Source: an uncultured Planctomycetales bacterium (GTDB taxonomy: Bacteria > Omnitrophota > Gorgyraeia > Gygaellales > Profunditerraquicolaceae). Taken from it: 45,712 bases of DNA. How positions within the stretch are numbered: the stretch's first letter is position 1; the number at the start of each line of letters is the position of its first letter. The notes under the pieces were generated by a model. That model made no database searches. It had not been told where the DNA came from and was given only the letters and a program-made list of their open reading frames with translations. Below are positions 1 through 45,712 of the stretch, piece after piece. Position numbers and translations under genes: made by a program. The stretch covers positions 76,374 to 122,085 of the forward strand of contig CAZAPM010000001.1 in the NCBI GenBank assembly GCA_964487475.1. Reading direction: 5' to 3'.

Positions 1-28
1 AAGGAATACAAGATCAGCTTGAGGAAAG

Positions 29-448
29 ATGCCTAATATATTAGGTAAGAAGGGTGTCGCGATCTACCTGGTGTTGGCAACGGTCATGGTGGCGGTGATA
101 CTGGCCAGCGTGATCGGCAGGGTCATGACCAACCAGGGAAGGATCACCCATCATAAGGCAAGCCGAATCCAGGCGCAGTACGCTGCCCAGGCCGGGTATG
201 TGTATGCGATGGAGATGTTGCGTCTGGAAAGAGAGAACAAGCCTACACCGAACCCCCCATGGACGCCCAATGGAGCTCCTACGGTGCACTTCCTTAAGAA
301 CGGCGCCGGGATCGGGTTGGACCCGGCATTTCCCGAAACGATACAGACCATCCGCATCACGATCAATCCTCTTAATACCGATCCCGCAAGCCCGTTCTTC
401 CAAACCCATGAGATCGATGTGTTTGTAGATTATACGCCCGCTCCGTAA
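29..448 (+). CDS. PilX/GspK-like minor (pseudo)pilin
   Basis: Class III-type leader KKG|VAIYLVLATVMVAVILASVIG with no Glu at +5, followed by the PilX-like QAQYAAQAG segment; GAGG RBS upstream. Confidence 0.65.
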   Translation: MPNILGKKGVAIYLVLATVMVAVILASVIGRVMTNQGRITHHKASRIQAQYAAQAGYVYAMEMLRLERENKPTPNPPWTPNGAPTVHFLKNGAGIGLDPAFPETIQTIRITINPLNTDPASPFFQTHEIDVFVDYTPAP

Positions 449-550
449 CAAATCCTCATAGTCGTTCCACAAGAGAATTATAAAGAAAGTAAGTTTAAGG
501 TACTTCTGCATGCTCTAACTATGCGTTTTTTCCGTCGGAAAAAGTAGTAT

Positions 551-650
551 AGTTAAGTCTGAGTAAGTCTATTATAAAATACAGAAAAAAACGCTTGACA
601 GATTAAGACTGTGATGTTTTAATGTTATCCACTGAGTTATAAGTAAGACC
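551..650 (+). repeat. Four phased 10-bp direct repeats (RRKTAAGWCY) in the promoter region
   Basis: AGTTAAGTCT 551-560, GAGTAAGTCT 561-570, GATTAAGACT 601-610, AAGTAAGACC 641-650; spacings 10, 40 and 40 bp. Confidence 0.55.
595..623 (+). promoter_or_regulatory. sigma70-type promoter of the pilus operon
   Basis: TTGACA (595-600), 17 nt spacer, TG-n-TTTAAT (618-623); A-rich UP-like tract upstream. Confidence 0.6.
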
Positions 651-662
651 AACTGACAAAAT

Positions 663-851
663 ATGGCGAGACTGATAGACATAGACGAACTGGCAGAATA
701 CCTGAAGTTGCGAAAGCAAACCATTTATAACTGGCTGCACCAGGGGAAGATCTCGGGTATCAAAGTAGGCGGGGTCTGGCGATTTGACCGTAAAGAGGTT
801 GACGGCTGGTTGCGGAGTCGTAAGCGCTTCTCAAAAGCAGGAGAAAGATAA
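663..851 (+). CDS. Small excisionase/BldC-like (HTH_17, MerR-like) DNA-binding protein
   Basis: 62 aa: IDELAEYLKLRKQTIYNW...KVGGVWRFDRKEVDGWL, the typical Xis-family pattern; its stop overlaps the pilM start (TAATG). Confidence 0.85.
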   Translation: MARLIDIDELAEYLKLRKQTIYNWLHQGKISGIKVGGVWRFDRKEVDGWLRSRKRFSKAGER

Positions 852-2425
852 TGAACTCTTTCGGAATTTATTTCGGCGACAAATCGTTAGGATTATCCGA
901 AACCAAGGGCAGGAAACTGGTCAACAACCTGCACGTGGACCGCAGCATCCTGGGTGGAGGCGAAGGCGGAGAGAAGGTGCCGGATGAGCTTAAGATCGTG
1001 GCGCTGCTCAAGGACCACCTGCGCCGCTACAAGATCACCGCGAACGAGGCGGTGGTTTCCCTTTCCAGCCGCGACCTTATCGTGCGGACTTTTGATATCC
1101 CGATCATGCCTCCCGATGAGCTCAAAAGCGCGATCGTCTTCGAAGCGAAGAAATACGTACCCTTCAAGATCGAGGAGCTGGTTTCCGATTACCATGTTAC
1201 CGTCGACCGCCCCAATAAGCGCAATCTGATAGTCTTTGTCGGTATCAAGAAGGATATCCTCGCGAAATATGTCTCCATGATCGCCCAGCTCGGGCTCAAG
1301 ATCTCCGGTCTCGAGTACTACGGGTTCAGTATGATGCGTCTGGCATCACTGGCCGGGGTCCCGAACCGTGGGGTATGCGCGTTGGTCAGCGCAGGCACCA
1401 TCAAAGAGGGCGAGACGAATTTCATGGTCATGGATAACGGATTCCCGCTTTTTTGCCGGGATATCGTACTGGGAGGGGAAGCGCCGGCAGTGACTGCGGA
1501 GAGCGAGTCGGTACCTCCTGTCGCCAACGGCGGCAGCATGCTGGCGGAAAAGCTGAAGACGGAATTGCGGGTGTCATTCGATTTCTACAGCCGTAAGTTC
1601 TCCGGCAAGCGGATAACCACCTTATATTATATCGCTCCCGATGAGCTGCGCCAGGAGATCGAGTCGTTTGCCCGGGAGATGGGGGTGGTGACGCAGAGCG
1701 TCGATGTCTCCAAGCTCCTGGGTGTCGGCGTGCCGTACAGCATCGGACAGACCTCGAGTTTCTCGGCGTCTTTGATGAAATCGGTGAAATCCGGTATATC
1801 CGTTAATCTGCTTTCCCCGAAATCGAGCGCGTTCTCCAGCCGTAAGCTGGATGCGAACATCAACGTGAACGTGGGCAGCATGATCAGCGGGTTCATCTTC
1901 GACCCCAAATCCGTGGTCTTCGGCGCGCTGATCTGCGCCGGGGTGTACGGGTACGGGGAATACCGGATGGTCCCCTTCAAGAACCAGCTCAAAGAGACGG
2001 TCGCCAAAAGGCTTCAGTTCGACAAGATGCCGGCCGATGATTCTCTGGAATCTCTCCAGGGGTTGCGCGATGAGTATGAGCGGAAGATACAGGTGTTCGA
2101 CCGGCTGATCAGGAACCAGATGCTGATCACTGCGCCGCTGAATTCCATACCTACGCTGTTGCCGGAAGGGATATGGCTGACCGGACTTAATTTCGTCAGC
2201 AGGGAAGACGGTGACGTGGAACTGGAGTTTTCCGGCCTGGCGTACCTTGAGGACGGGGAGCAGGAGATGCTGCGGATCAATGAGTTCCTGGGCAACCTTG
2301 CCTCGGATCAGGCGTTCACCCAGGCTTTTCGGGATATCAAGCTCGTTACTATGGACCGAGTTGAAAACTTCAATGTCAAATCCACGACCTTTTCAATCCG
2401 GTGTGTCAAGACGAGGAAGAGATAA
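851..2425 (+). CDS. pilM: Type IV pilus assembly protein, PilM-PilN fusion (GspL-like architecture)
   Basis: PilM-like N-terminus (FGIYFG; IVFEAKKYVPFKIEELVSDY; TELRVSFDFY), internal PilN-type SVNLLSP motif, a TM helix, then a PilN-like periplasmic domain (LPEGIWLT, LEFSGLAY). Confidence 0.8.
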   Translation: MNSFGIYFGDKSLGLSETKGRKLVNNLHVDRSILGGGEGGEKVPDELKIVALLKDHLRRYKITANEAVVSLSSRDLIVRTFDIPIMPPDELKSAIVFEAKKYVPFKIEELVSDYHVTVDRPNKRNLIVFVGIKKDILAKYVSMIAQLGLKISGLEYYGFSMMRLASLAGVPNRGVCALVSAGTIKEGETNFMVMDNGFPLFCRDIVLGGEAPAVTAESESVPPVANGGSMLAEKLKTELRVSFDFYSRKFSGKRITTLYYIAPDELRQEIESFAREMGVVTQSVDVSKLLGVGVPYSIGQTSSFSASLMKSVKSGISVNLLSPKSSAFSSRKLDANINVNVGSMISGFIFDPKSVVFGALICAGVYGYGEYRMVPFKNQLKETVAKRLQFDKMPADDSLESLQGLRDEYERKIQVFDRLIRNQMLITAPLNSIPTLLPEGIWLTGLNFVSREDGDVELEFSGLAYLEDGEQEMLRINEFLGNLASDQAFTQAFRDIKLVTMDRVENFNVKSTTFSIRCVKTRKR

Positions 2426-2428
2426 GCT

Positions 2429-2956
2429 ATGGAAAACACTCCTATCGTAAAGAAGTACGGAAATGTGATCCTCAACGGCGTGATCGTGCTGGTATTCGTG
2501 TGGGTAGGATATAAGATACACACGAATTATAACGAGAAGATCGCGCGCCTGGAAAGCGAGATCAAGCTGGAGAAGGATAAGAATTCCGTGGTACGCGAGC
2601 TGCGTATCAAGAACAAGACGCTTGAAGCATATAAGAAGCTCCTTAATAACAAGGATGTGAACAGGCTGGTAGGCCAGATCCACTCTCTCGCAAAAGAAGC
2701 GGGAGTGCAAATGGAATCGGTCCGGCCGCTGGATAAAGAGGATAAGGGGATATATATCCGTTATCCATTCGAGTTGCAGGTGATAGGACCTTCCTATCAT
2801 GCGCTGGGCAGGTTCGCCAGCAAGCTGGAGGTCCATCCCGCGGTTTTCACCATTGAGACGAGCACGATCAATCAGTCGGACCCGTATACATCTAAGGGCA
2901 AGGGGAACTCGATAGAGATGAAGATAAAGATCAGCACCCTTTCGGCCAAGGACTAG
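2429..2956 (+). CDS. pilO: PilO/GspM-like inner-membrane assembly protein
   Basis: N-terminal TM helix, coiled coil, then IHSLAKEAGV...SYHALGRFASKLE; sits directly after pilMN. Confidence 0.8.
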   Translation: MENTPIVKKYGNVILNGVIVLVFVWVGYKIHTNYNEKIARLESEIKLEKDKNSVVRELRIKNKTLEAYKKLLNNKDVNRLVGQIHSLAKEAGVQMESVRPLDKEDKGIYIRYPFELQVIGPSYHALGRFASKLEVHPAVFTIETSTINQSDPYTSKGKGNSIEMKIKISTLSAKD

Positions 2957-2960
2957 CGCT

Positions 2961-3461
2961 ATGGAAAAGACCTTATTGAAAAAGTTCCTGATTATGTGCA
3001 TGGTGTCGGTGCTCTGGAGCCTTTCGGCGGGGCAGTCGTTCGCCAGCAAGGTGGAGAAGCGGCTGGAGGAGCTCTCTCAGCAGGAGGCGGAGTATGCCGA
3101 AAACGCCCTGGCGGCGATCGAGCGTCCTACCGCCGAATACAAGGCTGAAGCCTTCCGCGACCCGTTCGTCCCCTTGCTCAAGCGCGACGATTCGGACAGA
3201 GGCGATGAGTTCGGGGGAGATGCCGATGATAGCTTTGTGAAGGATCTTTCCGTAAGCGGTATCATCGTGGGGGGGAAATTCCCGCAGGCGATCATCAACC
3301 GCCAGGTGGTGAAGGTGGGGGATATGATCGGCGAAGCAAAGGTGCTGGAGATAAAAAAAGAAGGGGTTACCCTTTATTATAAAAGTAATAACATAGTTAT
3401 ATCTTCCCCGGCGTTCGCCGAGGCGAAAAGGCTTTCAAACAAAGGAGGATCTAATGAGTAG
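2961..3461 (+). CDS. PilP/GspC-like periplasmic assembly protein
   Basis: Signal peptide, FRDPFVP motif, LSVSGII...AIINRQVVKVGD beta domain; lies between pilO and the secretin. Confidence 0.7.
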   Translation: MEKTLLKKFLIMCMVSVLWSLSAGQSFASKVEKRLEELSQQEAEYAENALAAIERPTAEYKAEAFRDPFVPLLKRDDSDRGDEFGGDADDSFVKDLSVSGIIVGGKFPQAIINRQVVKVGDMIGEAKVLEIKKEGVTLYYKSNNIVISSPAFAEAKRLSNKGGSNE

Positions 3462-5013
3462 TATGTTGAAGCATGTGGTGGTAGCCTGCGCATTCATCTT
3501 TGCCGGCATGCCGACGGTCATGGCAGGTCCGAGCGCTCCGGAATTATTTATCCCCGATGAAGGGGTTACCATCTCCATGGACCTCCAGGATGCCCAGCTC
3601 AAGGATGTGTTGAAGCTTTTTTCCATCCAGTCCGGGCTGAATTTCATCGCCAACGAAGGCATACAGGAGAGGCAGATCACTCTTTATCTCGACAAGGTCC
3701 CTCTGCGGGATGCCATGGATAAACTTTTTTCCGCGAACAACCTCAGCTATGAGCTGATGAAGGATTCCAACATCATCGTGGTCAAGGATTGGGGTAAGCC
3801 CCAGATCGAGACCGTGACCAAGGTGTTCACCCTTAAGAACGCCACGGTTTCCTCCTCTTCCCTGAAGGAAGAGATGGCCAGCCAGATGAAGGATTTCGTC
3901 AAGATCGCCTCCGATGTCGGCGGCGCGGAAACGGAAGATACCGAAGAAGGCAGCTCGGGCAAGTGGAAGTCGGTCGAGAGAAGCGGCATCACCGAGGTTA
4001 TCACCCAGATGTTAAGCGAGTCGGGGTCGGTGATCGAGGATTTCCGTACCAACAGCCTTATCGTGACGGATATCCCCTCCCATATGGAGAAGATCGAGCT
4101 GGTGATCTCGCAGCTGGACGTGCCCTTGTCTCAGATCCTGCTTGAAGTCGAAGTGCTTGACGTATCCAAAACGGAACTGGAGAAGAAAGGCCTGAAATTC
4201 GGCGATATCACCAGCCTGGAGGGCCTGTTGAGCGCGGGAGTGACCTTTGCCAGCAGGCAGACGTATTTCCCGTTGCATGGTTTTACCGGAGACGCGCGTG
4301 CCAAGAGCGCGGTCACCCCGGGCAGCTTCCACTTCTATGGAGATAACGGCACCGGAAGCAAGACCGTGCTCCTGGATTTCCTTCAGCAGTTGGCCAGCAC
4401 CAAGATCATCGCCCGTCCTAAGATCGTTACTCTGAACAACGAGCCGGCGGAGATCAGGGCGCTGGTGAGCGAGGTTATCGGCGAGAAGACTACCATCGAT
4501 GATACCGGTAACGTGGAAACCACCGCGGAGCGTACCGTGACGGGTCTTTCGCTGCGCGTGGTCCCGCAGGTCAATATCGAGACCGGAGATATCACCATGT
4601 TCGTGGCGCCTAAGATCATCGAAGCCAATCCGAGCACGCTCTTCCCCAGCTCGTACCGCGATCCGGAAGGCCGGGAAACGAAATCCATGGTCAGGATCAA
4701 GGACGGCGAGACCGTGATTGTGGGAGGGTTGATCAAGCATGTCACGAGCGTTACCACGGATGAGGTCCCTGTGGTAAGCAAGATCCCCCTGGTGGGCCGT
4801 TTGTTCAGGCACAAGAACAAGGACCGGGGGCTGGAGCGCGAGCTGTTGGTGTTCATCACCCCGCGCATCGTCAAGGATGTCGGATATTCTGGAGCTACTG
4901 CCGCCAGCAAGTCCGTGAAGATACAGGCTCCCCAGAGGGAGCAGAACGCTGCCAACGGTATGGACAGGCAGAGGATCATCGCATCGAGCCTTACCGGGTT
5001 TGAGACGAACTAG
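3454..5013 (+). CDS. pilQ: Outer-membrane secretin (PilQ/GspD family)
   Basis: N0 domain ISMDLQDAQLKDVL, N3 domain DFRTNSLIVTD, secretin core IIARPKIVTLNN, DGETVIVGGLI, VPVVSKIPLVGRLF, ELLVFITPRIV. Confidence 0.92.
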   Translation: MSSMLKHVVVACAFIFAGMPTVMAGPSAPELFIPDEGVTISMDLQDAQLKDVLKLFSIQSGLNFIANEGIQERQITLYLDKVPLRDAMDKLFSANNLSYELMKDSNIIVVKDWGKPQIETVTKVFTLKNATVSSSSLKEEMASQMKDFVKIASDVGGAETEDTEEGSSGKWKSVERSGITEVITQMLSESGSVIEDFRTNSLIVTDIPSHMEKIELVISQLDVPLSQILLEVEVLDVSKTELEKKGLKFGDITSLEGLLSAGVTFASRQTYFPLHGFTGDARAKSAVTPGSFHFYGDNGTGSKTVLLDFLQQLASTKIIARPKIVTLNNEPAEIRALVSEVIGEKTTIDDTGNVETTAERTVTGLSLRVVPQVNIETGDITMFVAPKIIEANPSTLFPSSYRDPEGRETKSMVRIKDGETVIVGGLIKHVTSVTTDEVPVVSKIPLVGRLFRHKNKDRGLERELLVFITPRIVKDVGYSGATAASKSVKIQAPQREQNAANGMDRQRIIASSLTGFETN

Positions 5014-5070
5014 TCTCGGACGGAAGTTGAGCGGATATCGGTGCAGAGCGCAACTGGCAGTGGGACATCC

Positions 5071-6788
<1,718 letters not shown>

Positions 6789-6789
<1 letters not shown>

Positions 6790-8024
6790 TGCCTAAATTT
6801 TTCTTTACTGTCAGGGATGCGCATGGCAAGAAGATGATCGATTATACCGACGCCAACAATGAGGACGAGCTTATTACGCGTCTGCAGGCCAAGGGCCTGA
6901 CGGTGGTCAATATTCAGCCGGCGTATCAGCAGGGCGGGGGGTTGCAGGAAGCCACCGCCGCGAAAGTGCGCATCCGCCGCAAGCATCTGCGCATCACGGA
7001 AGAGGACCTGGTGCTTTTGTGCCGGCAGTTCGCGACATTGCTGGGCGCGGGTGTCACCGTGCTCAAATGCCTGGATATCATCTGCAAGCAGGTGACCAGT
7101 ATCCGCCTGCAGAAGGTGCTGATCGACGTGCAGAAAGGGATGGAGGCGGGACTTTCGCTGCATGAGGCCCTGGCCAAACACCCGACGGTGTTCTCCGACC
7201 TTTGGTGCAACCTGGTGGAAAGCGGCGAGGCATCGGGAAACCTGGCGGTGATACTCGGACGCCTGGCCGGTTATCTGGAGCGCAACGCCGAGTTCAAGCG
7301 CAAGGTCATTACGGCGCTGATCTATCCCGCGATCCTTTTCTTCGCCTGTGTGGGCGCGTTGCTCTTTTTGACCATCAGTATCGTGCCTACCTTTAAAGAG
7401 CTCTTTGAAGGATTCGACCTGGAACTGCCGGTACTGACTAAAATGATCATGGCCTTCAGTGAGATGTTGCGTAAATATTTCGTCTATATCTTTGTCGGGC
7501 TCATTGCGCTGGGGTATTTCCTCCGCAGTTACATCAAGACCAAGGAGGGGAAGAAGAAGTTCGAAGAGCTGCGTTTTTCGCTGCCCACCTTCGGCGACTT
7601 CTTCAGGGCGCTGGTGGTGGAACGGTTCTCCTCGGAAATGTCCACCCTGATCGAAAGCGGCGTGCCCATCCTGTATTCACTGGATATCACGGAGCATAGC
7701 GTGGATAATCTTACCATGGCCGAGATCATCCGTAAGATCAAGGAAGAGGTGCGTAACGGCAAGTCCTTAAGCGCGCCTCTTGACCAGAGCGGGTTTTTCG
7801 AGCCGATGGTGGTGCAGATGGTGGGTATCGGCGAGGAGATCGGCGAGCTTCCCCAGATGTTCAAAAAGATCAACGAATTCTACCAGGAATATGTGGAAAC
7901 CTTCCTGGTGCGTTTTACCTCGATGTTCGAGCCTTTTATGCTCATTTTCATGGGCGGGGTGATCGGTCTTCTGGTCGTCGGGATATTCCTTCCGCTCTTC
8001 CAGATCGCCAGGATCGGGGGATAA
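6789..8024 (+). CDS. pilC: Inner-membrane platform protein PilC/GspF
   Basis: RQFATLLGAGV, GEASGNL, ALIYPAIL, ESGVPI, GEEIGEL, FEPFMLIFMG, IFLPLFQI. Confidence 0.95.
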
Positions 8025-8062
8025 AAAGGCAGAAAGCGTTTTCTTTCAACACATTGAATCTC

Positions 8063-8091
8063 TTGACTTTCTACGCTAATTGCGTTATAAT
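8063..8091 (+). promoter_or_regulatory. sigma70 promoter of the major pilin gene
   Basis: TTGACT (8063-8068), 17 nt spacer, TATAAT (8086-8091) in an AT-rich intergenic gap. Confidence 0.75.
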
Positions 8092-8176
8092 TAGATGGTA
8101 AATAGATATACCAGAGGGGAGGTGAATTGACGAAATGCGAGGAAAAGGCATAGTTAAACACACGAAGGAGGAAATC

Positions 8177-8584
8177 ATGAATAAGAAAGGTTTTACGCTT
8201 ATCGAGTTGATCATCGTAGTTATCATTATCGGTATTTTGGCTGCAGTTGCGGTTCCTCAGTATCTTAAAGCAGTAGAACGCGCGAAGATGGCTACGGCTA
8301 TCTCCAACCTCAGGATCCTGGCGGATGCTCAGAAGGTATATCGCGCCAGAGAGGATGTGTATGCGACAACCGCTGCTAACCTGAAGAACAGCGACGTCGA
8401 TATCGACGAGGTATTGGCGCAGAACGGCAAGGATTTTACCTTTTCAGTGGCAGCGGCAGCCGCGACAACGTTCACGGTGCAGGCGGCTAGAACCGCAGGT
8501 AAGGGTCCTTGCGCAGGTGTTATGACGTTGAACCAGATCGGTACTTTGACTGGAGCGTATAAGGCCTGTGTTGACGGACTGTAA
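8177..8584 (+). CDS. pilA: Type IV major pilin
   Basis: MNKKG|FTLIELIIVVIIIGILAAVAVPQY; strong AAGGAGG RBS; dedicated promoter and downstream hairpin; C-terminal Cys pair. Start taken at ATG 8177. Confidence 0.85.
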   Translation: MNKKGFTLIELIIVVIIIGILAAVAVPQYLKAVERAKMATAISNLRILADAQKVYRAREDVYATTAANLKNSDVDIDEVLAQNGKDFTFSVAAAAATTFTVQAARTAGKGPCAGVMTLNQIGTLTGAYKACVDGL

Positions 8585-8600
8585 TAAGAGTACGTAATGC

Positions 8601-8638
8601 TATGCCTCACCGCTCTCTGAGCGGTGAGGCATATTTAT
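8601..8638 (+). terminator. Intrinsic terminator or mRNA-stabilising hairpin after the major pilin
   Basis: Perfect 15-bp stem TATGCCTCACCGCTC-TCT-GAGCGGTGAGGCATA (8601-8633) followed by TTTATT. Confidence 0.8.
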
Positions 8639-8670
8639 TCGGGGTTATTATATTGTACTGTGGCGGGGAG

Positions 8671-9126
8671 GTGATCAGGGTGAAAAGATCTGGGTTTACG
8701 CTGGTGGAATTGGTTATCGTAGTGATCGTGATCGGGATATTGGCAGCCCTGGCCGTGCCCCAATACATCCGCGCGGTGGAGCGCAGCAAAGAGGCCAAAG
8801 CAAGGAATAATATTTCTTTGGTGGTCAAGGCCGAGAATATGCGCCATGAGGATCCGGACATCCCTGCCGGTATCCGGTATACCTACCAGTTCGGCAATGT
8901 GGATGTGATCGGCCTGATGGGCGGCATGGGAGCGGCGAACATCGGACGTTATGTGGAAATGGACCAGGTTATTAATGATGAGGATTTCAGCTATATCGTC
9001 AGTGCGGCGGGTGGATTCACTGTCACTGCAACGAAACTGACGCCGCCATGTTTGGGATCGACGGTGACGGTGGATGCGGCGGGCACGTGGGGTGGGACTT
9101 ATGACGCGTGTATCGATGCTCTCTAA
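8671..9126 (+). CDS. Type IV pilin-like protein 2 (paralog of the major pilin)
   Basis: KRSG|FTLVELVIVVIVIGILAALAVPQYIRAVERSK; C-terminus GTYDACIDAL resembles pilA GAYKACVDGL. Start is GTG 8671 or 8680. Confidence 0.85.
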   Translation: MIRVKRSGFTLVELVIVVIVIGILAALAVPQYIRAVERSKEAKARNNISLVVKAENMRHEDPDIPAGIRYTYQFGNVDVIGLMGGMGAANIGRYVEMDQVINDEDFSYIVSAAGGFTVTATKLTPPCLGSTVTVDAAGTWGGTYDACIDAL

Positions 9127-9127
9127 A

Positions 9128-9547
9128 ATGGGGACTGACGGGCGCAGGGGATTCACCTTGCTCGAAACGATCGTCGTCGTCATAGTGGTAGGGATCCTTG
9201 CGGTGCTGGGTATGAATTCATTCGCGTTAACGAAGCGAAAAGCCGCGGGTAAGGAAGCGATCGCGAACATGCGTATTATGATGGCGGCGTACGGTACGTA
9301 CCGGATGGAGCATCCCGGGTTTGCGGGTGGCTGTATATGCAATAATCCCGTTGACTGTAACGGTGCCAACGGATGTAACAGGGTGTTGCGTTTGAATTTG
9401 ATGCCCAAGCCTGGACTGGGGTGGAGGTATATGGTTGTAGGCGGGGTGGGTTTTTTTGTATCCGCGTTCAATAATGAGTGCGTGTATAATATTGTGAGCA
9501 CTGTTCCGGATGATGTCGGTAGCAGTGATCCTGTGCGCTGCCCTTAA
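9128..9547 (+). CDS. Type IV pilin-like protein 3 (Cys-rich)
   Basis: RRG|FTLLETIVVVIVVGILAVL; contains CICNNPVDCNGANGCN. Confidence 0.85.
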   Translation: MGTDGRRGFTLLETIVVVIVVGILAVLGMNSFALTKRKAAGKEAIANMRIMMAAYGTYRMEHPGFAGGCICNNPVDCNGANGCNRVLRLNLMPKPGLGWRYMVVGGVGFFVSAFNNECVYNIVSTVPDDVGSSDPVRCP

Positions 9548-9563
9548 ACAGGAGGGGGAACTG

Positions 9564-9980
9564 GTGAAAAGCAGAGGATTTTCCTTGCTGGAACTGATCA
9601 TAGTGACAGTGATCGTGGGTATTCTTGTGGCAATGGCTATCCCCCAGTTCGCCAGGACCCGGGAGCAGGCGCTGCAGAAGGACGCATTGGCGAATCTGCG
9701 CTTGATACAGGCTGCGGAGCGGGGGTACAGGCTGGAGAACAACGCGCGTGAATTCGGAGATTGCAATTGCGTGAACACCGCGACCTGCAACGCGGCGGAC
9801 GGATGTAACAGCCGTTTGCGGATGTCCTTGTCGCCTACGGAGTGGTCGTATTCGGTGGCGGGTGACGCGAATTCTTTTACGGCGACGGCGGTCAGGCTTA
9901 CGGGGCCTACCGCGGGATGTACTTATACCATTGATCAGGACGATATCGATCCCGTGTTCTCGTCGGGTGGCTGTCTCTAG
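9564..9980 (+). CDS. Type IV pilin-like protein 4 (Cys-rich)
   Basis: KSRG|FSLLELIIVTVIVGILVAMAIPQF; contains CNCVNTATCNAADGCN; GGAGG RBS before GTG 9564. Confidence 0.85.
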   Translation: MKSRGFSLLELIIVTVIVGILVAMAIPQFARTREQALQKDALANLRLIQAAERGYRLENNAREFGDCNCVNTATCNAADGCNSRLRMSLSPTEWSYSVAGDANSFTATAVRLTGPTAGCTYTIDQDDIDPVFSSGGCL

Positions 9981-9989
9981 GAGCGTACG

Positions 9990-10388
9990 GTGAATAAAAA
10001 AGGCTTGTCCTTGCTTGAGATCGTGGTGGCTTTGATGATCCTGGCAGTGGTGATGACGGGATTAGGTGCGGTGTTTGTGGGCGGGAAACGCTTTATCACC
10101 TATAACCGCGGCAAGATGATGGCGGCCGAAGGGGCGAGAACTCGGGGCGCGGGGTTCCATGGTGATGTGCGCGAGGATTTGTACGATCATGCTGTGAAAG
10201 ATTATGTTGCTGCTGATGAGCGGTTGCAGCTTGTCACCGATAGGCCGGATAATATAGATTACCTGGTGGATCCGGATGTGTCTCAGGAGCTGATCTCGAC
10301 CGTTACTACCAATACCCGGCCTCCCGGGGCGGCGGCGGATACCCAGATGCGGAAGGTTGAGATCAATATGCGTTGGGATCTGGAATGA
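9990..10388 (+). CDS. Minor pilin, PilV/GspI-like
   Basis: NKKG|LSLLEIVVALMILAVV; C-terminal RKVEINMRW strand typical of PilV/GspI. Confidence 0.75.
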   Translation: MNKKGLSLLEIVVALMILAVVMTGLGAVFVGGKRFITYNRGKMMAAEGARTRGAGFHGDVREDLYDHAVKDYVAADERLQLVTDRPDNIDYLVDPDVSQELISTVTTNTRPPGAAADTQMRKVEINMRWDLE

Positions 10389-11032
10389 CGCGCAGACGGG
10401 GGATCACCTTACTGGAGATGCTGATCGCGCTCACTCTGGTGGGCGTGGTAAGTATCGGTATTTTAAGTATTGATACTTTCAGCCGTTACCAGGCGGTTAC
10501 GGCAAGCCAGAGGGCGACCTTGCAGGAAGAGGCGGCGAACGCTATTGAGCATATGCAGAAACACATATTCACCGCGATAGGCGATGACTTGAATTGGCCG
10601 ATAGTGTTATATCCGGGGAATCAGGGATTTGCCGCGAGGCTTGATACCAATCAGAACGGAAGGCTCGATCCGGGGGTTGATCAATGGGTCGCATACTTGA
10701 ACAGGAACAATCAGATCCATTTTTATTCCGGCATGGCTACCTCTGCCATGCCAGGCGCCGACGGAGAGGTGATCGCCAACCATATCCGTAGCGTAAGCGG
10801 AAACAATGTGATCACCGGGATGCGCGTGATGGACGAGCATTCGATAGTGCCGAGGCAGCACTGGTATAATCATATCATGGTGGTGGTGCGTACGTGTTGG
10901 GACCCCTTGGAGACGAGCGGGCCGTGCGACGACCCGACCCCGGGCGGTGTCGAGAGCGGAGTGCGAAATTTCAGGAATCCTACCTTTAATACGCAGTCGC
11001 GTTTGGATATGCCCAGCGTTTCGGTCAATTAA
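10385..11032 (+). CDS. Minor pilin, PilW/GspJ-like
   Basis: RRRG|ITLLEMLIALTLVGVV; LQEEAANAIEHMQKHI helix; ATGA overlap with the upstream gene. Confidence 0.75.
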   Translation: MTRRRGITLLEMLIALTLVGVVSIGILSIDTFSRYQAVTASQRATLQEEAANAIEHMQKHIFTAIGDDLNWPIVLYPGNQGFAARLDTNQNGRLDPGVDQWVAYLNRNNQIHFYSGMATSAMPGADGEVIANHIRSVSGNNVITGMRVMDEHSIVPRQHWYNHIMVVVRTCWDPLETSGPCDDPTPGGVESGVRNFRNPTFNTQSRLDMPSVSVN

Positions 11033-11039
11033 TTTTCGA

Positions 11040-11068
11040 TTGTCAAAACCCTCCTAGTGTGGTACATT
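11040..11068 (+). promoter_or_regulatory. sigma70 promoter upstream of the repeats and tRNA
   Basis: TTGTCA (11040-11045), 17 nt spacer, TG-n-TACATT (11063-11068). Confidence 0.6.
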
Positions 11069-11140
11069 AATTGAGATTTTGCCCCTCGCGCTTTATAAAA
11101 TCTTAAGGTTCGCGGGGGCAAATTTTTCTTCGAAAAATTT

Positions 11141-11265
11141 GGGGCTGTCCCGCATACGGGACACGCTAGATCAAATCTTATGGGGCTGTCCCGTGGTACG
11201 GGACACGCTAGATCAAATCTTATGGGGCTGTCCCGTGGTACGGGACACGCTAGATCAAATCTTAT
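11141..11265 (+). repeat. Three tandem 41-42 bp hairpin-containing repeats abutting the tRNA 5' end
   Basis: Units 11141-11181, 11182-11223, 11224-11265: GGGGCTGTCCCG(CA/TGG)TACGGGACACGCTAGATCAAATCTTAT. Units 2 and 3 are identical. Each contains a TGTCCCG/CGGGACA stem. Confidence 0.95.
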
Positions 11266-11341
11266 GGGGCTGTAGCTCAGTTGGGAGAGCACTTCGTTCG
11301 CAACGAAGGGGTCGGGGGTTCGACTCCCCCCAGCTCCACCA
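11266..11341 (+). tRNA. tRNA-Ala (anticodon CGC)
   Basis: 76 nt cloverleaf; acceptor stem GGGGCTG/CAGCTCC with G3.U70; anticodon arm CTTCG-TTCGCAA-CGAAG; GTTCGA T-loop; encoded CCA. Confidence 0.97.
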
Positions 11342-11376
11342 TATGTTCATCCGCTTCTTCCGGCAACCGGAGGGAT

Positions 11377-12837
11377 ATGACGAGGAAGTTAGGTATTCTG
11401 GTCGCGGTGTGGTGTGTGTGCGCTGCGGTCCCCGCCTGGGGTGTTGAGGTCAATGAGCTTTTTGCCGCAGGGAGCTTCTATCCCGGGGATCCGCAGACAC
11501 TGGCCCAAAACGTTGACCGCTATCTCGTTCCGTCCGGCGATTCTCCTGTGCCGGGAAAGATATTCGCACTGATCGTCCCTCATGCCGGCTACGATTATTC
11601 CGGCCCTACCGCAGGACAAGCCTATTCCTTGATCAAGGGTAAGGCGTATACGTCCGCCATCATACTTTTTCCCAGTCACCGTATTCCCCTGCAGGGGGCT
11701 GCCGTAGCGCCCGAGGGCGTGCTGCGTACCCCGTTAGGCCGATTGGGTACGGACGAGCCGCTGCGGCGAGCGCTGGAGGCTTCCGGAGTGTTGCGTGAGG
11801 ACCCCCGGTTCTTCCTTAAAGAGCATGCGCTGGAAGTGCAGCTGCCGTTCCTGCAGCGGGCATTGCCTTCCGTATCCGTGGTGCCGGTAGCCGTGGGCCG
11901 GGGCACCTTTGAGGAGCTGGAGAGGATCGCCTCCGCGTTGCACGCAGCCATCGGCGCCCGTAAGGATGTGCTGGCGGTGGTTTCGACCGACCTGTATCAC
12001 GGATACGACCCGCAGGAGCTGCAGCGTATCGATGACAGGACGTTAGGATCGATCTCGGCTATGGACCCCCGCGGCCTGTATGATGCGCTGCAAAAGGGAA
12101 ACGCGCAGATGTGCGGAGGGGAGGCGGCAGTGGTGGGAATGCTGCTTTCCGGGCTGCAGGGGCATCGTCACGCGTATATCATCGCCCGTACGGATTCGGG
12201 TAAGGTTGGGGGGCGGCCGGAAAAGGGGAAGTGGACCGTCGGATATGCGAGCATCGCCATCGACCAGGTGCCAGGAGGGAAGGATATGCTTACCAGTGGG
12301 CAGCGCAAAGAATTGCTGGAAATAGCCCGGAGTTCGATCCGTCAATTTCTGGAAACGGGGAAGAGATCGGCCGTCCGTTCGACGGACCCTCTCTTGGCGC
12401 AGGTGCAGGGCGCGTTCGTGACGCTGCACCGTAAGGGGCAGTTGCGCGGATGTATCGGTACGATCGTCGGGCAAAAGCCTTTATATGTGACCGTGCGGGA
12501 TATGGCGGTCGAGGCGGCGACGGGGGATCCGCGTTTTCCCAAGGTGACCCTGGCCGAGTTAGGGGAGCTTGAGATCGAGATATCGGTGCTTTCTCCTTTA
12601 CGCAGGGTTGCCGGCGCGGCAGATATCGAACTGGGCACCCACGGAGTCCTGGTACGCAAGGGAGCCCAAAGCGGGGTGTTCCTGCCTCAGGTGGCGCAGG
12701 AGACCAACTGGTCCAAAGAGGAGTTCCTTTCGTACCTGTGCACCCACAAGGCGTTCCTGCCTGCGGATGCCTGGAAGGATGCGTCAACAGAGCTTTATGT
12801 GTTCACTGCGGAGGTCTTTTCCGAACATGGGGCATAG
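11377..12837 (+). CDS. amrB: AmmeMemoRadiSam system protein B (MEMO-like) fused to protein A (AMMECR1-like), with N-terminal signal peptide
   Basis: AGSFYP, IVPHAGYDYSG, EHALEVQLPFLQ, STDLYH, MCG, VGYAS (MEMO), then GAFVTL..GQLRGCIG, DPRFP, EISVLSP, GVFLPQVA (AMMECR1). Confidence 0.88.
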   Translation: MTRKLGILVAVWCVCAAVPAWGVEVNELFAAGSFYPGDPQTLAQNVDRYLVPSGDSPVPGKIFALIVPHAGYDYSGPTAGQAYSLIKGKAYTSAIILFPSHRIPLQGAAVAPEGVLRTPLGRLGTDEPLRRALEASGVLREDPRFFLKEHALEVQLPFLQRALPSVSVVPVAVGRGTFEELERIASALHAAIGARKDVLAVVSTDLYHGYDPQELQRIDDRTLGSISAMDPRGLYDALQKGNAQMCGGEAAVVGMLLSGLQGHRHAYIIARTDSGKVGGRPEKGKWTVGYASIAIDQVPGGKDMLTSGQRKELLEIARSSIRQFLETGKRSAVRSTDPLLAQVQGAFVTLHRKGQLRGCIGTIVGQKPLYVTVRDMAVEAATGDPRFPKVTLAELGELEIEISVLSPLRRVAGAADIELGTHGVLVRKGAQSGVFLPQVAQETNWSKEEFLSYLCTHKAFLPADAWKDASTELYVFTAEVFSEHGA

Positions 12838-13570
12838 GGTTTTTTGCGGTGAATTGGAGATTGAAGAAGGGCGCCTTAAGATCAGGGATAAGGAAATCCT
12901 CCGGCATCTTATCCGTGCCGCGCGGATACAAAAGGGGGAGGGCCTGGAAGTGGTCGTCCCCGGGGATAAGGTGTATGCGGTGGTGGTGGAGCGTATCGCT
13001 TCGCAGTTCCTGGAGTGCAGGATCGTCGGGGAATCGCCGGTACTCTCCCAGTCCCGGCCTTTGACGCTGGCCTGCGCGCTTCCCAAGAACGTCGGTTTCG
13101 ACGATATCGTGGATAAGGCGACCCAGCTGGGGGTGGCGCGCATAATCCCCATGGAGACCGAGCGAACGATCGTGAGGCTGGATGCCGCCAGGAAGCAGGC
13201 CCGGAGGCAGCGGTGGGAGAAAGTCGCCCGCGCTGCCGCCGAGCAGTCGCATCGCGCAACCGTGCCCGAAGTTTCGCCGGTGATGAGTTTCAGTGACGCG
13301 TTGGAGCGTACCAGGGATGTGCCGCTTCGCCTGATCCCCGCGCTTTTCGGAGAACGCCGCGACTTGGCGGAGATCTTCTCCGAGCCGGCGCAGGGGGTGG
13401 CGGTGTTCGTGGGCCCGGAAGGGGATTTTTCGGATGCGGAGGTGGAAACGGCCAGGCAGCAGGGGGTGGTCCCGGTATCCCTCGGGCCGCTGGTACTCCG
13501 TGTCGATACCGCCGCATTGGCAGTGGCCGCGTACGCGGCGCTGCAGTCGGCATTGCGAAAGAGGAGCTAA
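12827..13570 (+). CDS. rsmE: 16S rRNA m3U1498 methyltransferase RsmE
   Basis: KATQLGV..IIP..TER, AAEQSHR, FVGPEGDFS, SLGPLVLRVDTA; start ATG 12827. Confidence 0.93.
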   Translation: MGHRVFCGELEIEEGRLKIRDKEILRHLIRAARIQKGEGLEVVVPGDKVYAVVVERIASQFLECRIVGESPVLSQSRPLTLACALPKNVGFDDIVDKATQLGVARIIPMETERTIVRLDAARKQARRQRWEKVARAAAEQSHRATVPEVSPVMSFSDALERTRDVPLRLIPALFGERRDLAEIFSEPAQGVAVFVGPEGDFSDAEVETARQQGVVPVSLGPLVLRVDTAALAVAAYAALQSALRKRS

Positions 13571-13571
13571 G

Positions 13572-15239
13572 ATGGACTTGAAGAACGTGCGCAGACCCGC
13601 GTGGTTCCTGGTGCTCGTGCTTTGCCTCATCTTCATTCTGCGTTTTCCGCTGGTGATGCAGCCGTTCTATAATATGGACGAAGGTATTTCCGCGGTGCTG
13701 GGAAACACCATTCTCGACGGAGGACTGCTTTACCGCGATGCTATCGACCAGCGCGGTCCGGCCCTGTACTATCTGTATGCGCTCGTTTTCGCGGTCGCGG
13801 GGCGGGGGAATATGGTGGCGGTGCACCTGGCCTTGATCGCGACGGTGATGCTGATCACCCTGCTGGTCTATGCCATTGCCCGCGAGGCCTGGGGCAGGCG
13901 CCAGGGGTGTATCGCCGCGCTGCTCTTCGCCGTCTTTTCGTACACCTATTTTCAGCTCGATATCCTGGCGTTCCATCAGGAGTGGCTGGTCGCGCTTTTC
14001 AGCTGCCTCGGGGTGTGGAGCATGCTGGTCTATTTCCGCCGCAGCCTGGCGCGGTTTCTTTTCTTTGCCGGTATCGCGTTCGGGATGGCTTTCGTCAGCA
14101 AGCAGAATTCCCTGCTGGATTTCATCCTGGCGGCGGCTTTTTCGAGCTTCCTTATTTCCCGCAGGGGAGGCTTCTCCTGGGTCGCCGGGGTAAAGGTCAC
14201 GGGGTGGTTAAGCGCCGGTTTCCTTTTCGCGTTCCTTCCCTGGGTGGCGTATTTTTACCTCCGCGGAGGCATCAGTGACTTTCTGTTCTATTTCTGGGAG
14301 TATAATTTCTCCTTCTATTCCGCGGTGATCCCGCTCGCCGAGCGTATTTCGATCGCGGTGGCGGTATTTTTCAACGGAGAATTCTTCCGCCTTAATTTCC
14401 TGGTCTATGCCGGATTCCTGCTGGGGGCCGTGCGTGCGGGGTACGCGGCGTTTCGGCTGAAAGCGCCCCCGGACCGGGCCTGGTACAATGAGCTTTTCCT
14501 GGTGCTGTGGGGACTGGCGGCCTATACGGCTTTTTCCGTGACCGGCAGGAGCTTCGGGCATTATTTCATCCAGATGCTTCCGGCGTTGTGCCTGGTATCC
14601 GCCAATTCTTTTTACCACCTGATGCGCTCTACCAGAACGCTGGTAAGCACGGGAGAGGAGAAGGAGGGGAGGCTGGCGGTCCCGGTCTTAAGGATATTCC
14701 TTACCGGCGTGCTCGTCTACGGATTGCTCTGGCCTGTCTCGTTCTGGGATAAACGGACCTTTCAGTACGTGCCTCTTTTTTATTTCTGGGGGGAAGTGAC
14801 GGACCAGACCCCGGAGGAGGACCGCGCGCTGGGCGAATACATCAGGACGAGGAGCACGGAACAGGATAAGGTGTTCGTGTGGGGATTCTATCCGCAGATG
14901 TACATCCACTCCGGCCGCATGCCCGCCTCCCGGTATACCTACTGCACGTTCCTTACCGGGATGCTCATGCAGGCGAACGAGCGTCTGGACGAGGGCACTT
15001 CGCGCTGGATCGTTCCGGGGTCCTGGGATATCTTCATGGCCGAGATGCGGCGCAACGCCCCGCTCTACATCATCGATACCAGCGTCAATAAGAACCTCAC
15101 CTTCCAGAAATACCCTCCCTCGCTTTTCCCTCAGCTGGAAAAGTTCCTGCAGGAGCATTATGCGGTGGACAGTTACTGGAACGACAGCGACGGGATCCTG
15201 CGTTACCGGCTTTTCCGGCGGATCAAGAGCCCGGCATGA
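13572..15239 (+). CDS. ArnT/PMT-like (GT-C fold) integral-membrane glycosyltransferase
   Basis: NMDEG...LYRDAIDQRGP N-terminal loop, many TM helices, SKQN, FGHYFIQMLP, periplasmic tail VFVWG..P..Y. Confidence 0.75.
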   Translation: MDLKNVRRPAWFLVLVLCLIFILRFPLVMQPFYNMDEGISAVLGNTILDGGLLYRDAIDQRGPALYYLYALVFAVAGRGNMVAVHLALIATVMLITLLVYAIAREAWGRRQGCIAALLFAVFSYTYFQLDILAFHQEWLVALFSCLGVWSMLVYFRRSLARFLFFAGIAFGMAFVSKQNSLLDFILAAAFSSFLISRRGGFSWVAGVKVTGWLSAGFLFAFLPWVAYFYLRGGISDFLFYFWEYNFSFYSAVIPLAERISIAVAVFFNGEFFRLNFLVYAGFLLGAVRAGYAAFRLKAPPDRAWYNELFLVLWGLAAYTAFSVTGRSFGHYFIQMLPALCLVSANSFYHLMRSTRTLVSTGEEKEGRLAVPVLRIFLTGVLVYGLLWPVSFWDKRTFQYVPLFYFWGEVTDQTPEEDRALGEYIRTRSTEQDKVFVWGFYPQMYIHSGRMPASRYTYCTFLTGMLMQANERLDEGTSRWIVPGSWDIFMAEMRRNAPLYIIDTSVNKNLTFQKYPPSLFPQLEKFLQEHYAVDSYWNDSDGILRYRLFRRIKSPA

Positions 15240-16513
15240 AGAAGGTGAAATTCATCACCCTCGGGTGCAAGGTCAACCAGTATGAGACCCAGGAGATGCG
15301 CGAGCAGCTGGCAGCGTGCGGGTACTCCGAGGTCGCCGGCAGGGAGAAGGCGGACCTGTACGTGATCAACACCTGCACCGTGACCCACCGGGCCGATGCC
15401 GATTCCCTTTACGCGGTGGGCAGGGCCAGAAGGGAGAATCCCCGCGGCCGGCTGATCGTCACCGGATGCCTTGCGGGCAAGGACGCTTCCCGGATCGCCC
15501 TGAAGGACCCGCTGGCGCAGATCATCCCCAATTCCGGAAAATCCGGCCTGGCGTCTCTGATCATGGGGTGTGACGTCACTTCCGTGCGGGGTATCTCGTA
15601 TTTCCAGGGCCGGACCAGGGCATTCCTGAAGATCCAGGACGGGTGCGATAATTTCTGTTCCTACTGCAAGGTGCCTTTGGTCCGGGGCAGGTCGGTAAGC
15701 AAGCCGGAGGAACAGGTCCTGGAGGAAGCGCGCCGTCTGGCGGCAGGAGGTGCAAGGGAACTGGTGCTGACCGGTATATGCCTGGGGGATTACGGTAAGG
15801 ATCTCGTTCCCGCGACGAGCCTGGCGCAGGTGTTGCGCCGGGTTTCCCGGATCAGGGGTATCGCGCGCATCAGGTTAAGTTCGATCGAGATGCGGGATGT
15901 GACCGATGAGCTTCTCGGGGTGATGGCGCATTCGCGCCGCATCTGCCCGCACCTGCATATCCCTCTGCAAAGCGGGGATGACGGGATCCTTGCCGCCATG
16001 AACCGCAAGTATACCATAACAGATTACGAAGCGCTGCTGGAACGGGTGAGAAAGGGCCTGCCCCATGTCGCGGTCACCACCGACGTGCTGGTGGGGTTTC
16101 CCGGAGAGACGGAAGTCCAGTTTACGCATACCCTCGACCTGTTGCGCCGGGCAGGGTTCGCGCGCGTTCATGTGTTCCCGTATTCCAGCCGTCCCGGGAC
16201 TGCGGCTGCAAAGCGCACCCGGGACCTTGTTCCGGAGGAGGTGATCCGTCACCGGATGTCCCGTTGCCGTACCGTGGCAGCCATCGGCGAAGCCCGCTTC
16301 AGGGAGAGCCTTCTGGGATCTTCCCAGGAGGTGCTGGTGGAGCGCGCAGTACCCGGAAAACCCGGGGTATGGGAGGGCTATACCGGCAATTATGTGCGGG
16401 TTGAGATCCGTGCAAAGAGGGATCTCTCGAACGCCGTAATTATTTGTAAAATGAACCAGCTAGATACTCCTAATCAGGAAAAAACCATTGACGGAAGGCC
16501 GGAAAAACTCTAA
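15236..16513 (+). CDS. mtaB: tRNA N6-threonylcarbamoyladenosine methylthiotransferase MtaB
   Basis: TLGCKVNQYE, INTCTVT, VTGC, LKIQDGCDNFCSYC, RIRLSSIE, HLHIPLQSG, VGFPGET, TRAM-like tail GYTGNYVRV; near rsmE. Confidence 0.92.
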   Translation: MKKVKFITLGCKVNQYETQEMREQLAACGYSEVAGREKADLYVINTCTVTHRADADSLYAVGRARRENPRGRLIVTGCLAGKDASRIALKDPLAQIIPNSGKSGLASLIMGCDVTSVRGISYFQGRTRAFLKIQDGCDNFCSYCKVPLVRGRSVSKPEEQVLEEARRLAAGGARELVLTGICLGDYGKDLVPATSLAQVLRRVSRIRGIARIRLSSIEMRDVTDELLGVMAHSRRICPHLHIPLQSGDDGILAAMNRKYTITDYEALLERVRKGLPHVAVTTDVLVGFPGETEVQFTHTLDLLRRAGFARVHVFPYSSRPGTAAAKRTRDLVPEEVIRHRMSRCRTVAAIGEARFRESLLGSSQEVLVERAVPGKPGVWEGYTGNYVRVEIRAKRDLSNAVIICKMNQLDTPNQEKTIDGRPEKL

Positions 16514-16516
16514 TAT
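16488..16516 (+). promoter_or_regulatory. sigma70 promoter of Hxs module 1 (overlaps the end of mtaB)
   Basis: TTGACG (16488-16493), 17 nt spacer, TAATAT (16511-16516). Confidence 0.6.
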
Positions 16517-16576
16517 ATAGAAGAGGTGTACATAGCCGGCGGTACCGCTCGGAAGGTGTCGTAAAAAGGAGGGGAT

Positions 16577-17035
16577 ATGCGTAAGGTGTTGTTTCTGATC
16601 TGTTGCGGCATTATCGGTTTTTCGTCGCTCACCTCGGCCGTGTGGGCGCAGAACAACGAGGAGATGACGGTGACAACGTACTATCCTTCCCCATTCGGCT
16701 CCTACAACCGGATGGATGTTTCCCGCTCGATCGCTGTCGGGCCTATGCCTGCTGCCAGGACGTATGTGGAAAGTCTTAACAGCGGCGGCGTGACCGAAGA
16801 AGGCACGGTCTATACCAGTGGTTCGAACTCCTGTTTCGTGTTCCAGGCCAGGCAAAGCCCCAGGCGGTTCGGGTGGTATAGCGGCAACGGCGAGGTCGCG
16901 TGGCTGTGGACGGATTCACCCGTCGCACCTGCGGGCCCGAACGGGAACGTGTTCGGGGTAGAGCGTAACGGCAGGGTATACTGGTTGGCTACTCCGTCGG
17001 GACATCCGCATCTGGCAACTATCGGGATCGAGTAA
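16577..17035 (+). CDS. Secreted protein with N-terminal TVTTYYPSP motif (copy 1)
   Basis: AAGGAGG RBS; Sec signal ending AVWA; mature N-terminus QNNEEMTVTTYYPSPFGSYN nearly identical to that of 34043-34666. Confidence 0.8.
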   Translation: MRKVLFLICCGIIGFSSLTSAVWAQNNEEMTVTTYYPSPFGSYNRMDVSRSIAVGPMPAARTYVESLNSGGVTEEGTVYTSGSNSCFVFQARQSPRRFGWYSGNGEVAWLWTDSPVAPAGPNGNVFGVERNGRVYWLATPSGHPHLATIGIE

Positions 17036-17059
17036 CAGGGGCGCTGCGCGAGGAGAGGG

Positions 17060-17479
17060 ATGAAGAGTCCGGTGATCAGGGTCGATACGTTTGTGGACGG
17101 TAGTGAGTATGCGGTGCTGGAGATACATCAGGGAGTATACGACCTTAAAACGATCCAGGCCGCGGGGTATGTGTTCCTGGATAAAGCGTATATATTGCTG
17201 GATATGAACGAGCGGCAGCGGATCGAGGTGTACCTTTTCCCCAAGGATAAGGCCATGGATGCCAAGACCTGCGCGTTGGAATTCAGTAACGAGCTGGTGA
17301 ATTACGCGCATTATTTTACCCGGGTGGAGAGCAACGCCGAGGTTTCCAAGACGATTATGCAACGGGTATTGTTTTCGGTGAACCCGAAAGCGGCGAGCGA
17401 AGCCGAGGAGCAGGAGATACAGGAGCTGCTCAAAGAACTGGAAAGCGAATCCGCGCCCCGGAAAAAGAAGAAGCGATAA
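17060..17479 (+). CDS. hxsD: His-Xaa-Ser system protein HxsD (module 1)
   Basis: VYDLKTIQAAGYVFLDKAYILLD...EFSNELVNY...IMQRVLF pattern; upstream of HxsB. Confidence 0.8.
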   Translation: MKSPVIRVDTFVDGSEYAVLEIHQGVYDLKTIQAAGYVFLDKAYILLDMNERQRIEVYLFPKDKAMDAKTCALEFSNELVNYAHYFTRVESNAEVSKTIMQRVLFSVNPKAASEAEEQEIQELLKELESESAPRKKKKR

Positions 17480-17487
17480 GGGATATT

Positions 17488-17706
17488 ATGCCTTTGCCCG
17501 TATACGTGAAAGGTAATAAGTTCAGCCTGGTGCTGCATGGGAAGTGTTACCCGGAAGCGGTATGCGCCCGTTTTGCCGCAGAGCAGGGCGCGTATATGGA
17601 AAAGCCCATGCAAAAGAAAGGCTCTTACACTATTGTGCCGCTGAAGGTTTCCTCATTGCAGGATGCGCTGGAACGCGCCAATTACCTGCTTTTCCTTACC
17701 CGATGA
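17488..17706 (+). CDS. Short HxsD-like protein (module 1)
   Basis: 72 aa; LHGKCYP...ANYLL parallels LHATCYP...LNFLL of 35062-35274; same position between hxsD and hxsB. Confidence 0.6.
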   Translation: MPLPVYVKGNKFSLVLHGKCYPEAVCARFAAEQGAYMEKPMQKKGSYTIVPLKVSSLQDALERANYLLFLTR

Positions 17707-19124
17707 CCATGAAAAGCACTGCGCAGTGGGCTATCCTGCCGTATGCGGTCAAAAGGATCGGGGAGTCGTATCTTCTGGGGACCCAATGGGGGGATTGGGT
17801 CGGCCTTACCCGCGGCGAGTTCTCGCAAGTGCACTCCTGGTCCCTGCAGGAGGGGTCAGCGCTTTTCCATAAGCTCAAGGCGCGCCGGCTGGTGATAGAC
17901 CAGGCTTCGCTCCCCGAGTTCATCTCCAGTGCCAGGAACATGCAGGCCAACCTTTTTTTCGACACCGGTCTGCATATCGCGGTGGTGACGCATAAATGTA
18001 ATTTCTCCTGCGTGTACTGCCAGGCCCATAACGCGGATGCGCGGGATATGTCGTTGCCCGTGGCGGTGAAGGTGGTGGAGTATCTTTTCTCCGTGCGCAA
18101 TCCCATGGTCAGGCTGGAACTGCAGGGGGGGGAGCCGCTCTGCAACTGGAAGACCGTGCGCTTCCTGATCGAATTCGCGCGCGAACGCAATACGCTCGAG
18201 CGCAAGAACCTCATGATCAGCCTTGTCTCCAATCTCACGCTGTTGGACAAGGCCAAGGCTCGGTTCCTGGCCGGGCACCATGTCGACGTGTGCGTTTCTT
18301 TCGACGGGCCGCAGCAGGTGCATGACAGCAACCGGCCTTTCCTGACGGGAAAGGGGACGTACTCGGCGCTGCTGAAGAAACTTGATATGCTGCGCAAGGT
18401 GTACGCGGACGCCGGCATGTACCCTGCCATAAGCGCGCTGCCGACGGTGACCAGGGCTTCGTTACCGTATCCCCGGGAGATAGTCGACGAGTTCGTCCAA
18501 AGGGGTTTTTCTACGGTCCACTTAAGGCCGATCAACAACCTGGGAAAAGCGCGCCGGGTATGGTCCGAGGTCGGGTATTCCGCGGAAGAGTATATCGCTT
18601 TCTGGAAGGAGGCTTTGGAGCATATCCTTGCCCTCAATGCCCGGGGGATACGGGTCACGGAGACGATGACCGGATACCTTCTGAGAAGGATACTGCGTAA
18701 GCAGGACCATTTTTTCGTCGACCTTACCAGCCCGTGCGGAGCGGCGAGGAGCCAGATGGTGTATGCGCCGAACGGGGATGTGTATACGTGCGACGAGGCC
18801 CGTATGCTCGGCGAGGATACCTTTAAATTGGGCAACGTGCGCCGCCAGACGTACCAGGAGGTGTTGAAGTCTCCCGCCGTCCATTATACCACCCAGGCTT
18901 CGCTCATGAGCCTGTGGGATTACAATTCGGCATTGTGCGCATGGAGCGGTACGTGCCCGGTGCTTAATTTCCAGGAGCAGGGCAGTCCGGTGGTGAAGAT
19001 CACACAGACGTTCCGGCATAAGGTGCTTTCGGCCCAGCTGGAATTCCTTTTCGATAAATTGCTCCACGAACCCCAGGCGGAGTCGATTTTTCAGGAATGG
19101 GTGGCTTCAGAAAGGAGGCAGTAA
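17703..19124 (+). CDS. hxsB: His-Xaa-Ser system radical SAM maturase HxsB (module 1)
   Basis: N-terminal extension, LHIAVVTHKCNFSCVYCQA, LELQGGEPL, DGPQQVHDSNR, VDLTSPCGA...NGDVYTCDEARM; clear paralog of 35271-36728. Confidence 0.88.
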   Translation: MTMKSTAQWAILPYAVKRIGESYLLGTQWGDWVGLTRGEFSQVHSWSLQEGSALFHKLKARRLVIDQASLPEFISSARNMQANLFFDTGLHIAVVTHKCNFSCVYCQAHNADARDMSLPVAVKVVEYLFSVRNPMVRLELQGGEPLCNWKTVRFLIEFARERNTLERKNLMISLVSNLTLLDKAKARFLAGHHVDVCVSFDGPQQVHDSNRPFLTGKGTYSALLKKLDMLRKVYADAGMYPAISALPTVTRASLPYPREIVDEFVQRGFSTVHLRPINNLGKARRVWSEVGYSAEEYIAFWKEALEHILALNARGIRVTETMTGYLLRRILRKQDHFFVDLTSPCGAARSQMVYAPNGDVYTCDEARMLGEDTFKLGNVRRQTYQEVLKSPAVHYTTQASLMSLWDYNSALCAWSGTCPVLNFQEQGSPVVKITQTFRHKVLSAQLEFLFDKLLHEPQAESIFQEWVASERRQ

Positions 19125-19127
19125 CGT

Positions 19128-19562
19128 ATGGCAGTCAAAGCGGCAAGGCGAAAGAAACAGAAGATAGTGATGAAGAAGAACCTCAGGGATTTCATGAAAG
19201 ACGAATCCGGGTACATGACCAAGGAGAACCTGCTTAAGGTCGCGGTGGGGACCATGACCGGGTTCGGGGTGTTGATGGCTTCATCGCAGGCGCAGGCACA
19301 GCACCAACAGGGTCCCCCTCAAGGGCCAAGCCTTCTCGATCTGTACAACTCGATGACCCCGGCAGAGCGGGCAGCGTTGGCCAGTGCGATGGGAGTAGGT
19401 ACTCAGTCCGATGATCCCGGTCCCGGCCAGGTGGCGGGGATCCCGGGAGGATGGAACCAGCACATCAACGCGGAATCGCTGGAATGGAGGCCGACGGGGG
19501 TGGGCACGACACTCGAGATATTCCCCAGCCATACCCATCACAGCGTGCACGTGGCATATTGA
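19128..19562 (+). CDS. Putative RiPP precursor 1 (HxsA-like, degenerate His-x-x core)
   Basis: AAGGAGG RBS; directly after hxsB; leader KKNLRDFMKDESGYMTKENLLK aligns with precursor 2; C-terminus HTH-HSV-HVA-Y. Confidence 0.7.
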   Translation: MAVKAARRKKQKIVMKKNLRDFMKDESGYMTKENLLKVAVGTMTGFGVLMASSQAQAQHQQGPPQGPSLLDLYNSMTPAERAALASAMGVGTQSDDPGPGQVAGIPGGWNQHINAESLEWRPTGVGTTLEIFPSHTHHSVHVAY

Positions 19563-19594
19563 TCCTAAACGCATACCCTAAGGGAGGTGGACAG

Positions 19595-20377
19595 ATGAGG
19601 CGGGTGTTCGCAGTGGTCGCGGTGGCGGTGTTCTCTTTATGTTCCTTCGGGTTGGGCAAAGGTTTCGCTGCAGAGGAGTCTGGAGCATGCGAGGATTGCA
19701 AGCAGTTCCGGGGGATAGTACCTTCGGAGGAGCAGATTGCTTCCCGTCTTTCCTCAGCGGACCGGATGGTCGCATTCTCCGCCTACCGTCATTCGGATAC
19801 CACGATGTGCAAGAAAGCGCTCGATACCGAGGCATGTTACGATTCCGTGCAGCTTTTTGCCCTGATCGAGACCCTGGCCAAAGGGCGGTGCGATAATCTC
19901 CCCGTGCGTTACCGTGCGGATTACAAGCCGGTGTGCGAGGCGATTAAAAACAACTCTTGCGGGATCGTCGATGCAGGAGTGTTCCAGGATCTTTGCCAGG
20001 GTTTGGCGGCACGCAATCGGGACAGGATCGCTGCCGCTTTGCGCAACCCTCTTTATCCTGAGATCCCCAAGAACCCGGATGATATGGCCGACATGATCCT
20101 TAACCTGTATTCGGCTTATCGGGACGGGAAGAAGGCCTGCCCTCCGGGAAAGTCCCTCAATATAGTTATCAACGCTTCCTGCGATATGCTCTTCGGCTCG
20201 GCTGCGTTGACCAAACAGATCCCCGGGCTGGCAAAGGACATGCGGGTTGCGCTGCTGGCCAGGAACACGGAGAAGCCCGGCCTTTGTTCCGGTATCATTG
20301 ATCCGCACGTGAGGGCGGTGTGCCAGACAGGGAATTACGAGACCTTCGAACAGCTTTTGGATCAGCTCTGGTATTGA
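19595..20377 (+). CDS. Secreted Cys-rich protein (module 1)
   Basis: GGAGG RBS, Sec signal peptide, 12 Cys in the mature part including C-x11-C units. Confidence 0.75.
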   Translation: MRRVFAVVAVAVFSLCSFGLGKGFAAEESGACEDCKQFRGIVPSEEQIASRLSSADRMVAFSAYRHSDTTMCKKALDTEACYDSVQLFALIETLAKGRCDNLPVRYRADYKPVCEAIKNNSCGIVDAGVFQDLCQGLAARNRDRIAAALRNPLYPEIPKNPDDMADMILNLYSAYRDGKKACPPGKSLNIVINASCDMLFGSAALTKQIPGLAKDMRVALLARNTEKPGLCSGIIDPHVRAVCQTGNYETFEQLLDQLWY

Positions 20378-20410
20378 TTTCGCCGGTAATCTGCATGCAC
20401 CACGGGCAAT

Positions 20411-21622
20411 ATGACCAACAAAGTCGCGATCTATTTCACCCATAAGGAGAGCCTGGGGCATACCTCACGGGTGCGTGCGATTGTGACCGCGCTTATACGT
20501 ATGTACGGCCGCAAGGTGCGGGTGAGGGTGTTCCATGCGGGTAAGCCGCAGCGCTATATAAAGTTCCCCGATAACGTCGCCTGGGTGGACCTTCCTTCCC
20601 CGTACTTCAGCCGGGCATCATTTTATCAGCGCCGCGGCGGCAGCTGCGGGGAACATATGTATTATGCCCGGCAGCGCCAGGAAGTGATGCTGGCGTACCT
20701 GCGCAAGGACCCTCCGGACGTATTCGTCACCGAATTCTTCCCCTTTGGAAGGCAGGAATGCAGGTTCGAGCTTCTTCCGGTTATTTCGTATTTGAAGAAG
20801 GCAGGGGTAAGGATCTGCGCCTCGATTGGCTACCCGTTTATCGTACGGGACAGCCTGGCGGTGATGAAGGAGTATAACCGGTTATACGACCGTTTCCTCA
20901 TCCATACCCCGGAGGGCCTCGAAGAGCCGTTTTTAGCCGCATCCATCAGCCATCCTCCCTTAAGGGACGCGTACCGGGAAGTGCTTGCCTTGCTGTATCC
21001 TAAGACGACGTATACCGGATATATATTGCCGGTGTCCCCCGCTGCCGGAGAAAAAAAGCCGAAATATCCCCCATCAGGAAAAGGGAAAAAAATGGTGCTT
21101 GTCAGCAGGGGAGGGGGGGTGATCTATCCTAAGATAATCACCCACGCGATCCTGGCAGCCGCGCGTATCGGGGATGAAGCGGATTTTTCGGTGCTCAGCG
21201 GCCCGTCCACCAGTAAGAGCGAACTTGCGGTGTTCACCCGTCTTATCCGCAGCCTGAAGAAGCGACGCTGCACATTCTCTTTATACAGGGATGATTTCCC
21301 TGGGCAGCTTGCCGGCGCGGATGTTTCCGTGAGCATGGCCGGATACAATACCGCGGTGCAGCTATTGCGTTGGGGGACGCCTTCGGTGCTGGTCCCTTCA
21401 GGAGTGGATCCGGAGGTTTCCCAGGGGTACTGCAGCGAACAGTTGAGCCGTGCCGAATTGCTGCGCACGCGCCTTCCCTCCCGTGTGCTGGAATATAATC
21501 ATCTGACCGCGGAGGGTATGGAGTGTGCCATACGCGAGATGCTGAAAAAAAAGAGAGTGGCGCCCGCGCCCGCGGCTTGGTTCGAAGGCGCGCAGCGTAC
21601 CGCGGGGATACTCGCCCAATGA
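20411..21622 (+). CDS. GT-B glycosyltransferase (COG4671/GT28 C-terminal-like)
   Basis: SLGHTSR, VTEFFPFGR..RFEL, VLVSRGGG, ADVSVSMAGYNT, EQLSRA. Confidence 0.8.
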   Translation: MTNKVAIYFTHKESLGHTSRVRAIVTALIRMYGRKVRVRVFHAGKPQRYIKFPDNVAWVDLPSPYFSRASFYQRRGGSCGEHMYYARQRQEVMLAYLRKDPPDVFVTEFFPFGRQECRFELLPVISYLKKAGVRICASIGYPFIVRDSLAVMKEYNRLYDRFLIHTPEGLEEPFLAASISHPPLRDAYREVLALLYPKTTYTGYILPVSPAAGEKKPKYPPSGKGKKMVLVSRGGGVIYPKIITHAILAAARIGDEADFSVLSGPSTSKSELAVFTRLIRSLKKRRCTFSLYRDDFPGQLAGADVSVSMAGYNTAVQLLRWGTPSVLVPSGVDPEVSQGYCSEQLSRAELLRTRLPSRVLEYNHLTAEGMECAIREMLKKKRVAPAPAAWFEGAQRTAGILAQ

Positions 21623-22734
21623 AGGTAAGGATAGAGAACAATCGGTCTGACAAAGTGTTGCTTAAGAAGTGCCTGCAGGAGCTGGAATCCGCCGTAGTGC
21701 AGGCGCAGGGCCTCAACGACCTTGACCGGTACCGCCAGGGTTTCGAAGCGCAGTTTGCATCCTATGTGGGAGCCGCGCATGCCCGCGCGGTGAATTCCGG
21801 CACCGATGCGTTGCATCTTGCTTTGCTGGCGCTGGGAGTCGGGGCGGGACATGAGGTCCTCGTTCCCGATGTCACGTACGTATCCACGGCGCTGGCGGTC
21901 CGCTTCGCGGGCGCAACCCCGGTATACGTGGATGTGCGCGGCGCCGATCTCACCCTCGATACCAGGCTCCTGGAGCGCGCCCTGACGCCCCGCACCAAGG
22001 CCGTCATGGCGGTGCATATGTTCGGCAATCCCTGCGCCATGACCGAGCTATCTAAATTCGCGAAGGCGCACCGTCTCCTGGTCGTCGAGGATTGCTGCCA
22101 GGCATTGGGCAGCAGGCTGGGGCCAAAGTCCGTCGGCAGTTTTTCCGATGCTGCGGCGTTCAGTTTTTCGTATTACAAGCCCCTGTCTTCGCTTTCCGGA
22201 AACGGAGGGATGGTGGTCTGCCGGCAGGCTCGTACCGCGGAGAGGATCGATGCCCTGCTGAATTTCTGGAAGCTCGATCCCCTGATCGCTGGTGCGGGGA
22301 GGAAATTTCATAAGATCGCCCTGCCTGATCTGGCGACGGTCAAAGTGAAGTTTTCCATACTGGAGGCGATCATCGCCAGCCGTGAGAAGTCCAGCCGCCG
22401 TTATGAGAAGGGCCTGCGGGGGCTGCGTGCCGTGAGCGTTCCCTCCCGCAGTCGGGAGGCGGTTACGGTGAAGGAGAATTTCCTCGTGTTCTGCGCTCAG
22501 AGGGACCGTCTGCGCAACGCCCTGGCCCGGCAGGGCATCGATACGGACCTGCCGTATGAACCGGTGCACCGTGCGGCATGCTGTGCCGATCCTTTGGCAT
22601 CTGACCGGTCGTTCCCCGAGGCGATGCGTTATTTCCGGGAGGGTTTACATCTTCCATTGTACTCTTTCATGCGGGACGACGAATGTGACAGCGTGATCCG
22701 TTCGGTGGTCTCGTTCGCACAAGGCATCCGATAG
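21619..22734 (+). CDS. DegT/DnrJ/EryC1/StrS family PLP aminotransferase
   Basis: VNSGTDALHLAL, TKAVMAVHMFG, VVEDCCQALG, FSFSYYKPL (PLP Lys), LHLPLY. Confidence 0.9.
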   Translation: MKVRIENNRSDKVLLKKCLQELESAVVQAQGLNDLDRYRQGFEAQFASYVGAAHARAVNSGTDALHLALLALGVGAGHEVLVPDVTYVSTALAVRFAGATPVYVDVRGADLTLDTRLLERALTPRTKAVMAVHMFGNPCAMTELSKFAKAHRLLVVEDCCQALGSRLGPKSVGSFSDAAAFSFSYYKPLSSLSGNGGMVVCRQARTAERIDALLNFWKLDPLIAGAGRKFHKIALPDLATVKVKFSILEAIIASREKSSRRYEKGLRGLRAVSVPSRSREAVTVKENFLVFCAQRDRLRNALARQGIDTDLPYEPVHRAACCADPLASDRSFPEAMRYFREGLHLPLYSFMRDDECDSVIRSVVSFAQGIR

Positions 22735-22750
22735 CCGCGCATCTCCCAGC

Positions 22751-24448
22751 ATGCACTACTACTTTTTCCGTGACGACGACGTTGTGGCTCCCGACCGCGC
22801 CTTCCTGGCGTTCTTCCGCCTGGGACTGCGATACCGCATTCCCGTGGTCTATGGGGTCGTCCCGGGGAAGGCTACTGTGGAGCTTATCGCATTCCTTTCC
22901 CGGCAGAAGAAACTGCATCCCGGGCTAATCGATATTGCGCTGCACGGATGGACCCATGCCGATCACGGCAGCGGCAAGAGCGGGAAGAAGTATGAATTCG
23001 GGCCGCAGCGCTCGTACCAGCAGCAGCGGCAGGATATACTGCAGGGATGGGCCGCACTGTACCGTTATTTCGGGAAGGATACCGCGCCGGTGTTTATACC
23101 GCCTTTTCACGGGTTCGACCTGAACACGTACCGCATCATCGGCAGCCTGGCGTACAGGCACGCGGTGAAGATCTTCAGCGCGGGAAACCGTACCGGTTTC
23201 CAGGGAGCGGCGCTGCTTGATATCCCGGCACAAGTCTCGGTGGCGCCCGGAAAGGGAGCGGCGGATTTCTCTTCGGAGCTCGGCAGGCAGATTGTGCACG
23301 CCCGCCGGCAGGGGCCGGTCACGGGGATCCTGTTCCACCATGCTACCTATGCCCCGCGTGACCTGGAGCGGATCGGCAGGCTGTTCCGGTCTTTGCGCGC
23401 GGGGAGAGGTTCCCGCTGCATCCTGCTTTCGCAGCTGGCAGGCCGGGACCAACGGCTCAAGTTGGACCTTACATGTATGCTGACCACCAGATGCAACTAC
23501 CGCTGCCGGTATTGCACGATCTGGAAGGGAGAGGCGCTGGACCTCCCTTATACGAAATTCAAAGGAGCGCTTACCGCATTCCTGATGCGTTTCCGGCTGG
23601 GGTCCATATCCTTGACCGGAGGCGAACCGCTGCTCTATCCCCGGATAGGTGAGCTGTTGACATTCCTGGAGGGCAGGAAAAAGAAGGGAGATATCGATGA
23701 GATCGGGATCTTCACCAATGCCAGTGTACCCGGAAGATTGATCTCCCTGCTGAAAAAGGTGAATCCCGATCCACGGGGTTTTGAAGTGGGGATCAGCCTC
23801 GACGGTCTGGCCCCTACGCATGAGCGGGTGCGGGGGACGCCGCTGGCATTCCGCAGCGCGGAGGCCGCGCTCGATGCTTTGAAAAAGCATTTCCCCGCGC
23901 TGCGCGTGTCGGTGAAATATACCATTTCCCCGGAATCGTACCGGGACCTGGCCGCGGTGTACGCATTCAGCCGCGGGAAAGGAGCGGATTTCGTCCCTAA
24001 ATTCGCGGAGTCCGGCGCGCAGCATTATTATCACCGGATCCCGCTCGAGCCCGGGACGCAGACCGGGTTTACTCCTTCCCAGCGCGCAGAGGTGAAGAGA
24101 CAACTGGCCGAGGTCAGGGCGAAGGATGCGGGATCAGCCAGACGTTTCTGTGATGAACGCGCGTTGCGGGCTCTGGAGATCTTTCTGGACAAGGGTGAAA
24201 AGTCGGTCACCTGCTGTTCTACCCCGGCATTCTCCTGTTTTATCACGGCGCAAGGCATGGTGCATCCGTGCATTTACCAGCCCGCCGTCGCGGATATCGC
24301 GGATAAGGGATGGCCGGACAAGCTTTATGGCCAGGGGCATGCCGCGCACATCACCCGGGGCCTGCGGGGGACGTGCCCGAAATGTTTCTCGTACCATGGA
24401 TACCTGAACCAAGGCAATCTGGAAGGATACCTCTCCGCTCATGCCTGA
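22751..24448 (+). CDS. Polysaccharide deacetylase-like domain fused to a radical SAM/twitch domain
   Basis: N-terminal FRDDD, IALHGWTH, FIPPFH, LFHH (NodB/CE4-like), then CNYRCRYC, LTGGEP, ISLDG, and CST...VHPC...CPKC. Confidence 0.8.
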   Translation: MHYYFFRDDDVVAPDRAFLAFFRLGLRYRIPVVYGVVPGKATVELIAFLSRQKKLHPGLIDIALHGWTHADHGSGKSGKKYEFGPQRSYQQQRQDILQGWAALYRYFGKDTAPVFIPPFHGFDLNTYRIIGSLAYRHAVKIFSAGNRTGFQGAALLDIPAQVSVAPGKGAADFSSELGRQIVHARRQGPVTGILFHHATYAPRDLERIGRLFRSLRAGRGSRCILLSQLAGRDQRLKLDLTCMLTTRCNYRCRYCTIWKGEALDLPYTKFKGALTAFLMRFRLGSISLTGGEPLLYPRIGELLTFLEGRKKKGDIDEIGIFTNASVPGRLISLLKKVNPDPRGFEVGISLDGLAPTHERVRGTPLAFRSAEAALDALKKHFPALRVSVKYTISPESYRDLAAVYAFSRGKGADFVPKFAESGAQHYYHRIPLEPGTQTGFTPSQRAEVKRQLAEVRAKDAGSARRFCDERALRALEIFLDKGEKSVTCCSTPAFSCFITAQGMVHPCIYQPAVADIADKGWPDKLYGQGHAAHITRGLRGTCPKCFSYHGYLNQGNLEGYLSAHA

Positions 24449-25601
24449 GCTTCATGCGTTGCGATTTCCCGAATCCGTATTGATCGACCTGGTGAATACC
24501 TGCAATTACTCCTGCCGGTTCTGCTGGTATCATTTCGATCCGCGTGTCCAGTTCCTGCGTACGTTCAAGGGAGTTCCGTACCATTTTCCCGCGGAGGTCG
24601 TCAAGCGCGTGCTGCATGAGCTTTCCGGGCTGAACCGCCGGGTCAATGTCACTTTTACCAGTGAAGGCGAACCTACGCTGCATCCTCAGCTCGGGTCTAT
24701 CCTGGATGAGGCGGTCTCCTGCGGGCTGGATGCCGGTGTGCAGACGAACGGGACGTTCCCCGTGAGATTGCGGCCTGCGATCTCACGTGTGGCCCGCGTC
24801 GACTGCAATATAAGCGCGTTGACCAAGAGGACCTTTACGGCGCTCAATCCTAAGTCTAAAAACCTTACTGCGACGGCCATTTCCAATATCCGGTATCTCA
24901 GCGGCCTGTCGCGGCATCCGGTCCTGACTTTGGTCTTCATCGTTACCCGGCAGAACCTTTCCGACCTGGTGCGTCTGCCGGAGTTCTGTAACCGGCTGGG
25001 GGTGGACAAGGTGTTTTTGAAGCTTTGCGAGATCGTATATCCGTACAACAAAGAACTGATGCTTTCCAAAAAAGACGCGATCGGCGTAGCGAGGCTTTTG
25101 ACGCAGCAGAGAGACAGGTGCCGGTTCACGCATAATTTTGACGAAGTGGTCAAGGATATCCTTTTCGGGTACCGCGGGGAGGAGGAGTTCAAGGATAACC
25201 CCGTTCTACACGACCTCGATTTCTGTTGGAAAGAATGGAAAACAAAGGCTTCCCGCATCCCGTGGTGCGAAAGCGATTACGTGTACCGTACTCCAGGGAT
25301 CAAGGCCTGCACCAACCCTCTGCGGTACCTGTACCTGCGTCTCGACGGAAGCGTATATACCTGTCCGCGAAACTCATGGATCGACCCGGTAGGAAACGTA
25401 TTCGATTCCACGCTGCCGCAGATCCTGAAGGGGGACAAATACCGTGCGTTCGTCAAGGACGCGCTTTTTTCCTTCGATATCGCCGAGCCTCGCTGGCGGC
25501 GCTGCAAGAACTGTCCTTTTGAGAAAGACCATCTGCGGGTGATGGAGCACTTGCGTCGGCATGCCCCGGGAGTGCTGCGGAGGATGCTGTGCCGGAAATG
25601 A
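24441..25601 (+). CDS. Radical SAM protein with twitch/SPASM-like C-terminus
   Basis: TCNYSCRFC, EGEPTLHP, QTNG, CTNP...DGSVYTC...VGNV...CKNCP. Confidence 0.85.
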   Translation: MPELHALRFPESVLIDLVNTCNYSCRFCWYHFDPRVQFLRTFKGVPYHFPAEVVKRVLHELSGLNRRVNVTFTSEGEPTLHPQLGSILDEAVSCGLDAGVQTNGTFPVRLRPAISRVARVDCNISALTKRTFTALNPKSKNLTATAISNIRYLSGLSRHPVLTLVFIVTRQNLSDLVRLPEFCNRLGVDKVFLKLCEIVYPYNKELMLSKKDAIGVARLLTQQRDRCRFTHNFDEVVKDILFGYRGEEEFKDNPVLHDLDFCWKEWKTKASRIPWCESDYVYRTPGIKACTNPLRYLYLRLDGSVYTCPRNSWIDPVGNVFDSTLPQILKGDKYRAFVKDALFSFDIAEPRWRRCKNCPFEKDHLRVMEHLRRHAPGVLRRMLCRK

Positions 25602-26617
25602 TGGAAGCCTGCCGGGTCCTGCCGCGTCTTCCTTTGAGCAGCGTATGGGTGTTCCTTTCCGATATCTGTAACCTGCGCTGCCGGTACTGTTTTTTCAAGT
25701 ACCGTACGCACGCCAGGAAGCTGGAAGTCAAGCGTTTGCGGCCCTTGTTCTCGCTGCTTCCTGCGCATAAAAGGGTGGATGTGGTGATCTCCGGAGGCGA
25801 GCCGCTGCTTACCTGGGCCGCGGCGAAGGAACTGGTCCTTACTGCCCGCGCGTTCCTTCGGCGCCCGGCGTTCATCCTGGAAAGCAACGGGATCCTGCTG
25901 GATAAAGGGAAGATCGCGTTCCTGAAGCAGCACAGGGTTAAGGTCGAGCTGGGGGTGGACGGAGGGTATGAGACAACCAGCCGTTTCCGCAGAGGGCTGA
26001 CCCGTGATGCCTTTGCCCGAATGGTGCGCAACATCGCCGCCTTGCGTTCAGCGGGCATCGAGCTGAGCCCTACCATGACGGTGCATCCCGAGAGTGCCGC
26101 CGGGATGTTCGAGGATTTCCGTTATCTGGTTTCGCTGGGGTTGTACGCTATCGACGTGCACCCGGCGTTGTTCGAGGCCTGGGACGAGGGATCCGCTGCG
26201 GAGTTCGTCCGTGGTTATCGCAGGATAGCCAGCTTCGCGCTGCGCTGCGACCGTCGGGTGCTGAACCCCTCCTACAGCAGGCCGTTGCCTCTTTCCCTGG
26301 ACCTGATCGTCGAACCCGGCGGGGATATCCTTCCCAATTGGGTGTATTTGTGCGTGCCGCAGGAAGTGCGGCAGGAGTATTATTACGGCCGGGTGGGAGC
26401 GCAGGGGGTGGAGTTCTTTCCCGAGAAGCTGCGGTTCATCCTGGGTCATTACCGCCGTTGGTTCCGCCGCCCCGTTTCGTACGGGGAAGTCAGTAATCTG
26501 AATCTGCAATTGCTCTCCCGGGTGCATGGAAAGGGCGTGCTTTTTCCGGGAGTGGACGCATATCTGCGGATATGGAAAACGATGAAGAAACTGGATGCGC
26601 TTTTGACCGATGCCTGA
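25598..26617 (+). CDS. Radical SAM protein (no recognisable auxiliary-cluster Cys motif)
   Basis: ICNLRCRYC, SGGEPLL, ESNG, GVDGG; the SPASM-position segment VEPGGDILPNW lacks the usual Cys. Confidence 0.82.
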   Translation: MMEACRVLPRLPLSSVWVFLSDICNLRCRYCFFKYRTHARKLEVKRLRPLFSLLPAHKRVDVVISGGEPLLTWAAAKELVLTARAFLRRPAFILESNGILLDKGKIAFLKQHRVKVELGVDGGYETTSRFRRGLTRDAFARMVRNIAALRSAGIELSPTMTVHPESAAGMFEDFRYLVSLGLYAIDVHPALFEAWDEGSAAEFVRGYRRIASFALRCDRRVLNPSYSRPLPLSLDLIVEPGGDILPNWVYLCVPQEVRQEYYYGRVGAQGVEFFPEKLRFILGHYRRWFRRPVSYGEVSNLNLQLLSRVHGKGVLFPGVDAYLRIWKTMKKLDALLTDA

Positions 26618-27593
26618 GACCGTGCTGAAAAAATATTCCCGCCGTTATCTTTCGCCCATGGCGCAGCTGTGGTACGAGAACGGATTCCTTAAAGGCGCGG
26701 ATAAAACCGCGATCGAGAAGCACTTGCGCTGGAAATACCGGGAGGGAGCCTCTGAAGTGTGGATGGCTCTCCGGTCGTCTCGGGCAGTCGCCAGCTGCGG
26801 GGTGTTGATCTCCCGCGGTCTGGTCCTGGGAAAGCACGCAGCCCGGTGCAACTGGGGGATGGATTCCTTAAGCGACCGGACGGTGCAGCGCGATCCCGCG
26901 TCGTGGTTCGTGTTCCCGATGGTGTTCAGGCGTTCGTTTGCCTCCGTCAACGTACCGCGTTCTCTGTGCATCTGCTTCCCTCAGCCGCATGTGCGCGATG
27001 CGTACCTGGCCAGCGGCTGGACTGCGTACGGGCATTTCGAGCAGTGGGTGTGCGCGGACCGGGCATTGGGGCCGGGCACAGTATCTTCGGTGCGTTTCAT
27101 CCCGGTCAAGAAGTTCTCTCCCGGTTGGGACAGGGCGTTTCGCGCCTGCTCTGCCACGTATGCGTTGGCGAACCTCAAGACCGCGCAGTACTTGAACTGG
27201 CGTTTCGTCCGCCGGCCGGGCTATCCCGCGTTCCCTTTTTGCGCTTTCAGACGGGGACGGCCCTGCGGGTTCGGGGTGCTTGAGGTCGCGGGCAGGGGAC
27301 GGGATAAGGAATTGATCGTGGCGGATTACCTCTTTGCGCACGATGACCGGGAGGGGTTGCAGGCGCTGCTGGAACTCTCGAGACGCTTTGCCGGGCGGCT
27401 GGGGATCCCCAGGGTAACCCTGGCCACTTCCTGTGCCGGGCATAAGACTATCCTTCGGGAGAGCGGTTTTTCCTTTGGCCAGCGCATCGATCTGTTGTAT
27501 CATATTCGCGAACGCGCATGGGAAAGAAAGCTTCTTCCCCTGGCCCCGCGCTGGCTCATTACCGCGGGCGACGGGGATTATCGTACGGAGTGA
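26610..27593 (+). CDS. GNAT-family acyltransferase (double-GNAT-like)
   Basis: HLRWKY, ICFP...AYLASGW, YLNWRF..RP..Y, LRESGF, terminal GDGD. Confidence 0.6.
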   Translation: MPETVLKKYSRRYLSPMAQLWYENGFLKGADKTAIEKHLRWKYREGASEVWMALRSSRAVASCGVLISRGLVLGKHAARCNWGMDSLSDRTVQRDPASWFVFPMVFRRSFASVNVPRSLCICFPQPHVRDAYLASGWTAYGHFEQWVCADRALGPGTVSSVRFIPVKKFSPGWDRAFRACSATYALANLKTAQYLNWRFVRRPGYPAFPFCAFRRGRPCGFGVLEVAGRGRDKELIVADYLFAHDDREGLQALLELSRRFAGRLGIPRVTLATSCAGHKTILRESGFSFGQRIDLLYHIRERAWERKLLPLAPRWLITAGDGDYRTE

Positions 27594-27597
27594 TCGC

Positions 27598-28698
27598 ATG
27601 AAAGCGGTGTATCTGGAATCGTCGGGGTTCAAATGCGAGAGCAACGCTTACCTGAGCTCGCAGATCATCATTTTCCTGAAGCATCATGGTTACCGGATGG
27701 TGGATTCCGCGATGCAGGCCGATTACATCGTGCTTACCACCTGCGGGTTCCGGGTGCAGGAGATGGAGCATGCGTATGCCATCGCCCGCAAGTACGGGGA
27801 CGCGTATCCCTCCAAGACCCTGATCGTCTCAGGTTGTGCGGTGGATACTTACCCGCTTTTTCGCAGCGACCCGCAGATGCGCTGTGTCGGGCCGAGGGAA
27901 CTCGCGGAGTTCGACCGGATCTTCGCGGCCAAACGGTCTTTGACGACCTTTACCGCCAACGAGATCGAAGCCCGTTTTTTTGACGAGGACAAAGGATCGC
28001 GTTTCTGGATCCAGATCGGGCAGGGGTGTGTGAATAATTGCGCCTATTGCGCCATCAAGAAGGCCAAACAAGGTCCGGCCAGCAAGCCTATACCCGAGAT
28101 ACTTGAGGAAGTGCGCCGGGGTGTGGCGCAGGGCAAGGGGGACCTGGTGCTATTGGCGGACGACTGCGGGAGCTACGGTGCGGATATAGGCTGCGATACC
28201 GCGGATTTGCTGCAGGCGCTGGCGCACCTTCCGGAGTTGCGGGGATCGCGCAGCCGGGTGTATCTTAATGCGTTCGAGCCGGGAAGGCTCTTGAAGCTGT
28301 TCCCCCGGATGAAGGAGGCGCTGGCCGCGGGGATCATCGGGCACATGGATATCGACATCCAGTCCGGGTCGGACAGGCTGGTGGCGCAGATGAACCGGCG
28401 GTACAAGGTGGCGCAGGTGCTCGAAACCGTGTCGCAGATACGCGAGCTCGCTCCGCGGACCACGCTGAGCACGGAGATGATCTTTGCCCTGCCCGGTGAG
28501 ACCCGCCGGGAGTTCGCGCAGTCGATACAGGCGGCGCTGCACTTTAATGACGCGCTGTTCCTGAAATATTCACCCTGTCCGGGCACGCCCATGGCTGACC
28601 GCACCGGAAGGCTGGATGAGGATGAGGTCGGCTACAGGATCGCAGTATTGAAAAAACTCGCGGTAACCACAGGATACAGATGCGTATATCATCTGTAA
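27598..28698 (+). CDS. MiaB/RimO-like methylthiotransferase-family radical SAM lacking TRAM (copy 1)
   Basis: UPF0004-like KCESN/LTTCG/VSGC, IQIGQGCVNNCAYC, IQSGS...MNRRY, ALPGET; ends before a TRAM domain. Confidence 0.82.
   Translation: MKAVYLESSGFKCESNAYLSSQIIIFLKHHGYRMVDSAMQADYIVLTTCGFRVQEMEHAYAIARKYGDAYPSKTLIVSGCAVDTYPLFRSDPQMRCVGPRELAEFDRIFAAKRSLTTFTANEIEARFFDEDKGSRFWIQIGQGCVNNCAYCAIKKAKQGPASKPIPEILEEVRRGVAQGKGDLVLLADDCGSYGADIGCDTADLLQALAHLPELRGSRSRVYLNAFEPGRLLKLFPRMKEALAAGIIGHMDIDIQSGSDRLVAQMNRRYKVAQVLETVSQIRELAPRTTLSTEMIFALPGETRREFAQSIQAALHFNDALFLKYSPCPGTPMADRTGRLDEDEVGYRIAVLKKLAVTTGYRCVYHL
28147..28605 (+). repeat. 459-bp exact direct repeat, copy 1
   Basis: Identical by eye to 30857-31315 (offset 2710), from GTGCTATTGGCGGAC to GCTGACCGCACC. 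Confidence 0.92.
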
Positions 28699-28707
28699 TC
28701 GCAGGCC

Positions 28708-29559
28708 ATGTATTTCGAGCGTGAAAGACGGTTGGTGGAAGGGTTCCTTTCCCGGCACCTCAAGGGAACGTACCGGGTGCGGCTGCGCAAGGCGGTATTC
28801 TGGAAATACGTCTATCAGGTAGACACGAAAAACGGGCCGTGTATCCTCAAGGCGTCATATGCGGATCCTTGCGCCAGTGCGGTGTACAGGGAATGGCAGG
28901 CTTTCCGGCTGTTGCGTCGGCACTCCCTGGAGCTTGTTCCCGAGGTGATGCGTTATGAACGGCTGCGGGGAGTGGATTTCATCCTGCAGCGTTTCATCCC
29001 GGCTGTTCCCGTGCATGATCCGGCAGTGCTGGCGCGCTCGGTAGGGGAGTACCACGCCATCAAAGGACGCAGCAGGCGCGTGGACGGGATGGAGTTCGCG
29101 CGGGGAGTGCTCGCGGATATCTCGCTGGCATTCTCTTATGGGAGTGCCAGCGATGCCGATGCGAGGCTGCCGGGTTTGATCGACGCGGCACTTACCCGCG
29201 CCGCGGCGAAGATAGCCGCGGCAAAAAAGTACCTGCGCCGGCCTGTGGCGAGCGTGTTTATCAATGGTGACCTCGATCATGATTTTTTCACTCAGCAGGG
29301 CCGAATCTACATCATTGACTGGCATACCAGCGGATACGGCGATCCGGCGTGGGACGTGGCCAGGATCTGCGGCGCGTATCCCCTCGCGGCAGCGGGTTTT
29401 TTGAAGGCATACCGCACTCCTGCCGCTGATCCTTATTTCATGGAACGCGTGAAGGTGTACAGCGATTTGAACCGCCTGCTGACGGTTGCCGGGTCATTTT
29501 TCCAGCCTCGCGCTCCCGTGACCGGGGTGGTCTTGAAAGGGCTCTCGGAATACCTATGA
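28708..29559 (+). CDS. APH/choline-kinase-like phosphotransferase
   Basis: ILK, REWQAF, LVPEV, Brenner-like FINGDL, IIDWH, GDPAWD. Confidence 0.8.
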   Translation: MYFERERRLVEGFLSRHLKGTYRVRLRKAVFWKYVYQVDTKNGPCILKASYADPCASAVYREWQAFRLLRRHSLELVPEVMRYERLRGVDFILQRFIPAVPVHDPAVLARSVGEYHAIKGRSRRVDGMEFARGVLADISLAFSYGSASDADARLPGLIDAALTRAAAKIAAAKKYLRRPVASVFINGDLDHDFFTQQGRIYIIDWHTSGYGDPAWDVARICGAYPLAAAGFLKAYRTPAADPYFMERVKVYSDLNRLLTVAGSFFQPRAPVTGVVLKGLSEYL

Positions 29560-30305
29560 GAGTTTGCGCAGACCGGGTGAACTGTTACGGGATGCAGCAT
29601 CCCCGGCAGGCTTGGCAGAGCGTGGCCGAGAAAATGCGGGGAGGTGTCTGGGAGCTTGAGCATGCCCTTTTCCTGCGGCTGCTGGCAAGGCATTCCGTTT
29701 CCCGTCCCGGGATGATCATTGATGCGGGAGGAGGATGGGGGAGGTTCGCGTATCTGGCCCGGAAGCAGGGCCAGCGGGTCGTGGTGGCGGATTCTTCGCA
29801 TGTGCAGGTTACGGTGGGCAGGCAGTATTATTCCCGCCGCCGCGCCAGGCCATGGTTTGTCGAGGCCCGTATCGACCTGCCTCTTCCTTTCCGCCGGGAT
29901 ACGTTTGCCATGGGGATGTGCATGGGCAACGTCATCAGCTGTGCGCCGGCTGCAGCGGTGCTCCGGCAGTTGCGCAGGGTCCTGCAGCCGGGAGGGTTGC
30001 TGATCGGCACGGCGATCGATTACGAGAGCGTCTCGGGCCCGAAAGTTCTTTGTCCCAAGGCCGCGGAGCTGTCGCTGGAGGAGTGTTTTCTGCGGGCGTA
30101 TTCTCCGCGGATGCTGGACTCCCTCTTTGTCCGATGCGGATATTCCCTGGTGTTGAACATGCGGCAGGCCGATTTTCTCGCAGAGGAGTGCAGGCGGGAC
30201 GGAGCCTTCCGGGATAAGGTCTGCCGGATTCGCTGCGCGCAGGATGATCTGCGCCATGAGTTCGCGACCAAACGGGTGTATGTCGCAAAAAAGGCGGGAG
30301 CATGA
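29556..30305 (+). CDS. Class I SAM-dependent methyltransferase
   Basis: IIDAGGGWGRF, VADSS, LPFRRDTF, LRRVLQPGGLL. Confidence 0.85.
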   Translation: MRVCADRVNCYGMQHPRQAWQSVAEKMRGGVWELEHALFLRLLARHSVSRPGMIIDAGGGWGRFAYLARKQGQRVVVADSSHVQVTVGRQYYSRRRARPWFVEARIDLPLPFRRDTFAMGMCMGNVISCAPAAAVLRQLRRVLQPGGLLIGTAIDYESVSGPKVLCPKAAELSLEECFLRAYSPRMLDSLFVRCGYSLVLNMRQADFLAEECRRDGAFRDKVCRIRCAQDDLRHEFATKRVYVAKKAGA

Positions 30306-31459
30306 ACGTAGCTCGGGCATATGTCTGCGCGCTTTCCCCGCACCATGAGGAGAACGGATATCTTGCCGCGCAGCTGGCGGAGTATTTTTCGCGTAACGGG
30401 GTAAGGCTGGCCCGTACGTTGTGCACCGCGGATTGTATCGTTTTGACAGGATATGCCTGTTGTCAGGAGGACCTGGATTCTCTCCTTACGAGGGTAAGGC
30501 AGTTGCGCAGGGAATACCGCCGGCAGGCGATCGTGGTGTGCGGACGGGCCGTGGATATGGATCCGAGGTTAAGGCGGTTGCCCGGGGTGTGCGCAATAAG
30601 CCCGCGGGACCTGGATCGTTTCGACGAGCTGTTCGGTGCCCGTATCAAGGTCGCTTCCGTGCGGCCGGCATCCATCGGCCGCAGGTTCTTCCCCCTGGCC
30701 GGGACGGATTCCGCATGGATCCGGATAGCGCAGGGCTGCTTGCACGCATGCAGCTATTGTATGTTGTCCCGGCATGCCAGGCAGGTCCGTAGCGTTCCTT
30801 TGCCGGAAGTGCTCAGACAGGTGAAGGGGTGCGTCCGGGAGGGGAAGAAAAGGTTAGTGCTATTGGCGGACGACTGCGGGAGCTACGGTGCGGATATAGG
30901 CTGCGATACCGCGGATTTGCTGCAGGCGCTGGCGCACCTTCCGGAGTTGCGGGGATCGCGCAGCCGGGTGTATCTTAATGCGTTCGAGCCGGGAAGGCTC
31001 TTGAAGCTGTTCCCCCGGATGAAGGAGGCGCTGGCCGCGGGGATCATCGGGCACATGGATATCGACATCCAGTCCGGGTCGGACAGGCTGGTGGCGCAGA
31101 TGAACCGGCGGTACAAGGTGGCGCAGGTGCTCGAAACCGTGTCGCAGATACGCGAGCTCGCTCCGCGGACCACGCTGAGCACGGAGATGATCTTTGCCCT
31201 GCCCGGTGAGACCCGCCGGGAGTTCGCGCAGTCGATACAGGCGGCGCTGCACTTTAATGACGCGCTGTTCCTGAAATATTCACCCTGTCCGGGCACGCCC
31301 ATGGCTGACCGCACCAGAAGGCTGGCGGTAAAAGAAGTCCGTTACAGGGAAACGCTGCTGGAGAAGCTTAGTGCGAAGACAAAAGGCCGGGTCCGGGTGC
31401 AGGTCACCGCTGCAAAGTCCCGAAAAGGAAAAGGATCAAACGGGTGCTCAGGGGGGTAA
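30302..31459 (+). CDS. MiaB/RimO-like methylthiotransferase-family radical SAM lacking TRAM (copy 2)
   Basis: IRIAQGCLHACSYC; 153 codons identical to copy 1; N-terminal cluster ligands altered (HHEEN, GYACC, VCGR). Confidence 0.8.
   Translation: MNVARAYVCALSPHHEENGYLAAQLAEYFSRNGVRLARTLCTADCIVLTGYACCQEDLDSLLTRVRQLRREYRRQAIVVCGRAVDMDPRLRRLPGVCAISPRDLDRFDELFGARIKVASVRPASIGRRFFPLAGTDSAWIRIAQGCLHACSYCMLSRHARQVRSVPLPEVLRQVKGCVREGKKRLVLLADDCGSYGADIGCDTADLLQALAHLPELRGSRSRVYLNAFEPGRLLKLFPRMKEALAAGIIGHMDIDIQSGSDRLVAQMNRRYKVAQVLETVSQIRELAPRTTLSTEMIFALPGETRREFAQSIQAALHFNDALFLKYSPCPGTPMADRTRRLAVKEVRYRETLLEKLSAKTKGRVRVQVTAAKSRKGKGSNGCSGG
30857..31315 (+). repeat. 459-bp exact direct repeat, copy 2
   Basis: Identical by eye to 28147-28605. 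Confidence 0.92.
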
Positions 31460-32318
31460 AGCTGAGCAGCGTACCGAAGAACAGGAATGGTGAGTAAGGG
31501 ATATGCGCAGTGTTGAGCTGTTCTTTTGGGATCGATGCGGGGTCGCCCAGGTCGATGCGGACCATGCGCGGGATCACCGTGAAGATCACCGCGAACTTGA
31601 AGGCGCTTAGCATCGTGGTCAGGAACAGCGCCGCGTTAAAAATGCTTTGCGGATAATAGATGCAGCGGAACAGCAGTGATGCGGAGATCAATGTTCCCAG
31701 CACCACGATTTTCTTGGGGGATCTGCTCCCCGTGCGATAGAGTATCGCGTAAAAGGCGAACAGGATGAAAGGGTGGAAGGCCCGGGCATGGGGCAGAAAC
31801 GCGAGTATGGCGCTGCGGACGATCCAGCTTATCGAGATGATGATGAGAAAGGAGAACCCGACCTGGCGGGCGATATCCCTGGCGCTTTGGGGGTCGATGA
31901 AGGTTTTACGGCGGACCATCCGGTAGAGGCTTTCGCAAAACAGATACGCCAGGGCGGCGATGTTGGCGTTTACGAATATAAGCATGCAGGGCAGCAGCCA
32001 CAGCCGGGCATGGGAGAAGTCCGGCGCCAGCAGGGAAAATATGATGAAGAGTTTCCCGTCGCCGGCAGCCCAGACATTATAATGATAGAGCAGGTATCCC
32101 GCGGCAGACGCCAGGAAAAGGTTCAAGAGGAACAGGGAAAGGTTCAGTTGCAGGGAGCCGCTCGAGGCGATCAGCAGGGGATACGCCACGAGCAGATATG
32201 CCAGGGCAGCCAGCAGATACCGATTGCGGATAATCCGGTACCGGGCATCGGTATAAAAACTGGCGCCGCCTAAGAGCAGTACGGCGGGGAGGAATAAGAG
32301 GGTCGATTCGTAAGCCAT
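31404..32318 (-). CDS. A24 prepilin-type (GxGD) aspartyl peptidase, TadV/CpaA/PibD-like
   Basis: FYTDARYRIIRN (first Asp), WAAGDGKLF (second Asp), C-terminal IPYSPFLFFG; multi-TM; no PilD N-terminal Zn/methylase domain. Start ATG 32318. Confidence 0.85.
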   Translation of the reverse strand: MAYESTLLFLPAVLLLGGASFYTDARYRIIRNRYLLAALAYLLVAYPLLIASSGSLQLNLSLFLLNLFLASAAGYLLYHYNVWAAGDGKLFIIFSLLAPDFSHARLWLLPCMLIFVNANIAALAYLFCESLYRMVRRKTFIDPQSARDIARQVGFSFLIIISISWIVRSAILAFLPHARAFHPFILFAFYAILYRTGSRSPKKIVVLGTLISASLLFRCIYYPQSIFNAALFLTTMLSAFKFAVIFTVIPRMVRIDLGDPASIPKEQLNTAHIPYSPFLFFGTLLSFTPLSTRLILFLFGTLQR

Positions 32319-32367
32319 ACATGATCCGTGAATAAATACATTGTAGCATGTTAAGGGGAGGATACAA

Positions 32368-33729
32368 TTGATTTTGCGCAGGCGGGAAGGAAAAGCCTCC
32401 CGGGATTTTGACGGGGCCGTGGCGCAGTTGCGGGAGTGGTGGGGGGCGCGGGTGTGCGTACGGGGCAATGAGGCCGTGGTAACCCTGGTACCTGGGGTGA
32501 CCCGCTATACCCCGGGTTTTGTCGAGTCCTGCTACCGGCTGCTCAATGATTTCGAGGACCGCTTTCAGATCCGGTTCGAAGGGGCGCCGTACTGTTTTTT
32601 CCCCGAAGCACTGGATCATGTGCATGCCCGGGCGCAGAAGTCTGCGCAGCATGGCTTGCGTTGTTGTTCCTGCAGGTTCCGGGATATCTGCCCGGGCATG
32701 GCCGGGGGGTGGGGCGCTCAGGGGCTGCAGGTGCGCCCGTTATCCGGAGTGCCTCAGGAGATCACCATCGAGTTGACGAAGGCGTGCAATATGCACTGCA
32801 GTTTCTGTTATCACCGGCCCGGGAAAGGGGCTGAAGCGCGACTGTCCCTGCCCAAGGTGGCCGGGTTGCTCGTGGAAGCCAGGAGGTTGGGTGTGCGGCA
32901 GGTGCGTTTCACCGGCGGAGAGCCATTGTTATATGAAAAATTTCCGGAAGCGCTGCAGATGGCAAAACGCAGCGGGTTTTACGTGTTCGTCAACACTAAC
33001 GCCTTGCTCCTTTCCCGCGCGCTGATCCGCGCTATCCGTCCGTATGTGGACAACGTCCTTGTCTCATTTACTCCCGAAGAATCCGGCGCCGGCTCTTGTT
33101 CGGAAGGCGTGTTGGAACATAAGGGGCGCATGCTGCAAGAGCTTGTCCGGCAAAAAGTGCCCTATGTGCGCGTAGGTACGGTGATCGACCGCCGGCTGCA
33201 GGGCCGTTTCGAAGGGATCTCCCGGCTCCTTCTGCAGGCGGGCGTCTCCCGCTGGGAACTGTACCGTCCGATGCTGGAAAAAAGTGCGTACCCCGAAGCG
33301 CTGCCCCTTTACGACCTTTCTTTGCAGGAGTACCACGCGCTTTTTCCCCTTATCAGAAAGAACTTCCGGCGGGGGCTTTTTACCTACATCGCCAATGCGT
33401 TCCCTTATTGCGCCCTGCCCCGGGGATCCGACCGGCTGTTCCTCAAAGGCGCCAGCAGTGATGACGGGCATTCCCGGAGGCTGGTCTTCGATGCCGAAGG
33501 GTTTTTCAAACCCAGTTATTTCATACGGGAGAACCTGGGGGCGACCTTGCGCACCGCGCTCAAGCACCGGTATCTGGACGAGCTCAATGCATGGGGGTAT
33601 CTTCCGCAGCAATGTAAGGTGTGTCCGTTATTCTCATTTTGCAGGGCGGGGAGCAGGTACTGTGCCAGCCAGGAGCACCGCACATATTGGTCGGCTGACC
33701 CTTTGATGCAGCAATGCAGTACCCCTTGA
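32368..33729 (+). CDS. Radical SAM/SPASM protein with an extra N-terminal Cys-cluster domain (possibly HxsC-related)
   Basis: GGGGAGG RBS and TTG start; N-terminal PYCF...CCSCRFRDICPG; core ACNMHCSFC, FTGGEP, NTN; C-terminal FPYC...CKVCPLFSFCRAG. Confidence 0.8.
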   Translation: MILRRREGKASRDFDGAVAQLREWWGARVCVRGNEAVVTLVPGVTRYTPGFVESCYRLLNDFEDRFQIRFEGAPYCFFPEALDHVHARAQKSAQHGLRCCSCRFRDICPGMAGGWGAQGLQVRPLSGVPQEITIELTKACNMHCSFCYHRPGKGAEARLSLPKVAGLLVEARRLGVRQVRFTGGEPLLYEKFPEALQMAKRSGFYVFVNTNALLLSRALIRAIRPYVDNVLVSFTPEESGAGSCSEGVLEHKGRMLQELVRQKVPYVRVGTVIDRRLQGRFEGISRLLLQAGVSRWELYRPMLEKSAYPEALPLYDLSLQEYHALFPLIRKNFRRGLFTYIANAFPYCALPRGSDRLFLKGASSDDGHSRRLVFDAEGFFKPSYFIRENLGATLRTALKHRYLDELNAWGYLPQQCKVCPLFSFCRAGSRYCASQEHRTYWSADPLMQQCSTP

Positions 33730-33770
33730 AAATAAGAAGGTAATGATAAAAATACACGCCGGGATATCGA

Positions 33771-33799
33771 TTGACAGTTTAGCTGCCTGTCTGTATAAT
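33771..33799 (+). promoter_or_regulatory. Perfect consensus sigma70 promoter
   Basis: TTGACA (33771-33776), 17 nt spacer, TATAAT (33794-33799). Confidence 0.8.
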
Positions 33800-33810
33800 C
33801 CCATTAGGGA

Positions 33811-33947
33811 TTTAATTACAAAAAGGAAGTAATATGCTCTGCGACGTGGAGGGCCGGGCATTACGGCGTGCATGCAAGGAGTTCGCCAGGGATAGATGTT
33901 CAAGGTGGGCGGCAGGGGAAAAGAGAATTTAACCCTTTGTAATTAAA
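33811..33947. repeat. Long-range 12-bp perfect inverted repeat enclosing a small ORF
   Basis: TTTAATTACAAA (33811-33822) and TTTGTAATTAAA (33936-33947). Confidence 0.75.
33834..33932 (+). CDS. Possible 32-aa small ORF (MLCDVEGRALRRACKEFARDRCSRWAAGEKRI)
   Basis: AAGGAAG RBS-like sequence and ATG directly downstream of the 33771 promoter; below the ORF-track cut-off; no recognisable homology. Confidence 0.3.
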   Translation: MLCDVEGRALRRACKEFARDRCSRWAAGEKRI

Positions 33948-33979
33948 AGACTAAGGTAAATGCGCACGCTGAAAAAAAA

Positions 33980-34008
33980 TTGACACTGCATACCCTTTCA
34001 AGTATACT
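33980..34008 (+). promoter_or_regulatory. sigma70 promoter of Hxs module 2
   Basis: A-tract, TTGACA (33980-33985), 17 nt spacer, TATACT (34003-34008); AAGGAGG RBS of the next gene follows. Confidence 0.8.
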
Positions 34009-34042
34009 TTTTAGTAGGGTAATTATCACAAAGGAGGGTTGA

Positions 34043-34666
34043 ATGCACAAAGCATGCTTTATACTGTTTGTCGTTATCTTCGGCCTTGCGGGGGCTGTCC
34101 CGTCAGTGTACGCCCAGAATAACGAAGAGTTGACAGTGACTACGTATTACCCGTCACCTATGGGAAGTTATAATAATCTTACTGTAGCTGATACCTTGCA
34201 TGTGACATCGGCTGTTGCCGGTGCCGGCAATAGTTATAACGGGCCGGGGATCGTCTTTAACTTTCCCTCTCCGGGCCCGATGGCCAGGAACGATGCGGGT
34301 ATCATCCGTGCATTCATCCCTGCCAGCGATGATTTTGAACTTCAGCTCATGGTCTCGGATAATATTAACGATAGAGTGTATATCGGAGGCTCCAAGGGAG
34401 GGTTGTTCGGGGGGACTCCTGGAGGGTTGACCGTCAGGGCCTCGGGTGACGCTCGGCTTGCCAATGGCAATGCCGCCGGCCCGACTGGGGCGAATCTTTT
34501 CGTTTCCGGTTCGGTGCTGGAACGTTCCCCCGCATTCGGTCAGGGCTGTATCAGGATGAGTTATGGAGGTAACTCGGGTTTGACCGAGTGTCCTCCGGGT
34601 ACTACATTCAATTCCTGGATCACCGCGCCGAGCAGGCGGGGCGGCCAGTTCTATTGTTGCCAGTAA
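34043..34666 (+). CDS. Secreted protein with N-terminal TVTTYYPSP motif (copy 2)
   Basis: Sec signal ending SVYA; QNNEELTVTTYYPSPMGSYN; Gly-rich beta region; C-terminal C...CPPG...YCCQ. Confidence 0.8.
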   Translation: MHKACFILFVVIFGLAGAVPSVYAQNNEELTVTTYYPSPMGSYNNLTVADTLHVTSAVAGAGNSYNGPGIVFNFPSPGPMARNDAGIIRAFIPASDDFELQLMVSDNINDRVYIGGSKGGLFGGTPGGLTVRASGDARLANGNAAGPTGANLFVSGSVLERSPAFGQGCIRMSYGGNSGLTECPPGTTFNSWITAPSRRGGQFYCCQ

Positions 34667-34678
34667 TCAAGATTTACC

Positions 34679-35068
34679 ATGAGCAGAATCATTTCCGTTC
34701 GGGTCGATACCGGATTGTTTCCTTTTGAGGCGGCGGTCTATGCGTCTTGCGGGTTCATCGATCGGTATTACGTGTCTCTGGACCGTGAAGGCCAGATTTT
34801 GATAGTGCGTTTCAAGCCCAAGCCATCCGTGGCTTCTCCTTCCCGGAATCTTTCTGATGAGTTTCTCAATCAGGTGTTGTTCTATACCCTGCGGTTACAT
34901 GTACACGCCAAGAACAAGCATCTGACCGAGACCATTGTTTCCCAGGCGCTGGGAGCGGCGATCGCACCGGTACCCGGAGGCGAAAATCAGGGTGTGTCAG
35001 ATCCTTTGGGTATCGCTGTCCCGTGGGAGGAACAGCCGGCGAATAAGGGGAGAAAGAACCGGTGCTAA
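34679..35068 (+). CDS. hxsD: His-Xaa-Ser system protein HxsD (module 2)
   Basis: VDTGLFPFEAAVYASCGFIDRYYVSLD...DEFLNQVL..TLR...IVSQAL; tail DPLGIAVPWEE. Confidence 0.82.
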   Translation: MSRIISVRVDTGLFPFEAAVYASCGFIDRYYVSLDREGQILIVRFKPKPSVASPSRNLSDEFLNQVLFYTLRLHVHAKNKHLTETIVSQALGAAIAPVPGGENQGVSDPLGIAVPWEEQPANKGRKNRC

Positions 35069-35274
35069 GGCTTCATGCCACGTGTTACCCGTGGAGGGTG
35101 CTTGAGAAAGCGCGCCGTGCCTATGCGCCCGCAGCGGAGATATCTTTTCGTCGATGCAGCGAGTATGTCGAAGTGACGGTGCGCACGCAAACTGCATCTG
35201 CCGCGTGCCATACGGATGAGATCGAGGGAGAAGTATTGAATTTTCTCCTTACCGAGCTGAGGGATTCGCTGTGA
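35062..35274 (+). CDS. Short HxsD-like protein (module 2)
   Basis: 70 aa; LHATCYP...GEVLNFLL; overlaps both neighbours; positional homolog of 17488-17706. Confidence 0.6.
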   Translation: MLRLHATCYPWRVLEKARRAYAPAAEISFRRCSEYVEVTVRTQTASAACHTDEIEGEVLNFLLTELRDSL

Positions 35275-36728
35275 AAGCGTCTGTTCCCAGATTCCCTCTT
35301 GCTCCGGTGGATTTCCGGTTCCGCGCGCTTGGCAGTAAGTTCCTTCTTACCAAGGTGACCGGTGAGTTTTGTGTTCTTTCTCGTCAGGATTTCCTGAAGT
35401 TCTGTACCAAGGGGGAAGTCGGGGTGTCCTCGCGTTCCCGGAGGGCTCTTGCGTGCGCGGGATTTCTTGGCGCGCAGGGTGACGAGCAGGTCAACGCAGA
35501 AAAATTTTCCGCGTTGCACGGTCACCTGTTCCAGGCGCCGTCGTTGCATATCATGGTGCTCACGTTGCGCTGCGATCACCGGTGTGTGTATTGTCAAACC
35601 AGTTCCCGTGGCCCCGGACACAATCGGTTGGACATGTCGCCGCGCACCGCGCGTAAGGTGATCGACAGGATATTCCTTTCTCCCGCACCTGCGTTGCATA
35701 TCGAATTCCAGGGAGGGGAGCCGTTGCTTAATTACCGGGTGCTTGTGCATGCGATAAGGTATGCCCGGGAGAAGAATACGCGCGCAGGGAGAAAGCTTGG
35801 CTTCACCTTGGTTTCGAATTTCTCTTTTCTCGATGAAAAGAAGTTGGCGTTCCTGGTAAAGGAATCGTGTTCGCTTTGTACTTCGCTCGACGGGCCTGCG
35901 CGGGTGCACGACAGGCAGCGGGTAGCTCCGGGTTGCGGAGGGGGTGCATACGCGAACGTGAAACATTGGCTGGGCATCATTGGGAAGATGCATGCCCGGG
36001 GAGAGTATCCGTATCGGGTCAATGCGCTTACGACCGTGACCGCGCTCTCCCTGCCGTATTGGAAGGAGATCGTCGACGAATACGTGGATTCGGGGCTTTC
36101 GACCATCCACCTGCGGCCGGTGGCTCCTTTCGGTATTGGCAAGGGAAAGTCCTGGGAGCGTCTCCGGGTGAGCGCTGACGAATTCCTGGATTTCTATCGC
36201 AAGTCGTTACGTTATATTATCGCGTTGAACCGCAAAGGGATACCCTTGGCGGAACGGACCGCGATGGTATTCCTGAGCAAGATCCTCAAGGGGGTTGACC
36301 CCGGGTATGTCGATCTGCGCTCTCCTTGCGGAGCGGTTTTCGGGCAACTGGCATATAACTATAACGGTGACGTGTACACCTGTGATGAGGGGAGGATGTT
36401 TTCTGCAGCGTCGGGTAACGAGCTTTTCAGGGTGGGGAGCGTGTTTAAGGGGAGTGCGCGTTCTCTGGTCGATAATCCGGTGACCAAGACACTTGCGCTC
36501 GCGTCATGTTTGGATAACGTGCCGTTATGCGCCGAGTGCGCCTATGCTCCGTTTTGCGGGGTCTGTCCGTTGTATAATTATGCATCCGAAGGGGATGTGT
36601 TTTCTCGCGGAGTTAACGACCGTTGCCGAATACATAAAGGTATTTTTGATCTGCTGTTCGGGTTGCTGCAAGGATCGGAGAGACAGGTGTTCGAACGTTG
36701 GATGGCTCCAGCAAAGGAGGAAGGATGA
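35271..36728 (+). CDS. hxsB: His-Xaa-Ser system radical SAM/SPASM maturase HxsB (module 2)
   Basis: PSLHIMVLTLRCDHRCVYCQ, IEFQGGEPLLN, TSLDGP..VHD..R, YVDLRSPCGA, GDVYTCDEGRM, CAECAYAPFCGVCP...RC. Confidence 0.92.
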   Translation: MKASVPRFPLAPVDFRFRALGSKFLLTKVTGEFCVLSRQDFLKFCTKGEVGVSSRSRRALACAGFLGAQGDEQVNAEKFSALHGHLFQAPSLHIMVLTLRCDHRCVYCQTSSRGPGHNRLDMSPRTARKVIDRIFLSPAPALHIEFQGGEPLLNYRVLVHAIRYAREKNTRAGRKLGFTLVSNFSFLDEKKLAFLVKESCSLCTSLDGPARVHDRQRVAPGCGGGAYANVKHWLGIIGKMHARGEYPYRVNALTTVTALSLPYWKEIVDEYVDSGLSTIHLRPVAPFGIGKGKSWERLRVSADEFLDFYRKSLRYIIALNRKGIPLAERTAMVFLSKILKGVDPGYVDLRSPCGAVFGQLAYNYNGDVYTCDEGRMFSAASGNELFRVGSVFKGSARSLVDNPVTKTLALASCLDNVPLCAECAYAPFCGVCPLYNYASEGDVFSRGVNDRCRIHKGIFDLLFGLLQGSERQVFERWMAPAKEEG

Positions 36729-37372
36729 GGAAGGGTTGTATCCTTACGCTTGTTGTATGGTTGTGTGTTGCGGTATCAGGAGGGGTGGGTTTGGCGGATG
36801 AACCAGGGGACCGGGAGTGTGGTAAGGATGTCGATCTCTCCCGGATCGTGCAGGATCGCACGTTTATGGCCGAACATCAGTTGTTGGCCCTCAACTATCT
36901 GATCTGCCGGTCACTTGTCGAGAAAGACATCAAACAGTGCGATCTGTTAACCAATGATAACCTGAAGAAAGCCTGCATCAGGGGGGTGAAGGAGTACGGT
37001 CAGTATATCGACCTGGGTCGCAATAAACCCTCCGATCTTATTACCTGCCCCGACAATATCCCCCGCGATGAGTGCCGCAGGAAAGCGGCAGCGATGTACC
37101 GTAAGGATGAGTCGATATGCGATAATAAAGCGGACTGTCTCGCGACGATGCGTATGGATCCGTCTTTGGCCGCAAATACGGTAACCAAGGATTTTATCAT
37201 CCTGATGAAGGCGGTACGTAATAACAGCGTAGAGACATGCTTGACCATTTCTAACCCGGGGGCGATTGTCTATTGTCAGGCTGTGGTGGCGCGTAAATTG
37301 TCTTTATGCGACATGAGCGAGGGGGCAAATGACCTTAAGGAGTCGTACTGTGCCTACGCAACGGGCCAATAA
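36725..37372 (+). CDS. Secreted Cys-rich protein (module 2)
   Basis: GGAGG RBS, ATGA overlap with the hxsB stop, Sec signal, 12 Cys in the mature part with C-x11-C units. Confidence 0.75.
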   Translation: MRKGCILTLVVWLCVAVSGGVGLADEPGDRECGKDVDLSRIVQDRTFMAEHQLLALNYLICRSLVEKDIKQCDLLTNDNLKKACIRGVKEYGQYIDLGRNKPSDLITCPDNIPRDECRRKAAAMYRKDESICDNKADCLATMRMDPSLAANTVTKDFIILMKAVRNNSVETCLTISNPGAIVYCQAVVARKLSLCDMSEGANDLKESYCAYATGQ

Positions 37373-37417
37373 GAGTCGGGAAGAGCGTGTGTGGCGCATA
37401 ACAGGGAGGAAGAGGTC

Positions 37418-37750
37418 GTGAAAAAGAAACCGGCGGTAAAGAAAAAGAAAGGGTCCAGTTCGTTTCCTAAGGTCAAGAAGGAACTTTCCGAATTCCTTTT
37501 AAGCGAAGAAGGGAAGATGAGCAAGAAGAAGATCGCCAAGATGGGGATCGCGCTGGGGGCGATGGCGCTTTTCATGAAGCCCGAGGAATCGGGTGCGCAT
37601 CATTCGCAGGGGTTAGGTCAACCTGCGAGCCACACCAGCGGGGCAATGGGCGGAAGAGGGGGGCATTCCTCGCATTCTTCCCATTCTTCCCATTCTTCTC
37701 ATACGTCCCATGGGTCACATTCGTCTCACGGCAGCGGAGGATGGTGCTAA
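37418..37750 (+). CDS. hxsA: His-Xaa-Ser repeat precursor peptide HxsA (precursor 2)
   Basis: Core HHS...HTS...GG(HSS)4-HTS-HGS-HSS-HGS-GGWC; Lys-rich leader with KKELSEFLLSEEGKMSK; GGAGG RBS favours GTG 37418 over 37391. Confidence 0.9.
   Translation: MKKKPAVKKKKGSSSFPKVKKELSEFLLSEEGKMSKKKIAKMGIALGAMALFMKPEESGAHHSQGLGQPASHTSGAMGGRGGHSSHSSHSSHSSHTSHGSHSSHGSGGWC
37664..37735 (+). repeat. Eight 9-bp coding repeats encoding His-Xaa-Ser triplets
   Basis: CATTCCTCG CATTCTTCC CATTCTTCC CATTCTTCT CATACGTCC CATGGGTCA CATTCGTCT CACGGCAGC. Confidence 0.9.
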
Positions 37751-37790
37751 GCGGAGCGGTACGTCTCCGGTTCGCTCGCTGCCTTCAATT

Positions 37791-38939
37791 ATGGATTTGT
37801 CCCTGGGTGTCCGCATAAGTGGCCGGTGTAATCTTGCTTGTAGTTATTGCTATGCGGCGCGCGGGAGGAGGGATTTGCACTTTTCCCGTTTTGTCAAAGG
37901 GGTTGAAGCGTTCCGTCGATTCTCGCTTCGGTACGGACAAGGGAAAAGGCGTTTTTTCTTTCTGGGTGGCGAACCGTTGATGGCCTTCCCGTTGTTGGAA
38001 CGCAGTGTCCGGCATCTGCGTCAAGTGTTCCCCGCGGAAACAAGCGATATCTTTGTCACCACGAACGGTACTCTCCTCACTCCGCATGTGGTCGACCGCC
38101 TTCGTGAACTTGGGGTGAAGATCACCTTGAGCATGGATGGTGGGGAGGCCGCCCATGATTCGCATAGGGTGTTTGCCTCCGGGCGCGTTCGGGGCTCATT
38201 CGACCTTGTGCTGAGGCGTATCCTCCAACTTGATCCGTCCCAGCGCGCTTCGATCCGGATTCACTCCGTTCTTACCGCAACACATCTCGGCGGTCTTTTT
38301 CAATTCTGGCAGAGGATGCGGCAGCTCGGGTTCATGCGTTTTAACTTCATTCCCGTGCTCGATCGCGGGCATTGGTGTAAAGTAGCGATAGGCCGGGCGC
38401 AGAGGGCTTTCTCGAACGCTGCGCGCAGGTATATCGCGCTCTTTGAGGCAGGGGAGGAGCATAAGGCGTTTGTGCTCGACCCGCTGGATGACCTGCTGCA
38501 CGGGACGTTCGAGAGGCAGGGGGAGGTAGTGGTCAGGCAGGGGAAGATGTGTTCCTGCAATGCCGTGTGGCTGGACGTCTCCGGCGATTTTTATGCCTGT
38601 GACCCCGTGGACGCGTTGCCTGCGCGGCAACGGGAACTATACCGCATCGGCGACGTCTCTTCGGGTATTTCCGCCGCCCGACGCGCGCGCATACTTAAGG
38701 ACGCCGGAAATGCCGTAGTGCCGTATATCTCGGAGGTGCTCCCCAAGGGGGTGCCGTGTATGCTCTGCGCGTTCCCTTTTTACTTCTTGTCCCGAAACGA
38801 CAAGGGAAAACGGCGTGTCCAAACTTCGGAAGACCTCGAGGCATATTGCGGGATCATCCGCGTCTACACGGATTTCTTGCGGACGGTACGGTCAGCGTTG
38901 CAGGGGAACCGGATCTTTTCCCGGATCTACCATGTGTGA
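37791..38939 (+). CDS. Radical SAM protein (anSME/SPASM-like, reduced Cys set)
   Basis: RCNLACSYC, FLGGEPL, TTNGT, LSMDGG..AHD..R, CSC...GDFYAC...IGDV...CMLC. Confidence 0.85.
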   Translation: MDLSLGVRISGRCNLACSYCYAARGRRDLHFSRFVKGVEAFRRFSLRYGQGKRRFFFLGGEPLMAFPLLERSVRHLRQVFPAETSDIFVTTNGTLLTPHVVDRLRELGVKITLSMDGGEAAHDSHRVFASGRVRGSFDLVLRRILQLDPSQRASIRIHSVLTATHLGGLFQFWQRMRQLGFMRFNFIPVLDRGHWCKVAIGRAQRAFSNAARRYIALFEAGEEHKAFVLDPLDDLLHGTFERQGEVVVRQGKMCSCNAVWLDVSGDFYACDPVDALPARQRELYRIGDVSSGISAARRARILKDAGNAVVPYISEVLPKGVPCMLCAFPFYFLSRNDKGKRRVQTSEDLEAYCGIIRVYTDFLRTVRSALQGNRIFSRIYHV

Positions 38940-40329
38940 CGGTACCGTCTATCCCGAAAGGTTGTATAAGGCACTTACCGAAAAGATCGCCGCGACCGAT
39001 CATTCGGGGTATACTCTGCAATATCCTCCCCTTTTTCTTTGGGGGCGCACGTTCTCCGCGGGAGATATCCTCGCATCGATTAAGCGCCTGCTTGTGCCGG
39101 CAAAGCGGCACTTCGGATTGTACGTGCATATCCCGTTTTGCAGGGAAAAGTGCTTGTTCTGCAGGTATTATTCTCTGGCGATCGATAAAACTTCTGAGCT
39201 CGACCGGTATCTCGATGCCCTGGAGAAGGAGATGCGGACCTATGGCAGTGCCGCCAGGGGGGTCAGTTGCCGTACCCTGTATATCGGGGGAGGGACACCG
39301 GCGATATTCTCCCTTGCGCAGTTGCGTCGTCTTTTTGGAGTGGTCCGGGATGCGTTTGACCTGCGGTTGTGCGAGCAGATCGCGTTCGAGGGGAACGCGG
39401 ATTTCCTCGATACCAAAAAACTCCGGTTCCTGGCGCAGGCCGGCGTCGACCGTTTGACCCTTGGTGTGCAGAGCCTCGATCCGCGGGTGATCAGGATCAA
39501 TCGCAGATACCAGTCCGCACGGTCTTTCCATAGATGTTTCCGGGCCGCCCGGGAGGCGGGAATCAGGCATATCAACGTCGATCTCATGGCCGGGCTTCCG
39601 GGTCAAAACGACGCCAGTCTGGCCCGTACCGTTGAGGCAGTGCTTTCGCTCCGTCCCGATATGATCCACGTACATCCTTTTTACCCGACGTCTTTGACCG
39701 GATTCATGAAGGAGGGAGGCAGGATAACGTGGGAACAGGTCCAGGCACGGGAGCGTATGATCGAGATGTGCCGTAAGAGAGTGCAGGCAAGGGGGTATTT
39801 CCCTTTGCACTTCGATGCGCTTGGGATCACCCCCGGCGCATACAATAAACAGCTTTCGGATTCTATCGAGCATCTTTCTGCGTTCTTGGGACTGGGCGCG
39901 GGAGCCGTGTCGCACCTCACGGGAAATTATCGTTTTGCCAACGAGATCGACGTGATGGCCTACGGGGAGAAAGTGGCGCGTACCGGCACCGGGATCGCCG
40001 TGGCGTCGAAGCTTACCCTTAAGGATGAGATGGTGTATTATGTGACCTCCTGCTTGCGTTATGGCCCGGTCGATGACGGTGAGTTCACGCGATTGTTCGG
40101 GCGCAGCGTGCAGCGCGTTTTCCCGAAAGAGATACGCTCCCTGGCGCGTCTGGGGAAGATCTCCTGGACGGGTACACGCATTGAACCTCGTTTTTCCTCC
40201 CTGGGAGAGTATTTGGTATATTCTAAAACCTTCTATGGCCGCCGAGTGTTCTCTCGCTGGAAGCCACCCCAACGCGCGTTCCTTCGCGCGCCATTGCCGG
40301 AAAGGCAGATACGGTCGATGCTGCTATGA
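38932..40329 (+). CDS. HemN-like radical SAM (copy 1)
   Basis: QYPP, LYVHIPFCREKCLFC, LYIGGGTP, RLTLGVQSLD, INVDLMAGLPGQ, FLGLGAGAVSH. Confidence 0.88.
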   Translation: MCDGTVYPERLYKALTEKIAATDHSGYTLQYPPLFLWGRTFSAGDILASIKRLLVPAKRHFGLYVHIPFCREKCLFCRYYSLAIDKTSELDRYLDALEKEMRTYGSAARGVSCRTLYIGGGTPAIFSLAQLRRLFGVVRDAFDLRLCEQIAFEGNADFLDTKKLRFLAQAGVDRLTLGVQSLDPRVIRINRRYQSARSFHRCFRAAREAGIRHINVDLMAGLPGQNDASLARTVEAVLSLRPDMIHVHPFYPTSLTGFMKEGGRITWEQVQARERMIEMCRKRVQARGYFPLHFDALGITPGAYNKQLSDSIEHLSAFLGLGAGAVSHLTGNYRFANEIDVMAYGEKVARTGTGIAVASKLTLKDEMVYYVTSCLRYGPVDDGEFTRLFGRSVQRVFPKEIRSLARLGKISWTGTRIEPRFSSLGEYLVYSKTFYGRRVFSRWKPPQRAFLRAPLPERQIRSMLL

Positions 40330-41714
40330 GACCTTCTGAGTTCTTGAGGGATGCCGCTCTGGTGCGGCGCATCTGCGAAAAGGTCTTTTCTTCGCCTGTT
40401 TCTTTCGCGGGTACCGGATACGAGTATCCGCCTATGTTCTTGTGGGGCGAGATGGAGGAGCGTTCACTGCGCACGGGGTGGAAGGCTTTTGCCGCGTCGT
40501 CCCGATGGTATGACCCCGGTATCTACGTGCATATCCCTTTTTGCGCATCCAAATGCGGGTTTTGTGAATTCCTTTCTTTTGTGCCTTCGGCAGGTGAGGT
40601 CGACGAGTATCTTTTGCTTCTGGAGAAAGAGGCGGCGAGTCATTCTCGGTATCTCGGACGGATCCCCTGGAGGACGGTGTACATAGGAGGAGGGACGCCT
40701 TCTTTCCTTAGCGTGCGGCAGCTGCGGACGCTTTTTGACCGGGTTCTTCGAGGGAACTTCGATCTCGGTAGTTGCGTGCAGATCGCGTTCGAGGCGCATC
40801 CCGCGAGCCTTACCCGAGAGAAAGCGGCCGTCTTGAAGAAGTGCGGGGTGAATAGGTTGACTATCGGTGTACAAAGCCTGGACGCGAAGGTGCTTGCCAG
40901 GTGCGGTCGAAGGCAGGGTGAGGAGGATTTCGAACGCGCGATCAGGAACGCGAGGGATTGCGGAATCCCGCATATCAATGCCGATGTGATGGCCGGTATC
41001 CCTGGGCAGAGTGTGCGAAGTTTCTCCCGTACCATGCGCCGGGTGTGCGAGGCGAGGCCGTCGCTCGTGCACGTCAATCCTTTCCATCCGAGCGTTCCGA
41101 CCCGTTTTCCCTGTGGAAGCAAGGGGCCGGAGCCCCGTTTTCTCCAAAGACGGGACCGTATGGTTTCCTTGGCGCAGGAGATGCTTTGTGCACACGGCCT
41201 TACCAGCAGGGAGTATGCCGTGCCTTTTTCTTCTTCCCCTGCCCGTAACGTTCAGCTTACCGATCAGGTGCAGCATAACAGCGCGTATTTGGGGATAGGG
41301 CTGAACGCCTGTTCGCATATACCGTTTCACTCCCGTTACCTTAACGAAGTAACGATGCGGGAATATGCCGCCGCGGTCATGAAAGGGCGCATACCGGTAC
41401 GGTGCGGGCGGCGCATATCGAAGCAGGATGAGATGATATTCTATGTGTCGGCGAACCTCCGGTATGCAGGTGTGGCGCTCCGGGAGTTCCGCCGTCTTTT
41501 CGGTAAAGTGCCGCAAGAAGTGTTCGGGGAGGAGCTGGCGTTCCTTGCTGCGCGCGGAAAGGTTTCGTTGCAAGGGGAGTATATACTTCCGGGATCGATG
41601 AATACCGAGACTCGCGAACTCGGATCCCTGCCCGATTATTACTTTTATTCGAAGATCTTCTTCGGTTCGCGGGTGTTGCGCGAATGTGCGAGGGCGCTGG
41701 ATGTGGTGGCATAG
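40326..41714 (+). CDS. HemN-like radical SAM (copy 2)
   Basis: EYPP, IYVHIPFCASKCGFC, VYIGGGTP, RLTIGVQSLD, INADVMAGIPGQ, YLGIGLNACSH. Confidence 0.88.
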   Translation: MRPSEFLRDAALVRRICEKVFSSPVSFAGTGYEYPPMFLWGEMEERSLRTGWKAFAASSRWYDPGIYVHIPFCASKCGFCEFLSFVPSAGEVDEYLLLLEKEAASHSRYLGRIPWRTVYIGGGTPSFLSVRQLRTLFDRVLRGNFDLGSCVQIAFEAHPASLTREKAAVLKKCGVNRLTIGVQSLDAKVLARCGRRQGEEDFERAIRNARDCGIPHINADVMAGIPGQSVRSFSRTMRRVCEARPSLVHVNPFHPSVPTRFPCGSKGPEPRFLQRRDRMVSLAQEMLCAHGLTSREYAVPFSSSPARNVQLTDQVQHNSAYLGIGLNACSHIPFHSRYLNEVTMREYAAAVMKGRIPVRCGRRISKQDEMIFYVSANLRYAGVALREFRRLFGKVPQEVFGEELAFLAARGKVSLQGEYILPGSMNTETRELGSLPDYYFYSKIFFGSRVLRECARALDVVA

Positions 41715-42618
41715 CCGGGCCAGGCAGTGGCGGGCATTCTTTTCTTCCCTGTACGGTGATCTTAAGATCGAAGCCGGTGCGTTCCTCGGCACTGCGGTGG
41801 ATCTGTGCGCCCGCCAGGATATTCTCGGGGTGCAGGAGTTCGAATTCTCTTTGCGTCTGCGCGGCGGTGTTCCGCAACGGGCAGTGCGTGTGGTCAATTA
41901 CGATAACCAATCGTTCAAGTATCCCGATCTGTATGCTGCGCGTATCGAGATGTTGCGGGATATTCTGACGCGCGCCAAGGCATCCCCGCGGGCCTTGCGG
42001 TTTATGGACAACGCTTCCGCGTTTTCGGTGAGGGTGCCCATGTATTTAGGGATAGAGCTGAACCCTCAGGGAAAAGCTCTCTGTAAGATATATTGCAATG
42101 TCTATGGCATCGCCTCGGATGCGCTGCGGCGTCAGGTGGTGCGTCGGATGCTTGAGGGGGTCGCGGCCGTGCCCAGGATGCGCGCGTTCCCGTTCTCCCT
42201 TTTTGCCGTGGATTGTCTGCCCGGTTCCGGAGCGCTGCCGTGCAAGATATATTACTTGCATTCATTCAGTGAGAAGAGGCCGTTGCGTAGGGGAGGCTTC
42301 TCTGCGCAGGAGATCGAGGGGTTCCAGAAGCTTGAGCCGTTCGCGGGGCTGCCGTATTACGTGATCGCCGAAAGAGTGAAGGGTGCCCGCGTGTATTCCC
42401 GTAAGCTCGAAGTGGGGATCCGTCCCGATATTGATCAGAGAGTATTCCTGGCAGGTCTTCTGGCGGAAAGAGGGGTGCGGGATGCCGGCGGAACGGCCGA
42501 GCGTATCTTGCGTACCCGTCAGAGGTGCCGGACGCAGCTGCGCGTGGTGATCGTCGAAGGCGGCGTGCGTACGGTATACGTGCGCGTGATACGGGAGGGA
42601 AGGAAGGCGGATGAATAA
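41701..42618 (+). CDS. Hypothetical protein, candidate ABBA-fold (DMATS/LynF-like) prenyltransferase
   Basis: Repeated beta-hairpin signatures YLGIEL...CKIYC and FAVDC...CKIYY, plus EFSL and RKLEV strands; overlaps both neighbours. Start is 41686 or 41701. Confidence 0.45.
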   Translation: MWWHSRARQWRAFFSSLYGDLKIEAGAFLGTAVDLCARQDILGVQEFEFSLRLRGGVPQRAVRVVNYDNQSFKYPDLYAARIEMLRDILTRAKASPRALRFMDNASAFSVRVPMYLGIELNPQGKALCKIYCNVYGIASDALRRQVVRRMLEGVAAVPRMRAFPFSLFAVDCLPGSGALPCKIYYLHSFSEKRPLRRGGFSAQEIEGFQKLEPFAGLPYYVIAERVKGARVYSRKLEVGIRPDIDQRVFLAGLLAERGVRDAGGTAERILRTRQRCRTQLRVVIVEGGVRTVYVRVIREGRKADE

Positions 42619-43663
42619 GGAGATATACAAACTCGATCTGGCGCTGACCACGGCATGCAACCATGAGTGCCGGTATTGTTTCGTGGATAAGACCGGCGAG
42701 GTGATGCCGTTATCCGTGGCGAAGCGGGCGATCGATCTCTTGCTGGCCAGCCCCGGACGACGTAAGCTCCTGATCCTGTATGGGGGGGAGCCGCTGCTTG
42801 AGTTCGCTCTTTTGACGGGGGTGGTGCGCTATGCGCGGGCACAAGGAAGCCGGAGAGACAAGGAGCTGATCATCTCTCTCGGGACCAACGGTACCTTGTG
42901 CGAGGAGCGCCATCTCGAATTTTTCCTGCGTTACAGGGTGAAAGTCGCGTTGAGCCTCGACGGGCCCGGGCTGGTGCATGATGTCAACCGGCGGATGAAA
43001 GGCGCCCGCAGCTCTTTTGCGCGTATCTCGCGCAAGTTTTCCTTGCTGCATAAGTATCTTCCTCCGCAGGACCTGTGTGTGCTCTGCGGTGTGGATCCGC
43101 GTTTCGCCGGCCGCCTTGCCGGTATCTATGAGTTCATTGTTTCGCAGGGATTCACCGCGGTCAACTTCGAGCCGCTGGTGGGCGTGCCGTGGGATCGCGC
43201 AAGCCTGCGGGCATTTGCCCGGGGCCTTTCGGAAGTAGCGGGTTGGCAACTCACCCAGATATCCTCCGGGAAGTTCTATTTCCTTAACTCGGTAAGCCGC
43301 CTGCTTGCGGGGGACAGGTTCAATTATCTTTGTCCCTGGAAACGTTGCCTTGAAGTATACCCTTCGGGAGTTATGAGCTTTTCTCCGTTTCTGATCAATT
43401 CTCCGGAGAGAAAGCGTTATATCATCGGCAACGTCCTTGACGGGATGCCCGCGCGTTACGCCGGGTGCGTATATTCACCGAGAAGGAGGGCCTGCCAGGA
43501 GTGTTGGCCCGGGTTCGTGCCCGCAGCATACAATCCCGCGCCCGCGTATTTACTGCGTAACCGCGTTTCATCCAGGATGGCGACCCTGGTGCGCGCGTGT
43601 GCCGCTGAACACGGAGCGTTCAGGCGGTATGTCCGCGAGGCCAGGAAGAGGGTATTCGAATAA
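42611..43663 (+). CDS. Radical SAM protein (SPASM-like)
   Basis: ACNHECRYC, YGGEPLL, GTNGT, LSLDGP..VHD.NR, CPW...IIGNV...C...CQEC. Confidence 0.85.
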   Translation: MNKEIYKLDLALTTACNHECRYCFVDKTGEVMPLSVAKRAIDLLLASPGRRKLLILYGGEPLLEFALLTGVVRYARAQGSRRDKELIISLGTNGTLCEERHLEFFLRYRVKVALSLDGPGLVHDVNRRMKGARSSFARISRKFSLLHKYLPPQDLCVLCGVDPRFAGRLAGIYEFIVSQGFTAVNFEPLVGVPWDRASLRAFARGLSEVAGWQLTQISSGKFYFLNSVSRLLAGDRFNYLCPWKRCLEVYPSGVMSFSPFLINSPERKRYIIGNVLDGMPARYAGCVYSPRRRACQECWPGFVPAAYNPAPAYLLRNRVSSRMATLVRACAAEHGAFRRYVREARKRVFE

Positions 43664-44715
43664 TGGGGCCGCGACAGCTGAATCTTACGTTGCACATCAA
43701 CGAGCGCTGCAATCTTTCGTGCCGGTATTGTTATATCACCCAGAAGCCGAAGGCCATGTCCCTGGAAGTGGCCAAGAAGGCGGTCGATTGGGCCCTGGAG
43801 CGCGGATATCCCGAGACCATCATCAGTTTCACCACGGCAGAGCCTCTTCTCGACCTGCCTCTGGTGAAGCAGGTCGTTCGTTATGCGAGACGAAGAGGCG
43901 TGCGCAGGTTCGATCTGGCGACAAACGGTACTTTGCTCGATGCGCCGACGCTCAGGTATTGTCAGGATAATAACGTGGTGCTGCAGATAAGCTATGACGG
44001 CAGTACTCCTGCGCATGACCGGCTCCGATGCTCCCGTTCCATCACGAGCGTTTCCCGCCTCGTAGAGAAAAAACTTGAACTGGTTCAACGCTGGTACCGG
44101 CTGCATTTGGAGCTGCGGATCACCTTTACCCCCCGTACCGTGCCTTTTTTGTCGCGGACGGTGCGGTGGCTTGTCGAAAAACAGGTCTCCAGGGATATGC
44201 GCATCAACATGGTCCCCGTGGTGCATCGCACGGTATGGACGGAGAAGGATTTCGCCGTGTTGAGGCGGGAAGTGTTTGCGTGTGCCGATCTTTTTCTCGA
44301 ATATTACCGCAGGGGGAAGAAGCTTAACCTATGCGCGAGCGAGTGTCTGCCCCTGCCGTACCATTTCCTGTCTATTTACCGTAACCGTGATCGTCAGGAG
44401 ATGTTCTGTAACACGGGATATAGCATCCTCTCTGTTGACGCGGAGGGAAGGATATGGCCGTGTTACTGGCTGGGCGCAAGCCGTTTTGCGCGCAAAGATC
44501 GGCTGTGTCTGGGGTCGATATTCGAACCGGTGTTCGATAAGGCCAGGCTCGAGGGATTCGTCCCCATCCGGAGGAACCCGTTCCTGTCCTGCAGGGCTTG
44601 GAACTATCTCGTTAATCGTGATAGCGGCCAAGCGGTCAAAGTGTACCGTCGTTATTTCTCATGTTGGCTTGCGGCGTCAAAATATGTGCATTCGTCATCG
44701 GAGGTCAAGGTATGA
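43663..44715 (+). CDS. Radical SAM protein (twitch-like)
   Basis: RCNLSCRYC, TTAEPLL in place of GGEP, ATNGT, ISYDG...HD..R, FCNTG...EGRIWPC...LGSI. Confidence 0.85.
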   Translation: MGPRQLNLTLHINERCNLSCRYCYITQKPKAMSLEVAKKAVDWALERGYPETIISFTTAEPLLDLPLVKQVVRYARRRGVRRFDLATNGTLLDAPTLRYCQDNNVVLQISYDGSTPAHDRLRCSRSITSVSRLVEKKLELVQRWYRLHLELRITFTPRTVPFLSRTVRWLVEKQVSRDMRINMVPVVHRTVWTEKDFAVLRREVFACADLFLEYYRRGKKLNLCASECLPLPYHFLSIYRNRDRQEMFCNTGYSILSVDAEGRIWPCYWLGASRFARKDRLCLGSIFEPVFDKARLEGFVPIRRNPFLSCRAWNYLVNRDSGQAVKVYRRYFSCWLAASKYVHSSSEVKV

Positions 44716-45712
44716 GCGGCGATCTTCCCGTCGTATATGTGAAGGAGTTCGGTTGTCCGACCATGAAGAGTTTCGCCCGCACGCTCGCAGGAAAACTGAC
44801 CGCACGCGGTTTTCTCGTGCTGCCTACGCAGGACCAGGGGCCTTTGAGTATGGGAGGGGAGGAGTTCCGTCGAGCCTTACGTGCTTCCGTGTGTATCTTC
44901 TATACGTGCGGGATCGTGGATTTCTGTGAACGGCAGATCGGCGCCTATATGAAAGAGGTTGTGGAAAAGAACCCTCTCGCGAGAATTGTCGTCACGGGAT
45001 GCAGTGCGGACCGTTTTGCGGCGATGCCGGGGGTGCTGCTGGCGACTCAGGAGGAGGGAGCGATCCTTCGTGCTTTGCGGCGCTGGTTCCCCGGTCGCCG
45101 TCCGGGTGTTTCCGTGACCCGCAGTACACCGGTCCGGAAGGAGGAGATCTTGGTCAAGAGCGGATGCACGAAGTTCTGTGCATACTGTGAGGAGCCTTTT
45201 CTGCGCCGCGGTTCAGGGACGCTCTGTCGTTATGAACGCGCGGAGTCGATCGTGCGCGCCGTCCTGCGCTCCCAGCGTAAAGGGGCGAGGGAGGTACAGC
45301 TTGTCGGGGTCTGCATCGGGGATTGGCGTGATCCTCTCACGGGGATGCGTTTGGACGGGTTGTTGAAGCGGATACTGCGCGAGACGAACGTACGGATCGT
45401 GGGGCTGGAACTTCATCCGCGGGATTGTACCGCGCAGATCAGGAAGCTGCTTTCGCACGAAAGGGTCGGCAGGAAGATCTCCGTTCCGGTGGAAAGCGGT
45501 TCGACACGCGTACTGCGACGCATGAGGAGGGGGTATACGGCCGTTCAGGCGCGCCGCCTGCTCCAGGAGCTCGTGCGCGAGGTCCCCGGTATCTCTATTT
45601 CGACTGATATCATCGTTGGTTTCCCGGGGGAGACAGAAAAGGATTTTCTCGCTACCTGTGCGTTGGTCACCAAGTTTCCTTTTGAACGAGTGTATGTTAT
45701 GCGGTATAATGA
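44712..45712 (+). CDS. MiaB/MtaB-like methylthiotransferase-family radical SAM (copy 3), truncated by the window end
   Basis: Not in the ORF track because it has no stop in the window. Hand translation from ATG 44712 is open to the end: EFGCPTM, FYTCG, VVTGC, KSGCTKFCAYC, VESGSTRVLRRMRRGY, STDIIVGFPGETEKDF. Confidence 0.85.
   Translation, partial: MSGDLPVVYVKEFGCPTMKSFARTLAGKLTARGFLVLPTQDQGPLSMGGEEFRRALRASVCIFYTCGIVDFCERQIGAYMKEVVEKNPLARIVVTGCSADRFAAMPGVLLATQEEGAILRALRRWFPGRRPGVSVTRSTPVRKEEILVKSGCTKFCAYCEEPFLRRGSGTLCRYERAESIVRAVLRSQRKGAREVQLVGVCIGDWRDPLTGMRLDGLLKRILRETNVRIVGLELHPRDCTAQIRKLLSHERVGRKISVPVESGSTRVLRRMRRGYTAVQARRLLQELVREVPGISISTDIIVGFPGETEKDFLATCALVTKFPFERVYVMRYN

Follow-up and report, generated by a model that had tools for sequence, protein, structure and literature searches.

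What does a bacterium with a 1.9-Mb genome make with some 35 kb of radical-SAM (rSAM) genes and their neighbours, about 2% of its DNA, when only two small peptide precursors are encoded among them? The block lies in the stretch of 45,712 nucleotides analysed here (the window), whose host is probably an Omnitrophota bacterium. An earlier note described it as a two-module His-Xaa-Ser peptide cluster with at least 14 rSAM genes. Are the modules copies of one another? Which genes form the core? Which enzymes act on the peptides, and is the product directed against phage?

Extent and gene content

The island extends from position 16577 to 5.7 kb beyond the window end, with mtaB on one side and recA on the other; as had been suspected, it runs off the window. 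All 14 rSAM genes first reported are present with the same starts and a CxxxCxxC motif, and the total is in fact 18, seven in module 1 and eleven in module 2, against about 1.1 rSAM-type ORFs per 35 kb in the rest of the genome. Past the window lie four further rSAM genes, three of them HxsC-like, along with another prenyltransferase-like gene and another A24 peptidase gene, the island stopping before recA. Sigma70-like sites precede both modules, where promoters had been proposed, and a whole-genome search likewise detects only two precursor genes. Relatives reach a similar scale, one with 22 rSAM genes in 40 kb and two with 17. A type IV pilus operon lies upstream of the island in this genome.

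Module 1
16488..16516, +: sigma70-like site ahead of the module, 9/12; by consensus match only
16577..17035, +: TTYYP secreted-type protein 1
17060..17479, +: HxsD-like 1; TIGR03976 31.7 bits, cut-off 50
17488..17706, +: small HxsD-related protein 1, from position and type-1 homologues; no NCBIfam match of its own
17703..19124, +: HxsB subtype 1, rSAM/SPASM; TIGR03978 371.8 bits, cut-off 370; tree
19128..19562, +: precursor 1; basic F-x-x-x-E-x-G leader, hydrophobic stretch, HVAY Tyr tail, one H-x-S
19595..20377, +: Cys-rich secreted-type protein 1; no family match, homologues in type-1 loci
20411..21622, +: GT28/MurG-type glycosyltransferase; PF04101; type-1 13/27, type-2 0/17 neighbourhoods
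21619..22734, +: DegT-family sugar aminotransferase; PF01041 E=2.7e-77; type-1 16/27, type-2 0/17
22751..24448, +: deacetylase-like::rSAM fusion; DUF2334, Polysacc_deac_1 (weak), Radical_SAM
24441..25601, +: rSAM/SPASM; Pfam
25598..26617, +: rSAM, rS25 family, type-1 linked; Pfam; type-1 12/27, type-2 0/17
26610..27593, +: possible acyltransferase, GNAT label weak
27598..28698, +: methylthiotransferase (MTT)-like rSAM; UPF0004 and rSAM
28708..29559, +: APH-type kinase; PF01636; orthologues in 0/44 neighbourhoods
29556..30305, +: class I SAM methyltransferase; PF13649; orthologues in 0/44 neighbourhoods
30302..31459, +: MTT-like rSAM, N-terminal Cys set degenerate
31404..32318, -: A24 (GxGD-type) peptidase, module 1; PF01478 27.4 bits, cut-off 26.5
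32368..33729, +: rSAM, rS32 family, most constant type-1 partner; type-1 18/27, type-2 0/17

Module 2
33771..34008, +: two sigma70-like sites, 12/12 at 33771 and 11/12 at 33980
34043..34666, +: TTYYP secreted-type protein 2
34679..35068, +: HxsD-like 2; TIGR03976 41.9 bits, cut-off 50
35062..35274, +: small HxsD-related protein 2; NF038315 30.3 bits, cut-off 41
35271..36728, +: HxsB subtype 2; TIGR03978 451.3 bits, cut-off 370; tree
36725..37372, +: Cys-rich secreted-type protein 2
37391..37750, +: precursor 2; leader type as precursor 1, 10 H-x-S, GGWC tail
37791..38939, +: rSAM, rS37 type, GGWC-linked; best match PapB-like
38932..40329, +: HemN-like rSAM 1, putatively class C methyltransferase-type
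40326..41714, +: HemN-like rSAM 2
41686..42618, +: ABBA-fold prenyltransferase, closest to tryptophan dimethylallyltransferases
42611..43663, +: rSAM, rS42 family, GGWC-linked
43663..44715, +: rSAM, rS43; best match PapB-like
44712..45712, +: MTT-like rSAM, cut by window end; MiaB/RimO-type models E=7.5e-57

Beyond the window (coordinates on G000:C1, locus L021)
122220-123263: rSAM
123260-124138: second prenyltransferase-family gene
124135-126885: three HxsC/HxsC4-like rSAMs; NF038332 152.7/143, TIGR03977 157.2 bits, all sub-cut-off
126882-127823: module-2 A24 peptidase, then recA

Two old subtypes of an Hxs core

Both HxsB proteins pass TIGR03978, which bears out the assignment to an Hxs-type maturation cluster. 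They are only 37% identical and fall in separate, well-supported clades of the HxsB tree, so the modules are not a duplication. Codon usage also differs between them (mean GC3 0.72 and 0.65). The twin cassette described earlier is real in both places; judged by these sequences, its members are two old subtypes, with the precursor and Cys-rich genes in opposite order. The TTYYP genes, counted as part of the cassette, are not specific to hxs systems, the first being also found after mtaB in the absence of hxs genes.

The remaining core is divergent. The HxsD-like proteins match TIGR03976 with E-values of 1.5e-7 and 1e-10, precursor 1 scores 23.2 bits against NF038309 (cut-off 65) and precursor 2 scores 45.2, with 45.1 against NF038313 (cut-off 55). 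Every island protein is below cut-off for the HxsC, HxsD and HxsA models. Module 1 has no match to HxsC (TIGR03977), and none over cut-off stands beside HxsB, the best (157.2 against 267.9 bits) being 13 kb from hxsB2. HxsB had been proposed to crosslink His-x-Ser triplets. This fits poorly with the single triplet of precursor 1 and with the HXS system of Li et al. (2026, PMC13128918; cited here and below from part of its text), the one characterised, in which the modification amounts to +8 Da (+C, -4H) and the modelled core is HxsC-HxsD. HxsB as a triceptide (three-residue cyclophane) maturase was rejected, with at most 64 bits against AmcB, GrrM, YhhB and FxsB cut-offs of 310-445.

A dedicated A24 peptidase

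The A24 peptidase, previously listed among the accessory genes, is on gene-neighbourhood evidence a core partner. In the best 80 A24 loci, from Omnitrophota, Patescibacteria and DPANN archaea, hxs genes adjoin in 73, and hxsA, hxsB or hxsD in 48. Among 44 HxsB-anchored neighbourhoods (27 type-1, 17 type-2) it occurs in 33, seven of the 11 misses being stretches shorter than 15 kb. On viral contigs found through HxsB, A24 accompanies all six loci with an F-x-x-x-E-x-G leader (three distinct types) and none of six whose precursor has a plain signal peptide. Each module has one A24 and a separate, canonical one is encoded elsewhere in the genome. The protein is polytopic, the catalytic pair Asp27 and Asp103 is invariant (25/25 aligned), and PF01478 is matched over cut-off in module 1 and at E=0.0046 in module 2. 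Two archaeal loci have pilin-like genes immediately before A24.

Precursors 1 and 2 share their leader with the rest of the precursor set, in which 81 of 83 carry the motif, with Gly at -1 in 77/83 and Glu at +5 in 27/81. Lys is the commonest residue at +1, +4 and +9, positions +4/+5 being mostly K and K/E, and in many precursors the hydrophobic stretch is followed by an AxA site. A predicted A24-leader complex scores 0.61 (best control 0.01), passing a mark that 116 of the 157 solved pairs attain and 2 of the 215 mismatched ones; partner pLDDT is at least 67 and contact agreement between runs at least 74%. On the A24 side the interface takes in residues 27 and 97-104, on the leader side residues 34-53, and the conserved Gly is predicted to sit at the catalytic Asp pair. 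Tat substrates were considered and rejected, the twin-Arg motif being absent, with K and K/E predominating at +4/+5; no TatC was found in the genome (94.6% complete).

The precursor tail tracks the tailoring genes

One outcome that the earlier note would have taken as refutation is not seen: in other genomes tailoring genes accompany hxs genes, subtype by subtype. With the reservation that the tail groups were defined after the data were seen and that related loci are not independent, GGWC tails are accompanied by one tryptophan-prenyltransferase-fold family (7/9, against 0/64 other loci) and by specific rSAMs, and Tyr tails by amino-sugar enzymes (18/32 against 0/41). The remaining 14 of 32 Tyr-tail loci lack sugar genes in the fetched stretch, and a Tyr tail is not sufficient. 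Loci added later follow the same pattern. By this comparison the C-terminal tail tracks the tailoring set across separate HxsB clades.

The candidate prenyltransferase proposed earlier is supported by its fold. The model of 41686..42618 (pLDDT 84.5) is an ABBA barrel whose top Foldseek matches are 5- and 6-dimethylallyltryptophan synthases (E 1e-9, TM 0.69); the listed matches are all prenyltransferase-family structures, a profile match to 7w8u has E=1e-4, and Pfam and NCBIfam give no match. Of 401 genomes in the phylum just 6 encode the family, and every one of the six has GGWC-type hxs loci; 11 of 14 members retain the Glu aligned to that of IptA, which we take to bind the indole. Two distant prenyltransferase-like fusions (27-29 bits), excluded by the length filter, and a three-member prenyltransferase-like family of type-1 loci (72% probability) belong to non-GGWC loci.

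Pfam agrees with the earlier labels for the GT28-type glycosyltransferase, DegT aminotransferase, APH kinase, methyltransferase and A24. The GNAT label is weakly supported, the window protein being unmatched and one of three family members matching at E=0.004. Radical_SAM is passed by 13 of the window's 14 rSAM genes (44712 is the exception). The MTT-like proteins score 190, 150 and 193 bits against 251 for TIGR00089, short of a MiaB/RimO identity, their matches stopping before the C-terminal part of the profile; of the two scanned in Pfam, only 27598 matches UPF0004. Like the kinase and methyltransferase, several rSAMs have no orthologues in the 44 neighbourhoods, so that their link to the peptide is putative. 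A 469-bp tract of one MTT-like gene (28147..28615) is 99.8% identical to 30857-31325 in another, apparently through recent gene conversion or partial duplication.

Proposed function and alternatives

The reading that we favour, and think somewhat probable, is of two independent His-Xaa-Ser modules that modify, A24-trim, tail-decorate and export phage-hindering peptides. Each module would likely modify its own small precursor. HxsB and HxsD, with HxsC-like enzymes, would act on the His-rich core in the cytoplasm; the module's own A24 membrane protease would then likely remove the conserved N-terminal tag, the cut after Gly baring the downstream basic-hydrophobic-AxA segment as export signal; and a tail-specific enzyme set would likely decorate the C-terminus before export. 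In module 1 GT28, DegT, deacetylase and associated rSAMs may make an unusual amino sugar and attach it to the terminal Ser/Tyr or close by. The ABBA enzymes of module 2 may prenylate the Trp of GGWC, providing a lipid anchor where E. coli HxsA has a peptidoglycan-binding domain, and PapB-like and HemN-like rSAMs may cross-link or methylate the tail. The peptide would probably be exported to the cell envelope and most plausibly hinder phage DNA entry. By analogy, we place the defence role itself somewhat short of an even chance; one H-x-S in precursor 1, and zero or one in several type-1 precursors, make a poor fit to a DNA-binding repeat array, and PADLOC returned only generic viperin/rSAM and methyltransferase matches. 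More tentative is a wider proposal, of a widespread, undescribed branch of peptide maturation across Omnitrophota, Patescibacteria and DPANN archaea. There a GxGD intramembrane protease would be the leader peptidase, and the last two to four residues would select a lipid anchor (Trp prenylation by a DMATS-like enzyme) or a sugar anchor; the anti-phage envelope effectors would be interchangeable and chemically diversified, and this genome would make both anchor types within a single island.

It is rather unlikely, though the likeliest of the alternatives, that the maturation scheme is right and the product serves signalling, metal binding or attachment to a host or surface. The peptidoglycan-binding domain is absent, type-1 H-x-S are few, and the loci occur in Omnitrophota, Patescibacteria and DPANN, groups marked by host dependence. 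Fusions to an S74 tail-fibre chaperone are seen in some archaeal precursors, and a fusion to a Hint domain in one other precursor. The upstream pilus operon could also be adduced; however, PilB was seen in just 5 of 115 neighbourhoods, the one taken for the window itself stopping short of its pilB. Also against this reading, hxs loci are patchy (43/401 phylum genomes), with variable insertion sites, cassettes on viral contigs and fast diversification, all typical of defence islands, and the sole tested Hxs system is anti-phage (PMC13128918).

We regard as improbable that only HxsD, HxsB, precursor and A24 act on peptides, the flanking enzymes being co-located and co-regulated for free metabolites or envelope glycans, such as a prenyl-tryptophan metabolite and an amino-sugar donor. 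The structures nearest to the prenyltransferase do act on free Trp; DegT, GT28 and deacetylase enzymes typically work on sugars; type-1 relatives carry extra CoA-ligase-like and ketopantoate-reductase-like genes; and gene sets differ greatly from locus to locus. This leaves unexplained why gene content tracks the peptide's last residues across HxsB clades. Locus G430 tells against it too: its Tyr-tail precursor accompanies a subtype-2 HxsB, yet sugar genes are present.

Less probable still is that the size of the island reflects a recombinational pile-up of paralogues at a hotspot, with many of the 18 rSAMs redundant or decaying. The conversion tract, the degenerate N-terminal Cys set of one MTT-like gene and the minimal archaeal relatives (A24-HxsD-HxsB-precursor, nothing more) would suit it. 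Against it, frames are intact in all 37 genes checked, which, as first noted, mostly overlap or lie a few bases apart, CxxxCxxC is kept in 18/18 rSAMs, and contigs from other runs differ from window 15000-34900 by five single bases and no indels. That the precursors are Flp-like pilins, trimmed by A24 into filament subunits with radical-SAM and sugar or prenyl modifications, is very improbable: the dedicated A24, the -1 Gly, the hydrophobic stretch and the +5 Glu of some leaders agree, but the G/XXXXEY site (PMC4322843, in part) is satisfied in 0/81, Lys is prominent after the cut, AxA sites follow the hydrophobic stretch in many precursors, and there are no Pfam Flp matches in 37 members and no PDB pilin matches.

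If the favoured two-module reading is right, orphan enzyme families gain substrates and sites testable on short peptides, a prepilin-type protease becomes a peptide-leader peptidase, and MTT-like and HemN-like rSAMs enter peptide maturation. A tryptophan prenyltransferase for peptide C-termini would be useful in protein lipidation. HXS defence would widen to uncultivated small-genome bacteria and archaea.

Comparison with known systems

With Flp/TadV (PMC4322843, in part) the island shares a small precursor, a dedicated two-Asp A24 and Gly before a hydrophobic stretch; it differs in the missing EY, charged residues after Gly, a His-rich core and the absence of tad genes from the island. The prenyltransferase has the ABBA barrel in common with bacterial DMATS-type enzymes (5-DMATS 6zs0, IptA 7w8u, PriB) and the cyanobactin F enzymes PagF and LimF (TM 0.69), at about 16% identity; the substrate of DMATS enzymes is free Trp. 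PalQ prenylates a C-terminal Trp and prefers GW/GGW ends, but has an unrelated fold and requires Trp last, whereas here Cys follows (PMC13290415, in part). The models HxsA3 (NF038309; 37/37 aligned precursors), HxsA4 (NF038313; 18), HxsD-like (NF038315; small genes) and HxsC4 (NF038332), for which the window's own proteins are below cut-off, are definitions that come with no word of a product, a peptidase partner or a tail rule.

The closest relative is HXS, the HxsD-HxsB-HxsC-HxsA anti-phage system of Pseudomonadota (TIGR03976-TIGR03979), whose role against phage the earlier note missed. Four genes are reported in over 99.8% of its systems, and 99.7% of all its systems are from Pseudomonadota; in E. 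coli the product is periplasmic and phage DNA entry is blocked, and N-terminal processing belongs to maturation (PMC13128918). The part of that paper cited has no mention of peptidase, prepilin, archaea, Omnitroph- or prenyl-. The island differs in its leader, dedicated A24, lack of a peptidoglycan-binding domain (none by Pfam) and of the D-B-C-A order, two HxsD-like genes per module, 18 rSAMs against two, sugar, prenyl, HemN-like and MTT-like enzymes, and two subtypes in tandem. It shares HxsB orthologues over cut-off, HxsD-like and HxsC-like proteins and a His-x-Ser precursor with a signal-like N-terminus, and ranks as an HXS variant that falls outside the four-gene form.

Extent and integrity of the island

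The island is real and intact, and represents an extreme case within a branch, so far undescribed, of the known Hxs kind. It consists of 37 intact, mostly tightly coupled genes, running from window position 16577 to C1:127823 in a genome of 1.87 Mb that is 94.6% complete, the window being G000:C1:76374-122085. The best named relatives bear the label Candidatus Omnitrophota, which makes the source a probable Omnitrophota. As the earlier note had stated, the cluster runs off the window; it extends 5.7 kb beyond the window and stops before recA. Upstream, the order is a type IV pilus operon, rsmE-mtaB and then the island. All 14 radical SAM (rSAM) genes that the earlier note had listed within the window start where it placed them and carry CxxxCxxC. 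The island as a whole has 18 CxxxCxxC genes, seven in module 1 and 11 in module 2, the background density of such ORFs in the rest of the genome being about 1.1 per 35 kb. This size is high but not unique among relatives, with 22 rSAMs in 40 kb in one of them (G258) and 17 each in two others (G331 and G346). Searches with the Hxs family models, proposed as a check, gave a divided outcome: both HxsB proteins pass TIGR03978, but the HxsD, HxsA3/A4, HxsC and HxsC4 models match below cut-off. A reading of the rSAM family rS32 as a permuted HxsC is not supported (E=0.019).

An assembly artefact was rejected, since contigs from three studies cover both compared parts, which lie on either side of window 34901-41626 (window 15000-34900 and the final 12 kb), at similar depth. 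The studies are labelled biogas, wastewater and sludge, and one may be the source study. The junction between the last gene, which encodes the A24 peptidase, and recA is bridged by two contigs.

The type IV pilus operon (window 851-11032) includes six N-methyl pilin genes, and a PMT_2 (GT-C) membrane glycosyltransferase gene (window 13434-15239) lies just upstream of mtaB. A systematic link to type IV pili was discarded, PilB occurring in just five of 115 neighbourhoods. An Rfam scan of the window returned nothing but the tRNA gene at 11266 (11266-11338). At window 33771-34008 a perfect sigma70 consensus lies approximately 210 bp upstream of a second site (11/12); the stretch between them, for which Rfam gave nothing at gathering score, may form a leader or a small RNA.

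Two subtypes at a variable site

Tandem duplication of one cassette was rejected. The two HxsB copies are 37% identical, and a quick maximum likelihood tree of 81 HxsB proteins assigns them to separate starred clades, each with 29 rows. Module 1 has a mean GC3 of 0.72 and module 2 one of 0.65, with a genome-wide median of 0.76. The separate clades and differing GC3 indicate that the island joined two old subtypes rather than duplicating one.

The sole DNA repeat in window 16001-45712 is a 469-bp tract, whose copies differ by one mismatch (99.8% identical):

Window 28147-28615: first copy, in a methylthiotransferase-like gene
Window 30857-31325: second copy, in another methylthiotransferase-like gene

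The two genes are far less alike outside the tract (62% identity overall), a sign of recent recombination, either gene conversion or partial duplication. Contigs from two of the studies (X1 and X3) branch at the start of the tract, which fits two real copies. One contig of the third (X2) joins the 5' part of the second gene to the 3' end of the first across the tract; a collapsed repeat explains this join, though it might instead reflect a looped-out form.

The island is an insertion between mtaB and recA. Among 29 relatives, mtaB is followed directly by recA in two, by a TTYYP gene in eight, by hxsD in four (with a TTYYP gene in between in two cases), by a contig edge in four and by other genes in the rest. 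One genome, G339, has the order mtaB-TTYYP-TTYYP-recA with hxs genes absent. At E<=1e-60, 43 of the 401 genomes of the phylum carry HxsB-like genes.

The secreted-type TTYYP proteins that head both modules were considered as a core component and rejected, since in four of five relatives fetched they follow mtaB with no hxs genes in view. A third copy is found elsewhere in the genome, none was seen in archaeal hxs loci, and fold searches gave weak phage-fibre leads only. The wider family is secreted-type: its members keep the same N-terminal motif, vary at the C-terminus and are often encoded immediately downstream of mtaB. In one of them (L038:16543-17670) the C-terminal end is an S74 tail-fibre chaperone. 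Examples are:

G000:C1:56983-57417, source genome
L215, fetched locus
L216, fetched locus
L217, fetched locus
L218, fetched locus

The A24 peptidase and the precursor leader

Gene neighbourhoods show an A24 (GxGD prepilin-type) peptidase to be a core partner of hxs modules. Each module has one, both aspartates being invariant in 25 of 25 aligned sequences, and a separate canonical A24 gene sits on another contig. Neighbourhoods anchored on HxsB contain A24 in 33 of 44 cases, and short contigs account for seven of the 11 misses. Anchoring on A24 instead gave 184 genome loci. Of the best 80, among which 11 duplicate contigs seen before, 73 have hxs genes within 10 kb: hxsA, B or D in 48, and in the other 25 none but HxsC-like genes. 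Most of the seven lacking hxs genes are short or truncated by a contig end. The linked loci come from Omnitrophota, Patescibacteria, DPANN archaea and a few other groups, the archaeal unit being reduced to A24-hxsD-hxsB-precursor. As a control, HxsB led to 14 viral contigs, in 12 of which a precursor could be seen: an A24 (three distinct types) accompanies six of six F-x-x-x-E-x-G leaders versus none of six plain signal peptides.

The leader reads K-K-x-(L/I)-K-x-F-x-x-x-E-x-G; next come a basic segment and a hydrophobic stretch, after which many precursors have AxA. It is not that of a Flp pilin, as the EY motif of the cleavage site, defined in the available part of PMC4322843, is present in none of 81 precursors. 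A Tat signal was also dismissed, TatC not being found in this 94.6% complete genome.

The predicted complex that pairs the module 2 A24 with precursor 2 (residues 20-75) scores 0.61, compared with 0.01 for the best control; the mark for this score is reached by 116 of 157 solved and two of 215 mismatched pairs, counts that are only rough for these alignments. At least 74% of contacts recur between runs and partner pLDDT is at least 67. On the A24 side the interface includes residues 27 and 97-104; on the leader side it includes residues 34-53, which span Gly41-Lys42. A24 would cut precursor 2 after Gly41. A profile search found no solved homologue; because A24 structures exist, however, the score may reflect likeness to known structures.

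Several observations concern related loci. In two from Woesearchaeota (L116, L132) four class III pilin-like genes lie directly upstream of the hxs-linked A24, and a weak Flp_Fap match (24.5 bits, below cut-off) occurs elsewhere in the source genome at G000:C5:60985-61092. A DUF483-like and TPR gene pair (for example L072:5675-7152 and L032:16344-17321) recurs in about 10 hxs loci, often near A24, and is absent from the window's island. A24-type Hxs cassettes occur on viral or proviral contigs (L219-L224). One 291-residue precursor (L175:1507-2382) has a very long H-x-S repeat array, and others carry fused domains or extensions:

P0100: S74 chaperone-like domain, archaeal
L096:14713-15312: S74 chaperone-like domain, archaeal
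L130:6850-7422: S74 chaperone-like domain, archaeal
P0064: Hint/intein-like domain
L137:2501-4138: long Thr/Ser-rich extension

Precursor tails and tailoring sets

The C-terminal tail of the precursor tracks the tailoring gene set. Of 114 neighbourhoods in addition to that of the source genome, the comparison covers the 73 in which a precursor could be seen. GGW[CS] tails accompany the window-type prenyltransferase family in seven of nine cases versus none of 64 other tails, both misses being 5-kb contigs, and the rSAM families rS37, rS42 and rS43 in eight of nine versus none of 64. Tyr tails accompany DegT/GT28 in 18 of 32 versus none of 41. We caution that the groups were defined after inspection of the data and that related loci are non-independent, so these are counts without p-values. 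The GGWC loci form at least three groups split by starred branches of the HxsB tree, one of them archaeal.

Later loci followed the same pattern. A GGWC(P) tail was found in all three prenyltransferase-bearing genomes whose precursor was previously unseen. Of five loci without the enzyme in view, four have other tails; the fifth has GGWC and, on fetching, rS37, rS42 and a weak (35-bit) prenyltransferase. No precursor was found in one further locus. Among the best six of 80 metagenome matches to an rS42 query, GGWC ends both visible precursors and a prenyltransferase is present in three; a weaker match (150 bits) adjoins a tail ending FSCY. One Tyr-tailed precursor (G430) occurs with a subtype 2 HxsB, together with GT28, a deacetylase and rS32, while another (G446) has the full sugar set. 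A Tyr tail is not sufficient for sugar genes.

Prenyltransferase-like proteins are also seen outside GGWC loci. Two fusion proteins with weak similarity, excluded from the counts by a length filter, are encoded in loci with a W-ending precursor, and a search covering part of 339 candidate families placed a distant family in three type 1 loci (72% probability). In G331 a second prenyltransferase gene sits between the two modules. The tail rule thus holds for the window's enzyme family and not for the whole fold.

Predicted tailoring chemistry

The candidate prenyltransferase (41686) of the earlier note is strengthened by a predicted fold with pLDDT 84.5 from a 14-sequence alignment, the single-sequence fold being unusable (pLDDT 39). 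Its best matches are bacterial tryptophan dimethylallyltransferases (E 1.2e-9, TM 0.69), then PagF/LimF. Six of the 401 genomes of the phylum have the family, and these supplied the GGWC loci from which the profile was built; the informative part is its absence from the other 395. Such ABBA enzymes would prenylate the tail Trp. Prenylation of a C-terminal GW/GGW is described for PalQ, an enzyme unrelated to this family, in the available part of PMC13290415.

The GGWC-linked rSAMs best match PapB-type thioether models, far below cut-off, and we would guess at a cross-link from the terminal Cys. With subtype 1 HxsB, GT28 is found in 13, DegT in 16, rS25 in 12 and rS32 in 18 of 27 neighbourhoods, and each in none of 17 with subtype 2. 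By the known chemistry of their families, the HemN-like pair and the three methylthiotransferase-like genes of the island may carry out methylation and methylthiolation. The kinase and methyltransferase of module 1 have no orthologue in 44 HxsB neighbourhoods, and support for the GNAT label is weak.

Function and relation to the known HXS system

Homology, the patchy distribution, the variable site and presence on viral contigs lead us to rank anti-phage defence first, at a little under an even chance. The product may instead serve in attachment, signalling or metal binding, above all that of module 1, the precursor of which has a single H-x-S. PADLOC gave no specific defence-system match.

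In the literature outside subscription journals, the HXS paper and its preprint were the sole functional Hxs studies found, and no paper was found that brings a prepilin peptidase together with radical SAM enzymes and a RiPP precursor peptide. The available text of PMC9062424 mentions HxsB only as an annotated family, and that of PMC13705601 does not contain Hxs. According to the available part of PMC13128918, in the four-gene HXS system of E. coli HxsA is matured by N-terminal cleavage with +8 Da on SHRSS, the mature protein is periplasmic and phage DNA entry is delayed. The window's system resembles HXS in its core enzymes and in the type of precursor, but HxsC, the domain structure of HxsA and gene order place it outside that system.

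Follow-up and report, generated by a model that had tools for sequence, protein, structure and literature searches.

The locus described here raises the question of why a cluster of peptide precursor and radical SAM genes also codes for peptidases of the prepilin type (family A24), and what these peptidases cut. A stretch of 45,712 nucleotides (hereafter the window) was analysed, together with adjoining sequence of the source genome (G000). On balance, we favour the explanation that the precursors are His-Xaa-Ser (Hxs) peptides with an Flp-style pro-leader, and that each module of the cluster would have its own A24 peptidase, cutting after the last glycine of the leader. The relevant features are listed below (positions in the window, except for the last line).

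17060..17479, +: HxsD-like protein, module 1 (TIGR03976, E 1.5e-7, 31.7 bits, cut-off of 50 not reached)
17544..19124, +: HxsB radical SAM maturase, module 1 (TIGR03978, 371.8 bits, cut-off 370); the true start is probably downstream of 17544
19128..19562, +: precursor 1, subtype t1, 144 aa (NF038309 HxsA3, E 4.4e-5, residues 15-60, below cut-off)
19191..19211, +: Flp-like motif FMKDESG in the precursor 1 leader, cleavage predicted after G28
19595..20377, +: Cys-rich protein with signal-peptide-like N-terminus, no family; adjoins precursor 1
31404..32318, -: A24a, A24 membrane aspartyl peptidase, 304 aa (PF01478; profile and fold of FlaK 3s0x)
32368..33729, +: radical SAM gene adjoining A24a in divergent orientation
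34679..35068, +: HxsD-like protein, module 2 (TIGR03976, E 9.7e-11, 41.9 bits, cut-off of 50 not reached)
35271..36728, +: HxsB radical SAM maturase, module 2 (TIGR03978, 451.3 bits, cut-off 370)
36725..37372, +: Cys-rich protein with signal-peptide-like N-terminus, no family; adjoins precursor 2
37418..37750, +: precursor 2, subtype t2, 110 aa (NF038309, E 5.8e-12; NF038313, E 1.4e-11; both below cut-off)
37493..37513, +: Flp-like motif FLLSEEG in the precursor 2 leader, cleavage predicted after G32
37710..45712, +: module 2 radical SAM and accessory genes; the run extends beyond the window end to a second A24 gene and recA
G000:C1:126885-127823: A24b, the second A24 gene, last in the cluster, some 5 kb downstream of the window

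The cluster comprises two modules, extends to position 127823 of contig C1 and holds 18 ORFs with a radical SAM motif. No window ORF came near the cut-off for HxsC (TIGR03977); the downstream radical SAM ORFs were scanned with Pfam only. None of the 45 window ORFs and 7 downstream cluster ORFs scanned showed a C39 peptidase or ABC transporter domain, in agreement with the preliminary description of this DNA, and no recognised peptidoglycan-binding domain was found in the cluster. The same description had placed the sole A24 peptidase inside the cluster, which is correct for the window, but A24b lies beyond it. A third A24 gene of the genome, of the PilD type, is located on contig C14, and a type IVa pilus block lies within the window, 5.5 kb upstream of the cluster.

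Both precursors are peptides of the Hxs system, of the HxsA3/A4 type. Precursor 2 contains ten His-x-Ser motifs, while precursor 1 consists of a leader, a signal-like segment and an atypical core with a single His-x-Ser near the C-terminus. The HxsA3 model (NF038309) spans the leader; Firmicutes homologs of the precursors pass its cut-off (118.4 and 102.7 bits), and the two window precursors stay below this one and that of HxsA4 (NF038313). Both ORFs and their translated strings were found where they had been reported, and the two N-termini give a gap-free alignment in which 9 of the first 22 residues are identical. The BLOSUM62 score of the precursor 2 N-terminus against precursor 1 was 52, with a runner-up at 29, on a background of N-termini from 1,456 long ORFs of this genome (mean 1.8, SD 6.4).

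The precursors are built of three parts: a hydrophilic pro-leader (consensus P-x-I-K-K-x-I-x-x-F-L-x-x-E-E-G), a segment of about 28 residues that is basic, then hydrophobic, then rich in small residues, and a variable core. In both, the leader ends in the conserved motif F-x-x-[D/S/E]-E-x-G, which shares its register with the leaders of Flp prepilins; its Gly, position -1, is G28 in precursor 1 (19209-19211) and G32 in precursor 2 (37511-37513, numbered from the GTG at position 37418). A precursor profile matched 1,204 representatives at 50% identity with E ≤ 0.001, a count that low-complexity His-Ser matches may inflate. The small residues noticed earlier before the first His (AQA, SGA) are present, the residues preceding it being AQAQ in precursor 1 and ESGA in precursor 2; a strict A-x-A within 6 residues of the first His was seen in 60/111 sequences.

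A24a matched PF01478 with 27.4-27.8 bits (cut-off 26.5) and A24b, with 17.8 bits, remained below the cut-off; 24 of 27 subfamily members matched this family, and several gave weak Arc_PepC domain matches. NCBIfam contains no model of this peptidase: A24a gave no match, and no relevant family came up for 7 cluster peptidases. A homolog search with A24a as sole query yielded only two relatives. The catalytic residues Asp24 (32247-32249) and Asp87 (32058-32060) of A24a are both invariant in the 50 aligned subfamily members (50/50), and the second Asp motif, judged by GxGD, reads AAGD in A24a and GAGD in most relatives. Like TadV/CpaA, A24a has no methylase domain; the cluster-type peptidases comprise 280-430 aa versus 216 aa for a CpaA-type protein in record L160. 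A Foldseek search with the structure model of A24a (pLDDT 88) gave no significant match. The archaeal peptidase FlaK (3s0x; FlaK/PibD, A24B) was matched by profile (E 6.4e-5) and by VIA-align (Z 12.8, rmsd 3.4, 168 aligned; next match 6.3), and is the only credible structural relative. Going by the model, A24a is an intact-looking A24 enzyme with a FlaK fold. The substrates of archaeal FlaK/PibD and the archaeal class III substrate-binding proteins keep a long hydrophobic pilin helix and are not known to be radical-SAM-modified peptides.

A24a groups with the t1 peptidases in trees, and the leader subtypes map onto the peptidase tree with a single change (support 94/82). From these sequence relationships, A24a is likely paired with precursor 1 and A24b with precursor 2. 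A single peptidase for both precursors, as implied earlier, is probably wrong because the cluster has two A24 genes, each of which the trees pair with one precursor. The 62-row peptidase tree, a quick tree, gives no root or origin because its two outgroups join by long branches. Co-phylogeny of peptidase and precursor is expected for any co-inherited cassette.

Among 401 genomes of the phylum, 38 contained both precursor and peptidase, three the precursor only and three the peptidase only; the peptidase was thus present in 38/41 precursor genomes versus 3/360 of the remaining ones. Both genes shared a contig in 33 of the 38, at a median distance of 3.1 kb. Across bacteria and archaea, leader loci were collected with a degenerate DNA pattern of the leader in 23 of 64 database parts, and the peptidase was found in 103/111 leader-bearing genomes, its background outside Omnitrophota being sampled on six false-positive genomes and plasmids only. 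The eight genomes lacking a match include a large-contig Bathyarchaeota record (L044). An automatic locus call that demanded Gly or Ala at +11 had set 21 loci as false; they were reclassified by the hydrophobic segment and by eye, which left seven false (L042, L086, L109, L113, L139, L146, and L148), and the contig-truncated L077 and L120 were kept. Searching 328 HxsB-carrying plasmid records with the single sequence of A24b, which recovered 28 of 34 known positives, gave no match. The pairing of peptidase and precursor is near-obligate genomically. The preliminary description had tied the leader to a cluster-encoded A24 peptidase and had named homologous clusters without the gene as evidence to the contrary; the genome counts uphold the link. 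Since the peptidase travels with the leader across many bacteria and archaea, it likely trims the precursors before export, and on these comparisons we regard it as quite probable that the precursor is its substrate.

It is unlikely that the leader is only a docking site for HxsD/RRE-type domains in the modifying enzymes, which signal peptidase I removes along with the signal peptide, and that the A24 protein is a passenger of the cassette that acts on some other substrate or other than as a protease. Such a role for the peptidase would fit its being inseparable from HxsB inside the phylum, where HxsB occurs in 43/401 genomes, nearly the same ones, so that the peptidase follows both HxsB and the leader. 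A docking site would also fit the presence of the leader on Poribacteria precursors near glycosyltransferases with a PqqD/RRE match that is weak (E 0.0029, cut-off not reached). Canonical Hxs loci, however, have HxsD and HxsB, yet leader and peptidase were both absent in 5/5, and the invariance of both catalytic Asp residues likewise argues against a passenger. No further pilin-like or class III candidate ORF was found in the cluster. The Tad-like pilins on contig C5 of the source genome need some peptidase and would suit the idea of another substrate, but in at least 8 of the 38/61 family genomes with such pilins no cluster peptidase was found, and these pilins were rejected as its main substrate.

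The site of cleavage was considered at two positions. According to PMC10191384, the last residue of a prepilin leader is "invariably" Gly or Ala. Position -1 was Gly or Ala in 120/120 homologs with an anchor that itself demanded Gly/Ala, and in 133/133 anchored sequences when Gly was left out of the anchor, 6 of the 139 sequences failing to anchor. Position +11 was Gly or Ala in 119/120 homologs and in 125/133 sequences with the Gly-free anchor. It is rather improbable that the peptidase cuts at this second Gly (K-x-G followed by a hydrophobic stretch, as a short class III signal) or at both, with F-x-x-x-E-E-G as docking site. This site is nearly as conserved as -1 and stands directly before an uncharged run (median 15 residues from +10), which is where prepilin peptidases cut (PMC10191384). 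Against it, Ser, Thr or Cys also occur at +11 and only Gly or Ala at -1, and the Flp profile match covers the -1 site. Subtype t1 also suits the -1 register: Phe(+1) is kept, and +5 is Glu in 13/22 and Asp in 8/22 sequences, Glu(+5) of precursor 1 having been noted before. Among precursor 2 homologs, Glu was found at +5 in 14/120, and the frequent residues at +6 do not include Tyr. Cleavage would thus be placed after the leader Gly.

The Flp-like character of the leader, proposed earlier, is supported by a profile match confined to 20 leader columns (E 6.8e-5, probability 63%), against a narrow set of 23 Flp sequences, 22 of them from one query. Real Flp leaders of type IVc/Tad pili (F/I-h-x-D-E-E-G, e.g., KRFVRDEEG and KQFLVSEDG) are in the same register. 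The precursors lack the Glu-Tyr of Flp at +5/+6, and their basic stretch at +1 to +9 (K-I-S-K-K) sets them apart from known prepilin substrates. Downstream of the Gly, the charge is +2.5 in the precursors versus -1 in Flp, with a best 19-residue hydropathy of 1.6 versus 2.8-3.2 (0.8-1.4 for the two window precursors versus 2.9-3.2 for three window pilins). In class III signals the Gly is followed immediately by a mainly hydrophobic stretch of 20-25 residues, which the precursors lack, and the cluster, unlike Flp/Tad loci, contains no Tad genes. The precursors are unlikely to be pilus subunits. That the cut peptide stays anchored in the membrane and a type IV filament displays it, as had been suggested, is very improbable. 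In favour of this are the pilus block upstream, the pilus ATPase or platform genes within 10 kb of 4/75 loci (all four Patescibacteria-group records), the Phe(+1) and acidic(+5) residues kept in subtype t1 and the precedent of class III signals on non-pilin cargo, namely archaeal substrate-binding proteins (PMC13705601). Against it are a short, weakly hydrophobic segment with a basic start and small residues after it, 71/75 loci without such genes nearby, and the absence of Flp and N_methyl among the 25 listed of 45 Pfam families matched by 76 aligned precursors (E ≤ 1). An enzyme-recognition element followed by release through signal peptidase, which the preliminary description had held as a caveat, is the better reading.

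In the preferred reading, HxsB, HxsD and the other radical SAM enzymes would modify the core first, with the leader still attached. The A24 peptidase would then cut after Gly(-1), i.e., G28 or G32, at the cytoplasmic membrane face, and removal of the leader would expose an ordinary Sec-type signal for export. Signal peptidase I would free the core at the AQA or SGA site. If the analogy to E. coli HXS applies, the mature peptide may work in the envelope to keep phage DNA from entering. Our confidence falls in the order precursor as substrate, Gly(-1) over Gly(+11), modification first, Sec and signal peptidase I, and antiphage role. Export by the Tat route was considered for S-K-K-x-I-L-K, which we take to resemble a twin-arginine motif. 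It was rejected because RR is rare at positions +4/+5 (dominated by KK, KQ, and KE) and TatC was found neither in G000 (94.6% complete) nor in 3/4 other carriers.

The antiphage system HxsA-B-C-D of Pseudomonadota (TIGR03976-03979; Li et al., 2026, PMC13128918) resembles the present cluster in HxsB, above cut-off twice here, in the HxsD-like genes, below cut-off here, and in a His-x-Ser precursor with a signal-peptide-like segment. Antiphage activity, a +8 Da modification and a periplasmic location were described for it; HxsA maturation includes N-terminal processing and export, and in E. coli this processing required HxsB, C, and D, the cloned operon containing no further gene (PMC13128918), a point against the preferred reading. 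The present cluster differs in its 18 radical SAM ORFs, two modules and lack of HxsC above cut-off in the window, and an Flp-like pro-leader is absent from canonical HxsA, as is an A24 gene from the operons that encode it. The main text of PMC13128918 never uses the words "peptidase", "pilin", "leader" or "archaea", and a literature search for a pairing of A24 peptidase and modified peptide precursor found no report.

If the preferred reading is true, prepilin-type A24 proteases double as leader peptidases for post-translationally modified peptides, and leader and peptidase offer a genome-mining handle for a large, mostly unannotated family. It would also bear on how an effector modified by radical SAM enzymes undergoes processing and export in the correct sequence, which the main text of PMC13128918 leaves open, and would widen a recently shown antiphage system to CPR bacteria, DPANN archaea, and gut Firmicutes. 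More tentatively, an Flp-derived pro-leader with a private A24 peptidase could be a portable module from pilus biogenesis, an export licence common to unrelated peptide classes. The leader would mask the Sec signal until cytoplasmic enzymes (radical SAM enzymes here, glycosyltransferases in Poribacteria) have finished the core, and the peptidase would then unmask it; A24 would represent a new class of RiPP leader peptidase. The range of this module would include CPR bacteria, DPANN archaea, Omnitrophota, Elusimicrobia, Myxococcota, gut Firmicutes, and Poribacteria. In Poribacteria the leader stands on non-His cores, and leader and peptidase occurred without HxsB above cut-off in 3/3 Poribacteria-type genomes.

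Among the Firmicutes loci listed, at least four have an A24 gene abutting or overlapping the radical SAM gene in a compact hxs operon. Operons of this compact kind are present in cultured strains and make the preferred reading testable now; such strains are Mitsuokella multacida DSM 20544 and Agathobaculum butyriciproducens DSM 100391.

The cluster is an enlarged His-Xaa-Ser (Hxs) system of two modules, each comprising an hxsD-like gene, hxsB (encoding the radical SAM maturase) and a precursor gene. It extends from about 16577 to G000:C1:127823, with recA directly beyond; the radical SAM motif is found in 18 of its ORFs, and the names of homologs indicate Omnitrophota. The following features were considered:

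19128–19562, forward strand: precursor 1 (leader glycine G28)
37418–37750, forward strand: precursor 2 (leader glycine G32)
31404–32318, reverse strand: A24a, A24 membrane aspartyl peptidase
G000:C1:126885–127823, about 5 kb beyond the window end: A24b, second A24 gene of the cluster

The precursors match the NCBIfam models HxsA3 (NF038309) and HxsA4 (NF038313) with scores below the cut-off, and the leader lies within the HxsA3 match. The precursor families are already named in NCBIfam, the cluster peptidase is not, and the A24 maturation step is what appears to be new: a known system with a predicted, apparently undescribed step that is well supported by genomics. According to the available text of PMC13128918, the HXS system of E. 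coli blocks phage DNA entry, and its HxsA has a signal peptide, undergoes HxsB/C/D-dependent N-terminal processing and acts in the periplasm. The words "peptidase", "pilin", "leader" and "archaea" are absent from the main text of that paper. Literature searches, within a library without most subscription papers, gave no report of the pairing of leader and A24 peptidase, PMC9062424 and PMC13705601 included.

Both precursors were found with the sequences quoted in the preliminary description, and their leaders align without gaps (9 identities in 22 positions). This likeness is far beyond chance, since precursor 2 scored 52 against the leader of precursor 1 and, of the 1,456 ORFs of the genome whose N-termini were compared, the next best scored 29. 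A leader HMM retrieved the two precursors as the sole strong matches in the genome, plus one weak match (E 0.0096). The consensus of 120 precursor 2 homologs reads P-x-I-K-K-x-I-x-x-F-L-x-x-E-E-G, then K-I-S-K-K-x-I-L-K-x-G, followed by a brief hydrophobic stretch, small residues and, approximately 28–31 residues past the Gly, a His. Two leader subtypes occur in the phylum: t1, to which precursor 1 belongs (F-x-x-D-E-x-G, then mostly F-V-S-K-E), and t2, to which precursor 2 belongs (F-L-L-S-E-E-G, then K-I-S-K-K). Of 22 t1 sequences, 13 have Glu and 8 have Asp at position +5, counted from the residue after the leader Gly (the search pattern constrained +1, not +5). The leader profile matched a narrow set of 23 Flp prepilins over 20 leader columns (E 6.8e-5, probability 63%). 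Beyond the Gly, the precursors diverge from Flp in charge (+2.5 vs. −1) and best 19-residue hydropathy (1.6 vs. 2.8). Very long precursors (about 500–560 aa) with the same leader were seen at loci L056, L063 and L179, the first two with extended His-x-Ser repeats. At L123, the core passes after the same leader into further sequence, which we take to resemble a Hint/intein-like domain.

The peptidase A24a is a 304-aa membrane protein that matches PF01478 barely above the cut-off and carries Asp24 and Asp87. Its family profile matched FlaK (E 6.4e-5), and FlaK was also the top fold match of its structure model (pLDDT 88; Z 12.8, rmsd 3.4, 168 residues; next match 6.3); Foldseek returned no significant match for this model. 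The genome holds three A24 genes, namely a PilD type on contig C14, A24a and A24b. As previously described, A24a lies inside the cluster and is the single A24 gene of the window; within the cluster it is one of two. The reported lack of a C39 peptidase or ABC exporter was borne out by a domain scan of 45 ORFs in the window and 7 further cluster ORFs downstream, which showed neither a C39 peptidase nor an ABC transporter domain.

Co-occurrence of leader and A24 peptidase, a check proposed beforehand, was found both within the phylum and across phyla. Among 401 genomes of the phylum, which include kin and are not independent, so that no significance value was given weight, the precursor and the cluster-type peptidase (four-sequence profile without a match to PilD) are each present in 41, and together in 38. 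Both genes share a contig in 33 of these 38, at a median distance of 3.1 kb (maximum 29.6 kb). In the three precursor-only genomes, the precursor sits either on a contig of 5 kb or no more than about 12 kb from the end of its contig. HxsB occurs in 43 of the 401 genomes, almost the same set; therefore, co-occurrence within the phylum alone cannot separate the leader from the cassette.

Across phyla, a leader DNA pattern, run on 23 of the 64 parts of the collection, yielded 121 loci; 114 were judged to be precursors, corresponding to 111 genomes once three repeats from the same genome were set aside. Their sources are Patescibacteria, DPANN-type archaea, records titled Methanosarcinales, Elusimicrobia, Myxococcota, Clostridia, Poribacteria and a few Omnitrophota. 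The peptidase was sought with a profile of 25 peptidases of Omnitrophota and two further homologs. Of the 75 genomes with flanks, 34 have it within 10 kb of the leader, and 36 of the other 41 have it elsewhere; it was likewise detected in 33 of the 36 genomes that lack flanks. The total of 103/111 includes one unpublished genome (G464) and Omnitrophota records that may overlap the training set of the profile. Six false-positive genomes gave no strong peptidase match (one weak, E 3.6e-7). In 12 genomes whose contig numbers could be matched by name, the two genes are 1.2–6.8 kb apart. In at least four Firmicutes loci, the peptidase gene directly adjoins or overlaps that of the radical SAM enzyme in a compact hxs operon with the precursor last. 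Seven Myxococcota-like loci (L052, L058, L081, L096, L103, L111, and L115) have the precursor on its own, apart from the peptidase and with no radical SAM gene in the flanks covered; the peptidase lies among radical SAM genes elsewhere in two of three such genomes checked. In a Bathyarchaeota record (L044), the leader precedes a Cys/Gly-rich core; its neighborhood contains no radical SAM gene, and the genome has neither cluster peptidase nor HxsB.

That the peptidase goes with the leader, and not with HxsB, is indicated by two contrasts. First, none of 328 HxsB-bearing plasmid records had a match to A24b, in a search that recovered 28 of 34 known positives at plasmid database size, and five canonical Hxs loci had neither leader nor peptidase. 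Second, three Poribacteria-type genomes combine the peptidase with a leader that heads Cys/Trp-rich cores, and have no HxsB above the cut-off. In one Poribacteria-type genome (G468; L164 and L165) the neighbors are glycosyltransferase-like genes; at these two loci and at the likewise Poribacteria-type loci L062, L141, and L150, all with this leader ahead of Cys/Trp-rich cores, A24 peptidases were seen with glycosyltransferases bearing a weak PqqD-like N-terminus, without HxsB. In the peptidase tree, a single change separates the genomes with t1 from those with t2 (support: SH-aLRT 98 in a quick 62-row tree, 94/82 in a careful 34-row tree), and t1 and t2 profiles built without this genome scored 155 vs. 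86 bits for A24a and 60 vs. 236 bits for A24b. A24a would so be the partner of precursor 1 and A24b that of precursor 2, although co-inheritance of whole cassettes would yield the same pattern.

In the simplest reading, the cluster A24 enzyme would remove a pro-leader by cutting after Gly(−1). Cleavage by prepilin peptidases takes place at the cytoplasmic face, directly after Gly or Ala, and requires no further protein (PMC10191384, available text). A rival places the cut at Gly(+11) instead. Of 139 further representatives, 133 could be anchored without use of the Gly; in these, position −1 is occupied by Gly (130) or Ala (3), and position +11 by Gly or Ala in 125. In a second rival reading, the leader would only bind modifying enzymes. 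Display of the peptide on a type IV filament, as had been proposed, is disfavored, as the hydrophobic pilin helix is lacking and pilus genes are linked in only 4 of 75 loci. After cleavage at Gly(−1), the remainder would resemble a Sec signal (basic stretch, hydrophobic core, small residues); no TatC was found in the genome. Cytoplasmic modification would precede the A24 cut, export and release at AQA or SGA; the mechanism is weakest in this order and in the putative masking role of the leader.

The cluster lies beside type IV pilus genes in the window and at L050, L053, L054, L090, L179, and L169 (CPR, Omnitrophota), a proximity that may be due to chance. At L157 (G000:C5:60.7–61.5 kb), several Tad-like pilins (G, then Q-x-x-x-E-Y) lie in a row; such pilins occur in 38 of 61 family genomes. 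They are unlikely to be the purpose of the cluster peptidase because they are common in relatives without it.

In each of the two modules, hxsD is preceded by a small protein that has a signal-like N-terminus and the motif T-T-Y-Y-P-S-P (16577–17035 and 34043–34666) and that matched no relevant family; such proteins stand ahead of hxsD in several further clusters of Omnitrophota as well. Each precursor is adjoined by a Cys-rich, secreted-looking protein (19595–20377 and 36725–37372) without a match in Pfam or NCBIfam. Two MiaB-like radical SAM genes share an exact 459-bp repeat (28147–28605 and 30857–31315), which may stem from recent duplication, from gene conversion or from an error of assembly. 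Upstream of module 2 lie two matches to the sigma-70 consensus, one perfect (12/12; 33771–33799) and one near-perfect (11/12; 33980–34008).
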